Shown: in pieces, positions 1-54,146 of the stretch
Position numbering within the stretch: position 1 is the stretch's first letter
How the letters are laid out: each line of letters begins with the position of its first letter
From: Candidatus Shapirobacteria bacterium
Lineage (GTDB): Bacteria; Patescibacteriota; Microgenomatia; UBA12405; UBA6130
Assembly (NCBI GenBank): GCA_027039485.1
Contig: JALWDZ010000005.1
Span: 1 to 54,146, forward strand
Reading direction: 5' to 3'
Length of the DNA stretch: 54,146 nucleotides
Notes under the pieces: generated by a model
Database searches by the model: none
Told to the model about the DNA's origin: nothing
What the model saw: the letters and a program-made list of their open reading frames with translations, nothing else
Program-made: the position numbers and the translations under genes

Positions 1-1
1 C

Positions 2-2593
2 ACCCAAGCCGAGGCTATTTTGTTCCTCAAAGAGCGCTTTTTTGACCTCCAGTTAGATTACTTCCGGCCGGCCGGCAACCCTTACAAATTTCTCCACGGC
101 CTCATCCGCCATTTTTCCCGCCTCCGCGACGAGGACATTTCCCCGGCTGCTTACGCCGCCTTCGCCAAAAAGCAGCTGGCCCAAGCAAAAACGGACGCCG
201 ACCGCCTCGAAGCCAAAAAAATCCAAGAATTGGCCCATGCTTACCAAAAATACCAGGAATGGAAACTAGCCGCCGGCAAATTAGATTTTGCCGATCTTAT
301 CGCCCAAACTTTGCGCCTTTTCCGCCAGCGCCCCAATATTCTCGCCGCCTACCGCCAACGGTGGCGTTATTTCCTTGTCGATGAATTTCAAGACACCAAC
401 ATTGCCCAATACGAGCTCATCAAGCTCCTCGCCCCGCCAGGGCCCAAGGCTCCTTTGACCGTGGCCGGCGATGATTCCCAATCAATCTACAAGTTCCGCG
501 GGGCCGCCATTTCCAACATCCTCACCTTCCGGGACGACTACCCCCAAGCCAAAACGGTGGTCCTCACCAAAAATTACCGCTCCTCCCAGCTCATTCTTGA
601 CCACGCCTATCGCCTCATCAAGCATAATGATCCCGACACTTTAGAGGCCCGGCTGGGCATCAGCAAAAATCTCCAGGCCCAGCGCCGGATTAAAAACGTC
701 CCCATCGCCTTCTTTTTTCCCGACCGCGGCGAGGAAGAAGCGGAAATGGTGGCCAAAGAAATCCAAAAGCTTACCCGCCGCCGCTACCGCTACCAAGATA
801 TCGCCATCCTTGTCCGGGCTAACAACCAGGCCGACCCCTTCCTCCGCGCCCTCCAGCGCCACCACCTCCCCTACCAATTTCTCGGCCCCGGCCAGCTTTT
901 CCACCAGCCAGAAATCAAAGACCTCATCGCCTATCTTCTCTTTCTCTATGATCCCACCAACAATCCGGCTCTTTTCCGCGTTCTCACCATGGCCCATTTC
1001 CAGCTGCCCGGCCGTGATCTGGCCCTCTTGCGCAGCTTCGCCCACCGCTACAACCTCCATCTTTTCGAAGCTCTGGAGAGCATCCAAAAGCCTCGCCCCG
1101 ACCAGCAAGTGCCCCGTTTCCAAACAAAAACCTTAGCCACCTTAGAAAAATTCTTGGCCATGGCCCAGCGCCATCTCGACCGCAGCCGCCGCGAGTCAGG
1201 CGGCCAACTTCTTTACTATTTCCTCCAAGACAGCGGTCTCTTAACCAGCCTCCTCAACCCCAAAACCGAACCCGACCAGCAGCGGGGCCTCAACATTGCC
1301 AAATTTTTCGACAAAATCAAAGCTTTTGAAAGCCAAAACCGCCACGCCAATCTCGAAGATTTAGTAACCTGGATTAACCTCAAATTAGAACTTGGCGAAA
1401 GCCCGCTGGCCAGCGAAATCGACTGGAGCGAGAATAATGCCGTCAACATTTTATCGGTCCACTCGGCCAAGGGGTTGGAATTCCCGGTTGTTTTCATGGT
1501 CAACCTGGTCAACCAACGTTTTCCAACCAGCAACCGCCGCGAACAAATTCCCATTCCCCAGCCGCTCATCAAAGAAATTCTCCCCCAAGGCGATCCCCAC
1601 CAAGAGGAAGAACGGCGCCTTTTCTATGTTGGCATGACCCGAGCCCGCGATCGCCTTTACTTCAGCGGGGCCAAATTTTATGGCGACGGCAAATTAGCTA
1701 AAAAGCCTTCCCTTTTTGTCAGCGAAGCCCTCGGCGATAACCTCCAGCCTAGCCAACCGGCCAGCAACGCCCAGCTTTCTTTTTTGGACTGGAGCCAAGA
1801 AGAACCGCGGCCGCGGCCGGCCCAGCTCAACCCCCCGGTCAGCTACCTTTCCTACTCGCAAATGGATGCCTTTGCCATCTGCCCCCGCCAGTACAAGTAT
1901 AAATATGTCCTCCGCATTCCTACCCCGCCGTCGGCAGCGCAAACTTTTGGCAATGTTATCCACAAAACTCTTAAGATGTTTTACCAACAGCAGCTAGAAA
2001 AAGAAAAGCCGCTCCAGTTAGCTGATCTTTGGCAGCTCCTTGACCAAAATTGGTCCAGCGAAGGCTTCCGGTCCAAAAAAGAAGAGGAAATCAGCCGCCG
2101 TAAAGCTAGAAAAATGTTGCGCCAGTTTTACCACCAGGCTTTTCGGCCTGAGCAGGCAGGCAATATCCTTGCCCTAGAGCAGCCTTTTTCTTTCCGCTTG
2201 ACGCCGACTTTGAAAATTGGCGGGGTTATTGACCGCGTCGACCGCTTGCCCAACCAGGAAATTGAAATTATTGATTACAAAACCGGCGCCCGGGTGCCCA
2301 ATCAAAAAGATGTCGACCACAACGACCAGCTTACCCTTTACGCTCTGGCTGCTTCCCAAATCAAAAGTCTGCCTTTCCACCGCCCCATTGAAAAAATCCG
2401 CCTCTCCCTTTATTTCCTCGACGCCGGGGTAAAAATTTCCAGCCGCCGCAGCCAAGAACAGCTTGACGCTTTCCGGCAAAAAGTCATCAATTTAGCTAAA
2501 GAGCTGGAAACTACTGATTTTCCCCCAAAGCCCAACCGGCCCTTTCCCTGCGACCATTGCGAATTCCGCCTTCTTTGTGATGCCTGGCGTTAA
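2..2593 (+). CDS. UvrD/PcrA-family helicase fused to a C-terminal PD-(D/E)XK (RecB/AddB/AdnA-like) nuclease; 5' end lies outside the window
   Basis: Frame is open from the window start. SF1 motifs LVDEFQDTN, GDDSQSIYKFRGA, NYRSS, SVHSAKGLEFPVVF and EERRLFYVGMTRA. Nuclease part: YLSYSQM..CPRQY, GVIDRVD, IIDYKTG, QLTLY, and terminal CDHCEFRLLC. Confidence 0.9.
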   Translation, partial: TQAEAILFLKERFFDLQLDYFRPAGNPYKFLHGLIRHFSRLRDEDISPAAYAAFAKKQLAQAKTDADRLEAKKIQELAHAYQKYQEWKLAAGKLDFADLIAQTLRLFRQRPNILAAYRQRWRYFLVDEFQDTNIAQYELIKLLAPPGPKAPLTVAGDDSQSIYKFRGAAISNILTFRDDYPQAKTVVLTKNYRSSQLILDHAYRLIKHNDPDTLEARLGISKNLQAQRRIKNVPIAFFFPDRGEEEAEMVAKEIQKLTRRRYRYQDIAILVRANNQADPFLRALQRHHLPYQFLGPGQLFHQPEIKDLIAYLLFLYDPTNNPALFRVLTMAHFQLPGRDLALLRSFAHRYNLHLFEALESIQKPRPDQQVPRFQTKTLATLEKFLAMAQRHLDRSRRESGGQLLYYFLQDSGLLTSLLNPKTEPDQQRGLNIAKFFDKIKAFESQNRHANLEDLVTWINLKLELGESPLASEIDWSENNAVNILSVHSAKGLEFPVVFMVNLVNQRFPTSNRREQIPIPQPLIKEILPQGDPHQEEERRLFYVGMTRARDRLYFSGAKFYGDGKLAKKPSLFVSEALGDNLQPSQPASNAQLSFLDWSQEEPRPRPAQLNPPVSYLSYSQMDAFAICPRQYKYKYVLRIPTPPSAAQTFGNVIHKTLKMFYQQQLEKEKPLQLADLWQLLDQNWSSEGFRSKKEEEISRRKARKMLRQFYHQAFRPEQAGNILALEQPFSFRLTPTLKIGGVIDRVDRLPNQEIEIIDYKTGARVPNQKDVDHNDQLTLYALAASQIKSLPFHRPIEKIRLSLYFLDAGVKISSRRSQEQLDAFRQKVINLAKELETTDFPPKPNRPFPCDHCEFRLLCDAWR

Positions 2594-3645
2594 AACCGCC
2601 GCCGCCAACGGAGCCAGCGCCAGCGCCAGTCGTTAAGCCAGTTATAAAGCCGATATTCTTGGGGGCGGAGAACTAAATCCCAGCTGCCGACAAATTCCAC
2701 CAGCTCGGGGCCGTAACCCAACTTGAAGCGGTGGAAGCCATACCAAGGGTCAGTCGGCGCCACTTCCGGCCCGGGACTACCCCAAAGGTCAAACTGGCGA
2801 TACTGATGTTGCTGGCCATATTGGATAACTCGCCAGCAAAGGAGATTTGAAGCCATTACTTCGCGGTGCTGGGTACTCGAAGCGCCATAAGGGTAGAAAA
2901 GCCGCCCTTTATAGCCAAAAATAATCCAGGCGGCTAGGGGCTGCTTTTGGTACTCTGCCAAAAAGAGATGGGCCATGCCGCTCGGGCCTAGAATTTGCCA
3001 CATCCGGCGGAAATATTGCCGGTTGTGGAGGTAAAAATGCTGCCGCTGGGTGGTCTCGAAAAGAAGATTAAGAAAAATCTCCAAAGCCGACGGCGAGTTG
3101 TCTTCCCGAACGGTTACCCCCTTGCGCTCGGCCAGGCGAATATTGTAACGGGTTTTGGGATGCATGTTAGCCAAAAGTTGGTCTTCGCTCTGGGTTAGGT
3201 CCAGCCAAAAGGTATATTTAGGGAAAAGGGGGCGGTGAGCCGGCAGCAACCCTAAATTAGCAGCAGCAAAATCAGGCTTTTCATCCCGGGGATCTAGCAG
3301 ATGGCCGCGCTGGTTGGGCCAGCGGCGTTGGACAATTTCCGGCTCGATTAAAATGGCCAGGGCCTGGTGATCTTTACCCAAACTCTGGAGCATGGCCATT
3401 TCTTCCCGGGAAAGTTCCTGGCTGCGGGGGAAATAGCCAATTTCCCGATGCAGCGAGGGCAACGGCAGAGGGTGAAAGAATACCTGCCAAACCTTTTCCA
3501 GCCGCCCATTCTGAAAAACCCCCACCCGTTCCACCCGGGCGCCGTTGGCAGCTTTAAAATCGCCCCAGGCCCAACTCTGCACCGGATGGCGGGCTAATTT
3601 CTCGTAGGCATCCTTTTCTTCCGGCAAAATCCGGCGAATAATCAT
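2590..3645 (-). CDS. FemABX-family peptidoglycan peptidyltransferase (lipid II:amino acid transferase)
   Basis: HPVQSWAWGDFK, KTRYNIRLAERKGV, YPYGAS, FDLWG and GFHRFKLGYG motifs. Start moved to ATG 3645 because the longer ORF runs into repeat DNA and TACAAT lies 5 nt upstream. Confidence 0.88.
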   Translation of the reverse strand: MIIRRILPEEKDAYEKLARHPVQSWAWGDFKAANGARVERVGVFQNGRLEKVWQVFFHPLPLPSLHREIGYFPRSQELSREEMAMLQSLGKDHQALAILIEPEIVQRRWPNQRGHLLDPRDEKPDFAAANLGLLPAHRPLFPKYTFWLDLTQSEDQLLANMHPKTRYNIRLAERKGVTVREDNSPSALEIFLNLLFETTQRQHFYLHNRQYFRRMWQILGPSGMAHLFLAEYQKQPLAAWIIFGYKGRLFYPYGASSTQHREVMASNLLCWRVIQYGQQHQYRQFDLWGSPGPEVAPTDPWYGFHRFKLGYGPELVEFVGSWDLVLRPQEYRLYNWLNDWRWRWLRWRRRF

Positions 3646-3671
3646 ATTCCATTGTAACACCACAAAACACT

Positions 3672-3986
3672 CTAAATTCCAAATTCCCTGCCCCGACTCC
3701 GCCATCCGGCGGACGTCGGGGCAAACCCTAAATCCTAATGACCTAAATCCTAAACAATGACCAAATTACCAAATGACCAAATGACCAAAACCTTGTCATC
3801 CTGAACGAAGCCGAAGGTGGATTTATTCCACCGAAGTGGGGGGCTTCGTCGCTTCACTCCTCAGGATAACGAAATACCGAGCTCCAAGTTCCAAGTTCCG
3901 AGCTCCATTTTTCACTTCAACTTCTTTTCCACTTTGCACTTTACATTTTAATTTTTCCTAGCTCCTAGCTCTTAGTTCCTAGTTCC
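3672..3986. repeat. Composite intergenic repeat island A
   Basis: Nested hairpin tgccccgac-tccgccatccggcgga-c-gtcggggca (3689-3723); CCTAAAT/CCAAATGA array (3723-3791); gtcatcctga...tcaggataac palindrome (3795-3870); CC(A/G)AG(T/C)T heptamers; pyrimidine-rich ttcactt tract; TCCTAG(C/T) heptamers. Confidence 0.9.
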
Positions 3987-3999
3987 GCTATAATGAGAC

Positions 4000-4539
4000 A
4001 TGAAGAAATTCTGTTTGGCGGGCGGGGTTATTCTTTTGCTTTTCATTTTTTTCTTTGCTAAAAATAAACTAAGGAGGCCGGCTATGCCCGAAGGAACAAT
4101 TGTCGTAACTAGTCCGGCATTTGCCAACGGGGCTTTTATCCCCCGCCGCTATACCTGCCAAGGCGAGGATATTAACCCTCCTCTCCATTGGGAAAATATT
4201 CCCGAAAATGCCCAATCTTTAGCCCTTATCGTCGACGATCCCGATGCGCCGGCCGGCACCTGGACCCACTGGCTAGTTTGGAATATCGACCCTAAAACCG
4301 ATGGCATTCCCGCCAATAGCCTGCCGCCGGGCGTTAATTTGGGCAAAAACGATTTCCAAAAATTGGCCTACGGTGGTCCTTGCCCTCCCAGCGGCACCCA
4401 CCGCTATTTTTTCCGCCTCTTTGCCCTGGATGCCCGCCTTAATTTGCCCAATGGCAGTTCCCGGGCTGATTTGGAAAAAGTCATTGCCGGCCACATTTTA
4501 GCCCAGGGTGCCCTCATAGGACGCTACCAAAAAGAATAA
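4000..4539 (+). CDS. YbhB/YbcL family PEBP (Raf kinase inhibitor-like) protein with N-terminal membrane anchor
   Basis: DDPDAP, WTHWLVWNI, YGGPCPPSGTHRYFFRLFALD motifs. Confidence 0.92.
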   Translation: MKKFCLAGGVILLLFIFFFAKNKLRRPAMPEGTIVVTSPAFANGAFIPRRYTCQGEDINPPLHWENIPENAQSLALIVDDPDAPAGTWTHWLVWNIDPKTDGIPANSLPPGVNLGKNDFQKLAYGGPCPPSGTHRYFFRLFALDARLNLPNGSSRADLEKVIAGHILAQGALIGRYQKE

Positions 4540-5061
4540 ATGAAACTTAACCGCCGCCTATTAACGCTTGTCTTTTCGGGCGCCGTTTTCTTTGGTTTTT
4601 TAACCAGCTTTTTCCTCCAATTCCAGCGGTCCCTGCCAGCCCAGTCGCCCCAACGCTACCAAGCTCAAGTAGCCTTTGTCATTGACGGCGATACCATTGT
4701 TCTCGCCAACGGCCAACATCTTCGCTACTTAGGTATTGACGCCCCCGAAGACACCCGCCACCACAATTGTTTTGGCCACCAGGCCACTTTAGCCAACCGC
4801 CGCTTGGTTAACCACCAGCAAATCACCATCCAAACAGACCAAGAAAAATATGATCCCTACGGCCGGCTGCTGGCTTATGTTTGGCGGGGCAATATTTTTG
4901 TCAATGATTACCTGGCCCGCCAGGGTTACGCTCGTTTGGAGCTCATTCCGCCCAATTTAAAATATGCCCGCGAACTAACCCAGGCCGTCCAAGAAGCGCG
5001 CCAAGAACGCCGCGGCCTCTGGGGCCACTGTTCTACCAACTATCGACATCATCATCAATAG
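4540..5061 (+). CDS. Membrane-anchored thermonuclease (SNase family)
   Basis: VIDGDTI, RYLGIDAPE, DPYGRLLAYVW, A...RRGLW motifs; N-terminal TM helix. Confidence 0.92.
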   Translation: MKLNRRLLTLVFSGAVFFGFLTSFFLQFQRSLPAQSPQRYQAQVAFVIDGDTIVLANGQHLRYLGIDAPEDTRHHNCFGHQATLANRRLVNHQQITIQTDQEKYDPYGRLLAYVWRGNIFVNDYLARQGYARLELIPPNLKYARELTQAVQEARQERRGLWGHCSTNYRHHHQ

Positions 5062-6841
5062 CCAGAAGATGGGGTGGAATTTCGGCCAAAAATTGTGACG
5101 GCCCACCGGCTTGGCGGCGGCCAAAGCGAAACCGGCGCCGGGCATAACTCAGGTAAAGGCGTTCCTTAGCCCGAGTAATGCCAACATAACAGAGACGGCG
5201 CTCTTCTTCCAGTTTTTCCGGATCTCCTTGACTCCGGCTATCAGGAAAAATGCCGCTTTCCAGGCCGGTCAAAAAGACGGCCCGAAATTCTAGCCCCTTG
5301 CTGGCGTGGATAGTCATCAGCCGGACCGCCCCCTGGCTCGAAAAATCGTCCCCGGCTTCGCCTTGGACCAAAGCAGCGTTATTTAAAAAATCGCCTAGTT
5401 GGGGATACTGCTGGCTGACATTGAAAAGCTCTTCAATATTTTGCCGCCGGCGGTGGTTTTCTGGCGTCTCCCGCCGCAACTTCTCCAAATAGCCGCTAGC
5501 CGGCACAATAGCCTCCAGCAATTCCCCGGTAGTTTTAGTCCAGGGAGCATGGTCGGCTACAAATTGGCGCACCCTTTCCTGGCGGCGGATTCCCATATTT
5601 TCCCGAATCCGCTCCCAAGCCAAAGTGTCATCAGGCTGGTACATCACCCGTAAAAGCGCCAAAATATCTTTCACCTCGGCCCGATTGTAAAAGCCAACGC
5701 CACCAACCAAAATGTAGGGAATTTGGCGGCGAAAGAAAATTTCTTCAAAGATACGTGACTGGGCGTTAGTGCGGTAAAGGACGGCCATCTCGTTAAAATT
5801 CCAGCCCTGGTCACCAAGCCAATCAATTTGGTCGGCCACAAATTTAGCTTCTTCTATTTCCGTCGCTGCCGGATAGAGGACAATTTTTTCGCCCGGCCCT
5901 CGTTGGGACCGGAGATGGAGGACCGGATGGCGACGGTTATGGGCAATAACCGCATCGGCAGCTGCTAAAATATTGGCCGTGGACCGGTAGTTTTCTTCCA
6001 AATTCACCGTAGCCATCTCGGGAAAATCGCGCCGTAAAGAAAGCAGGTTATGGTAATCCGCCCCTCGCCAGCCATAGATTGCCTGGGAAGCATCGCCAAC
6101 CACGGTTAAATTTTGCCCCCGGGCCAACAACTTCGTTAACTGGTATTGGCTTTTATTGGTATCTTGATACTCATCGATCAGGAGATAGCGGTAGCGGCGG
6201 CGGTATTTTTCTAAAACCGGAGGATAATTTTGCCACAGCTGGACCGTCTTAAAGAGAAGGTCGGCAAAATCCAATGCTTTCTGCTGGGTTAGAGCCTTTT
6301 GGTAGGCCTGGTAAATCTCCCCTACCTGGCGCTGGTAGCTATTTTCGGCTGTCGCCAGAAACTCAGCCGCATCCCAAAGGTTATTTTTCAGCCGGCTAAT
6401 CTTGGCCCGCAATTTAGCGGCCGGCCACTCTTTCTCATCCCGGTGGAATTTTTTCAAAATTTTTTGGAGAAGCCGCTTTTGGTCATTCTCGTCATAAATA
6501 ACAAAGTTAGGGTCAACGCCTATCTTAGCTCCATCCTGGCGCAAGACTTGGACAGCAAAAGAGTGGAAGGTGCCGGCAAAAATGCCCCGGCCAGTCATTT
6601 TTATCTGTAACCTTCCCAATAGCTGCCGCAACCGCTGGCGCATTTCTCCAGCCGCTTTGTTGGTAAAAGTTAACAACAAAATATTTTCCGGGGCCACATT
6701 TTTCTCGGCAATTAACCAAGCCGCTCGGTAAGTTAAAACCCGCGTCTTGCCACTGCCGGCGCCAGCCAAGACCAAAAGCTGGCGGCCGTCATAAGTCACT
6801 GCTTTCCGTTGGGCTGGATTCAAATCCTGCCAAAAATCCAT
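5033..6841 (-). CDS. pcrA: ATP-dependent DNA helicase PcrA/UvrD
   Basis: LNPAQ, AGAGSGKT, TFTNKAA, DEYQDTN, MTIHASKGLEF, EERRLCYVGITRA. Confidence 0.9.
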   Translation of the reverse strand: MDFWQDLNPAQRKAVTYDGRQLLVLAGAGSGKTRVLTYRAAWLIAEKNVAPENILLLTFTNKAAGEMRQRLRQLLGRLQIKMTGRGIFAGTFHSFAVQVLRQDGAKIGVDPNFVIYDENDQKRLLQKILKKFHRDEKEWPAAKLRAKISRLKNNLWDAAEFLATAENSYQRQVGEIYQAYQKALTQQKALDFADLLFKTVQLWQNYPPVLEKYRRRYRYLLIDEYQDTNKSQYQLTKLLARGQNLTVVGDASQAIYGWRGADYHNLLSLRRDFPEMATVNLEENYRSTANILAAADAVIAHNRRHPVLHLRSQRGPGEKIVLYPAATEIEEAKFVADQIDWLGDQGWNFNEMAVLYRTNAQSRIFEEIFFRRQIPYILVGGVGFYNRAEVKDILALLRVMYQPDDTLAWERIRENMGIRRQERVRQFVADHAPWTKTTGELLEAIVPASGYLEKLRRETPENHRRRQNIEELFNVSQQYPQLGDFLNNAALVQGEAGDDFSSQGAVRLMTIHASKGLEFRAVFLTGLESGIFPDSRSQGDPEKLEEERRLCYVGITRAKERLYLSYARRRFRFGRRQAGGPSQFLAEIPPHLLAIDDDVDSW

Positions 6842-8856
6842 TAAAGCTTGTTGAGATAATAAATCTTATTCTTCCCTGCGCGAAAAACTACTTTGCCCCA
6901 ATCTTGAAAACGGGTTTCATCTAAATTGGGATAATGGTCGCGCTCGCGGCTGCCAATAACCACATAACGGACATAATATTTCTTGAGAAGATAACGGGCC
7001 AAAACTTTGTCTTTGCCCTGATAGATCAGCGCCACCTCTTTCTGGCGTCGGGCGGGAATCTCATAACCGCCGCGCCAAAGCCATTCGTGAACCAGCCAGC
7101 CTTCAACCGTTGGCAGGCCGGTGTAAGCCGAAAACCGGTCATCATGAGTATAACTTTGGCCAGCTGCTTCCAAGATCACCGGTTGGCCGCGAAGATGGTT
7201 AAGCCAGAGATAAAGCCGATAATCGGCGGGCATCTCTTGGCGAAACCAGCGGCGGCCATCCAGGCCTTGATAGCGTTTAATCGCCAATCGGCCATAATAG
7301 CCACGGACAGCAAAAACAATAAAGAGCAATTGGGCAGCTGCTCCCAAACCCATCACCACCAGAGCGAGGCGGGGCCACCAGCTGCTCGACTTGATAGCTA
7401 ACTGGCGGAAACGGGCTAAGACATAGCCACTGGCCAAAGCATAGAGAACAAAAGCCTGGTAGACCAATTTAAACATCGTGTTGGCCCGGTGGTAGCCGGC
7501 CGCATAGATATCGCGAACATAGATAACTTCCGGCAAAAAAACTAAAAATGTCGCCCAGACGGTCAGCGCCAAAATAAACCGGTCCATTTTCAGCCGTTTT
7601 TTCTGGCGGGCGAACATAATCCAATAGAAAGCAGCCACCAGCCAAAAGAATCCCCACAAAATGAGCAATTGCCACCAAAGGGAATGGGTCGGAGTAAAGG
7701 CAACCCCCTGGGTAATAGAATGGAAAGAAAGATAAAAGGGCAAGGCAGTTAGCAAAGCCGCTAACAAGGTTAGGCTGCCAAATTGCAACCAGCGGCGCCA
7801 GTTGTCTTTCCAATAAAAGCCGGTCACCAAAGCCAGGAGGCCGCCATAAATGGGAAAATCCCAGGCATTGGTGGTGAACATGACGCCCAAAAGCCAGCCC
7901 AAAAAGGCGGCCATCTCCCAGCGGAAACGGCGCCGAACCAGGATGCCCAAGCTAAAAAGAAAAAGCAAAACCAACGGCAAATCGTTAAGATGGGCATGGA
8001 GATCGGCAACAATAAAGGAATAACTGGGAAACTCATGAATCGTCCGGTCGTGGGGATTAGGCGGATAATAGCCAATGAAACGGGTAGCGTTAGGATACCA
8101 ATAATGAGCCGGGCCATCTTTGAGAACAAAAACAATGGTGTGCAAATTACCACCCAAAGTAAAGAGCAAAACTCCGACCAAAGCCGCCGCCCATAGAAAA
8201 CGCTTTTTCTCCAGTTGGCTAACCCGGTCGCTGAGCCAGCTTAAGACAAGCACTAAGCCGCCGCTAAAAGCAAGGGCAAAAATTGTGGCAATAAGAAGAT
8301 TGTAGGTAATGAATGAAGGAAGCCCGCTAAAAAGAGTTAAAACGGCGGCTTGGAAATGGCCGAAATAATAATAATTGATGCTCTGGCCGGCAAACCAGGG
8401 GTCAGCCGCCGGCAGCCAATGGCTCCGCAAAATAGAGTTGAGGAAGCCAAAATCCATGAATTTTTCTAGACCGTCGATATTTGGCTGGAAACCCCGCAAC
8501 AGGCTCCAGCCAACTAGAGCCAGGCCAAAAATGAGCTCGCTGGCAATTATAAATTCTATTTCACTTCTAGTTAGCCGGGGGCGGTCTCGCCAGATCAGCC
8601 AAATGCTAAACACTAAAAGTAACAAAACCATTAAGGAAATTGTTGCTAGGGAAAAAGGGAGAAGATGAAAGGTGGCCAGCCAGAAAACAGCATAACTAAT
8701 AATGGCTGTGGTGAGAATTTTGGCAAAAATCCAGCCAAAAGCCCAAAAGCGCCGCGGGGCTAATTTGCGCCAAAAAGAAAACGAAAGGCTACCCCAAAAA
8801 AGCAAAAATAACCACCAATGAAAGATAGTTCTCAAATTACCAAAAATAAGTTTCAT
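6841..8856 (-). CDS. DUF2298/YYY-type polytopic membrane protein, probable GT-C-fold glycosyltransferase
   Basis: EKFMDFGFLNS, DPWFAG..INYYYFGH, IHEFPSYSF..DLHAH, NTMFKL, GLPTVEGW..HE motifs and many TM helices. Start placed at the ATGA overlap. Confidence 0.75.
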   Translation of the reverse strand: MKLIFGNLRTIFHWWLFLLFWGSLSFSFWRKLAPRRFWAFGWIFAKILTTAIISYAVFWLATFHLLPFSLATISLMVLLLLVFSIWLIWRDRPRLTRSEIEFIIASELIFGLALVGWSLLRGFQPNIDGLEKFMDFGFLNSILRSHWLPAADPWFAGQSINYYYFGHFQAAVLTLFSGLPSFITYNLLIATIFALAFSGGLVLVLSWLSDRVSQLEKKRFLWAAALVGVLLFTLGGNLHTIVFVLKDGPAHYWYPNATRFIGYYPPNPHDRTIHEFPSYSFIVADLHAHLNDLPLVLLFLFSLGILVRRRFRWEMAAFLGWLLGVMFTTNAWDFPIYGGLLALVTGFYWKDNWRRWLQFGSLTLLAALLTALPFYLSFHSITQGVAFTPTHSLWWQLLILWGFFWLVAAFYWIMFARQKKRLKMDRFILALTVWATFLVFLPEVIYVRDIYAAGYHRANTMFKLVYQAFVLYALASGYVLARFRQLAIKSSSWWPRLALVVMGLGAAAQLLFIVFAVRGYYGRLAIKRYQGLDGRRWFRQEMPADYRLYLWLNHLRGQPVILEAAGQSYTHDDRFSAYTGLPTVEGWLVHEWLWRGGYEIPARRQKEVALIYQGKDKVLARYLLKKYYVRYVVIGSRERDHYPNLDETRFQDWGKVVFRAGKNKIYYLNKL

Positions 8857-9338
8857 TTTTGTCGCGGCCAAAAGTAATAAATTAGAAACAAGATTGTTCC
8901 CAAAATTAAACCGCCAAAAATATCAACCGGATAGTGAAGGCCAAAATACACCCGGCCATAGTTGACTAAAAAAATAACCGGCAAAAGAAGCAAAAGCCAC
9001 CACCAGCGGACCAGAAAAGCAAAACCAAGGACCAGAGCCGAACGAAGGCCGTGGCCAGAAGGGAAACTGCCCCACGAATAATGGCCCAACCAGGGCGGCG
9101 GCAGGCGGTGGAAGCGGTAAAAGGGGCGAGGCCAAGGAGAAAAATGCTTGCCCAAAATTTCAACTACTTCGGAAATTATCAACAGGCCAAAGAAAGCTAA
9201 AAAAGTTTTGGGCCGGCGGAGAAAAAAATAAGTTGCCAGCGCCAAAATTAAAATCCACAAAACCCAATGGGAAAAGAAAAACAAAACGGGAATAAAATGG
9301 CTGCTGGCTGGTTGCCAAAATAAAATTGCCTTTATCAT
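8853..9338 (-). CDS. PAP2-family membrane phosphatase
   Basis: K..(WP)RP, SFPSGH and GRVYFGLHYPVD catalytic motifs. Confidence 0.9.
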   Translation of the reverse strand: MIKAILFWQPASSHFIPVLFFFSHWVLWILILALATYFFLRRPKTFLAFFGLLIISEVVEILGKHFSPWPRPFYRFHRLPPPWLGHYSWGSFPSGHGLRSALVLGFAFLVRWWWLLLLLPVIFLVNYGRVYFGLHYPVDIFGGLILGTILFLIYYFWPRQK

Positions 9339-10300
9339 CTTGCCTTATATTTATACACCTGGAAAGAAACTAAGCCCAAAAAAACACCAAACCAAAGGGT
9401 GGAAAAACGGACCAAGAGGGTGGCTACTACTGCCAAACCGGCCGGCACATGGAGAAGGGCTATCAACAAGCCGGCAACAGTTGGCTCGGCAACGCCAATC
9501 CCTCCCGGCAAAGGAATACCAAAGCCAATTGCCGCCGAGAAAGAAAAAATAAAGAAAGTGGTCAAAAGCCAGTCTAAGGTGAACGGCCGGCCAACCACCT
9601 GAGCTATCAGATAACTGCTCCCGGTCATCTGCACCCCCCAAGCCACCAATCCTAGCAAGACGCCGATTGATAAAAAACGGGGCTGGGCCAAAAAAGCCGC
9701 CTGGTGGTATAAATTTAAAAATTTGCGAACCAGATAGCGATAGCGCCGCCCCAACCAGCGCTGGGGCCAACTGAGAATCTTCTCAGCATGGGCGGGGAAC
9801 TGCAAGCCAACCAAGAAAAAAACGCCTAAAAAAGATACGCCTAACAAAAGTGGTAGGCCGAGGCGAAAACGGAGCACTCCCAAAGTCATCAAAAGCAACA
9901 TCGCTAAGGCATCGGTAAACCTTTCCAAAACAACTACCGCTAAAGTTTTGCTTGCCCGTACCCCGGTAATTTGTTTCACCAGCCACGGCTTAAGTACCTC
10001 GCCAGTTCGGAGGGGAGTCACCACCGTTGCCAGACCGGAAAGGAAAATCAGAGCCGATTGTCGACGATAAAGAAGTTGTTTTGTTTTTTGATGCTCCAAA
10101 ACTCGGGTTAGAAAGAAGTGCCAGCGCCAAAAGCGGAAAAAATAGCTACCTAATGACGCCAAAAGGGCTAAAAGAAAAGGAGCTTGCCAAAACCAATGCC
10201 AATAAAAATGGTAGCGGTGCCAATCATTCCAAAAGGCAAAAACCAAAAATGTTAGGATAAAGAAAAGAAGGACGGTTAAAAATTCAAGCCGGAATTTCAT
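9335..10300 (-). CDS. Lysylphosphatidylglycerol-synthase TM-domain (flippase-like) protein
   Basis: RFWRW, TPLRTGEVLK, ERFTD, PGGIGVAE motifs; polytopic. Confidence 0.82.
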   Translation of the reverse strand: MKFRLEFLTVLLFFILTFLVFAFWNDWHRYHFYWHWFWQAPFLLALLASLGSYFFRFWRWHFFLTRVLEHQKTKQLLYRRQSALIFLSGLATVVTPLRTGEVLKPWLVKQITGVRASKTLAVVVLERFTDALAMLLLMTLGVLRFRLGLPLLLGVSFLGVFFLVGLQFPAHAEKILSWPQRWLGRRYRYLVRKFLNLYHQAAFLAQPRFLSIGVLLGLVAWGVQMTGSSYLIAQVVGRPFTLDWLLTTFFIFSFSAAIGFGIPLPGGIGVAEPTVAGLLIALLHVPAGLAVVATLLVRFSTLWFGVFLGLVSFQVYKYKAR

Positions 10301-10316
10301 TTTGGCTCAGTATAGC

Positions 10317-11456
10317 ATGAAAATTCTAATGACCCTCAGCTACTACCGCCCCAATATTAGCGGCATCACCTACTATGCCGACCAGCTGGCCCGAACCCTT
10401 AGCCAAAAACATCGGGTCACCATTCTTACCGGCCAACACCAAAAAACCTTACCCCGGCGGGAAGTTGTTAACCGCCGCCTCGTTGTTTATCGAGCCGCCG
10501 TCTGGAAACGCCTCAATAAGGGCTTAATCATGCCTACCTATCCAATTTGGGCCTGGCGCCTCGTCCGCCAAAATCAGTTAGTCATTCTTCACGCCCCCCA
10601 GCCAGAAGGCTTCTGGGTTGCCCTTTTTGCCTGGCTTTTCCGGCGCCCCCTCATCGTTGTTCACCACTGCGACTTTTTCTTTCCTTCTTCTTGGCTCAAC
10701 GCCAGCCTTGGCTTTCTTGTTCGCCTCCTCCACCACTTTATTTACGCCTGGGCTACAGCTATCGTTATCTACACCCTTGATTATGGCCAATTCTCCCCTC
10801 TTACCCGAAAGCGCCTCCTCAAGGCTGAGGTAATTTTACCCCCTATCAAACTTCCTCCAGAACACCAGCCGGCCCAGTTGCCAACGGCCCGAGTTAAAAT
10901 TGGCTTTGTGGGTCGTTTAGGCTGGGAAAAAGGGTTGCCGGTCCTCCTGAAAGCCATTCCTCATCTGGCTCGGCGACTAAATGATTTCAAAATCATCCTC
11001 ATCGGCCCCCAGCCGGTAGGCGACACTTCCTTCCAAAAAGTAAAACCGCTTCTGGCAAAATATCGTCACTATCTGTACTTTACCGGGCCAATAGCCCGCC
11101 AAGACCTGGCTGCTTATTACCGCCAATTTAATTGTTTAGTCCTGCCCAGCACTAGCTCGTTGGAAAGTTTTGGGATTGTCCAGCCAGAGGCCATGGTTAG
11201 CGGCTGCCCGGTAGTGGCCAGCAATCTCCCCGGAGTCCGCGTTCCCGTCCAAATGACTGGCATGGGAGAGTTGGTTGTTCCCGGTGATAGTGCCGATTTA
11301 GCCGCTAAAGTATTACAGGTCGTTCAACATCCGTCCCGTTATCGGCAAACAAAATTAGCTCGGCAAATTTTTGCCTTCCAAAATTTTATTGCTGCTTGGC
11401 AACAATTAATTGCCAATACCGTTGCGGTGGCCAAGCTTGGCGGCGGCAAAAAATAA
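10317..11456 (+). CDS. Glycosyltransferase family 4
   Basis: YYRPNISG, FVGRLGWEKG, ESFGIVQPEAM (EX7E). Confidence 0.9.
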   Translation: MKILMTLSYYRPNISGITYYADQLARTLSQKHRVTILTGQHQKTLPRREVVNRRLVVYRAAVWKRLNKGLIMPTYPIWAWRLVRQNQLVILHAPQPEGFWVALFAWLFRRPLIVVHHCDFFFPSSWLNASLGFLVRLLHHFIYAWATAIVIYTLDYGQFSPLTRKRLLKAEVILPPIKLPPEHQPAQLPTARVKIGFVGRLGWEKGLPVLLKAIPHLARRLNDFKIILIGPQPVGDTSFQKVKPLLAKYRHYLYFTGPIARQDLAAYYRQFNCLVLPSTSSLESFGIVQPEAMVSGCPVVASNLPGVRVPVQMTGMGELVVPGDSADLAAKVLQVVQHPSRYRQTKLARQIFAFQNFIAAWQQLIANTVAVAKLGGGKK

Positions 11457-13029
11457 ATACTTCGGGATGATCGTAAACAGTAAACATTTCTTCGGCCGAA
11501 CGATCATTAATGGTAAGCAAATTTTTGCCCCGCCAACTCAAGCCAGGAAAATTAACAAAGTGTTGGCAAAGCCGAAAGTTTAATTTGCCAGCAAAAAGAA
11601 GACGGTAAAAACGGGCGGCATAAGGATAACGATCGGGCACCCGGGGAATAGATCCCCAAAGGCGATTGGAAGAAAGAATAAGATAGTCTAAATGGGATAA
11701 TTGTTGAACAATTTGTTGCCATTTCGCCGAATTATCGGGAGCAAACAAGTCTAAGGTTTCCTGCGAATACCGGAATGCACTCTGGCCATCAAGAGGAAGC
11801 GGTAGGCAATCATCCCAATACTCACAAGAAATCGTTGCACCCGGCGGTACTTGCTGGTATATCCATCGTGACGCCGCCAACCGCGAAAGGGGCTGGCGAT
11901 AAATGTTCACAAAAAGTAGCGGCCAGGTGATATAAAAAGTGATCAAAATAATTCGTGTTATTAAATGTGAACATTTAGGCCAAAGATAATTACTATGGAA
12001 TTTGCTCAAAAAGAGGGCAATTGCCGGATAAATAGGAAGAAAATATCGTCCCGCTTTGGCAAACTGGGCTCCCTGAAAGCCAAATACTAAAAGAATCCAA
12101 AGAAAAGCCCAAACTAAAATTTCTTCTTGCCACCAGCGGTAGAGAAATAAACTGGCCAGAAAAGCAAGGCTTAAGGGAATCCCTAATTCCCAGAAAAAAA
12201 TGTTCCGGGCTGGAAAAACCCAGGCTGGCCGCCGTAGCCATTGGACACTGGGGGGAAACCAAACATCAGGCCGCGACCAGTGGCGCAGTTGTTGCCAGCT
12301 TTGCCAAAAAGAAGGGTTTAGCCGCCAGCCTTGAAAATAAATTGGCGCTGCCAAATAAACTCCAAAAAAAGTCGCCCCCAGCAAAAGCAATTCCGCCAGC
12401 AAAAGCTTTTGCCAACGGCGGCGGTGCTGCCAGAAGAGAAAAAAGCTCAAAAAAATTACCCCCAAAAAGGCAGAAATTTTGGCTGCCAAAGCTAAGCCTA
12501 AACTAAAACCAGCCAGAACGAGCCAGCCCGGATGCTGATGCCGCCGATATTGCCAGGCGGCAACAAAACTAGCCCAGAGGAAAAAATTAAGGAAGGGGTC
12601 AACAGTATAAAAATGGCTTAGTTGGATCGGCAAAACCATAAGGGCGTAGAAAAAAGGCGCCCAAATATCCTTGCTAACTAGAAAAAGCAAGATCATGACC
12701 CCGCTGTCAACCAAAGCCGCTAAAATACGCCCCATAAGGGTTAGGTGATCGTAGTCAGTCCAATGAAAAAATTCCCCGCCAGCCTTGGTTAGCCAAAGAG
12801 GTAAAGGACCGTAGACAAAAAAACGGAAACCACGATTAAAAGGATTAAGGGGCGAGTGCGCGGTTTGAAAATATTCCCCTAACGAAGAGGGCCAATCGAG
12901 GCGAAGAGTAACCATGGTCAAAAAGCGGCCGTCAGGGTGGAGATGTTGATTGCGATCCCAATTGAAATGATAAAGGCGGCCCGCAAGGCCCAAAAGAAAA
13001 ATCGCTAAAACAAGCAGCCAGCGCTTCAT
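11386..13029 (-). CDS. GT-C/ArnT-PMT-like membrane glycosyltransferase
   Basis: NWD..HLHPDG, FFVYGPLP, IQLSHFYTVD, EEMFTVYDHP; paralogous to 13669-15186. Confidence 0.7.
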   Translation of the reverse strand: MKRWLLVLAIFLLGLAGRLYHFNWDRNQHLHPDGRFLTMVTLRLDWPSSLGEYFQTAHSPLNPFNRGFRFFVYGPLPLWLTKAGGEFFHWTDYDHLTLMGRILAALVDSGVMILLFLVSKDIWAPFFYALMVLPIQLSHFYTVDPFLNFFLWASFVAAWQYRRHQHPGWLVLAGFSLGLALAAKISAFLGVIFLSFFLFWQHRRRWQKLLLAELLLLGATFFGVYLAAPIYFQGWRLNPSFWQSWQQLRHWSRPDVWFPPSVQWLRRPAWVFPARNIFFWELGIPLSLAFLASLFLYRWWQEEILVWAFLWILLVFGFQGAQFAKAGRYFLPIYPAIALFLSKFHSNYLWPKCSHLITRIILITFYITWPLLFVNIYRQPLSRLAASRWIYQQVPPGATISCEYWDDCLPLPLDGQSAFRYSQETLDLFAPDNSAKWQQIVQQLSHLDYLILSSNRLWGSIPRVPDRYPYAARFYRLLFAGKLNFRLCQHFVNFPGLSWRGKNLLTINDRSAEEMFTVYDHPEVFIFCRRQAWPPQRYWQLIVAKQQ

Positions 13030-13079
13030 AGCCTATTTTAACGGCTGGAAAAGAAAAACTAAACCTTCTAAAATAGGGC

Positions 13080-13682
13080 ATGGCCGAGAATTTGGAACAA
13101 ATTGCCGCTGAAATTAACCGCTGTCAAAAATGCCCTCTGGCCAAAATGGCTACCCAAGCTGTCCCCGGCGCCGGCAATCCAAAAGCTAAAATCGTTTTCA
13201 TCGGCGAAGCGCCCGGCTACTGGGAGGACCAAAAAGGCATTCCTTTTGTCGGTGCCGCCGGCCATCTGCTCGATAAGCTTCTGGCTTCAATCAACCTTCG
13301 CCGGGAAGAAATTTTTATCACCAATATTCTCAAACACCGCCCGCCCAACAATCGCGATCCCCTCCCGGCTGAAATTAAAACTTGCAGTCCTTTCTTACGC
13401 CGCCAACTTTTAGTTATCCAGCCGGAGGTTATTGTAACTCTAGGCCGGTTTGCCATGAACTTCTTTCTCCCCCATGCCTATATTTCCCGGGTTCACGGCG
13501 AAGCAAAACCGGTCCGCTGGGAAGGGCTTGACCTTCTTCTTGTTCCTATGTACCATCCTGCCGCCGCCCTGCGCAACGGCCAGGTAATGCAACAACTACA
13601 AGATGATTTCCAAAAGTTGGCCGCCATCCTTCACCAAGAGGAAAAACCCGCTCCGCCGCCGGAACAAACTAGTCTTTTTTGA
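13080..13682 (+). CDS. Uracil-DNA glycosylase family 4 (Fe-S)
   Basis: CQKC, GEAPG, PFVG, KHRPPNNR, YHPAAALR; ends in QTSLF. Confidence 0.92.
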   Translation: MAENLEQIAAEINRCQKCPLAKMATQAVPGAGNPKAKIVFIGEAPGYWEDQKGIPFVGAAGHLLDKLLASINLRREEIFITNILKHRPPNNRDPLPAEIKTCSPFLRRQLLVIQPEVIVTLGRFAMNFFLPHAYISRVHGEAKPVRWEGLDLLLVPMYHPAAALRNGQVMQQLQDDFQKLAAILHQEEKPAPPPEQTSLF

Positions 13683-15186
13683 CTCGCGTCCAAATTCGAA
13701 TTGTCGGGTGGTCAAAAACAGTCCAGGTTTCCTCGCTGGCTAGGTCGCTCCCCAAAAACATATTTAGCCACCTAGGCCAGGGAGTAATAACTTTTTCTTC
13801 CCGAAAGCCTAGCCGGCCAGAAAAAAGCTGGCGGTAAAAAGCAGCCGCTTTAGGAAACCGCTCGGCAAGGGGCAAATAATTAGCAAAAACGCGCCGCGAC
13901 GCCAAAACAATCTTGTCTGCTTGTGGCAAATAGCGGGCCAGTTTTTGTTGCTCCGCCCGGTTAGCGTCGAGATGATAAAAGTCAACGACTAGAATTCGGA
14001 GATCATTTTGGTTGTCTAGCGGCAATAAATAAACATTGCCCGTTTCTTCTAAAAGGGTAGTCCCGGGCGGTAATTGGTTCAACCAACGGCTAGCCCGCCA
14101 ACGGGTGTCGGGGCGCAAATAAAGGGAAAAGAACAAAAGGCCCGGGAGAAGGAAAAGGGCCAAGCCTCCATAAAAAAGCCGCCGGCGGGTAAAAAAACCT
14201 CGCCAAAACCAGCTCGCCAGCAAAAGCGCAAATGGGACTAGGGGGAGAGTAAAGCGCACCCATTTTACCCAGAGAAACAAATTTGCCATCCAGGCTAAAA
14301 CCGGCAAATAAAGCCAGCCAGTTTTGGCAAACCGAGCTATGTGCTTAAATCCCAAAAAGAGAGCTGGAAAAAAGGCCAAGAAAAGAGGCAAGCCTAGGAC
14401 CCAGGGAAACACTTTTTGCAATTGAAAAAGAAGGGGTTTAGTGCCAGCAAACTGCCAAGTATAAAAAATCGGCACCTGGCCACGGGCAATATTGCTTTCA
14501 TATTGGACCGTCCGCCAAACCGCAAGAGGATTTTGCCAATAAATAGGCGATAGTACCATAGCCAAAATTACAGCCAGAAAAGGCCCGAGAGCTATTATTG
14601 CCTTTTTCTTCTGCCGCCAGGCCCAGTAACTAAAAATTAGTTCGGCCGGCAAAACAAATGCCAGAGCGCTAACTTTGGTGGCCAAGGCCAGGCCGAAAAC
14701 AAAATGCAGGCCCCAGCCGGCTTTCTGGTTACCCTCAGCAAAAAGACCCAAAAAATAAACCGTCAAAAAAAGTTCTAAAGTCAGAAGTGTTTCGGTGGTG
14801 CCAAAATGGGCTGCCTGAATTAGGCCAGGGCTAAAAATCAGCAATAAGGGAAAAAGCCAAACCGGCCGCCAGCAGCGCCAGCGGCTCCAAAAGAATCCAG
14901 CTAATACTAAAAGGGTTCCTGCCAAAGCCGAGAGAAAACGCAACCCATAGATAGCCCCTGGAAAAGATAACCCGCCGGGCCACAACCGGCCAAAAAGGCT
15001 AACCAAAAGGAGTGGAAATTCTCCATAAGCATAAAAATGGGGATCGCCGGTTTTTTGGAGAGATATAATTCCCCACCCCATATTATTTTCATCGGGATGA
15101 AAAAAGAAACCCTGCCCCCAATTAAGCCCACCAAAACGGGTAATGACTGCCAAAACAAGGAGAATTACCAAAACCCGCTTAGCCAT
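13669..15186 (-). CDS. GT-C/ArnT-PMT-like membrane glycosyltransferase
   Basis: FFHPDENN, FYAYGEFP, IQAAHFGTTE, EETWTVFDHP; many TM helices. Confidence 0.72.
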   Translation of the reverse strand: MAKRVLVILLVLAVITRFGGLNWGQGFFFHPDENNMGWGIISLQKTGDPHFYAYGEFPLLLVSLFGRLWPGGLSFPGAIYGLRFLSALAGTLLVLAGFFWSRWRCWRPVWLFPLLLIFSPGLIQAAHFGTTETLLTLELFLTVYFLGLFAEGNQKAGWGLHFVFGLALATKVSALAFVLPAELIFSYWAWRQKKKAIIALGPFLAVILAMVLSPIYWQNPLAVWRTVQYESNIARGQVPIFYTWQFAGTKPLLFQLQKVFPWVLGLPLFLAFFPALFLGFKHIARFAKTGWLYLPVLAWMANLFLWVKWVRFTLPLVPFALLLASWFWRGFFTRRRLFYGGLALFLLPGLLFFSLYLRPDTRWRASRWLNQLPPGTTLLEETGNVYLLPLDNQNDLRILVVDFYHLDANRAEQQKLARYLPQADKIVLASRRVFANYLPLAERFPKAAAFYRQLFSGRLGFREEKVITPWPRWLNMFLGSDLASEETWTVFDHPTIRIWTRVKKD

Positions 15187-16105
15187 AGAGAATCAGAATG
15201 ATCATCACCCCCCAAAGAAATACCGAGCCTAAGAGGGTGCCGCTAGCGGCCAATAATTTTTCCGGCTGTTCGCTTTCGGGGCGACCATGAAAAACTAGCC
15301 GGCCATACTCCATGATGCCGGTAATAACCGGGAAAATTGTCAGCATTAACCATTTGCGATCCATCAAAAGATAAGAGCGTAACCCAAAAAGGGAGCGGAA
15401 ATATTGGTTAGCAAATGACTGGGGACCAGCAAAATAGGTAAAAAGCGAATACGACAAAAGCGTGGAAACGCCAAAAAGGGAAAGATAAAAGTCAAGCAAG
15501 GTTAGGCGATAATTTTTAAGAGCGGGGCGCGTTTTGCTGCCCTCATGGACCCATTCTCCCCGCCGCTTGCCGGCAGCAATGAAAAGAGCCAGAAAGACGA
15601 CTGTAAAAAAGAGCCAAACTGGTAAATGGTAGCCGCTTACCAGCTCACCGCTGAAAGCTCGGATAATAAAGGAGGTGGCAATGGCGGCAATATCCCAAAG
15701 CACTAATTTTTTCAACCAAAGAGTATAAGCAAGATGAAGCCCGAAGAAAAAAAGCATCAAAAGGGCAAACGGCCAACCCAACAAAACTGCCAAACTAAAA
15801 CCGGCTAAAAAAAGAATAAAAATTAGGCTGATGGCTTCTGAAGGAGTTACCTGGCCAGCGGCTAGAGGGCGCTGCTTCTTCAAGGGGTGACGGCGGTCAA
15901 AAGGCGCATCCAAAAGGTCGTTAAAAATATAGGAAGCCGAGGATAACAAGCAAAGCACTACAAATGCCAAAAAAACTTGATAAAAAAGTTGGGCGTTAAA
16001 AAGCTGGCCGGTAAAAATAATGGCAGCAAAAGCGGCCAAATTTTTAGCCCACTGCCAGGGGCGGAACAAAATTAGATAATTTTTAAAGCGCCGGCTAAAA
16101 TTCAT
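15179..16105 (-). CDS. UbiA-family prenyltransferase, decaprenyl-phosphate phosphoribosyltransferase-like
   Basis: RPWQWAKN, YIFNDLLD..DRRHPLK..RPLAAG, KRRGE, RPALKNY motifs typical of the DPPR-synthase clade. Confidence 0.8.
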   Translation of the reverse strand: MNFSRRFKNYLILFRPWQWAKNLAAFAAIIFTGQLFNAQLFYQVFLAFVVLCLLSSASYIFNDLLDAPFDRRHPLKKQRPLAAGQVTPSEAISLIFILFLAGFSLAVLLGWPFALLMLFFFGLHLAYTLWLKKLVLWDIAAIATSFIIRAFSGELVSGYHLPVWLFFTVVFLALFIAAGKRRGEWVHEGSKTRPALKNYRLTLLDFYLSLFGVSTLLSYSLFTYFAGPQSFANQYFRSLFGLRSYLLMDRKWLMLTIFPVITGIMEYGRLVFHGRPESEQPEKLLAASGTLLGSVFLWGVMIILILYG

Positions 16106-17399
16106 TGCCCAATAACCATAAATAACCGCCAAAACTTAAGGTCAGAAAGATAACCGCTAGCAAAAAGACGCTAAATGATCCTGGGCCAGTATTAGGAATT
16201 CCGCTAGCGGTAGCAGTAATTCCGGGAGTAGCGGTTGGCATAATCGTTGGTGTTGGCGAGGGCGCTAAGGTTGCTGTCGCCGAAGCGGTAAAAGCCGGCT
16301 CCGGCCCATCGTCGGCCGCTAAGACAGTAAAATGGCGGGTAAAAGTTTGTTCATTTCCCTGGGGATCATAATAGTGAACCGTTAAGGTGTGATCGCCGGG
16401 AGCCAAATTATCAGGTATTGTCCAGCTCCACTGTTGGTCATCCCCAATAGGAATATCGGCGCTTACCACTGGCTTTTCCGAATGGATTTCGATTTTTACC
16501 CGCCCGCCAGCCGCCCCCTGGCCAAAAATTTGCGGCTGACGAGTGTTGATTTTCTCGCCCTCATTGGGATTCAAAATCTTAAAAGGCGCCGGCGTCGGCG
16601 ATACCCCTGTTTCCGGCAACAATTTGGCGGCAGTGGTTGGCAAAGGCGTCGGAGTTGTTTTCTGACGGAAATCGTCATTTTGGCCTAAAATAATCGGCGG
16701 CACCGGTTGGTTTTGGGCTACCACATTGCGCACTACGGTTGCCGCATTAACCTGGCGAATTACCCGGATTGTTTCTTCTGTTGCCGGGTCTAGCTTAGGA
16801 TTAAACTTGGCTAATTGGGCGTCAAAAGCCACGCTCAGAGGAATTACCCAATGTCCTTCCGAGGAGACTAAAGAAGAAAGCGGCGCCAGGCCGGGAATAT
16901 TTAAGTAAACAATGGCTCCAGCGGCCGGGGCACCGCCAGGGAGTCGAACATCCCCGTAAGCCAAATTTGCTACCGGCAACATCCCAGCTATCGGCGGCGC
17001 TAATTTCACCTGATAAGCAGCCGCTTGGTAACGCCGCCCGCCTGAAATAATTACAAATGTATACCGCTGGCCTGCTTCCAAACCACGGTTTACAATCACA
17101 TAGTGAGTAGTGAAATTGCCATCGCCGCGGCTATCCCAAAAAATCGCCTCTTTGCCCAAATTTAAGGCCACTTCTCCTTTAGTAGGCTGAGCTGTTAACC
17201 AGCTAACCACAAAAGAACGATCGGTAACATTGGCAATCTGCACCCCCCGAGGAGATGAATCTCCACTAGCTCTTCCCCGTAAAACCGCCTGGCGACGGAC
17301 CAAAATTACCCCTATGCCTAGAGCCAGCAATAAAATTACGCCCAAAAAAGAAGGGATCGCTTTTCTCGCCCCCAATTTTGTTTTTATTTTTTCTACCAT
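16095..17399 (-). CDS. Surface protein with FN3-like and Ig-like domains, Pro/Thr-rich linkers, N- and C-terminal TM segments
   Basis: NVTDRSFVVSW...THYV (FN3-like), WSWT...LAPGDHTLTV (Ig-like), PT-rich tails. Confidence 0.65.
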   Translation of the reverse strand: MVEKIKTKLGARKAIPSFLGVILLLALGIGVILVRRQAVLRGRASGDSSPRGVQIANVTDRSFVVSWLTAQPTKGEVALNLGKEAIFWDSRGDGNFTTHYVIVNRGLEAGQRYTFVIISGGRRYQAAAYQVKLAPPIAGMLPVANLAYGDVRLPGGAPAAGAIVYLNIPGLAPLSSLVSSEGHWVIPLSVAFDAQLAKFNPKLDPATEETIRVIRQVNAATVVRNVVAQNQPVPPIILGQNDDFRQKTTPTPLPTTAAKLLPETGVSPTPAPFKILNPNEGEKINTRQPQIFGQGAAGGRVKIEIHSEKPVVSADIPIGDDQQWSWTIPDNLAPGDHTLTVHYYDPQGNEQTFTRHFTVLAADDGPEPAFTASATATLAPSPTPTIMPTATPGITATASGIPNTGPGSFSVFLLAVIFLTLSFGGYLWLLGNEF

Positions 17400-17406
17400 T
17401 TCATTT

Positions 17407-17784
17407 TTAGCTTGCTCCGGCGCTAGCTTCGCTCGGAGTGGCAGCCGGCGAACTTATTTGGGCTGCGCTCTGGCTAGCCGGCGTCACCGTTGGCAAAACT
17501 TCTAATGGTTCTGACGTTGCTTCCGCCGCCTGGCTCCCGTTTCTTTCGCTCCAGTTAATGGCCACCTCCCTAAGATCATAATAGCGCAATTTAGCCACCG
17601 TTGGTACCACTTCTAAAGGAAGGGCAGTGTTAAAACGCACCGCCCGAAAGGAAACCGAAGCCAATTGCCCCCGCGCATTTAGGCGCTGATAGCCTCCTCT
17701 AACTAGATCAATGGTCACCAAAAGAGTGGTAATTAACAAAACAGCAATAAGCCAATGCCAAAAACGCTTAGCTGTATTTTTCAT
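17407..17784 (-). CDS. Hypothetical membrane-anchored protein
   Basis: ATGA overlap with the pilO-like gene, one TM helix, Ala/Ser/Thr-rich tail. Confidence 0.55.
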   Translation of the reverse strand: MKNTAKRFWHWLIAVLLITTLLVTIDLVRGGYQRLNARGQLASVSFRAVRFNTALPLEVVPTVAKLRYYDLREVAINWSERNGSQAAEATSEPLEVLPTVTPASQSAAQISSPAATPSEASAGAS

Positions 17785-18449
17785 CGCTTTTTCTGCCTTG
17801 CTTTTGGCGACCAAAAAAGCAACCTGCCCCGTAATTGCAATTTTATTCCCGCAATTTCCTCCTCGCCTTCAATCTTGAGAGGGCTAAGCTTAAAGCTATT
17901 TACCTGGATCACCCGCCGGACGCGAGTAGTCTCCTGAAGAAAATTTTTAATCGCCGGATAATCGCCAACTAACTGAAGAGTAAAATCAAGCGCCCCTGGT
18001 TGCCGTGTCTGCCGGGGGGGCACTATTTTGCCAAAATTAACATCTGCCACCGTTAATTTATTGTCCAAAGCTAGCCCCAAAACTTGAGCTAGGCCGGATG
18101 TCAAAGCTAAAGAATGGGGATAATACTCTTCCAAAATATTCATCTTGCCTGCCAGCTGGGCGAAAGCGTCTTGGGCCACAATTATCTGGTTTATAGTCTG
18201 TGTTTCCTGGCGTACCAGTCGGCGTTTAGTTTTTATTTGCCCCACAAGATCGGTTATTGCCAAGACAGCCGGCCGGAGCGCAAAAAGCAAAAGAAAAAAC
18301 AAAAGCAAGAGGGAGAAAACAGTTTCTAAATAAAGCCAGTTACGGGGATTTTCTTCCCAAGCGCGCAATTTCTGGCTTTCGAAAAGCAAAATTTTGGTTT
18401 TTAGGCTATTCTTTAGTTTCCCAAATGGAACTGCTATTTCCTTCTTCAT
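17781..18449 (-). CDS. pilO: Type IV pilus assembly PilO-like protein
   Basis: TM helix, coiled coil, then GDYPAIKNFL...RRVIQVNSF; follows a PilN-like gene. Confidence 0.65.
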   Translation of the reverse strand: MKKEIAVPFGKLKNSLKTKILLFESQKLRAWEENPRNWLYLETVFSLLLLFFLLLFALRPAVLAITDLVGQIKTKRRLVRQETQTINQIIVAQDAFAQLAGKMNILEEYYPHSLALTSGLAQVLGLALDNKLTVADVNFGKIVPPRQTRQPGALDFTLQLVGDYPAIKNFLQETTRVRRVIQVNSFKLSPLKIEGEEEIAGIKLQLRGRLLFWSPKARQKKR

Positions 18450-18452
18450 GCT

Positions 18453-19013
18453 CTAATTAGCTAAAAGAACAGAAATATGTAATCTAGTGCCAGCCTGCAA
18501 ACTGTCGCGCTCCCCCCGGCCGACATCAATGCTCTTCACCCTCCGGTCACGGCTTAATTTATTAATAAAGCTGGCCAGTTCGCCTTCTGAATTAACATCT
18601 AAAACAAAATCCATTCGCCGTTGACCATTTGTTGCTGCCGGAACCACCTGGACACTGGTTACCCGCAAATTAGCCGGCAAGTCGTCTTCCAAAATAGTTA
18701 ATGGTTGGGCAGGATTCTTTCTCTGTTTTAAAGTTGCGGCAATTGTTTCCAACCAATTGGCAACCTGAAGATATTCTTGGCGGAACTGGCGAGTAGAGTC
18801 TATAACCGCCTGTTTTTCCTGGAGCATTTCTGTTAAATCGTTATTGCGCGCATCCAACCAGAAACGGGAAATAAAAGCTGAAAAGACTACCAATTCAGTT
18901 ATCAGGACCATAAAACGGCCTGGACCAGTCATCCAATTGGTAAGCCTTTCCCAAAAATAGCCAGCTGGGTTTTCAGGACCCAAAAGTGAGATTTTTTTCT
19001 TTTTCCCCATCAT
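18453..19013 (-). CDS. pilN: Type IV pilus assembly PilN-like protein
   Basis: ISLL, GRFMVLITELVV..FISRFWLD, coiled coil, LPANLRVTSV. Confidence 0.6.
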   Translation of the reverse strand: MMGKKKKISLLGPENPAGYFWERLTNWMTGPGRFMVLITELVVFSAFISRFWLDARNNDLTEMLQEKQAVIDSTRQFRQEYLQVANWLETIAATLKQRKNPAQPLTILEDDLPANLRVTSVQVVPAATNGQRRMDFVLDVNSEGELASFINKLSRDRRVKSIDVGRGERDSLQAGTRLHISVLLAN

Positions 19014-19043
19014 CTTCAGTATAGGCTAAAAGCGAAGATGATG

Positions 19044-20660
19044 TCAAAAAAGCTTAAGTTTGGCCAAAAACTGCTCCCAGGCAGGGGCAAAAAAATCAAA
19101 AATGCGGCATTGCCAAGAAAGAAAAAGATAAACAGCGCTTCCGCCTAAAAAAGAAAAGGTGGTCAGCCAAAAAAGACCGAAAACATGTTGGCTGTCAAAA
19201 ACAAAGGCATCAAAGAAGTGCATCAAGCCCCAGGTCGCTAGTCCTGTCAAAAGGTTAATCAAAAAAAGCCAGCCAAAGAAAGTGCCATTAATTTGGATTT
19301 CCTCTTGCCAATGGTTCAGGCGGGCCACTAAAATAACAAAAAGGATTGTGAATTGGAGAAGGCTAGCCAGGGAAATGGCCAAGACAATAGCATAAATACC
19401 CCAGTGAAAATAATAAATGCCGGGAACGCTCACCAAAATATCAGCTACCAAAGCCCAAAAGGCAGCCCAGGAAGTTGTTTTGGTATCCTGCCAGGCGTAA
19501 AAAACCCGCACCAAAATTTGGATACCAGCCTGGGCTAGAATCGCCGGGGCTAAAAACGCCAAAAGGCGGCCAGTGGTCAAGGTAGCTGGCCAAGGAAATT
19601 GGCGGCTGCCGAAAAGCAAGCGGACCAGCTGGAGGCGGAGAACTAGCATCATTACCGTCACGAAAGAAGTCAGATAAAACACTAAATGAAAGGCTTTAAG
19701 AAACCGATCGCGAAAAGCTCGCCGCCGCTGGCGGGCCATTAAGGCCGAAAAGGAGGGCAGAACCGCTTGGCCCAAGGTAATCCCAAAAAGGCGGACCGGG
19801 ATCACGTAAAGATGTTGGGAAAGATAAAATAGAGACAGGCTGCCGGCAGGCAAAGCGCTCGCCAGAAAGATCGCCAAAGCATCGCCGATTTCATTCATCA
19901 CCAAAGCGACTGCCCGGGGGAGCATCAAGGTAAAAATTTTCTTTAATTCCGGACTCCAGAAAAAGCGCGGCCGGGATAAATAAAAACCGGTTTTGAAAAG
20001 AGCTGGCAGTTGGATTAGCCAGTGGCCGGCTGCACCAATAACCACTCCCAAAACCGGCGCTTCAATCCCTAGAGAAGGCGCCCAAAAAAGGATAGCCAAA
20101 ATAATGGCCAGGTTGTAAAAAATTGGCGCCAGAGCCGGAAAAAGAAACCGCCGCCGGGCCTGAAGAACGCCGGTGGTCAAACTGCTAAGCAAGAAAAATC
20201 CCTGACCAATAAGCATTAAGCGAAGCAAATGGGTCATTAAGGTTAATTGCCGCGGAGAAAAACCAGGGGCCAAAAGCCGCGCCAGCGGAAAAGCAAAAAC
20301 ATAAATTAGACCCCCCAAAATTAGAAAAAAGAGGCCCAAAATAAGAGCCAGATTTACCGTTAGGGCATAGGCCCGGCGGTGGTTACGCAGCCAGGTGGCA
20401 GTAAAAACGGGAATAAAAGCGGCCGCTAAAGAACCGCTTACCAGAAGGGTAAAAAGGAAATCGGGAATTTTAAAAGCAGCGTTATAAACATCCAATTGAG
20501 GAGCGCAACAAGCATAAAAAGTGGCGTAAAGCAAACGGTCCCGCCAAAGCCCCAGAAGCATAGAAACTGTAAAGGTGATTAGCAACAAAAGCGCTGCCGA
20601 GGTAACAGTTTTCTGCCGCCGCCAGAGGTGCCGAAAAGATAATTTAATTCTATAAGGCAT
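19044..20660 (-). CDS. murJ: Lipid II flippase MurJ
   Basis: LG..RDRL, AAFKIPD, AAFIPVF, FYAWQDTKT; about 14 TM helices. Confidence 0.9.
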   Translation of the reverse strand: MPYRIKLSFRHLWRRQKTVTSAALLLLITFTVSMLLGLWRDRLLYATFYACCAPQLDVYNAAFKIPDFLFTLLVSGSLAAAFIPVFTATWLRNHRRAYALTVNLALILGLFFLILGGLIYVFAFPLARLLAPGFSPRQLTLMTHLLRLMLIGQGFFLLSSLTTGVLQARRRFLFPALAPIFYNLAIILAILFWAPSLGIEAPVLGVVIGAAGHWLIQLPALFKTGFYLSRPRFFWSPELKKIFTLMLPRAVALVMNEIGDALAIFLASALPAGSLSLFYLSQHLYVIPVRLFGITLGQAVLPSFSALMARQRRRAFRDRFLKAFHLVFYLTSFVTVMMLVLRLQLVRLLFGSRQFPWPATLTTGRLLAFLAPAILAQAGIQILVRVFYAWQDTKTTSWAAFWALVADILVSVPGIYYFHWGIYAIVLAISLASLLQFTILFVILVARLNHWQEEIQINGTFFGWLFLINLLTGLATWGLMHFFDAFVFDSQHVFGLFWLTTFSFLGGSAVYLFLSWQCRIFDFFAPAWEQFLAKLKLF

Positions 20661-20718
20661 TGCCTCTTTAGGATAGCATGCCCTTGCTAAGAGGACAACG
20701 AGTTGCTAAAATAACACC

Positions 20719-21012
20719 ATGCCAATCACTAAATCGGCAAAAAAAGCCTTGCGCCAGTCACAGAAACGCCATCTTGTTAATTTGCGGCTTAAGCGACGGC
20801 TTAAGGCAGCCTTGAAAGAAGTTAGCCACCAAGCTAACGGCAAGACAATAGCTGCTGCCTACAAGGTCATTGATTTAGCAAAAAAACACCACCTTATCCA
20901 CCCCAACAAAGCCCGGCGCTTAAAAAGCAAAGTGGGCCGGCAACTAAAACCAACAACCCCCAAAACAAAAGCAAAAGCTAAAACAAATAAAAAGCCAGTT
21001 GCGAAAAAATAA
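20719..21012 (+). CDS. rpsT: 30S ribosomal protein S20
   Basis: MPITKSAKKALRQS...IHPNKARRLKS. Confidence 0.95.
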   Translation: MPITKSAKKALRQSQKRHLVNLRLKRRLKAALKEVSHQANGKTIAAAYKVIDLAKKHHLIHPNKARRLKSKVGRQLKPTTPKTKAKAKTNKKPVAKK

Positions 21013-21033
21013 AGAGCATCTTATCATTAGTCA

Positions 21034-22476
21034 GTGATGAAAAAGCACTGGCCATTGTGGGCGACTCTCTTTTTGTTAACCATTTTTCTTCTTCCTGGCC
21101 TCTTTGCTCCCCTCCAGTATGGCGATGAGTGCATCTATCTCACCATTGGCAACGCTCTTCGCCACGGTGCTGTCCTTTACCGCGATATCCACGATAACAA
21201 GCCGCCGTTTATTTATCTTTTGGCTGCGGCCAGTCTTGGTCATCTCTGGCTTTTCCGCCTCTTTAGCCTTCTTGCGGTTCTGGGACAATTTTCCCTCATT
21301 TACTTTTTTCTCAAAAAAATCATCGCCCCGCGGCAAATTTTTTCCATTCTTCTCTTAGGCATCCCTTTAGCCCTTATTTTTGAAGGCCGGGTAGCTAATG
21401 GGGAAATTTTTATGATGCTTCCCATTCTCTTGGCCGCCTTTTTCCTTTGGCAAAAGAGGCAGACTCTTACCTTCAACCAAGCATTTTTAGCCGGGCTCAT
21501 TTTTAGCCTGGGCATTCTTTTCAAGGCTCCGGCCGGTCTTGATGTTGTCGGCATTACTCTGGCCTTCTTTTGGCTCTTACCCAAACCCCAACGGCGGCTC
21601 CTTTGGCCATTAGCTTTTGGCGTGGCCACGCCAATTTTGCTTTCCCTCCTCTACTTTGCTCTGCGAGGCGGTTTTACCCCCTATCTCCGTTCTGCCCTCT
21701 TGCAAAATATTGGCTATCTTTCCAGTTGGTCGGGCCACAGTTACCGGAGACTTTTTGGCCGCACTTTACTTCTCCTAATGCTCTGGGGCGTTCTTTATTG
21801 GCAACGGCGCCAATTCCAGCCCTTTTGCCTTCTCGGAGCCAGCTGGTTCCTTTGGGCCCTTTTCGGCGCCCTCCTTTCCGGCCGCCCCTATCCTCATTAT
21901 TTCTGGGAAACTTTGCCTTCCCTTCTCCTTCTTGCTGCCTGCCCTTTTCTCCGGCGAAAAGAAATAGCCTTGCCAAGTTTAGCCAGCCTCCTCCTCGTCC
22001 TTAGCTGGTTTTCTTTCCACTTTTGGTGGTACCCTCAGCTAGCTTATTACCGCAATTTTATTGCCTATCTTAGCGGCCAGAAAAGCCTCCGGCAATACCG
22101 CCAATTTTGGGGCCAACGCTGCCTGGCCAACTATCGCCTGGCCAATTTCATCCGCCAAACTGTTCCCGATAATCAACCCATTTTTATTTGGGGCGACGCT
22201 GCCTGTGTTTATGCCCTCAGCCACCATCCGCCAGTCGGCCGCTACACAGTTAATTATCATATCTACGACTACAACGGCTTTGCCGCCACCCTGCAAGCCC
22301 TCCGCCAACGACAACCGGCAATTATTATCAAAATGGCCGGCGAAAAGCGGTCTTGGCCAGCCCTAGACCAATTTTTAGAGCAACACTATTACCTCATCCA
22401 CCAAAATTTTGTCCCCGACAGTATCTACCGCCGCTTTCCCGACCGCTGGCACAATCTCGGTATGTCTTTCCGTTAG
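21034..22476 (+). CDS. GT-C/ArnT-like membrane glycosyltransferase
   Basis: GDECIY, LYRDIHDNKPP, ANGEIF, RPYPHY; polytopic. Confidence 0.7.
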   Translation: MMKKHWPLWATLFLLTIFLLPGLFAPLQYGDECIYLTIGNALRHGAVLYRDIHDNKPPFIYLLAAASLGHLWLFRLFSLLAVLGQFSLIYFFLKKIIAPRQIFSILLLGIPLALIFEGRVANGEIFMMLPILLAAFFLWQKRQTLTFNQAFLAGLIFSLGILFKAPAGLDVVGITLAFFWLLPKPQRRLLWPLAFGVATPILLSLLYFALRGGFTPYLRSALLQNIGYLSSWSGHSYRRLFGRTLLLLMLWGVLYWQRRQFQPFCLLGASWFLWALFGALLSGRPYPHYFWETLPSLLLLAACPFLRRKEIALPSLASLLLVLSWFSFHFWWYPQLAYYRNFIAYLSGQKSLRQYRQFWGQRCLANYRLANFIRQTVPDNQPIFIWGDAACVYALSHHPPVGRYTVNYHIYDYNGFAATLQALRQRQPAIIIKMAGEKRSWPALDQFLEQHYYLIHQNFVPDSIYRRFPDRWHNLGMSFR

Positions 22477-22489
22477 GTACTAAGTGCCA

Positions 22490-23036
22490 ACCAAATCCCA
22501 AATTACAAACCTGCCTGCGCAAAGACATCCCAAGCACCAAATCACAAGCAAATCCTAAATCCTAATGACCCAAATCCTAAACAAATCCAAAATTCAAATG
22601 ATCAAATGACAAAAACTCAAGACGCTCCCTCTTGTCATCCCGCCCTTTCATAAGAAAGGGCGGGATCTAGTGAGCGGAGCGAGCGCATGAAAGTTTAAGT
22701 TATAAAATTGCGCTTCGCTAGATTTTTACCCCGACTCTGCCAGCTGGTGGAACGTCCTGGGGCTTCGCTTCGCTCAGAATGACGCGGTTTAAAAATGTTT
22801 TGAGCATTTGGATTTTGAACATTTGAACATTGTTTAGGATTTAGGATTTTGGTAATTAGGATTTGTTTGCCACTTGGAATTTGTGATTTTGTGCTTTTTG
22901 ACCTAGCTCCTCCAACCTAGTTCCTAGTTCCATTCTTTAACTTTCCACTTTAACTTCTTTTTCACCTTACACTTTTCATTTTTCATTTTTCCCGAGGTGT
23001 AGGTAGGTTTCCACCGCCCAGGTGGAAAATTCGGGA
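22490..23036. repeat. Composite intergenic repeat island B (long nested imperfect inverted repeat)
   Basis: Left arm ~22530-22616 is roughly complementary to right arm ~22797-22896. The core holds hairpin atcccgccctttc-ataa-gaaagggcgggat (22637-22666), gagcggagcgagcg and ccccgac...gggg. CCTAG heptamers, a pyrimidine tract and hairpin 22990-23036 follow. Confidence 0.9.
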
Positions 23037-23109
23037 TGTCCAGTATGTCTGGGCCACTGCACCGCTTTTGATTGCCGCTGGAAGCTGAAAATTGTAAAAT
23101 AAGAAACCG

Positions 23110-24612
23110 ATGAAAAAACTGGGCGTTTCCCGACAACGCTTGCTAGAAATCTTTCCTGGCTTCCTTTCCTGGAGCATCATCCTTTTCCCTTTTTGGGGCG
23201 CTTTCTTTGTCCCCCGCCTGGTGGCCTATTTTACCGTGGCCTTCTTGGTTTTTTGGTTTTACCAGTCATTCAAAAACCTATTTTTGGGCATTCGCGGCTA
23301 CCGCAATATCCAAAAGGCAGCTAAAATTTCCTGGCGCCAACTTTATCAAAAAGAAAAAAAGCCTTCCTGGCTGCCCTGGCACAAAATTTACCATGTGGTT
23401 ATCATCCCCAACTATAACGAGCCGGCAGCAAAGTTAGCCGCCACTTCTCTCAAATCGCTTAGCCAACAAGAAGAAATTGATAAAAAGCAGCTTATTGTTG
23501 TTCTTGCCATGGAAGCCCGGGCCAAAAATGCCCAGAGCAAGGCCCGCCAGCTAAAGAAACAGTTTGCCGGCCAATTTGGCCACTTGCTAGTCACATTTCA
23601 CCCCGGCAACCTCCCCGGCGAAATTAAAGGAAAGGCAGCCAACGAAGCCTGGGCTGCCAGAAAGGTAAAACAATTTTTAGTGGACCAAAAGGGCTATTCT
23701 TTAGACTACCTTACCGTAACCAGCTGCGATGCTGACGCCCAATTTCACCCCCGTTACTTTGCTGCCCTAACCTATTTCTTCGCTCGCGATCCCCGGCGCT
23801 ACCAGCGCTTCTGGCAGAGCCCTATTTTCTGGTACAACAACCTCGACCGGGTTCCCGTTCCCATCCGCATTATCGGCATTATCGGCAACATCAACCATGT
23901 CAGCCATATTCAAGATCCCGACCATTTGCATTTCAACTACTCCACCTATTCCCTTTCTTTCCGGCTGCTTAATCAAGTTGGCTATTGGGACCGCGATATT
24001 ATTCCCGAAGATTGGCATCTTTTCCTCCAGGCCTTTTTTGCCACTAAAGGTCAAGCTAGCATTCAACCCATCTTTTTACCCACCAGCATTGACGCTCCCG
24101 AGGGAGAGAGTTTTTGGGATGCCTTGAAAAACCGTTACTTCCAATGCCAGCGCCACGCCTGGGGGGTTACTGATATTCCTTATGCCATCACCCAAGCCAA
24201 GAATCATCCCGAGATTCCCCTCAGCCTCCGCCTAGCCCGGATCTACAAAATGCTCGAAACCCACCTCCTCTGGTCAACCAACTGGTTCATTCTCACCCTC
24301 AACGCCTGGCTGGTAACCCTTCTCAACCCCCGCTTTTTCCAAACTACCCTTGGCTATAATCTCCCCAAATTCTCTGGCGCCATTCTTACCGTCTGCCTTT
24401 TAGCCCTTTTAGGAGTTATCATTTTAGACTTTCGCCTCCGCCCGGCTAATATCAAAGCCCGCAATCTTGGCGATTACCTGAAAGAGTTCCTCCAGTGGCT
24501 TATCTTGCCCCTGGCTTCTCTCTTCATGGCCGTCCTTCCCGGCCTCGATGCCCAAACCCACCTCATGCTCGGACGGCGGTTAGAATACCGGACTACCAAA
24601 AAACTGGCATGA
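23110..24612 (+). CDS. Glycosyltransferase family 2, membrane-bound
   Basis: IIPNYNE, GKAANE, CDAD, IPEDW, QCQRHAWG (QxxRW-like). Confidence 0.85.
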   Translation: MKKLGVSRQRLLEIFPGFLSWSIILFPFWGAFFVPRLVAYFTVAFLVFWFYQSFKNLFLGIRGYRNIQKAAKISWRQLYQKEKKPSWLPWHKIYHVVIIPNYNEPAAKLAATSLKSLSQQEEIDKKQLIVVLAMEARAKNAQSKARQLKKQFAGQFGHLLVTFHPGNLPGEIKGKAANEAWAARKVKQFLVDQKGYSLDYLTVTSCDADAQFHPRYFAALTYFFARDPRRYQRFWQSPIFWYNNLDRVPVPIRIIGIIGNINHVSHIQDPDHLHFNYSTYSLSFRLLNQVGYWDRDIIPEDWHLFLQAFFATKGQASIQPIFLPTSIDAPEGESFWDALKNRYFQCQRHAWGVTDIPYAITQAKNHPEIPLSLRLARIYKMLETHLLWSTNWFILTLNAWLVTLLNPRFFQTTLGYNLPKFSGAILTVCLLALLGVIILDFRLRPANIKARNLGDYLKEFLQWLILPLASLFMAVLPGLDAQTHLMLGRRLEYRTTKKLA

Positions 24613-24983
24613 AAAAATACTTTTTGGGAGCTCTAGGGCGCATCGGTTTGCTCTGGCAACAGCCAACTATCGCCCCTCTCGTTTACCTAAACTTTCTCCT
24701 CATCGGCAGCCAATTCATCCTCATTCTAGTCTTAGGCCGCCTCCTTCCGCCACTGATCCCTCTTTTCTATAGCCGCCCCTGGGGCCAGCTCCAATTAACC
24801 TCGCCGAATTTCTTGTTTCTTCTGCCAGCACTTTCCCTAGCCGTCCTCTTCCTCAATAGCCTTTTGACAACTATTTTTCTCAAGGAAACAATCTTTGCCC
24901 AACTTTACACTTGGACTAGCAATCTCTTTGCTTTCCTCCTCCTTTTAGCTTTAAGCCGCTTATTTTTTACTTTTCTCTTTTAA
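24609..24983 (+). CDS. Small membrane protein (DUF1648-like)
   Basis: ATGA overlap with GT2, LPPLIPLFYSRPWG motif, 3 TM helices. Confidence 0.6.
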   Translation: MKKYFLGALGRIGLLWQQPTIAPLVYLNFLLIGSQFILILVLGRLLPPLIPLFYSRPWGQLQLTSPNFLFLLPALSLAVLFLNSLLTTIFLKETIFAQLYTWTSNLFAFLLLLALSRLFFTFLF

Positions 24984-26029
24984 TGGGCAACATTATTCAC
25001 ATTTTTAGCTACCCCTTCTTAACCGCCTTTGCTTTCACCGCTATAACCACGCCAGCCGTGATTCGTTTTTTTCGCCGCCACCGTTGGCTTGACGACCCCC
25101 GCCAAAAGCGAGTCAACGTTACCCACCTCTATCCTGTCCCCCGCGGCGGCGGCTTGCCGATTGCCATCGGCCTTCTTGCCGCCATCCTCCTTTTCCTTCC
25201 CCTGGATACCAAAGTGTTGGCCGTTCTTTTAGCCATTACCATCAATCTAGTCGTTGGCCTCCTTGATGATATCCACAACCTCAACCCCTACCTCCGGCTG
25301 ACAACTAACACCCTCGCCGCTCTTTGCCTCGTTCTGGCCGGCATCAAAATCGCCTTTGTTACCCACCCTTTCTTGGCTCACCAGGTGCTTTTCCTAAGCC
25401 AAAAATGGTTCTTTATTTCCCTCGGCGATTTGCTAACCATCGTTTGGTTCGTTTGGATGACCAATGTTGTCGGCTGGGCCGGAGGCATCGAAGGGCAATT
25501 ACCCGGCCTGGTAAGCATTGCTGCGGTTATTATCGGCATCCTGGGCATCCGTTTCAGCCAAGACTTAACCCAATGGCCCCTTATCAGTTTGGCCGGGGCG
25601 GTAGCCGGAGCCTATCTTGGTTTTCTCCCCTACAATTTTTATCCCCAGCAAATTATGCCCGGTTATTCTGGCAAAAGCATTGCCGGGCTGCTTTTGGGCA
25701 TTTTAGCCGTGCTTTCTGGCGCCAAGCTGGCAACCGCCATCCTTGTCTTAGGCATTCCCATGGCCGACGGCATTCTGGCCATTAGCCGCCGTCTTTGGCG
25801 GGGCCAATCGCCAGTCTGGGGTGACGCCGAATACCTCCACCACCTTCTTTTCCGCCTCGGCTGGCCCCGGACTAAAATTGCCATCCTTTACTGGCTCTTT
25901 TCCCTCATTTTGGGCATTCTTGTTCTCAATTTAAACAGCCGCCAGAAAATTTATGCTTTCCTTTTGGTTTTTATCGTCTTGGTGGCTTTTTCCCTTTTCC
26001 TCAAACGCCTCTTAGCCCAGCGCCATTAG
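24983..26029 (+). CDS. MraY/WecA-family polyprenyl-phosphate sugar-1-phosphate transferase
   Basis: PVPRGGG, GLLDD, FLPYNFYP, GDAEYLHHLL. Confidence 0.85.
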   Translation: MGNIIHIFSYPFLTAFAFTAITTPAVIRFFRRHRWLDDPRQKRVNVTHLYPVPRGGGLPIAIGLLAAILLFLPLDTKVLAVLLAITINLVVGLLDDIHNLNPYLRLTTNTLAALCLVLAGIKIAFVTHPFLAHQVLFLSQKWFFISLGDLLTIVWFVWMTNVVGWAGGIEGQLPGLVSIAAVIIGILGIRFSQDLTQWPLISLAGAVAGAYLGFLPYNFYPQQIMPGYSGKSIAGLLLGILAVLSGAKLATAILVLGIPMADGILAISRRLWRGQSPVWGDAEYLHHLLFRLGWPRTKIAILYWLFSLILGILVLNLNSRQKIYAFLLVFIVLVAFSLFLKRLLAQRH

Positions 26030-26820
26030 TCCACTTTGGTGGCATAACGGCCAGAAACCCAACCCGTTTTCCCTGGCTGGTATTCGATTTCCAGCCAGCC
26101 ATTCTTTTCGTCGCGATAGGGATATTTCTTGCCGGGAGTAACTTTAGCCACTTCGGGGCTGGCTCGGGTTGGCTTTTCCCGCACCCGCAGCCATCCGGTC
26201 GGCGTTTCTTTAATTTTTACCTCCGGCCCGGCTTCTGGCGCCGGCGTCGGGGTAGCACTGGCCGTTTTAGCTGGCCCAAAATCAACTTCAGCCACCAACC
26301 GATAGCCAGCCACCGCTTGCAATTCCAATTCCTGATTAGGCCGCTGGGGAAGAGAAAAAACAAAATGGTGTCCGCCGCTGCCAATATCTTTAAGCGAAAG
26401 GGGGGTAAAGCCTTTCATTTCCCCGTCAATAGTAACGCTGGCCTTAGGCGGCAAAGAGGTCAAAAAACAGCCCGCCTTATCTTTTTCCCGAGTTGGCAAG
26501 AGGTAGACCACCCGCCCTTGGCTTAGGGGATCGCGGAATTCCCGGTGAACCAATACCCGGGTGTCGGCCGGAATTGAAAGCGTCCGCTCCCAGGTCCACT
26601 GCTTATTGTCAACCACCAATTTAATTTGCCAATTGCCCGGCCGAAGATGGTTATTTTGATAAGGCGTTTTACCTACCGCCCGGCCATTAAGATACACTGT
26701 TGCCGCTGGGCTGGATTCTACTGCCAGGCCAGCCCGCTGGGGACTAAGCAAGTGCCAAAGAAGAAAAATCGTCCCGGCCACAAAAATAACCACCGCCAAA
26801 ACAAAAATCGCCCGTTTCAT
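26026..26820 (-). CDS. PEGA-domain and SH3b-domain surface protein
   Basis: Two S.P..A.V..(N/D)G...G.TP repeats; LRVREKP...WLEI...GWVSGRY. Confidence 0.8.
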   Translation of the reverse strand: MKRAIFVLAVVIFVAGTIFLLWHLLSPQRAGLAVESSPAATVYLNGRAVGKTPYQNNHLRPGNWQIKLVVDNKQWTWERTLSIPADTRVLVHREFRDPLSQGRVVYLLPTREKDKAGCFLTSLPPKASVTIDGEMKGFTPLSLKDIGSGGHHFVFSLPQRPNQELELQAVAGYRLVAEVDFGPAKTASATPTPAPEAGPEVKIKETPTGWLRVREKPTRASPEVAKVTPGKKYPYRDEKNGWLEIEYQPGKTGWVSGRYATKVD

Positions 26821-26902
26821 AATTTGAGATTAGCAAAAAATTATCCGCCTGTCTATGGCTCCCAAAAATCTGTTACAATTAAATAGAAAGGGGGTGATAA
26901 TA

Positions 26903-27235
26903 ATGGATAATTTAGATGAAAAGACAAAAGGCGCTTTAGCCTATCTCTTAGGCTTTTTAAGCGGCATTTTCTTTATTTTAACCGAGAAAAAATCTAGTTT
27001 CGTCCGCTTCCACGCCTGGCAGTCAACCATTGTTTTCGGCCTCTTTTTTGTTGCCGATATTATCTTAGGATTCTTACCTATCTTTGGGTTTTTCTTGGTC
27101 AACATCTTAGGCTTAACCGCTTTTGTTCTCTGGCTTTTCTTAATGTGGAAAGCCTACCAAGGAGAGCAATACCATCTGCCTTATGTAGGCGCCTGGGCCG
27201 ACCAACAGCTCGCCAAGGAGAAAAAGAATGCCTAA
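26903..27235 (+). CDS. DUF4870-like membrane protein
   Basis: GALAYLLG..SG, FVRFHAWQS, KAYQGE.Y.LP; strong SD gggggtga. Confidence 0.75.
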   Translation: MDNLDEKTKGALAYLLGFLSGIFFILTEKKSSFVRFHAWQSTIVFGLFFVADIILGFLPIFGFFLVNILGLTAFVLWLFLMWKAYQGEQYHLPYVGAWADQQLAKEKKNA

Positions 27236-28478
27236 AATTATCAAAGTAACTGGCCAGTGGCTCCTCAATTCGCGGGGCGTGCCGACGGTAATGGCCACCG
27301 TTTACCTCAGCAGCGGCCATCAGGGGAGCGCCAGCGTCCCCCGGGGGGCTTCGCGGGGGAAACACGAAGCCGTAGATTTACGCGACGATGACCCGCGGCG
27401 CTGGCAAGGGCAAGGGGTCCGCAAAGCCCGGCAAAACATCGAAAAGATAGAGGCTATCCTCCAAGGGCGGCAGCTACAACCGGAAAAGCTGGATGAGCTG
27501 CTAATTGCCAGCGACGGCACCACCGACAAAAGCCATTTTGGCGCCAATGCCATTTTGGCTGTTTCCTTGGCAATGGCCCGGGCGGCCGCGGCGGCGGCGC
27601 AGCTTCCCCTTTACCGCTGGCTCAATAAGACTTATTTCCCAGAAATAAAACTGGCCAAATTGCCTACCCCTCTCTTAAATTTTCTCAACGGCGGCCAACA
27701 CGCCTTCCCCGGTCCCGATTTTCAAGAATTTATGGTTGTCCCCCGCCGCCAAACTAGCTTCCAAGAAAAATTAATGATGGCTAACGCTGTTTATTTCCAG
27801 CTTAAGGAAAAGCTACGCCGCCGCCGCTGGCCGACCACCGTTGGTGACGAAGGCGGCTTTGCCCCACCGCTGAGCCATAACGAGGAGGCTATCGAGCTTC
27901 TCCTAGCTGCCATTGAAGCGGCCGGATACCAACCGGGTCAAGATTTTGTTCTCGCCATTGATGCTGCCGCCAGCCAACTTTATCGGGCCGGCCGTTATTG
28001 GCTCCGCCGCGAAGGGCGCCAACTTCCGGCAGAAAAATTGCACCAACTCTATCAAAAATGGGCTGAAAAATACCCACTGGCCATTCTTGAAGACGGCTTT
28101 GACGAAGAGGCTTGGGGGGATTTCCGCAAATTAACCCACCAATTGGGCCAGAAAATAAAAATTGTTGGTGACGATCTTTACACCACCAATATCCAGCGGT
28201 TAGAAAAGGGGCTCCAGCTGCAAGCAACCAACGCCGTCTTAGTTAAGCCCAATCAGATTGGCACCTTAAAAGAAACGGTCGCCTTCATAAAATTAGCCCG
28301 GCAAAACCGGCAAACGATTATTATTTCCCACCGCTCCGGGGAAACTTGCGACAGTTTTATTGCCGACCTAGCCGTCGCCGCCCAGGCCGAATATATTAAG
28401 GCTGGCGCCCTGGCTCGAAGCGAACGGCTGGCAAAATATAACCGCCTCCTGGCCATCGAGCGCCAGTTGGCGGTTTAA
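27228..28478 (+). CDS. eno: Enolase
   Basis: SRGVPTV, NGGQHA, FQEFM, GDEGGFAP, VGDDL, KPNQIG, SHRSGET, ERLAKYNRLL. Confidence 0.95.
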   Translation: MPKIIKVTGQWLLNSRGVPTVMATVYLSSGHQGSASVPRGASRGKHEAVDLRDDDPRRWQGQGVRKARQNIEKIEAILQGRQLQPEKLDELLIASDGTTDKSHFGANAILAVSLAMARAAAAAAQLPLYRWLNKTYFPEIKLAKLPTPLLNFLNGGQHAFPGPDFQEFMVVPRRQTSFQEKLMMANAVYFQLKEKLRRRRWPTTVGDEGGFAPPLSHNEEAIELLLAAIEAAGYQPGQDFVLAIDAAASQLYRAGRYWLRREGRQLPAEKLHQLYQKWAEKYPLAILEDGFDEEAWGDFRKLTHQLGQKIKIVGDDLYTTNIQRLEKGLQLQATNAVLVKPNQIGTLKETVAFIKLARQNRQTIIISHRSGETCDSFIADLAVAAQAEYIKAGALARSERLAKYNRLLAIERQLAV

Positions 28479-28494
28479 AAGCTGCCCTTCCTTT

Positions 28495-28920
28495 TTAGCC
28501 TTGGCGAGCCTTTACGGCGATCTTCTTTGGCTTTGCCTCCTCAGCTTTGGGCAAAGTTATCGTCAAGACGCCATTCTTAAGCTCCGCCTTGGCCTTATCC
28601 GGCTTAATGGGACAGGGAATGGTGGTGGTGTAAATATAGCGCGCCTGCCGGGCTTGGCGATAAACAATCTTCTTTTTCTCTTTCTTTTCTTCGGTTTCTT
28701 TATGCTCGGCCTTAATGGTTAGGGTTCGGCCCTCAAGGCTAATGTCAATTTCTTTTTCCTCAACGCCCGGCACATTGGCTTGCACCACCAAACTATCATC
28801 AGTCTCATAAACCGTTAGCCCTTCGCCAGCCTCAGCCCATTCCTCATCTTCTTCCAAGGGCCAAGGCAAACGGCTCCAGGCTCGGGCCAGACTAAACGGA
28901 TCCCATTTAACTACTGCCAT
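28495..28920 (-). CDS. Hsp20/alpha-crystallin small heat-shock protein
   Basis: WDPF N-terminus, VPGV, AELKNGVLTITLPK, IAV tail; SD aggaggtgag. Confidence 0.9.
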   Translation of the reverse strand: MAVVKWDPFSLARAWSRLPWPLEEDEEWAEAGEGLTVYETDDSLVVQANVPGVEEKEIDISLEGRTLTIKAEHKETEEKKEKKKIVYRQARQARYIYTTTIPCPIKPDKAKAELKNGVLTITLPKAEEAKPKKIAVKARQG

Positions 28921-28939
28921 CTTTCTCACCTCCTTTCTT

Positions 28940-28966
28940 TTAGCACTCCAATAACTTATCTGCTAA
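28940..28966. promoter_or_regulatory. CIRCE-like operator upstream of hsp20
   Basis: TTAGCACTC-N9-ATCTGCTAA versus consensus TTAGCACTC-N9-GAGTGCTAA (15/18). Confidence 0.8.
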
Positions 28967-28970
28967 TTCC

Positions 28971-28998
28971 ATTATATTAATCAGAAAAAATTTGTCAA
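28971..28998 (-). promoter_or_regulatory. Sigma70-type promoter of hsp20
   Basis: TTGACA-16 bp-TATAAT on the minus strand, directly upstream of the CIRCE. Confidence 0.8.
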
Positions 28999-29001
28999 GC
29001 C

Positions 29002-29715
29002 CTAATAGCTGGGAACGGCAATATAGACGATGGTGTTTTCGTACCTGCCAGCGGCTTGGCTGGCAGAAATATTTACTTTGTAAGTTACCGTTGCCTGGGA
29101 TTGGCGGGTAACATCGTTGCTGGCCATAACCGTCTGGGCGGTTTCTCCCCCTTCATGGTTGGCAAATTGGCGAAAATAGCTGGTGTCGGCAAAATCGCTG
29201 GGAACATCATCGCCGCTCATGTTGAACCCAAATCCAAAAGTGGCGGTTGATTGCCAAACTCCGGCCTGAGTTTCATCACAATCGTTGTTGTCACAGGTAG
29301 TGTCGGCAATTATACTTCCCGTTTGATTGCGAAGGGGATGGTTTTCGAAGGCCAGCACCTGGTAACCACCGGCGCCACCGGCCCGAACAGTGAGGACATT
29401 AGTAGCCGTAGCTGGACTTTCGGGCGTTAGGCTGCCAAAATCAACGGTTAGGCTAGAAATAGCAAAACTAAAGGGAATTATAGAATGGATATATTGGAAC
29501 CCGGCCCGCACTTTATAGCCGGCGGAGGTGTAAAGGCCGGGAGCAGTTTGGCCCAAAGTAATCCCCAGCTGGTAATTGCTGCCAGTCTGCCGACCACTGC
29601 CCAAATTAACATTCCCCCACTGGATTTTGTAAGAATCGGACGACATGTCAATTGCCCAGCTAGCCACGGGAAAAAATAAACCAGCCAGGATAATCAAAAG
29701 CAACCTAATCTTCAT
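29002..29715 (-). CDS. Hypothetical secreted beta-rich protein
   Basis: Signal peptide ending ASWA, Ser/Thr/Gly-rich, CxxxxC. Confidence 0.65.
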   Translation of the reverse strand: MKIRLLLIILAGLFFPVASWAIDMSSDSYKIQWGNVNLGSGRQTGSNYQLGITLGQTAPGLYTSAGYKVRAGFQYIHSIIPFSFAISSLTVDFGSLTPESPATATNVLTVRAGGAGGYQVLAFENHPLRNQTGSIIADTTCDNNDCDETQAGVWQSTATFGFGFNMSGDDVPSDFADTSYFRQFANHEGGETAQTVMASNDVTRQSQATVTYKVNISASQAAGRYENTIVYIAVPSY

Positions 29716-30436
29716 GGTCGGTTTCTTGGTCAACGGCTTTTTCCAAAACTTGGCTTTCTTGCAGAAGTTTTTGGGTAAGGCGGCGAAGGCGCTTAAGGTT
29801 GGCCCGTTGTTCCTCGGTAAAATGGGTTAAATCGGCCAAAAGAACAGATAATTTATCGAGCATTTCGATCAAAGCCGGGCGGGCAGCGGTGGCCAGCCAG
29901 AGGAGAATGGCCGTTTCTTGGTGAGCGAGGTGCTTTTCATCGCGGGCCCACTTAGCCTGATAAAGTTGGAGGCGGCGCTTTTGGCGCAAATTAGCCAAAT
30001 ATTGGCGGCCGAAATAAAGGCTCAGGGGGGCAACCAAAATCAGCGAAAGAGGATTCAGCCATTCTTGCCACCCCTGACTTACCGGAGTAGTGAGCCAGAG
30101 GAAAAAAGCCAGAAAGAAGCTAAAAGCAAAGGTCAGCCAAGGTTCCCAGGCAAAGGCTAGCCCAAAAAGAAGGAAATAAAGAAGAAAAAAGAGGGGCGAT
30201 TGGCTGCCACCGCTAGTAAAAACCAGGAGGAGAATGACCAGGCTAAAAATTAAGCCGTCGATACCGGCTAACGACGAGGAGCCAGAAAACCAAAGCTGGC
30301 GGACAAAATAGACTAAAACCAAAAGGGCTGTCAGCTGGAGGCTATAGAACGACAACTGGCCGCTTTGGGTCCAAACCCAGGCTAAAAGAGTGGCCAAAAT
30401 TAAAAATAAAAGGTGGAAATAAAAATTCCGTTGCAT
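29705..30436 (-). CDS. Hypothetical membrane protein with C-terminal helical region
   Basis: About 6 TM helices, SGGSQSPLFFLLYF motif. Confidence 0.65.
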   Translation of the reverse strand: MQRNFYFHLLFLILATLLAWVWTQSGQLSFYSLQLTALLVLVYFVRQLWFSGSSSLAGIDGLIFSLVILLLVFTSGGSQSPLFFLLYFLLFGLAFAWEPWLTFAFSFFLAFFLWLTTPVSQGWQEWLNPLSLILVAPLSLYFGRQYLANLRQKRRLQLYQAKWARDEKHLAHQETAILLWLATAARPALIEMLDKLSVLLADLTHFTEEQRANLKRLRRLTQKLLQESQVLEKAVDQETDHED

Positions 30437-30471
30437 ACCCCATTCTGCCAAATTTAAACCAAGAAAACAAC

Positions 30472-30503
30472 ACAAAAAATAGCCCCCAAGAAGGGGGCTA
30501 TTT
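30472..30503 (-). terminator. Intrinsic terminator after groL
   Basis: aaatagccccc-aagaa-gggggctattt hairpin followed by a T-run on the minus strand. Confidence 0.85.
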
Positions 30504-30520
30504 CCTACCCCACCTCCTGG

Positions 30521-32158
30521 TTAATACTCCATGCCGCCACCGGGGAGATTGCTACCACCCTCCTTTTTTTCTTCCTTTTCGGGCACTTCGGTTACCAAAA
30601 CTTCGGTGGTTAAGATCATCCCGGCCACACTGGCCGCATTCAAAAGGGCATTGCGGCTGACTTTAGCCGGATCCAAGATGCCGGCGGTAACCAAAGATTC
30701 AAACTTGCCGGTAAGAGCATTAAGGCCAAAGTCAGGCTTAGTGGCCAAGGCATCTTCCACCTTTTTCAAGACATAACCGTCATCAAAGCCGGCATTCTTA
30801 GCTAGCCAGCGAACTGGTTGTTCCAAAGCGCGGCGGACAATGTCAATACCCACTTTTTCTTCCTCATTAGCCGGCTTAAGATCCGCCAGGGCTTTTTTGG
30901 CCCGCAAGAAAGCCACTCCGCCGCCGGGGAGAATTCCTTCGGCAACGGCTGCCTTGGTAGCTTCCACAGCATCCTTCACCCGCTCTTGCTTTTCTTTTAG
31001 CTCGACCTCTGTAGCCGCGCCAACCTGGATAACCGCTACCCCGCCGGCTAATTTTGCCAGGCGCTCTTCTAATTTTTCCCGATCGTAATCGGAATCAGCC
31101 TTTTCGATCTCCCGGCGAATTTGGGCAATCCGGGCCTCGATTTTAGCCTTTTCGCCTTTGCCACCGACAATGCGGCAATTATCTTTATCGGCAATAACCT
31201 TATCGGCCCGGCCACAATCACTCGGCTGGACTGTCTCTAGCTTCCGCCCGGTATCTTCAGAGATAACTGTCCCGCCGGTGAGGATAGCGATATCCTCCAG
31301 CATCGCTTTACGGCGGTCACCAAAGCCGGGGGCTTTAACCACCAAGGCGTTAAAGGTGCCCTTAAGCTTATTTACTACTAAAGTGGCCAGGGCTTCCCCT
31401 TCAACGTCCTCGGCAATGATGACAAAGTTCTTCGTCACCTTAACAATATTCTCTAAGAAAGGCAGGATTTCCTGGACCGAGGAAATTTTCTTGTCAGTAA
31501 TGAGAATATAAGGATTCTCAATAACCGCCTCCATCGAATCAGGGTTGGTTACAAAATAAGGAGAAACATAACCCTGGTCAAATTCCATCCCTTCCTTATA
31601 TTCAATTTCAATGTCAAAGCCCTTGCCTTCCTCAACGGTGATAACTCCATCGCGGCCGACTTTCTCGATTGCCTCGGCAATTTTCTGGCCAATCGCCGGA
31701 TCGGCAGCGGAAACAGTCGCTACCTGGGCAATTTCTTCTTTGCCTTTTACCGGCTTAGCCATCTCCCGAAGGGCCTTAGCAGCCGCTTCTGCTGCCTGCT
31801 CGATCCCTTTTTTGACCAACATCGGGTTATAACCGGCAGTCACATTTTTGAGGCCCTCTTTGGCCAAAGCCCAAGTCAAAAGGGTTGCTGTCGTGGTGCC
31901 GTCGCCGGCCACATCATTAGTTTTCGAGGCCGCTTCCTTCACCAATTGGGCTCCTAAATTCTCCCAAGGATCGGCTAAATCGATTTCCTTGGCAACCGTT
32001 ACCCCATCGTGGACAATGGTCGGGCTGCCCCACTTTCTTTCCAGAGCCACATTGCGGCCCCGGGGCCCCATAGTTGCCACTACCGCTCGGGCAACCGTTT
32101 CAATACCTTTTAAAAGAGACTTGCGTGCTTCTTCACCAAATTGTAATTGTTTTGCCAT
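30521..32158 (-). CDS. groL: Chaperonin GroEL
   Basis: [28 protein letters not shown] tail. Confidence 0.98.
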
Positions 32159-32175
32159 TGTTTCCCTCCTTATTT

Positions 32176-32484
32176 TTAACCAATAACAGCCATAATGTCA
32201 TCAAATTTAACAAAAAGGAAGTCTTTATTCTCTCCTTGGGGGCGATACTCATTGCCGGCCCATTTCTTGAAGACAACCAGGTCGCCCTTTTTGCAGGGAG
32301 CAGCAATTTTAGCCCCATATTCACTAATTAAAGTTGCCCCGACAGCAATTACCCGTCCCGCTTGAGGTTTTTCTTCATGGCTGTCAGGCAAAACAATGCC
32401 GCTGGGCGTTTTCTTCTCTTCAGCCAACGGCTCAATTAAAACATAACCTGGAGTAGGTTTAATTTTAGCCAGCATACTTTTCAT
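32176..32484 (-). CDS. groS: Co-chaperonin GroES
   Basis: [26 protein letters not shown]; directly upstream of groL. Confidence 0.95.
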
Positions 32485-32512
32485 TGGACCTCCTCAATGA
32501 GAACTTCTAACT

Positions 32513-32571
32513 TTATCACTTGCAGATCTCAACTGATAATTATTCTAACGGTCCCGCCCAGCGTTTGTCAA
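32513..32571 (-). promoter_or_regulatory. groES promoter with degenerate CIRCE
   Basis: TTGACA (32566-71), 18 bp, TAGAAT (32542-47), followed by inverted repeat TTATCACTT-N9-AACTGATAA (32513-32539). Confidence 0.65.
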
Positions 32572-32580
32572 GAGGAAACT

Positions 32581-32624
32581 TCCCAGGTGGAATACACTCC
32601 GCCAGCCGGCGGAACACCTCGGGA
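32581..32624. repeat. Solo palindromic module
   Basis: tcccaggtg...tccgccagccggcgga...cacctcggga; shares motifs with 3698-3713 and 22990-23036. Confidence 0.7.
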
Positions 32625-32668
32625 TTGCCGAAGCTAAGGAAGTGAGAATTTAAAAGGGAAACTAAGTG

Positions 32669-33553
32669 CTAGAGCTGGGGCAGACTCGAAAGTAACTGCC
32701 GATAGCGCTTCAAGATTAGCTGGCTCTGGTCGCGGGGATGGAAAAAGGCAAAGCGGGGACCAACCAATTCCCGCTGGTGATGGCGAGCCATGTAAAAGTA
32801 CTGTAGCTGATAAGCTAACTTTTCCAACAAACTCGGCGGCCGCGGCGGTGGTGGCGGCGGGCAGGGATGTCTTTGGCAAAAGGTTTTCAGCCAGGTAGCC
32901 AAAAATCGCCCCAGCCAGTCACGGTTGGCAGCCACCAGCCGGGCGTACCAGTCACCCTCATCATAAACAACTTTCATCTGGAAAATTTCCATGGCCACAA
33001 AAAGGTTTTGCTTGGCCGGGGGCAAACGGAGGGCATCGCCGGCTAACCAGACGTTGGGGCAAAGCCGATCGGCGATCCGCCGGCCCCGGTGGAACGGCAA
33101 GCCCGCCGGCCGCCGCGGCTGGCGCTGCCAGCGCCGCCACACCTCCCACCAAAGTCGGGTCTGCCAAAGCCGGCCGGGGGCGGTAATTAACAAAAGATCC
33201 AAATCATCGCCCGGATAAGCATTTTCGCTAGCCACACTGCCGGTTACTGCCAAAAGCTTAATCCCCGGCAGCCCCCGGCCGGCGGGAAAAAACTGCTTCA
33301 CCCGGGCCAGTTTGCGCCGGGCCCAAAAAAGTCCCCGCTGGCGGGACCGGCAAGAACAAGAGGGCAAAAAATAATAGCCAGCTTGCTCCCGGAGCCAGCC
33401 GCGGCGGCCGGCCCGGGCAATAGCTTTTTTCACTGTTGGCCAAGAATACACTTGGGACGACAAAAGGCGGTGGTAAATTTCTTCCTCCCGAAGGGGAAAA
33501 CGGAAAAGGTTGCTATAAGCGACGGTAGTCAAAACAGCCCTAACGGCGCTCAT
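32669..33553 (-). CDS. Hypothetical protein with Pol-beta-type nucleotidyltransferase motif
   Basis: AVTGSVA....DDLDLLLI (hGS...DxD); C-terminal AFFHPRD. Confidence 0.6.
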   Translation of the reverse strand: MSAVRAVLTTVAYSNLFRFPLREEEIYHRLLSSQVYSWPTVKKAIARAGRRGWLREQAGYYFLPSCSCRSRQRGLFWARRKLARVKQFFPAGRGLPGIKLLAVTGSVASENAYPGDDLDLLLITAPGRLWQTRLWWEVWRRWQRQPRRPAGLPFHRGRRIADRLCPNVWLAGDALRLPPAKQNLFVAMEIFQMKVVYDEGDWYARLVAANRDWLGRFLATWLKTFCQRHPCPPPPPPRPPSLLEKLAYQLQYFYMARHHQRELVGPRFAFFHPRDQSQLILKRYRQLLSSLPQL

Positions 33554-35088
33554 CAAGGAAGACGGTAACGGCTGCGAACCTGGTTAATACCCTGCAAAAG
33601 CGTCTCGATGACCGTATCTTCACTTTTACCTTGGTTAAGGCCATTAATGGCATCGGCGAAATACTTGCGCATCGCTTCGTTGGGCCCGTTGTCGTGAGTG
33701 GCCGACGCCAGATACCAAACATAGCTGGTTTCGGCCTGGTTGATAAACGGCCGCAAAAGCGGGTTGGCATCTAGGCCCTTAGCCAAATCGCGGCGGGGAT
33801 AAATTTCCCCGAAAGCCCGAATTTGGCTCTCGGCCTGATAAAGCCGCTGGAGGCCTTCTTTGGAGGCCAAATATTGCAGAAATTCCCAGGCCTCCTTTTG
33901 GTGAGACGAGTGGCGATTAACCCCTTCCACCCAAAAAGTAGCCCAGTTTATCTCATTCAACTCTCCCGATTTTTCGGCCGTGGCCATATCTACCCCGGCG
34001 GTATTTTTCGGCAATTTAGGTACCGGAGCGGTGGCAAAACGCAGCTTGGGATTCATATCTTGGAGATTAAAAATGCGCCAAGAGGGGGCAAAGTAAAAAA
34101 CTAACCGTTCACTGGCAAAGGCCAACGTGGAGTTAGGCAAAGTTGCGTCCCAAACATGGTCGCGGCGCGAGAAAATGGTGTAAAAGGTCAACGCTTCCTG
34201 CAACGATTGGCGGCTCTTTTGAGGCTGGCGCAAATCAACCCCGTTTTGGTAAAGCATCAAACCAACAATGTCGCTCCAGTGGTCAACGTTGCTTACTGTT
34301 CCCAAGGCAACCCCGGCGACCTTAATCCGCTGGTTGGGATCGCGGGTGGTCAGCTTTTTAGCCATTTCTTCTAATCCCCACCAAGTCCGCGGCGGCTTCA
34401 AACCGGCTGCCTGGAGAATTTTCTGGTTGTAAAACAAAGCCAGATTGTCAATCATTAGCGGCAAAGCCAGATAGTGGCCGTTTGCTTTTAAGCTGCGGGG
34501 GATAACCGAAAAGTAATTATGGTCTAAATCCAAACTTTGTTCCACCGCTGCTGGAACCGGAGCTAGTTGATCGGCAAAAACTGGCAGCCAGGTCACATGG
34601 AGGCGGAAAATGTCCGGCCCTTGGTTGCGGGCTAAACTGTTTTCCAACCGCGCTTGGTAATCGGTGGGGTCGCTAAGCCGGTAGTTAATTTTAATGCCGG
34701 GATGGCTTTTCTCGAACTCAGCAATCGCTCCCTGAACCACCCCGGCTGGTTCCCATAACCCCCAATAGGTTAAGGTCACCGGTTGGCGAGGCTGATGGCG
34801 ATGACGGAGAAGGGAAAAAACTAAGGTTAAAAGAATCACCAGGAAAACGCCCCCGGCGGCAATAAGAACCAGTTTTTTCTTCCAAAAAGGCTCTGGCGGC
34901 AGAGTCGGGCCAGGCGATTCCGGCGGTGTTGTTGGCGGCGAATTAGGGGGAGAAGATTCTGGTGGCGCCGGATTTGGAGAAGAAGCAGTATTGGGCTTGG
35001 AATCATTACCCGCGCCAGCCGGCGTTGGCGTTTCACCGGCACCAGGAGAAGGAGAATTAATTTTGGGCACCACTGCCTGCATCGCCAT
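33553..35088 (-). CDS. Membrane-anchored extracellular solute-binding protein (family 1, sugar type)
   Basis: LTYWGLWE, GPDIF, LALFYN, AWEFLQYL; Pro-rich N-terminus and one TM helix. Confidence 0.8.
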   Translation of the reverse strand: MAMQAVVPKINSPSPGAGETPTPAGAGNDSKPNTASSPNPAPPESSPPNSPPTTPPESPGPTLPPEPFWKKKLVLIAAGGVFLVILLTLVFSLLRHRHQPRQPVTLTYWGLWEPAGVVQGAIAEFEKSHPGIKINYRLSDPTDYQARLENSLARNQGPDIFRLHVTWLPVFADQLAPVPAAVEQSLDLDHNYFSVIPRSLKANGHYLALPLMIDNLALFYNQKILQAAGLKPPRTWWGLEEMAKKLTTRDPNQRIKVAGVALGTVSNVDHWSDIVGLMLYQNGVDLRQPQKSRQSLQEALTFYTIFSRRDHVWDATLPNSTLAFASERLVFYFAPSWRIFNLQDMNPKLRFATAPVPKLPKNTAGVDMATAEKSGELNEINWATFWVEGVNRHSSHQKEAWEFLQYLASKEGLQRLYQAESQIRAFGEIYPRRDLAKGLDANPLLRPFINQAETSYVWYLASATHDNGPNEAMRKYFADAINGLNQGKSEDTVIETLLQGINQVRSRYRLP

Positions 35089-35135
35089 AACTAATAATAA
35101 AGCACCAGAACCCGATTTGTCCAATAAAGAACGAA

Positions 35136-35560
35136 GGAACTAGGAATAATAAGCACCAAATTCCAAATTACAAATAACAAACAAATCCTAAATCCTAATG
35201 ACCCAAATCCTAAACAATAACCAAATTACCAAATGACCAAAACTCAAGACGCCCCTTCTTGTCATCCCGCCCTTTCATAAGAAAGGGCGGGGTCTAGCGA
35301 GCGGAGCGAACGCATGAAAAAGGAAACCAGAGGATCAGGATATCAGGGAAAGAATTCGGAATATCAGGATATCAGGTTAACTTTTTTCTCTGTTATCCTG
35401 ATCTCTTATTCTCTTTCCCTGATTGCTTGATTCCCTGATATTCTACAATTTAATCCTTTTTTCTCTTTACTAAGTTCTAAATTCCGAGTTCTAAGTTCTG
35501 AATATTTGGGGTTTAGGATTTTGGTATTGTTTGTGATTTGGTGCTTGGGATTTGGAATTT
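35136..35560. repeat. Composite intergenic repeat island C
   Basis: Outer arms aagcaccaaat.../...atttggtgctt; ~140-nt block shared with island B (35182-35319 vs 22549-22692); ATCAGG/CCTGAT array; AGTTCT heptamers. Confidence 0.9.
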
Positions 35561-35564
35561 ACTG

Positions 35565-36452
35565 TTAAAACAAACTTGCTTGGACATTGACCGGGGCAAG
35601 CTTTTTGTCAATGCGCCGAGCCAGCGAGGGCAGGCGGTAGGCGGCCAAAACCTGGCCCAGCCGGCGCAGCTTTTTTTGGTCCCAGCGGGCTGAGGACAAC
35701 TTAACTTTTATTTTTAAATCAGTTAAGATTGTGGCCAGCTGCTGGGAAAGCTCGGCTTCTTTTTGCCCCTGGCGTAACTTTTCTTGCCAGCGGGGAGCGA
35801 TTTGGTCCAAATGACGGTAGATATTCTTCAAAGAACGGTAACGGGCTAAAAGCTGGCCGGCCGTTTTGGGCCCGATGCCATTTACTCCCGGATACTCGTC
35901 AGAACTGTCACCAACTAATGCCTTGTAGTCAATAACCTGTTGGGGCTTAATCCCTAACTCTCGCCTCACCGCTTTCGGATCAATAATTTCCAACTGGGTC
36001 AGGTGGCGCCGCCAAGTTACCAATCTGATGCGCCGAGAAACTAACTGCATTAGATCCCGGTCACCGGTAAGGATATAGACTAGGTGTTTTTTTGCCAGGC
36101 GAGTGGCCAGACTGCCAATAACATCGTCGGCCTCCACCCCGGCTTGAATCAGTTGAGGAATAGTAGCCTTTTGGAGAATTTCCTGGGTCAGCTGCGACTG
36201 TTTCTGCAGCTCTAGAGGCATCTCTGGCCGGCGGGCTTGGTAACCCACAAAAAGCTGGTGGCGAAAATTAGGGCCAGGGTGGTCAAAAGCAACCCACAAA
36301 TAGGCTGGTTTCATCTGTTCGCTGGCTCGCAGAAAAATGCTAAAGAAGCCGTAAACCGCCCCCACCGCGCCAAACTTGTTAGTTAGCGGCGGAAGGGCAT
36401 GGAAAGCACGGTGCAAAACAGCATTGCCGTCAATAATTAGGGCCTTAGCCAT
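35565..36452 (-). CDS. Stand-alone 5'-3' exonuclease / flap endonuclease (PolI N-terminal domain homolog)
   Basis: IIDGN...RAFHA, EADDVIG, TGDRDL, GDSSD..PGV.GIGPKTA; no polymerase domain; ends in QASLF. Confidence 0.9.
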   Translation of the reverse strand: MAKALIIDGNAVLHRAFHALPPLTNKFGAVGAVYGFFSIFLRASEQMKPAYLWVAFDHPGPNFRHQLFVGYQARRPEMPLELQKQSQLTQEILQKATIPQLIQAGVEADDVIGSLATRLAKKHLVYILTGDRDLMQLVSRRIRLVTWRRHLTQLEIIDPKAVRRELGIKPQQVIDYKALVGDSSDEYPGVNGIGPKTAGQLLARYRSLKNIYRHLDQIAPRWQEKLRQGQKEAELSQQLATILTDLKIKVKLSSARWDQKKLRRLGQVLAAYRLPSLARRIDKKLAPVNVQASLF

Positions 36453-36488
36453 AGGCAATTATCCCAATTTTTAGCCATGGCTGCAAAT

Positions 36489-36753
36489 TGGAAGTTAGAA
36501 TTCAGAACTTAGAACTTAGAGCTCAGAGCTTGGAACTTGGAGTTCAGAACTTAGAACTCAGTAAGAAAAAGATTAAATTATAAAAATATCAGGAAAAGTT
36601 AACCTGATCCCCTGGTTTCCTTTTCCATGCGCTCGCTCCGCTCGCTAGATCCTTCACTTCACCTGGCGGCTCGTTCAGGATGACTTCCTAAGATACTAAG
36701 ATCTAAGTTCCAAGTTCCAATAACCTAGTTCCTAGCTCCTAGTTCCTAGTTCC
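36489..36753. repeat. Composite intergenic repeat island D
   Basis: AGAACTT heptamers; inverted copy of the island C core; tcgttcaggatgac is the reverse complement of gtcatcctgaacga in island A; CCTAG heptamers. Confidence 0.9.
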
Positions 36754-36786
36754 ATTCGTTGTTTGTTGTTTGTTGGCAGTTGGCAA

Positions 36787-37881
36787 TTATTTGCCAACAA
36801 TTGCCCGTAGCTTTTGGCTGGCTTGGCGGTTGCGGCGGGCCAGTTTTCGTTGGGCCGCTTTCACCGGCAAGAGAATATCTGGCCGGGCTAGCATCTGGCG
36901 CACTAGCTGCCGTTGGCGGGCAAAATTTTCCGCCACCCAACCCAAATGGTAACGGCGAATTAGCTCCAAATTGCCATCTTCTTGGCCATGGATATGGGTC
37001 ACCGCTACAAAGGGCCGCTCTTGGGCCACAGCTTCAAAAATAAGGTTGGGGCCAGCCTTGCCGAAAACAACATCGCTAGCCGCCATCAGCTTTTCCATTT
37101 CCCGGCTATAACCGGTTAGAAAAAGCCGCGGCGGCCGGCGCACTTTCCCAGCCAAACGGTAGCTGCGGCGGATTAATTTTAAAAGGGAACGGTTCGACCC
37201 AGCTACGACAATCAGCTGGCAATCTTCCGCCTGATAGCGCCAGAAAAAATGCCCCAAAAGGCGCAAAAAACCTTGGCTCCCCTCGCTGCCGCCACATAAA
37301 AGAAAAGTAAACCGCCGGGGATCAAGGCCTAACCGCTGCCGCTGCCGACCCGCCGAATAACGACGAAAAAATTTCGGTTGGGTAAGCCAACCGATCGTTT
37401 GGAGGCGGGTTAGGGGAATGCCTAATTGCCGGCCCTGATGTTGGAAAGCCGGCCCAAAGCCGAGGTTCACGGCCGGCAACGAATAAGCCAGCGGCGAGGG
37501 GGTAATGGGATCAGGCACCAAATTAAAATAACGCCACCGAGCTTGGAGAGCTAGCTGGTCAAAAACCGGCAAGTAGAGCCAAAAAGTGGTCAAGACAACA
37601 TCCGGCGGCCAGCGGGCCAAAAGTTGTTGCCAGCGGCGGCGGTAATAAAAAAACAACCCCCGCCCCAGCCAGCGGCGCAGCCAGGCGCTATTGCCTAACC
37701 GGTAGGGCCAGCGGAAAAATTGGGGGAAAAAGCGATAAAAAAGCCGGTAGCCGCGGAAAAGCCAGTTATCACCAATCGCATCCACCACCCGAACTTGGTT
37801 GCCCCTCCCCCGCAGCGCCGCCGCCGCGGCCGCCGCCAGGCTAGCATGACCCTCGCGGGCGGAAAGAATTAAGATTTTCAC
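36787..37881 (-). CDS. MGDG-synthase-like / GT28 glycosyltransferase
   Basis: GHASLA, GGSEG, GKAGPNLIFEA, GQEDGN; GTG start overlaps the upstream stop (GTGA). Confidence 0.8.
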   Translation of the reverse strand: MKILILSAREGHASLAAAAAAALRGRGNQVRVVDAIGDNWLFRGYRLFYRFFPQFFRWPYRLGNSAWLRRWLGRGLFFYYRRRWQQLLARWPPDVVLTTFWLYLPVFDQLALQARWRYFNLVPDPITPSPLAYSLPAVNLGFGPAFQHQGRQLGIPLTRLQTIGWLTQPKFFRRYSAGRQRQRLGLDPRRFTFLLCGGSEGSQGFLRLLGHFFWRYQAEDCQLIVVAGSNRSLLKLIRRSYRLAGKVRRPPRLFLTGYSREMEKLMAASDVVFGKAGPNLIFEAVAQERPFVAVTHIHGQEDGNLELIRRYHLGWVAENFARQRQLVRQMLARPDILLPVKAAQRKLARRNRQASQKLRAIVGK

Positions 37882-39560
37882 TGCCTCCCCCGCCGATAAA
37901 CCGCTTGCCAAGGTTGATAGTTCGAAAAGAATGTTTGCTGGTGCAAAAGCTTGCCGGCGCGCCACACCCGCCAATCAACGGCTACCTTAATGCCGGCGGC
38001 GGCCCAATCAATCTGTTTGGTTACCCCCGGGGGCAGGCTGGGGTCATCAATATACCGCGGCGGCGGCGCCGGCTGCCAATCCCAAGTCCGCGGCGGGCTA
38101 ATTTCTACCCGCCGGCCATCGCGAGTGCCGTAAAATTGGAAAACCAAATGGCGGTGGGGAACGTCGATTTTTGTCTGCAAGAGAAGGTAATTGGCATAGT
38201 CGTTTTGAAACCGCAAATCCATGTTCGGGGCAAAAACGGTCGCATCCAGACCCAAGGGGGCGTTTTCCTCATAGTAATGGACCCTGTAGGCATGGGCGTG
38301 GCGCTCCAAAATTGGCAGGCCGGCATTAAGGGCGGCCCGGAAAAGAGTCGTCGATACCTGGCAAACTCCCCCGCCGTCACCCAAAATTGTCTTTCCTTCC
38401 TTAATAATGTAGGCCTGGCGATAACCGGTCGCCGCCGAAATTTCTCCCACCGCCTTATTAAAGGAAAATGTTTCCCCGGGGGCGATCAAAAGGCCATTTA
38501 ACTTCTGGCTAGCTAAGGTTAAATTGTGGATCCGGTTAGCCGACGAGCCCCAAAAGTAAGAATCGCCGCTGGCAACCAGTTCCCGAATTCCCAAGCGATT
38601 GCTGGCCGCGGTGGTAATTGCCGGCCGCTGGCGGCTGAATTCTAAATGGACCAAACAGGTCTGTTGCTTCTGGCTTAATTTTTGCAAACAATCTTTCATT
38701 GCCGCCGCCAGCTGGGCCGTCTTTAGGCGCCGGCCCACCTTTGCCGGCCGAAAGGCCACCACCCGCCCTTTTTCAAATTGGAAAAGGGAATTTTGGGGCG
38801 GTTCATCCAAGGTCTCCGCCAAATCACGGAGGTAGGTTTTTATCTTGTCCTCTTGCCAGGGCGTTTGGAAGCCGACAAAATTAACTAGCTGCTGGCCAGT
38901 AAGGACAAAATTTTCCTTTTCGCCCTGAAAAACTAGCGTTTTCCCCTGAAGTTTCTGAGCCCTTTCTTGGGCTTGGCGGAGCTGGTCGGGCGAATAATAA
39001 TCACCCCAATGATACAGAGGAATATCCCAAACTGGAGGAATCTGCCCCTTTTGGCTGGCAGCCATTATTTCCTGGCGCAACTTTTGCCAATCAATATCCT
39101 GGCCCTGCTGGCCGCCGCGGACCATTACCTGGCCATTGGTTAGCGCCAACGAAGGGGGAATGGCCGGTTTCTTTAGCTGGCTGGCAGCCGTTGCCAGTTG
39201 GGCTTGCCACTTTTGCCAATCAAGACGGTATTGCCAGGGGAAAACTTGCCGCCAACCCCGACGGTGAAAGCGATTTTGCCAGGCTTGTTGCAAACTTTTT
39301 TCCGGCTGAAAAGCAAAACCAATGGCAGCGGCCGGAAAACAAAAGCGGAGACTGTCTGCCTGAAAGCACCACTGTTGGGGTTGTTTCTTTGCCTGGGCGA
39401 GAACTAATCGCCGAGCCTGGGCATAAGTCTGGTTGCTAATATCCACCGTCCCCAAAAAAGTTCCCGGCAGGAAATGGGAACCACCGTACCAACCAGCCAG
39501 AGGAAGCAGCAAGCTAGCCAGCACCAAAACAGCCTGAAAAAGCCGGCTGCGGACCATCAT
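37878..39560 (-). CDS. VanW-family protein with putative peptidoglycan-binding region
   Basis: NRIHNL, PGETFSFN, GGGVCQVSTTLFRAAL, GLDATV, DLRFQND. Confidence 0.88.
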   Translation of the reverse strand: MMVRSRLFQAVLVLASLLLPLAGWYGGSHFLPGTFLGTVDISNQTYAQARRLVLAQAKKQPQQWCFQADSLRFCFPAAAIGFAFQPEKSLQQAWQNRFHRRGWRQVFPWQYRLDWQKWQAQLATAASQLKKPAIPPSLALTNGQVMVRGGQQGQDIDWQKLRQEIMAASQKGQIPPVWDIPLYHWGDYYSPDQLRQAQERAQKLQGKTLVFQGEKENFVLTGQQLVNFVGFQTPWQEDKIKTYLRDLAETLDEPPQNSLFQFEKGRVVAFRPAKVGRRLKTAQLAAAMKDCLQKLSQKQQTCLVHLEFSRQRPAITTAASNRLGIRELVASGDSYFWGSSANRIHNLTLASQKLNGLLIAPGETFSFNKAVGEISAATGYRQAYIIKEGKTILGDGGGVCQVSTTLFRAALNAGLPILERHAHAYRVHYYEENAPLGLDATVFAPNMDLRFQNDYANYLLLQTKIDVPHRHLVFQFYGTRDGRRVEISPPRTWDWQPAPPPRYIDDPSLPPGVTKQIDWAAAGIKVAVDWRVWRAGKLLHQQTFFSNYQPWQAVYRRGRQ

Positions 39561-40606
39561 TTTTGGGGAGCAATAAGCCACTTAAAGCGGAGATCATGGT
39601 TGAGGGCGTGGCTCAAGCCAACCCGGAAGAAGCCAGGGCCTTTTTGGAGTAAGCGGAGAGGCTGATTGTCACTATCATCGATAGCAGTCAAGTAAACTAC
39701 TGTTTGGGCATTAACCCGCTGATTGCGGACGGTTATTTCTTTTTCGCCGCCTGGCAAGACGCTGGTCCCGGAAAGAGCATTGGCTACCGCCTGGCCGCTA
39801 GTTTCCGGACTGGCCTCATCACCAGCAGCAATAATTAGCGGCTGTTGAGCTTGGGCCTCAAGTTTAGGCGCATTTAAATTTTCCAAAGGCAGCGGCGAAG
39901 GCGAAACCGGCTCGGCGGCCACTACCCCCTTAGTCTTAGCCAACAATTTTTTCAGCCCGGCCAATTCCTGGCGGATTTGGGCCTGTTGCCGGTCATCAAC
40001 CAAGATGCCCAAAAGCTGCTGGTAATGCTGATAAGCAGCCTGGAGCCGGCCAGCTTGGCTTTCCGCTCGGGCCAGTTCTAAGAGAAGTTGCCCATCGGTC
40101 GGGCTTAAATCGACCGCCCGGCGCAGATTATCCACCCCACAAGCCAAATTACCCATCCGTTGGCAAAGCCGGCCAGCCTGGCGCCAATAATCAGGGTTAT
40201 TGCCGGCTAATTGGGCCGCCCGGAGCCAATCCACTAGGGCAATTTGCCGGGCATTGGGAAGATAGGCAGTAATTGCCTGATAAATCCGGGCCCGCTGGGC
40301 ATAACCCCGGGGATCGGTCGGGTAATGGCTGATGGCTGTTGTCGCCAAGGTTATCGCCTGGTTAATAAGCCGGGTTACTTTTTGGTTCCGCTGGCGGATA
40401 TCACCGTCTTTTTGCTGGCTAAGACTAATTGCCTGACTAAAAAACTGTTGCGAAGAAACCAGGTAATTGGTCAACGGCTTAATTGCGGTAGCCGGGGCGA
40501 CCCGGGCCGGAATCGACGTAGGAGTTGTCTTGGCCGGATTTTTGACTGGCCACCACCAAGCCACTCCGGCGCCGATGATAATTGGCAAGAAAAACCACCT
40601 TTTCAT
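39557..40606 (-). CDS. Membrane-anchored TPR-like protein
   Basis: N-terminal TM helix, helical repeats (YPTDPRGYAQRA, LSPTDG), C-terminal beta domain. Confidence 0.65.
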   Translation of the reverse strand: MKRWFFLPIIIGAGVAWWWPVKNPAKTTPTSIPARVAPATAIKPLTNYLVSSQQFFSQAISLSQQKDGDIRQRNQKVTRLINQAITLATTAISHYPTDPRGYAQRARIYQAITAYLPNARQIALVDWLRAAQLAGNNPDYWRQAGRLCQRMGNLACGVDNLRRAVDLSPTDGQLLLELARAESQAGRLQAAYQHYQQLLGILVDDRQQAQIRQELAGLKKLLAKTKGVVAAEPVSPSPLPLENLNAPKLEAQAQQPLIIAAGDEASPETSGQAVANALSGTSVLPGGEKEITVRNQRVNAQTVVYLTAIDDSDNQPLRLLQKGPGFFRVGLSHALNHDLRFKWLIAPQK

Positions 40607-40653
40607 TTTCCTCATTGTAGCAAAAAACTAGCCTATGTTATAATCAATTAACC

Positions 40654-40726
40654 TGCGGGGTGGTGTACGGCTGCATGGGAGACCCATAACCTCCCGGACC
40701 AGGTTCAACTCCTGGCCCCGCAACCA
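40654..40726 (+). tRNA. tRNA with CAT anticodon (Met, initiator-like acceptor stem; atypical)
   Basis: Acceptor tgcgggg/ccccgca-A-CCA, T arm ccagg-ttcaact-cctgg, anticodon loop cccataa; TATAAT upstream. Confidence 0.85.
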
Positions 40727-40728
40727 AG

Positions 40729-41064
40729 CTAACCCCAAATTTTTGCCATCTGGAGAAGTTTTTGCCACTCGTTTTGAAGCTCGGAAAAGCTAGCTGCCAA
40801 AGCGGCCTTTCGGGTCAGAATAAGAATTTTTGCCGGTCGAAAATGAGACAGAGAAAGGCGGGCAATTTCAGCTAGGCGGCGGCGGAGGCGATTGCGGTCA
40901 ACGGCCCGGGGAGCAATCTTCCGGGAAACAACGATGCCAATTTTTTTCTCCTCGCCAGCTAATACTAGAAGGTGAAAAAAGTGGCCACGGACAAATTGTC
41001 CCTTTTCCTGCAAAAGTTGAAAATCTTTCTTCCGGCGAAGACGGTATTCTCGCCCTAAGGCCAC
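40729..41064 (-). CDS. rnpA: Ribonuclease P protein component
   Basis: RLRRKKDF, GIVVSRKI..AVDRNRLRR; follows rpmH. Confidence 0.92.
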   Translation of the reverse strand: MALGREYRLRRKKDFQLLQEKGQFVRGHFFHLLVLAGEEKKIGIVVSRKIAPRAVDRNRLRRRLAEIARLSLSHFRPAKILILTRKAALAASFSELQNEWQKLLQMAKIWG

Positions 41065-41216
41065 TAGCGCGCTGAGCTAACGGTTAACCTTTTCCTCCCT
41101 TTTTGGCGGCGGCGTTGCAAAACTTTTTGACCACCGGCTGTTTTCATCCGCTGGCGAAAACCATGTTTGCGGGCCCGGCGGCGCTTTTTAGGCTGATAGG
41201 TGCGCTTGGTGCTCAT
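41064..41216 (-). CDS. rpmH: 50S ribosomal protein L34 (not in the supplied ORF track, 50 aa)
   Basis: Manual translation [50 protein letters not shown]. Confidence 0.96.
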
Positions 41217-41241
41217 GAGAGCATTATATCATGAAACATAA

Positions 41242-42588
41242 CTAAGGCGTGGGCAAAGCTAATTTTTGTCGTTTGAATTCTTCCCATTCGTCACCGACGC
41301 GGATGACAAAACCTTTTAGATCGCGGCGGCCAACTAGCACTTTGGTGTTTAAATGGTGGCGTTGGGTGACATTGGCGGCGGTAACAATTTTTTGCTTGCC
41401 CAACCAAAAAGTAAGGCTAATGATCGGCCGGCGGTGGTGCTGGCCCAGCGAAGAACGGTAGTGGCGGTAATCAACAATGTTGTCTTTTTTCAAAAGCCCC
41501 AAACTTTTGGCAAAATCATGGTCAATAGAAGTCCGGTAAGCGCCGGTGTCAATTTTAGCCAAAACGGAAACCCGCTGGCGCTGGCCGGGCACTTTAATCC
41601 TAATTGTTTCCAAAGTGGAAATAATTCGCAGATTCCCTTCGGGATTGACCTTGTCAACAAAGCTCTCCCCAAAAAGGGAACGGGCAATATTGATGGCATG
41701 CTGAACATTGCGGACATTAATCCCCTCCACCCGTGTCAGCCGATCCCGCAAGCCAGCCCGGTTGCAAATTTGAATGGCCAAACCGGGGCGGGCATTGAGT
41801 TCCAGGACCAGGGGCCCTTTCTCCTTGTCAAGGACAATGTCCACCCCTACAAATTTCAAACTCGGCACCGCCTGCTGAGCCCGAATAGCGGTGGCTAAAA
41901 TTTCTTCCCAATGAGGAATGCGAAAACCGTTCACCTTAACCATTTTCCGGCGCCGGAAATCATAAATGGTTTCGATTGGCCGGTCGCGACGGACGCCGTA
42001 GGTTGTAATCCCGGTGGCCATATCTAACCCCAAACCAATAGCTCCCTGATGAAGGTTAGCTTTACCTTTAGATTCGGCGGTAGGGATGCGGAGCATGGCC
42101 ATGACCGGAATTTGGCGGTAGACAATAACCCGAATATCAGGAGTGCCACTGTGGGTAAAACGCAAAAATTTTGGCAAAATCTTAATTCGTTCTTCGACCA
42201 AAACCCAGTCGGGGAAATTGTGGAGACTGTATTTACCTTGGAGAATTTCTAGGGCGTGGTAGCGGAGGTCGCCAATGTTTACTTTGCGCCCATCCATCAA
42301 AAACCATTCGCCGGCCCACTTAGCCTTTTTCTTGACAATCAAAATGCCTTCACCGCCATAGCCGCTGACTGGCTTAATGACAAAGCCACCCTCCAAATTT
42401 TCCCAGGCAAAGTTTTTAACTTCTTCTTCAGTTTTAAGCAAGGCTAAAATTTTAGGAACCGGCACTCCCGCCTTTTCTAGCCGGCGCTTAGTTTTTAATT
42501 TGGAATCAGCAATCCGCCGGCCTCGATTTTGGCGCAAAAAATACCAGTTGCGGGCGTTTTTGGTCAGGATTTGTTGCCGCCAACCCAT
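41242..42588 (-). CDS. Alpha-L-glutamate ligase-like ATP-grasp protein fused to a retropepsin-like (RimK-associated) protease domain
   Basis: FVIKP..GYGGEGI, DIRVIV, ANLHQGA, VDIVLD, ELNARPGL; C-terminal AKIDTGA...LVGRRDL. Confidence 0.85.
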   Translation of the reverse strand: MGWRQQILTKNARNWYFLRQNRGRRIADSKLKTKRRLEKAGVPVPKILALLKTEEEVKNFAWENLEGGFVIKPVSGYGGEGILIVKKKAKWAGEWFLMDGRKVNIGDLRYHALEILQGKYSLHNFPDWVLVEERIKILPKFLRFTHSGTPDIRVIVYRQIPVMAMLRIPTAESKGKANLHQGAIGLGLDMATGITTYGVRRDRPIETIYDFRRRKMVKVNGFRIPHWEEILATAIRAQQAVPSLKFVGVDIVLDKEKGPLVLELNARPGLAIQICNRAGLRDRLTRVEGINVRNVQHAINIARSLFGESFVDKVNPEGNLRIISTLETIRIKVPGQRQRVSVLAKIDTGAYRTSIDHDFAKSLGLLKKDNIVDYRHYRSSLGQHHRRPIISLTFWLGKQKIVTAANVTQRHHLNTKVLVGRRDLKGFVIRVGDEWEEFKRQKLALPTP

Positions 42589-42589
42589 T

Positions 42590-43441
42590 TTAGTGCCGGG
42601 ACCAAATTGAATAAAAACGGCGGTATTCTAAAAGGCGGAAGCCAGAATAGCGGCCGATGAGGACATTGAAAATTAAAATGAGGAGAAGGGCTAGTTCGGG
42701 GTTGAGAAGGACCAGGCGCTGCAAAAGCGCCCACTTCATCAAAATAGCTCCCAAGATAGCCAAGACGAGGGTAGCTAGGGTAAGGCGCATAGCCGCCTGC
42801 TTGCTTTTACCCAGCTGGGTGCGGGCAAATTCTTCGGCTAAGAGGACAAAAAAGAGGATGGGGAAAATGGAAACCCGGGCTAAGGTAGCCAAACCAAGGT
42901 AAGGGGCCAAAATCAGGGCACCGAAAGTAGCCAGGGCGGTGAAGGTTAAAACAATCGCTCGCCGGGGCCAATAATGAAGGCGGATTGGCCGCAGCCAGCG
43001 GCCCACCAAGCTGTTAACAAAAACGATGGTGGCAAAGAGGAAAAGCCCGCCGGCAATTCCAGTCGCCAGAAAAGTAACCGCCAACATGGCCGGAATAAAG
43101 AGACCGAAGCCAGAAAGGCCAACCAGATACTGCAAAACACCAACCAAAGCTCCCACTAAAGGAAGAAGAAAAAGAAAAATAATTGTATTGGGCGTTACCC
43201 CTTGGTTAATGGCCGACCGGATAAGATAACGGAGAAAGTTAGTCGGACCCAAAGGGGCTAAATGCTGGTTTTGAATAATTTGTACCAAACTATCTCTAGA
43301 ATTAGCCGGTGCTGTTTCACTGCTAGCAGGACCAGCGGTTACTGCCGGCCATTGCAAGGGCGGTTTATCAATAGCGTTAACCGCAAAAGTGCTTCCCAAG
43401 AATAATAAAACGGCCAAAACTACCACCTTTAAATTCTTCAT
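42590..43441 (-). CDS. 7TM protein of the type usually fused to an inactive transglutaminase
   Basis: VGLSGFGLFIP, LHYWPRRA, SIFPIL, GRYSGFRLLEYRRF; adjacent to the ATP-grasp gene. Confidence 0.8.
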   Translation of the reverse strand: MKNLKVVVLAVLLFLGSTFAVNAIDKPPLQWPAVTAGPASSETAPANSRDSLVQIIQNQHLAPLGPTNFLRYLIRSAINQGVTPNTIIFLFLLPLVGALVGVLQYLVGLSGFGLFIPAMLAVTFLATGIAGGLFLFATIVFVNSLVGRWLRPIRLHYWPRRAIVLTFTALATFGALILAPYLGLATLARVSIFPILFFVLLAEEFARTQLGKSKQAAMRLTLATLVLAILGAILMKWALLQRLVLLNPELALLLILIFNVLIGRYSGFRLLEYRRFYSIWSRH

Positions 43442-43479
43442 GACATATTATACCCTAAATTAGGCAAATTCTATTCAAA

Positions 43480-44190
43480 ATGGCGTTTCGATTAACTAAA
43501 ATTGCCAATGCTATTCTCGACAGCCTCTATCCGCCTTCCTGTTATTTTTGCCACCGCCCCGGCGCCTGGATTTGCCCCCAATGCTGGGCAAAAATTAATT
43601 TCCGCTCGCCGCAAAAATGCCCCGTGTGCGAGAGGGGCTCTTATCTTGGCCTCACCCACCCCCACTGCCGCCGCCGCAACGAGCTAGACGGCCTTTTCTA
43701 CCTTTTCCCTTATCGCGAGCCATGGCGAGCCATGCTCCACGATTACAAATACCGCTTTGTCCGCCGGCTAACTTCGGTTTGGCAACAACTTATTGCCACC
43801 AGCTTGCAAAAACACCATCCGGACCTCCTCCGCTATTGGCAAAAAGAAAAAGTCGTCATCGTTCCGGTGCCCCTTCATCCCAGCCGCCGCCTCTGGCGGG
43901 GTTTCAACCAGGCTCAAGAGTTGGCAAAAATCATCAGCCAAATCAGCCAGCGGCCCCTCCAACTTCTAGCTGGCCGGCGTCATCTTGACCGCCACCAGGC
44001 CAAACTCAACGCCCAGCAGCGGGCCAGCAACATCACTCCGGCCAATTTTTTCCTCCGCCGTCAACGGCTAAAAGGCAACTTCCTTCTGGTCGACGATGTA
44101 GTAACAACCGGAACTACTTTCCGGGCTTTGGCCACCCTCCTTAAAAAGCACGGTGCTAATCATGTCAGTGCTTTTGCTCTTCTTGGCTAA
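43480..44190 (+). CDS. comF: ComF-family competence protein (Zn ribbon plus PRTase)
   Basis: CxxC repeats, VPVPLH..R...RGFNQA, LVDDVVTTGTT. Confidence 0.88.
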   Translation: MAFRLTKIANAILDSLYPPSCYFCHRPGAWICPQCWAKINFRSPQKCPVCERGSYLGLTHPHCRRRNELDGLFYLFPYREPWRAMLHDYKYRFVRRLTSVWQQLIATSLQKHHPDLLRYWQKEKVVIVPVPLHPSRRLWRGFNQAQELAKIISQISQRPLQLLAGRRHLDRHQAKLNAQQRASNITPANFFLRRQRLKGNFLLVDDVVTTGTTFRALATLLKKHGANHVSAFALLG

Positions 44191-44192
44191 AT

Positions 44193-45284
44193 TTACTTTA
44201 AGAAACTCAGCGGGTTCAAGCGGACTCGGCCGCGGCGGATTTCAAAGTGGAGATGAGTGCCGGTCGAATGGCCGGTTGAACCCATCCTACCAATTGGCTG
44301 GCCCTGGGCTACCTTTTGGCCGGGATGGACATAAATCCGAGTCATGTGGGCGTAAAGAGTCTTATAGCCATTGCCGTGGTCAATAATTACATGGTGGCCA
44401 TAGCCGTAACGGCCATAAATTACCCGCTCAACGGTTCCGGCAGCCGCGGCCAGGATATTGGGGGCAGCCGGATTGGCAATGTCAATCGCCCGGTGGTACC
44501 AAGAATAGCCCTGGGTAACAACTCCCGAAGTAGGCCAAATAAATTGGCTGGCGGTTTTCTTGCCAGCAACTACCGGCCAGCGCCGGGCCGCATAGTACGA
44601 TGGCGGCGGCTTAGCGCTGGGCATAATCCCGTCGGGAATAATAATAACCTGGCCAACTTTAAGGGCAAAAGTTTCGTCGTTGGCAAAGGTGTTAAAAGGA
44701 AAGTCGACAATTTTTTGGGGGTCGGTGCGGTATTTTTTCGCCAACGAATAAACAGTTTCTCCCCGGCGGACCCGGTGGACGATGCCGGTTACCGGCGGAA
44801 TCTTTAACCGCTGGCCGGCGCGGATATCTTTGGGTGAGCGGAGATTGTTGGCCCAAATAATCGTATCCAGGGAAACATCAAATTTTTTGGCAATTGCTGA
44901 AAGCGTTTCCCCTTTCTTGACAATATATTCAACAATATCGCCCCGGACATTTGTCTGCCCAGTTTGGGGAACATAAAGGCTGGTTTGGGCCAAAGCCGCC
45001 TGGGTATCAAGATAATCGCTGGGCAGGTTAGTCTCTGAGCTAAGGGCATCCTCCAAATAAGGCGAAAGATAAATTGCCAAAAAAACAAAAACTGTCAGAA
45101 AAAAATGGGTTGCCGGCTGGGCAAAGCGCCCCCGTTGGCGGTAAAGCAAACGCACCAAAAAAGTCTTAACCCCTTCCAGGGAATGTAAAACAAGCAGAAT
45201 CCAGTTGGCTAAAATAACATGGTAAGTGTCTTTAAAAGCATACCATTCTTCCCGGTAATTTTTCAGCTTGGGCAAAAGCTTCAT
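44193..45284 (-). CDS. LysM x2 plus M23 peptidase
   Basis: YIVKKGETLSAIA, HRAIDIA, YAHM, STGTHLHFEIR. Confidence 0.9.
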   Translation of the reverse strand: MKLLPKLKNYREEWYAFKDTYHVILANWILLVLHSLEGVKTFLVRLLYRQRGRFAQPATHFFLTVFVFLAIYLSPYLEDALSSETNLPSDYLDTQAALAQTSLYVPQTGQTNVRGDIVEYIVKKGETLSAIAKKFDVSLDTIIWANNLRSPKDIRAGQRLKIPPVTGIVHRVRRGETVYSLAKKYRTDPQKIVDFPFNTFANDETFALKVGQVIIIPDGIMPSAKPPPSYYAARRWPVVAGKKTASQFIWPTSGVVTQGYSWYHRAIDIANPAAPNILAAAAGTVERVIYGRYGYGHHVIIDHGNGYKTLYAHMTRIYVHPGQKVAQGQPIGRMGSTGHSTGTHLHFEIRRGRVRLNPLSFLK

Positions 45285-45772
45285 TTTTCAAGCGGCAAGT
45301 GGCGGTAAAGCCAGGCTGAGATTTTATCAAGGGCATTTTTAGGCGGGTCTATTTTCACCAGCCGGGCGGCCAAAATTTTTTCAATTTCTTTCTCTTGCGG
45401 ATCAATAATCAGTTGAAGAGCTGGCAAATCAGCTGTTTTGGGAAGAATAACAGCTAGGGTATGCCCCCATCTCTTTTCTATCCAGTAATGACCTAGCCAC
45501 TCCCAAGCGATTACTTGCTCCCGGTCGGGCACCTGCACCCCCTTAGTAGTAAATTTGTAAGTAACCTTTGCCGGGGCAACCGTAGTTAAAACATAATAGA
45601 GAAAGACCAGAGACAGCCCGGCAATGATCAAAAGCCATTCTTGGGCAAAAAAGAGAATCAAAACCACTAGGGCAGTAATCATTAAAATTGTGCTCCAGGT
45701 TTCCCGGGAATAACGGCGAAAAGGCCGGGCTGGCGCTTGCCACTCAAGCAAGACATTTTTTTTCTTCATCAT
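45281..45772 (-). CDS. Hypothetical membrane protein
   Basis: LLEWQAPARPF, two TM helices; start trimmed to MMKKK because the longer ORF overlaps the 16S trailer. Confidence 0.65.
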   Translation of the reverse strand: MMKKKNVLLEWQAPARPFRRYSRETWSTILMITALVVLILFFAQEWLLIIAGLSLVFLYYVLTTVAPAKVTYKFTTKGVQVPDREQVIAWEWLGHYWIEKRWGHTLAVILPKTADLPALQLIIDPQEKEIEKILAARLVKIDPPKNALDKISAWLYRHLPLEK

Positions 45773-45809
45773 CTTATGATACTCCAACCGGCCCCAAAAA
45801 AACCAGTCT

Positions 45810-45836
45810 GTTAGTTCGGCTTGCAGCAGGAGAAGC
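45810..45836 (-). other. 3' arm of the 16S precursor processing stem
   Basis: Complementary to 47559-47585 (gcttctcctgct(g/a)caa...), mostly with G-U-compatible differences. Confidence 0.8.
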
Positions 45837-45846
45837 AAAAATCCTA

Positions 45847-47544
<1,698 letters not shown>

Positions 47545-47558
47545 AAAAAAACGAACTG

Positions 47559-47654
47559 GCTTCTCCTGCTACAACCCAAACCAACTTGAACCTTTTGTCA
47601 AGGTGCTAATATTCTGAAGCAATTCTATTATACCTTGAAGAAAAGAAAAATCAA
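47559..47654 (-). promoter_or_regulatory. 16S promoter and leader
   Basis: TTGATT-16-TATAAT (47654-47627), boxA-like gcaccttgacaa (47595-47606), 5' processing arm 47559-47585. Confidence 0.65.
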
Positions 47655-48577
47655 GCCGTCTTTTGTAAGAAGCTTTCCGCCTCGAGGGCGGCCATGCAGC
47701 CGGTGCCAACTGCGGTGGCTAATTGTTGGTAATGGGCATCGGCGACATCACCGGCGGCAAAAACTCCCGGGCGCGAGGTAAGCACTTTTTCCCGGGTAAC
47801 AATATAGCCGTGATCGTCCAAATCTAACTGGCCCTGGACAAACTGGGTGTTAGGCTGGTGGCCAATCGCCAGAAAAAGACCATCTAAAGGCAGTTCTGAC
47901 CGCTCGCCAGTTTTGGTATCCTCCAAAACCACGCCGGTTAATTTTTCCTTACCCTTTAGCTGGACAACAATTTTGTTCCAGAGAATCTTAATGTTGGGCT
48001 GTTTTTGGACTAATTTTTGGTTGGCTAGGGCCGCTCGCAACTGGTCGCGGCGATGGATTATATACACCTGGCGGGCTGCTTTGGCTAAAACCAGGGCATC
48101 GACCATGGCCGTGTCGCCACCCCCAACTACGGCGGCTACTTTTTGGCGGTAAAAAAAGGCATCGCAAGTAGCACAAGTGGAAACTCCATGGCCAAGGAGT
48201 TCTTTTTCCCGCGGCAAGCCTAAAAACCGGGGCGAGCCGCCGCTGGCAATAATTAAAGCCTCAGTTAGCAACTCTTTATCCTTCAGGAACACCCGAAAAG
48301 GGCGTTGGTGGAGATCAGTTTTAACCACCTCGCCTCCTAAAAAGCGGGCGCCAAACTTTTCTGCCTGCTGGCGAAAGCGCTGGGCCAGCTCCGGCCCCTG
48401 AATACCTTCTGGAAAGCCAGGATAGTTCTCGACCAAGGTGGTCAAAACCGGCTGGCCACCGGGACTTAAACCTTCAATCACCAGCGGGTCAAACCCCGAC
48501 CGACCGGCGTAAATTGCCGCTGTCAACCCGGCCGGGCCGGCGCCAATGATGATCACCTTTTCGACTTTTTCAGCCAT
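47651..48577 (-). CDS. trxB: Thioredoxin reductase
   Basis: GAGPAG, CATCD, GGGDTA, FAAGDV. Confidence 0.95.
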   Translation of the reverse strand: MAEKVEKVIIIGAGPAGLTAAIYAGRSGFDPLVIEGLSPGGQPVLTTLVENYPGFPEGIQGPELAQRFRQQAEKFGARFLGGEVVKTDLHQRPFRVFLKDKELLTEALIIASGGSPRFLGLPREKELLGHGVSTCATCDAFFYRQKVAAVVGGGDTAMVDALVLAKAARQVYIIHRRDQLRAALANQKLVQKQPNIKILWNKIVVQLKGKEKLTGVVLEDTKTGERSELPLDGLFLAIGHQPNTQFVQGQLDLDDHGYIVTREKVLTSRPGVFAAGDVADAHYQQLATAVGTGCMAALEAESFLQKTA

Positions 48578-49808
48578 GATTGAGAGTCGCCAAGAACTCG
48601 GCGTTGTTTTTGGTTTTGGCTAACTTTTGTAAAAAGGCCTCGGTGCGCTCATCCTTGTTTAGCAAATCCACCATCCGCCGCATCCGGACAATTTGAGGAT
48701 AAATTTTCGGGTCAAAAAGTAATTCCTCTTTCCGGGTTCCTGATCGCTGGATGTCAATCGCCGGGAAAATGCGCCGTTCTGCTAAATGGCGATCGAGATG
48801 AATCTCCATATTGCCGGTCCCCTTAAACTCCTCATAGATAAGATCGTCCATCTTACTGCCGGTATCAATCAGGGTAGTGCCAATAATTGTCAGCGAGCCA
48901 CCATTTTCAATGTTCCGGGCCGCGCCAAAAAAGCGCTTGGCTGGGTAAAGGGCCGCCGGATCAAAGCCGCCACTCAGGGTCCGCCCCGAAGAAGGCATCG
49001 ACAGGTTGTAAGCCCGCGCCAACCGGGTAATGGAATCCAAAAGAATAAAGACATCTTCGCCCATTTCCACCAGGCGCTTGGCCCGCTCGATGGCAATTTC
49101 CGCCGCCCGGGTCTGGTATTCCGGCGGTTCGTCAAAATTAGAGGCGATAACTTCACCTTTGACGCTGCGGATAATATCAGTCACCTCTTCGGGCCGTTCG
49201 CCAATCAAAACAGCCATCAGGTGCACTTTAGGGTAATTTTTGGCCACCCCATAGGCAATGTCTTTCATCAGCCAGGTCTTTCCTGCCTTGGGTGGGGAAA
49301 CAATCAGGCCCCGCTGGCCAAAACCAATCGGAGCAATCAAGTCAACCATCCGGGCGGCCAACAACTTTTGTTCCGTTTCCAATTTAATTTGCGGCTGGGG
49401 GAAAATTGGCGTCAACTGGCTAAACCAAGGGCGCGCCTTAACTTTTTCTACCGGCTGGCCGTTTATCTTTTCAATTTTCAAAATACTCCGGTAACGCTCG
49501 TTATCTTTTGGCGCCCGCACTTGGCCGCCGACCAAATCGCCTTCCCGCAATTGGAAGCGGCGAATCTGGGAAGCGGAAATATAAACATCACCCGGCGAGG
49601 GGGTAAACTTAGGCCGCAAAAAGCCATGGCCATCATTGGCAATATCTAAAACGCCTTCAACAAACTCTGTTGGCAAATGGCTGTCGGGAATGATCCGGCC
49701 GTCAACTTCAACCAGCTTTTCTGGCTCTTCGTTGGCCGGGGCTTTTTTAACTGGGGCCGACTTTTGGGGCAAATCGTCGGCGGTGATAAAGGTAGCATTA
49801 TCGCTCAT
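48570..49808 (-). CDS. rho: Transcription termination factor Rho
   Basis: [60 protein letters not shown]. Confidence 0.97.
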
Positions 49809-49896
49809 GCGGATTCTCCTTAAAAATTAACGGGTTTAAGACAACACCGAGGGCATGATCACCAATATTTAACCACACCCTCGGCTGGCTGTCAAA

Positions 49897-50304
49897 TGGA
49901 ACTTGGAACTCGGTATTCCGTCACCCCGAGGGGCGGATGCATGAAAAAGGAAACCGGGGCATCAGGTTAACTCTCTTTTTTTTCTTTCTCTTTCTCTTTT
50001 TTTCTTTCCCTGTTATTCTGATCTCTGATTCTCTTTCCCTGATTACCTGATTTTTCCTGATATTCTATATTATTTAATCTTCTTCTCTTTACTAAGTTCT
50101 GAGCTCCGAGCTCCAAGCTCTGAATTCCGAGTTCTAAGCTCTAAGTTCTAAGTTCTGAATATCTAGGATTTGGGTCATTAGAATTTAGAATTTGCTTGAC
50201 CTAGTTCCTAGCTCCTCCAACCTAGCTCCATTTCAACTTTTCACTTTCCACTTCTTTTTCACTTTGCACTTTACACTTTTAATTTTTCCTAGTCCCTAAT
50301 TCCA
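49897..50304. repeat. Composite intergenic repeat island E
   Basis: gcatgaaaaaggaaacc identical to island C; CT-rich expansion; CCTGAT array; AG(T/C)TC heptamers; inverted CCTAAAT module; CCTAG heptamers and pyrimidine tract. Confidence 0.9.
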
Positions 50305-50305
50305 A

Positions 50306-52291
50306 TCACGGTGTCGGGCTGACGGTGATTTGGGGCGCTGCTTCCCGGGAAAGCTGAATTGGGGTCACCACCGGGCTGGGCACCGGGGTTGGCAACGAAA
50401 GCTGTTTCGGCTTAGCTGCTTTGCTCGTTTCCTTCGTCTTTTTCCCCAATAACTTTTGCCATTCTTCAAGTTCCTTCTTAGCTTTTTGGTAATCCGGGCT
50501 GTTGACGTCAACCAAAGATACTGCCTGCTTTAACCGTTGAACCGCCGCCGCCAGCTTTTTCTGCTGCTTCAATGACCAGGCCCAATTGTACCAGCCATTA
50601 GCCCAATCGGGTTTCAAATTAACTGCCGCCTGAAAAATCCGCTCCGCTTGGTCATATTGGCCCAAACTATAATAAATACCTCCCAATCTCAGCCGCAGGC
50701 GGGGATCCAAGGGATTAAGGCTAATTGTTTGTTGGTAGGCGGCTATGGCCCATTGGTCAGCCCCCTTTGCCAAATTAATGAGCTGCCGGTAAGTTTGGGC
50801 TAAATTTTGCCAGGCTAAAAAGCTGCGCGGCTCTAGCGCCACTCCGGCCTTAGCCTCAGCGATAGCCTCCTGGACCAATGCCGTTAAAGTTTGTTTATCT
50901 TTATCGTTAAGATCTTTCCCCTGTCGGACTAAAGCCGCTACCAAAGCTAGGTCTGTCTGGCTCCGCCCCAACCGATAGGCTAAAACAAACCGGTTATAGC
51001 GGACAGCTTGCCGCTGAAATCGATAAGCCGCGGTGCCATCATTGCGATTAATAGCCGCCAAAGACTTAACAAACCAATATTCGGCAATTAAGCCTCGCCC
51101 CAAGAAGTAACCCAAGCCAGCGACTAGCAGCACCGTTCCTAAGGCAATACCCCGCCGGGCCCATTCCGGCCAATTCGCCTTTATCTCTCTTTCGGAGACT
51201 AACAAACTAGCTAAGAAAACTAACAGCCAAAGCAAAACCGGCCCCATCGGCAATGCCAGCTCTACGACTATTAAGAAAAGCAGGATCCAGCTAAGAGGGC
51301 TACCCTTTTGCTGCCGCCAAAGCCGCCAGACGGCGATCAGGAACCAGGCCCAGAAAACTAGACCCAAAAGGCCAATTTCCGTCCAAATATGGAACCAAAG
51401 GTTTGCCGGTTGGGAAAAAAGCAAATTCCAATTCTTGCTCTGATTGAATTGTAACGGCCGGTAGGCAGCAAAAGCATTGCTAAAATTAGCCGGACCAACT
51501 CCAAAAAGCGGCTTATTTTTCAAACTTTCCACAGCAATTGCCCAGGACGGCTGAAAACCCAAGAGTTGCGGCCGGTGTTGGTAAAGCTGGTAAGCCTCGA
51601 CGCCCCCGCCAACAAGAAAAACAAAAGCCAACCCTAAGGCAATTAGGTTAGTCTTTTGCCAAAGGCGGTGCTCATTTTGGCGGCCAACGCTAACTAATTT
51701 TTGGAGCCAGAAAAGAAAAAGGGCGGCTAGAAAAACTAAAGTCATCAGGGCCGAACCCAAAGGTGACCAAAAAGGCCCGCCGATTACAAAAGGATGGGCT
51801 GCACCCAAAACATGAAGGGGATAGAACTTTGGCGGCAAAACAAAAAGAGTTATTGTCACTAGCGCCAGCAAAAGGCCGGCGGCGCTTAAAACGGCCATTA
51901 CTTTTTGCAGCTGGCGGCGCCAACCAGTTTGCCAGAAAAGAAAGACAAAGATAAGGCTCAAGGCAATAACCCACCAGGGGTTCACCTCCCAAAGACTGCG
52001 GACCCGCACCCCGCTGCCGGCCAAAAACCAACTTATTAAACCCCAAATTACCAAAAGTAAAAGAGGAGTTAGGTTACGAGGAAGAAAAACCTTCCTTTCC
52101 CCCTCTAAAAATCCCAATCCCCAAACCAAAAGGCCCAAGAGGTCAATTGCCATTAAGAAAACTAATTTTCCGCCCAAAATAGGCTGCCGCAACCAGGGCC
52201 AGAAGAAGAGGGGCAAAAGGAAAAGCGCCAATCCCATTAAGCCAAAAAGAATTTGGTCGGCCAGCAATTTTTTCTCTTTTATTAATTCCAT
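50306..52291 (-). CDS. O-antigen-ligase-like membrane protein with C-terminal TPR domain
   Basis: About 12 TM helices, PLFGVGPANF, N..FHIWTEIGLLG, TPR repeats, PT-rich tail. Confidence 0.75.
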   Translation of the reverse strand: MELIKEKKLLADQILFGLMGLALFLLPLFFWPWLRQPILGGKLVFLMAIDLLGLLVWGLGFLEGERKVFLPRNLTPLLLLVIWGLISWFLAGSGVRVRSLWEVNPWWVIALSLIFVFLFWQTGWRRQLQKVMAVLSAAGLLLALVTITLFVLPPKFYPLHVLGAAHPFVIGGPFWSPLGSALMTLVFLAALFLFWLQKLVSVGRQNEHRLWQKTNLIALGLAFVFLVGGGVEAYQLYQHRPQLLGFQPSWAIAVESLKNKPLFGVGPANFSNAFAAYRPLQFNQSKNWNLLFSQPANLWFHIWTEIGLLGLVFWAWFLIAVWRLWRQQKGSPLSWILLFLIVVELALPMGPVLLWLLVFLASLLVSEREIKANWPEWARRGIALGTVLLVAGLGYFLGRGLIAEYWFVKSLAAINRNDGTAAYRFQRQAVRYNRFVLAYRLGRSQTDLALVAALVRQGKDLNDKDKQTLTALVQEAIAEAKAGVALEPRSFLAWQNLAQTYRQLINLAKGADQWAIAAYQQTISLNPLDPRLRLRLGGIYYSLGQYDQAERIFQAAVNLKPDWANGWYNWAWSLKQQKKLAAAVQRLKQAVSLVDVNSPDYQKAKKELEEWQKLLGKKTKETSKAAKPKQLSLPTPVPSPVVTPIQLSREAAPQITVSPTP

Positions 52292-52357
52292 TGCTTCTTT
52301 CAGTGTAGAACGCTTTTTTATTCCCGTCAAGGGCCACCATGTTAAAATAGGAAACTA

Positions 52358-52428
52358 GGCCCGGTGGCGAAGTGGCAACGCAGCGGTCTGCAAAACCGCG
52401 ACCGCGGGTTCGAATCCCGCCCGGGCCT
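52358..52428 (+). tRNA. tRNA-Cys(GCA), CCA not encoded
   Basis: Acceptor ggcccgg/ccgggcc plus U73, anticodon arm gcggt-ctgcaaa-accgc, T arm gcggg-ttcgaat-cccgc. Confidence 0.95.
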
Positions 52429-52433
52429 CATAT

Positions 52434-52815
52434 TGGAACTCGGTATTCGGAGCTTAGAACTCAGAACTTAGAACTTAGTAAGAAGAAGATTAAATAATAA
52501 TGTAGAATATCAGGAAAAATCAGGTAATCAGGGAAAGAGGATCAGAAACCAAAAGAACAGGGAAAGTTAACCTGATACCCTGGTTCCCTTTCTAAGGGTC
52601 CTTCTCCTCATCATTAGATAACCTAGCTCCATTTCATTCGGGATGACACATTGCTAAGCTCCGAGTTCCAAGCTCTAAGCTCCAATAACCTAGTTCCTAG
52701 CTCCTAGTTCCTAGTTCCCTTTTTCCCTTTCCACTTAAACTTTTCACTTTCTGAGTTCCGAGTTCCAAATTCCGAGTTCCAAATTCCGAGTTCCGAGTTC
52801 TAAGTTCTGAGCTCC
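52434..52815. repeat. Composite intergenic repeat island F
   Basis: AGAACTT heptamers on the left and their complements on the right; 52503-52546 is a 43/44 inverted match to 50024-50067; CCTAG heptamers. Confidence 0.9.
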
Positions 52816-52842
52816 GTTGTTTCCGTCTGTTATAATAATGGT

Positions 52843-53667
52843 ATGCAACGGGCACGAGCAGTTCCTAAATTAGAGCGATTGACCCGAAAGTTGCGCCGGC
52901 AAGTTTTGGATCTCATCTACCAAACCAAAGTTGGCCATCTGGCAGGCAGCCTTTCGAGCCTAGAAATTTTGGTCAGCCTCTACTTTGGCGGCATTTTGCG
53001 CTACAATGCCCGCGAGCCCCAATGGCCCGAGCGAGACCGGCTTATTGTCTCCGCCGGCCATCTCGCCCCGGCCGTTTATTCTGTCCTCGCCGCCGCCCGC
53101 TTTTTCCCCCGCCAGCAGTTGAAAAATCTTGGCCAGCTCCGCTCGCGTTTCTCAACCCACGTCCTCCGCCGTGTTCCCGGCGTTGAGTACTCTTCTGGTT
53201 TGTTAGGCCAAGGCCTAGGCGTTTCCGTGGGGTTGGCCTTAGCTCTTCGGGAAACCCGGAGCCGAGTTTTTTGCCTGATGACCGACGGTGAACAACAAGA
53301 AGGAGCAGTTTGGGAAGCGGCTATGGCCGCTGCCAAATACCGGCTTGGTAACCTGGTGGCTATTATTGACGCCAACCAGATCCAAATCGACGGCTTGGTT
53401 GACGAAATTATGCCTCTAGAAAACTTGCGTCTAAAATACGAGGCCTTTGGCTGGCGCGTTTTTGAAGCTGAAGGTAATGACTTCCGCCGCCTAATTCCTG
53501 CCTTTAGCCAAGCTTTAGAAAGCCGCCACCAACCGGCCCTCGTTCTCGCCCGCACCGTAGCCGGCAATGGCATCGCTAGCTTAGAAAACAATCCTTATTG
53601 GCACAGCCACATCCCTACCCCAAGCGAATACCAGCAAGCTGTTAGTGATTGGCAGCAATCAATATGA
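52843..53667 (+). CDS. Transketolase, N-terminal (TPP-binding) subunit
   Basis: GHLAGSLS, DRLIVSAGH, GLLGQGL, DGEQQEGAVWEA...N, WH. Confidence 0.92.
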   Translation: MQRARAVPKLERLTRKLRRQVLDLIYQTKVGHLAGSLSSLEILVSLYFGGILRYNAREPQWPERDRLIVSAGHLAPAVYSVLAAARFFPRQQLKNLGQLRSRFSTHVLRRVPGVEYSSGLLGQGLGVSVGLALALRETRSRVFCLMTDGEQQEGAVWEAAMAAAKYRLGNLVAIIDANQIQIDGLVDEIMPLENLRLKYEAFGWRVFEAEGNDFRRLIPAFSQALESRHQPALVLARTVAGNGIASLENNPYWHSHIPTPSEYQQAVSDWQQSI

Positions 53668-54146
53668 AAAATCAAGCCACCCGTGACGGTTTTGGTCAGG
53701 CAATTTGCCAACTGATGGCCCAAGACAAGAAAATTGTCGTTGTCACCGCTGATTTGCGCAGCTCAACCCGGGTGGCTGACTGCGCCGAAAAATTTCCCCA
53801 GCGGTTTTTTGAGGTTGGCGTGGCCGAACAAAATTTAGCTCTGGTTGCCGCCGGCTTAGCTTTGGGAGGCAAAACTGTTTTTGCTACCTCCTTCGCCTGT
53901 TTCTCGCCGGCCATCAACTGGGCCCAAATTCGTCAATCAATTTGCTTTAACCGCCTCAATGTCAAAATTGTTGGCAGCCATGCTGGCTTGGCCACCGGCC
54001 CCGATGGCGCTACCCACCAATCACTAGAAGATTTTGCCTTGACTTTGCCCTTACCCCACCTGACCGTCACTAGCGCCAGTGACGCCCAAGAAGCCCAAGA
54101 ATTAACCGCTTTCCTGGCCAACCATCCCGGCCCGGCCTATTTGCGC
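53664..54146 (+). CDS. Transketolase, C-terminal subunit (partial, runs off the window)
   Basis: Manual translation MKNQATRDGFG...ADL...RFFEVGVAEQN...GPDGATHQSLED...GPAYLR; ATGA overlap. Confidence 0.92.
   Translation, partial: MKNQATRDGFGQAICQLMAQDKKIVVVTADLRSSTRVADCAEKFPQRFFEVGVAEQNLALVAAGLALGGKTVFATSFACFSPAINWAQIRQSICFNRLNVKIVGSHAGLATGPDGATHQSLEDFALTLPLPHLTVTSASDAQEAQELTAFLANHPGPAYLR

Follow-up and report, generated by a model that had tools for sequence, protein, structure and literature searches.

Within the 54,146-nt window analysed here, six gaps between ORFs or RNA genes are occupied by islands of short repeats, at positions 3672-3986, 22490-23036, 35136-35560, 36489-36753, 49897-50304 and 52434-52815 (islands 1-6; no strand assigned), and no ORF was found within them. 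Island 1 is a half-element without a partner arm. It opens with an outer AAATTCC-type array, followed by the P hairpin (3689-3721), an A arm in which AAATCCT heptamers give way to CAAATGAC octamers (3722-3791), a T palindrome with inner hairpins (GTCATCC..GGATAAC, 3795-3868), AGYTCC heptamers (∼3879-3907), the pyrimidine tract E (3908-3958) and a D array of TCCTAGY units (3956-3986). A TATAAT sequence lies after this island at 3989-3994, with an ATG directly downstream at 4000, and TATAAT also follows the last array of island 6. Island 2 is a full nested foldback: an outer array and an A arm (22546-22616) lead into an H hairpin containing GTCATCC (22630-22664), Z (22665-22692) and K (22700-22785, with CTCAGAATGAC at its 3' end), after which come an inverted A arm (22795-22898), D (22902-22931), E (22932-22993) and a GC hairpin (∼22994-23036).

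In island 3, an A arm (∼35155-35243) and an inverted A arm (35504-35560) fold back around a core composed of H (∼35258-35291), Z (35292-35319), the ATCAGG/CCTGAT foldback B (∼35320-35465) and a C array (35466-35503). Island 4 is a C-type foldback with an inverted C array (36491-36561), inverted B (∼36562-36625), inverted Z (36626-36652), a remnant with a GGATGAC end (∼36653-36687), C units (36688-36722) and a D array (36724-36753); beyond it lies a GTTGTTT array (36758-36775). Island 5, again a half-element without a partner arm, comprises short inverted C units (49897-49917), a GC hairpin, a Z tail, B (∼49956-50090), a C array (50091-50160), a short inverted A (50161-50198), D (50199-50225), E (50227-50290) and a D-like end. 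Island 6 begins directly after tRNA-Cys (52358-52429) and consists of inverted C (52434-52481), inverted B (∼52482-52600), a D unit (∼52620-52636), a GGGATGAC remnant, C (52656-52688), D (52689-52718), an E-like tract (52715-52748) and a long GAGTTCC array (52749-52816). Islands 2, 3 and 4 each fold end to end into one long nested hairpin, which confirms the nested inverted pairs reported earlier for this DNA. The units run head-to-tail and, as also reported, without unique spacers; a CRISPR array was rejected for the islands on these grounds.

A preliminary description of the window held that every large gap is assembled from one kit of modules. For the six gaps this observation was confirmed. 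Its extension to every large gap holds nearly throughout, the exception being a gap of ∼170 nt near 41065-41241 that carries no module (rough gene set). The named arrays (AAATCCT, AATGACCA, TCCTAGC/CCTAGTT, AGTTCTA-type, TTTTTCA/TCCACTT and CCTGAT-type) were recovered by TRF where they had been placed, and the named palindromes are present. Comparison of the islands with blastn-short gave a longest match of 155 nt at 87.7% identity between islands 2 and 3. Further matches joined islands 5 and 6 in inverted orientation (134 nt, 86.6%), 3 and 5 (123 nt, 83.7%), 1 and 3 (60 nt, 95%) and 4 and 6 (38 nt, 100%). With a further copy in the 16S rRNA gene included, 75 inter-island HSPs were obtained at E ≤ 1e-3. 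The six islands alone gave 69 HSPs of at least 30 bits, with a top value of 159 bits, whereas 50 dinucleotide-preserving shuffles gave none (top HSP 28.2 bits) and 50 shuffles preserving every 7-mer block reached 32.2 bits (mean 0.12). Given that the actual HSPs lie far above both types of shuffle, the similarity amounts to more than shared low complexity.

The kit is not confined to the window. Approximately 105-114 module islands account for ∼4.5% of the 0.695-Mb genome, the 114 module places being spread over 25 of the 27 contigs, among unrelated housekeeping genes. Repeats are present in 119 of the 253 gaps of at least 80 nt (31.3 kb, 4.5% of the genome) and in 107 of the 201 gaps of at least 150 nt. 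Eight full copies align across ∼320-360 nt, and island 2 can be aligned with seven other full copies. Three module orders recur: A with inverted A; inverted D and A with inverted A and D; and inverted E, inverted D, B, C and inverted A. Fifteen simple foldbacks share identical layering, and copies of 250-360 nt with at least six layers in one order recur in over 20 unrelated places as well as within rRNA helices. The complete element is layered, with an outer AT-rich array, a small GC hairpin, a heptamer array, an octamer array and a centre that is either a loop rich in purines or a core rich in GC, beyond which the layers return inverted. Inverted arrays of 7-8-nt units form the foldback arms, and GC-rich hairpins stand at the base and centre. 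Such inverted arrays of ∼7-nt units surround a central part in islands 2, 3, 4 and 6 and in the 16S copy. Of the 877 TRF rows for the genome, 306 have period 7 and 123 period 8.

Chimeric joining of repeat-rich reads from several organisms, or faulty binning, would offer another account of the islands. In public short-read assemblies of what is likely the source sample, contigs are interrupted within each of islands 3-6; 13 of the 54 contig ends in the genome have a module no more than 250 nt away, and GC-rich and GC-poor contigs differ three-fold in how densely they carry modules. The order of modules within an island therefore rests on bridging by the assembler. However, junctions between unique flanks and modules were found on contigs at the genome's own depth, contamination is estimated at 0.09%, and the same kit is present at the same gaps, and in rRNA, in two independently assembled genomes of the same genus. 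An artefactual origin is accordingly very improbable. One independent contig also covers 47220-47443, a stretch that includes part of the 16S insert.

This insert, a seventh copy overlooked in the preliminary description, is a 173-nt A-type foldback at 47191-47363 on the minus strand. It stands in place of an apical loop of the 16S rRNA gene (45848-47544, minus strand), near position 188 of the Rfam model, and its stem is lengthened by complementary GC-rich flanks (∼47364-47375 and 47181-47190). Over 57 nt it is 93% identical to island 2. The insert-bearing gene is the only 16S gene in the assembly, so ribosomes must be able to function despite the insert. A second extra 16S hairpin, at 46200-46262 on the minus strand, has an H-type stem (CCCCGCCCTTT..AAAGGGCGGGG) and a loop of ∼40 nt; here, in four runs, contigs that belong to other organisms lack 76-92 nt (joints 46203-46206 to 46283-46296). 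A P hairpin at 47458-47477, also on the minus strand, forms the tip of a 16S 5'-domain helix and is identical over 20 nt to island copies on two other contigs (C13:14081-14100 and C7:11412-11431). The 23S gene measures 4097 nt against 2925 for the model and carries insertions made from the kit at three places (182, 170 and ∼315 nt). In alignments, those of 182 and 170 nt replace apical loops, and a 28-nt H hairpin of the 23S gene is 100% identical to island copies.

[quoted passage not shown] The copy at 47191-47363 and the 23S copies sit at helix tips for which insert-free relatives exist. The flanks pair into a long stem, the 16S copy having a minimum free energy hairpin of ∼70 pairs (z −10.6). 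Being intergenic, the six islands are relatives of IVSs and not themselves IVSs. Bacterial rRNA IVSs, including the type with a PF05635 ORF (as in Leptospira and Coxiella; Warrier 2016, PMC4990558), are among the systems closest to the present repeats. Common to both are the helix-tip site, the long stem from inverted flanks, the sporadic occurrence among relatives and the optional PF05635 ORF. By contrast, ∼100 copies lie outside rRNA here, most lack an ORF, and the arms are tandem arrays of 7-8-nt units. A 2024 study (PMC11270868) describes short rRNA insertions of <200-250 bp at the tops of stem-loops that do not resemble introns and carry no ORF. According to the same study, GIY-YIG and 23S_rRNA_IVP ORFs occur in insertions of both the 16S and the 23S gene. 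The 16S and 23S inserts of the present genome resemble these short insertions in length, lack of an ORF and position. The scope of that study is rRNA genes; its main text does not contain the words repeat, hairpin or intergenic, nor does it describe genome-wide copies or array anatomy. New here is that the island modules also occupy apical loops of the 16S gene and three places in the 23S gene, at sites that are empty in close relatives. The short rRNA insertions of such bacteria, so far unexplained, are thereby connected with a family of repeats found throughout the genome. Group I and group II introns were rejected, as no intron covariance model matched the window or the 23S locus at its gathering score. 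No reverse transcriptase was found.

Comparison with relatives revealed turnover of the copies. Here, G000 denotes the genome under study, G001 and G002 belong to the same genus, and G003-G005 are further relatives. The 16S insert is missing from all four relatives in which the region is assembled (G002-G005). 23S insertions 2-4 are present in G001, whereas their sites are empty in G002, G003 and G004, and a partial 23S contig of G005 has an empty site for insertion 4. These filled and empty sites are clean, and since the copies are missing from close relatives, none is essential. Four other 23S helices of G001 bear further copies with the same termini. The earlier proposal that the elements insert into one another fits 23S insertion 4, whose central GTCATCC..GAATGAC core is present in G000 and missing in G001. 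At orthologous gaps of same-genus genomes the island is retained with changed modules, as in the gap of island 5, which holds different modules in G001; the E-D end of island 1 is conserved in both G001 and G002.

A target duplication, which the preliminary description had proposed to look for, was not seen at 15 foldbacks or at the filled and empty rRNA sites, and no clean insertion junction was found. Despite the inverted arms, the elements thus differ from a MITE in showing no such duplication. At the rRNA sites the entire helix tip is replaced, between site-specific small hairpins, a pattern that fits recombination as well as transposition. Such replacement, rather than interruption, of helix tips would accord with an alternative in which no strict mobility is involved: AT-rich arrays would grow locally by replication slippage, GC hairpins would be copied from rRNA helices, and exchange between hotspots, through ectopic recombination or gene conversion, would alone keep the islands alike. 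The absence of target duplications, the dominance of periods 7 and 8, the identity of rRNA and island hairpins, and the coincidence of rearrangement breakpoints between G000 and G001/G002 with islands are all in keeping with this. Slippage alone is nevertheless insufficient for the copies of many layers and 250-360 nt that recur in over 20 unrelated places, and the new G001 copies at distinct rRNA helices share their termini; we regard an origin without mobility as distinctly unlikely.

The features observed directly, namely shared modules, common layering, helix-tip copies in rRNA, filled and empty sites and strong predicted self-folding, are best read as the mark of ORF-less derivatives of intervening-sequence-type foldback cassettes. 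The islands are probably piles of copies, some whole, some truncated and some nested, that all belong to a single lineage-specific family of ORF-less foldbacks, the same family that supplies the short ORF-less 16S and 23S insertions. The interpretation offered in the preliminary description is thereby partly supported. New copies would arise, and old ones disappear, through events in the DNA itself: insertion, slippage within arrays, and recombination or gene conversion from one copy to another. Copies would persist because each folds back on itself. In transcripts, rRNA included, a copy may form a hairpin of its own, which would either stick out or be excised by RNase III.

Predicted RNA folding is strong for island 2 (z −9.5), island 3 (z −9.6) and island 4 (z −4.6), and weaker for island 6 (z −2.9). 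The loops of the H hairpins are mainly of 4 nt and of GCAA/GTAA/GTGA/ATAA type on one or other strand. These GNRA-like loops suggest shaping at the RNA level, one of the features in favour of an alternative in which the islands are cis-elements used by the host and kept by selection. They could be intergenic hairpins that insulate genes or are processed by RNase III, scaffolds for terminators or promoter-upstream regions, or arrays bound by a nucleic-acid-binding protein, for example the PF05635 pentamer; the rRNA copies would then be true expansion segments. Repeats do fill over half of the gaps of at least 150 nt. In the rough gene set, 32 repeat-bearing gaps are divergent and 13 convergent, whereas 19 and 20, respectively, of the gaps that lack repeats are so arranged, and modules B (18 versus 6) and C (36 versus 15) are directed toward gene starts more often than away. 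TATAAT lies behind the last array of two islands, the E-D end kept in both same-genus genomes adjoins a gene start, and the rRNA copies occupy the only rRNA genes. The orientation of B and C and the conserved E-D end leave room for some function. However, relative to nearby gene starts neither D (25 versus 30) nor E (10 versus 12) has a preferred orientation, the modules A, K, T, Z and P likewise follow no orientation rule, modules differ at orthologous gaps within the genus, and close relatives lack the rRNA copies. No Rfam family matches the islands (islands 2-4 gave sub-threshold, hairpin-like matches only). Within the A family, arms are no more similar to their own partner (26.9) than to the arms of other copies (33.3), and the mismatch types carry no strand signal; thus, covariation is not supported. 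Selected cis-elements are an unlikely explanation of the islands as a whole.

If the ORF-less foldbacks are mobilised, this may occur in trans. The absence of a transposase noted earlier holds within the islands, but two RayT-like genes lie elsewhere in the genome, which also encodes five small GIY-YIG nucleases and three PF05635 proteins; all three groups are candidates. Enterobacterial BIMEs and REPs, neisserial NIMEs and Correia elements and pneumococcal BOX are mosaic intergenic repeats which, like the islands, combine short modules in varied order and orientation without an ORF. They differ in having single palindromes in place of tandem heptamer and octamer arms, and copies inside rRNA genes set the present family apart. 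REP units are short palindromes, imperfect and ∼20-40 nt long, that bear a conserved tetranucleotide at the 5' side, and the REP-associated tyrosine transposase (RAYT), which acts on REPs in trans, is typically flanked by them. The H and P hairpins are of REP size, and no conserved flanking tetranucleotide was found. REP/BIME was rejected by unit, since the bulk of the element consists of tandem arrays and layered 250-360-nt arms. Both RayT-like Y1 HUH proteins match NF047646 best, at 53.6 and 57.4 bits and hence below the NCBIfam cut-off of 80, and the nearest module is >1 kb from their genes. Such genes occur in 8 of 10 relatives with at least two kit matches versus 12 of 30 others, a difference confounded by kinship. 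The searches of this analysis, Rfam among them, matched no described REP or MITE family.

Foldback (FB) elements of Drosophila and other eukaryotes share long inverted termini of short tandem repeats in variable number, a loop with or without genes, and strong fold-back; they belong to another domain of life and involve no related transposase, so that the likeness is architectural only. Palindromic elements are also known in Rickettsia and, as repeats invading rRNA genes, in organelles (for an organelle example, see PMC4524435); we know of no link between these and PF05635. They are likewise selfish hairpins of reduced genomes tolerated in genes, RNA genes included, but are unrelated in sequence and have no array structure.

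The preliminary description had suggested that the islands might be empty shells of four-helix-bundle cassettes, and a copy enclosing an ORF was indeed found: a PF05635 gene at G000:C16:61508-61798 lies between island-type AAATCCT/CAAATGAC arms. PF05635 is the "23S rRNA IVS protein", a four-helix bundle and relative of the DGR protein Avd. An autonomous MITE partner would share the termini and encode a transposase; the C16 cassette shares the arms, but PF05635 is not known to be a transposase. The GTCATCC part of the suggestion was not supported: none of the PF05635 or GIY-YIG genes of this genome has a motif of that type in its flanks, and such motifs occur beside PF05635 genes at 13/95 loci versus 16/95 control stretches, which is no enrichment. 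The other two PF05635 genes of the genome lie between inverted arrays of other units, and in G002 a PF05635 ORF between inverted arrays sits within a 16S helix. Most of 28 PF05635 loci viewed from the order have tandem arrays in both flanks. Across many phyla, inverted flank matches of at least 24 bits accompany 30 of 75 PF05635 loci and 1 of 136 control windows, and period-7 arrays in both flanks 14 of 75 and none of 136, respectively.

The term PF05635 foldback cassette, as defined in this analysis, is not a curated family. Tentatively, PF05635 genes could mark a widespread, undescribed class of foldback in rRNA helices and intergenic DNA, with lineage-specific inverted ∼7-nt arrays as the working part and a protein that helps the element to copy itself. 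This generalization is possible, though on balance doubtful; ORF-less derivatives would then explain the short rRNA insertions of CPR bacteria, mosaic islands and perhaps STRRs. The arrays would serve either as an RNase III stem freeing the ORF from its host transcript or as a binding site for a PF05635 oligomer. STRRs are tandem intergenic heptamers of heterocystous cyanobacteria and differ from the present repeats in units and taxa. Their putative link to PF05635 cassettes is suggested by two loci, in Calothrix and Chroococcidiopsis, where heptamers are inverted on both sides of the PF05635 gene.

The six intergenic islands (I1, 3672-3986; I2, 22490-23036; I3, 35136-35560; I4, 36489-36753; I5, 49897-50304; I6, 52434-52815) lie amid unrelated housekeeping genes, the neighbors being FemAB-like, PEBP, solute-binding protein, 5'-3' exonuclease, glycosyltransferase, Rho, O-antigen-ligase/TPR protein, transketolase and tRNA-Cys genes. 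Pairwise comparison revealed common segments of 155 nt at 87.7% identity (I2-I3), 134 nt at 86.6% (I5-I6, inverted), 123 nt at 83.7% (I3-I5), 60 nt at 95% (I1-I3) and 38 nt at 100% (I4-I6). The shared module kit proposed for these islands in a preliminary description is thus real, and the similarity exceeds that of shuffled DNA, with 69 HSPs of at least 30 bits in the real island set as compared with 0 in 50 dinucleotide shuffles and a mean of 0.12 in 50 shuffles that retained every 7-mer block.

The window constitutes the whole of contig C5 in a genome of 695,276 bases (27 contigs, completeness 97%, contamination 0.09%), and the genomes of relatives range from 0.5 to 1.1 Mb. No match to ribosomal protein L30 was found in this genome, as compared with matches in 13 of 14 control genomes. 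Together with the genome sizes and a single 16S gene unlinked from the 23S-5S genes, this points to a bacterium of CPR/Patescibacteria type. Island sequences match 114 places on 25 of the 27 contigs. With genes called by a crude longest-ORF rule, and hence as a rough estimate, repeats were present in 119 of 253 gaps of at least 80 nt, amounting to 31.3 kb or 4.5% of the genome. Period-7 and period-8 arrays account for 306 and 123, respectively, of 877 TRF rows. By GC content, the contigs form two classes (about 0.42-0.47 and 0.49-0.54), with a module density of 0.76/kb on the 17 GC-richer contigs and 0.26/kb on the other 10; these classes may represent either compartments of a single genome or a mixed bin, although contamination is rated at 0.09%.

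Ten reference modules taken from the window were placed on the genome, giving a map of 105 islands. Module A, an arm of AAATCCT-type heptamers and octamers, occurs 111 times, followed by the arrays D (TCCTAGY; 59) and C (55), the pyrimidine tract E (25), the ATCAGG/CCTGAT module B (24), the core modules K (23) and Z (15), the GTCATCC-type palindrome T (20) and the small GC-rich hairpins P and H (13 each). The recurrent order is that of an A-type foldback, in which an A arm is followed by an inverted A arm, either empty or with a core of H-Z-K, T-Z-K or H-Z-B-C. D and E arrays are external to the A arms as inverted pairs, and a separate C-type foldback surrounds module B. Eight full A-type copies could be aligned over 320-360 nt, and 15 simple copies have in common the same succession of layers, namely an outer AAATTCC/AAGCACC array, a small GC hairpin, AAATCCT heptamers, CAAATGAC octamers and a purine-rich loop, after which all are repeated in inverted form. 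Given that short-read contigs break off inside every island they cover (I3-I6) and that 13 of 54 contig ends lie at modules, module order within islands is only as reliable as the assembly.

I2, I3 and I4 are each predicted to form one nested hairpin over the full length (z -9.5, -9.6 and -4.6, respectively); the corresponding predicted fold of I6 is weak (z -2.9), and I1 and I5 are half-elements. Covariation or compensatory change within the A family received no support from arm-partner scores or arm mismatches. Here, arms scored 26.9 against their own partner and 33.3 against those of other elements, and 1999 of 2000 permutations reached the observed mean, for which the fixed-window extraction of arms may be at fault. 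In a strand test for RNA-level selection, which set G:T against A:C mismatches between arms, mismatches were few and transversions predominated.

Copies of the same family were observed within the rRNA genes. The sole 16S gene of the assembly (45848-47544, minus strand) is unlinked from the 23S and 5S genes, which follow a tRNA on a different contig. An A-type foldback of 173 nt takes the place of a helix apical loop at model position about 188; it matches I2 over 57 nt at 93%, and its predicted fold has a z of -10.6. An independent contig from another sample of the same study bridges the junction between insert and 16S (47220-47443), and a run from a separate study contains a relative in which the 16S site is empty. 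For 45000-53000 of the window, the public runs listed included no RNA run, and the four runs compared consisted of DNA contigs. An additional H-type stem, its loop about 40 nt long, is present in the gene at 46200-46262, where contigs of other organisms skip 76-92 nt. In the Rfam alignment, the 16S also lacks most of one helix, 33 model positions being reduced to 2.

The 23S gene on contig C8 extends to 4097 nt, as compared with 2925 in the model, and contains four insertions. The first (182 nt, model about 165), the third (170 nt, model about 1891) and the fourth (about 315 nt, near model 2185, a position extrapolated beyond the alignment) consist of kit modules. The second (307 nt, model about 1404; C8 about 33035-33341, or 4036-4342 of the extracted locus L061) carries a small GIY-YIG ORF in a CCCCGCCCTTTC/GAAAGGGCGGGG stem. 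Rfam alignments revealed that the first three replace apical loops. The stem around the GIY-YIG ORF has the same sequence as the H hairpin of the islands. The 5S gene (C8:35534-35682; L061 6535-6683) is 149 nt long as compared with a 120-position model; it has an extra hairpin of about 30 nt, found also in the congener G001 and not in the congener G002 or the same-family relative G004, and also contains a P-type hairpin.

In the 23S, a hairpin of 28 nt matches island copies on contigs C13 and C1 at 100% identity and the copies of I2 and I3 at 93%, and a hairpin of the 16S 5'-domain has 100% identical counterparts on C13 and C7. Judged by sequence identity, the islands' GC hairpins are helix tips of this organism's own rRNA. 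That a foldback family populates rRNA genes and has small hairpins in common with rRNA helix tips was unexpected. Insertions in CPR rRNA genes are well documented: insertion frequencies are given by Tsurumaki et al. 2022 (PMC9297842), and 1,346 insertions of at least 100 bp are recorded by Tsurumaki et al. 2024 (PMC11270868), whose main text does not contain the words "repeat," "hairpin" and "intergenic." In the mainly open-access literature searched, no description was found of rRNA-insert repeats elsewhere in a genome or of array-flanked cassettes of the kind described below. In this lineage, a class of rRNA insertions left uncharacterised by the latest CPR rRNA survey consists of copies of a genome-wide foldback repeat.

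Comparison with relatives revealed extensive turnover. The 16S insertion is missing in all four relatives with the region assembled, namely G002 and the same-family genomes G003-G005; the 16S of G001 is unassembled. In a different 16S helix, G002 has a 470-nt insertion with a protein of family PF05635, the four-helix-bundle "23S rRNA IVS (intervening sequence) protein," between inverted CAACAAA/TTGTTGG arrays. Given that this ORF (G002:C13; L019/L052) has one in-frame TAA, it may be decaying. Insertions 2-4 of the 23S are common to G001 and empty in G002, G003 and G004, and insertion 4 is empty in the partial 23S contig of G005. The GIY-YIG insertion has a counterpart in G001 at about 92% and is absent from G002 and G004. 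Four additional 23S helices of G001 carry further A-type foldbacks, and all of these end in the same hairpins. The GTCATCC..GAATGAC core of insertion 4 is present in the Shapirobacteria genome under study and not in G001, which implies that one module can be present or absent within another. In the 3' part of the 23S, at query position about 3940, G001 (L064) and G004 (L065) have an insertion, roughly 0.9-1 kb in size, that includes a long ORF-like stretch and is found neither here nor in G002; it is probably an endonuclease-bearing intron.

In orthologous gaps, where flanking genes are 75-88% identical, the island stays in place and its modules differ. This is shown for I5 and indicated by match positions for I2, I3/I4 and I6; the E-D end of I1 is retained in both G001 and G002. 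Empty sites were seen within rRNA; no target duplication was found in the 15 simple foldbacks or at filled and empty rRNA sites, and no clean insertion junctions were found.

The preliminary description had suggested that the islands could be empty shells of four-helix-bundle cassettes, and a copy enclosing an ORF was found. Three PF05635 genes are present in the genome. One (C16:61508-61798) is flanked by an A arm and its inverted copy, and inverted arrays of different units (AGCTGGTC-type and CCTAAGT) flank the other two. The C16 gene begins within octamer-array-like sequence, ACAATGACCAAATACCAAAA, at C16:61459-61500 (L012 about 1459-1500), which takes in its start and first codons, and the upstream arm therefore overlaps the coding start. 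PF05635 matches were obtained in 27 of 41 genomes of the order, with up to eight per genome, and among 28 listed loci, most have tandem arrays directly before the start codon and inverted arrays directly after the stop codon, the unit differing per locus.

A wider scan, in which an 8-sequence alignment was compared with 185,579 species genomes, gave 80 loci, of which 75 could be scored, from CPR groups, Chloroflexi, Nitrospira, Planctomycetes, cyanobacteria, Alphaproteobacteria, Bacteroidetes, Acidobacteria and one archaeon. With flanks of 150 nt each, and with identically arranged window pairs within those loci as controls, inverted flank matches of at least 24 bits were observed at 30 of 75 loci and in 1 of 136 controls. 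Period-7 arrays were present in at least one flank at 43 of 75 loci (16 of 136 controls) and in both flanks at 14 of 75 (0 of 136). The proposed association of heptamer flanks with four-helix-bundle genes is borne out by these figures, and inverted heptamer arrays are, unexpectedly, a cross-phylum hallmark of PF05635 genes. The GTCATCC palindromes proposed to occur beside the same genes are not enriched (13 of 95 loci as compared with 16 of 95 control stretches). The DGR accessory protein Avd is the only member of this large family known to have been studied; the link between PF05635 and inverted heptamer arrays across phyla is a testable lead to its function.

In summary, a layered foldback family occupies rRNA helix tips and intergenic gaps, is gained and lost among congeners, forms very stable predicted hairpins and has a gene-bearing form with the same arms. 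The islands are most likely accumulated ORF-less derivatives of IVS-type cassettes. The initial reading of a nested, non-autonomous foldback family representing shells of four-helix-bundle cassettes was largely right; its link between GTCATCC palindromes and PF05635 was not borne out. Classical IVSs are among the architecturally nearest systems, as are the mosaic intergenic repeats BIME, NIME and BOX, eukaryotic foldback elements and the gene-invading palindromic repeats of Rickettsia and organelles. The features tested do not allow filing as REP/BIME, MITE, intron or CRISPR.

Each copy would pair with itself and so be tolerated, and in rRNA the core helices of the ribosome would be left intact. 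No rRNA genes other than the insert-bearing ones are present, and the insertions must therefore do no harm. Classical IVSs are removed by RNase III, for which a gene is encoded in the genome. Stems built of short-unit arrays would still pair after slippage, a possible reason for their recurrence. A 0.7-Mb, 97%-complete genome with about 4.5% repeats, admitted even into its only rRNA genes, bears on the tolerance of selfish DNA in streamlined genomes and on why 16S primers and short-read assemblies fail for such organisms.

Possible routes of spread are repair from ectopic copies after a nuclease has acted, mobilisation through an HUH enzyme specific for hairpins, and simple ectopic recombination. 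Five small GIY-YIG genes are present in the genome, including that within the 23S, as are genes for two RayT-like proteins with HUH motifs; the RayT-like proteins score under the NCBIfam cut-off, and their genes have no flanking modules. Y1 genes were found in 8 of 10 relatives with at least two kit matches and in 12 of 30 others, a difference confounded by kinship of the genomes. Retro-mobility was rejected because no RVT_1 match was obtained in the genome, and PDDEXK_3/GxxExxY cargo was likewise not found there. A 21-nt A-arm core had no exact match among viral contigs, examined as a test of phage-borne spread, and the K-core pattern had none among metagenome contigs. A 20-nt A-arm core matched exactly in six metagenome contigs (L146-L151) otherwise unrelated to this genome, which contain AT-rich foldbacks of a similar kind between genes, built from the related units GAAATTC and GGGATTT, and the A-arm type is therefore not confined to the genus.

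Two GIY-YIG genes (C20:10907-11122 and C13:4588-4797; L014 and L015) lie just upstream of a tRNA gene, and each is preceded by a duplicate of the 5' part of that tRNA, an arrangement suggestive of insertion within or next to the tRNA gene together with a partial copy of the target. At C13 about 21650-21800 (L018), five tandem units of ~31 nt follow a truncated-looking GIY-YIG gene with GGCGTGATAAATCCGCC-type hairpin repeats on both sides, resembling the inner hairpin of module T.

Over the whole window, Rfam at gathering score returned 16S and tRNA only; at E<=1, sub-threshold miRNA-precursor-like and Flavobacterium-1 matches in I2-I4 were rejected as generic hairpin likeness. Given that most modules follow no orientation rule toward neighboring genes, a promoter or terminator role was not adopted as the main reading. 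Hints of function are provided by the orientation of modules B and C, the conserved E-D end of I1 and TATAAT directly after the I1 and I6 arrays. These TATAAT motifs, at 3989-3994 (I1) and about 52835-52840 (I6), are 6 and about 3 nt upstream of ATG, respectively. Given that each is situated between the last array and the start codon, I1 and I6 may abut promoters of near-leaderless genes.
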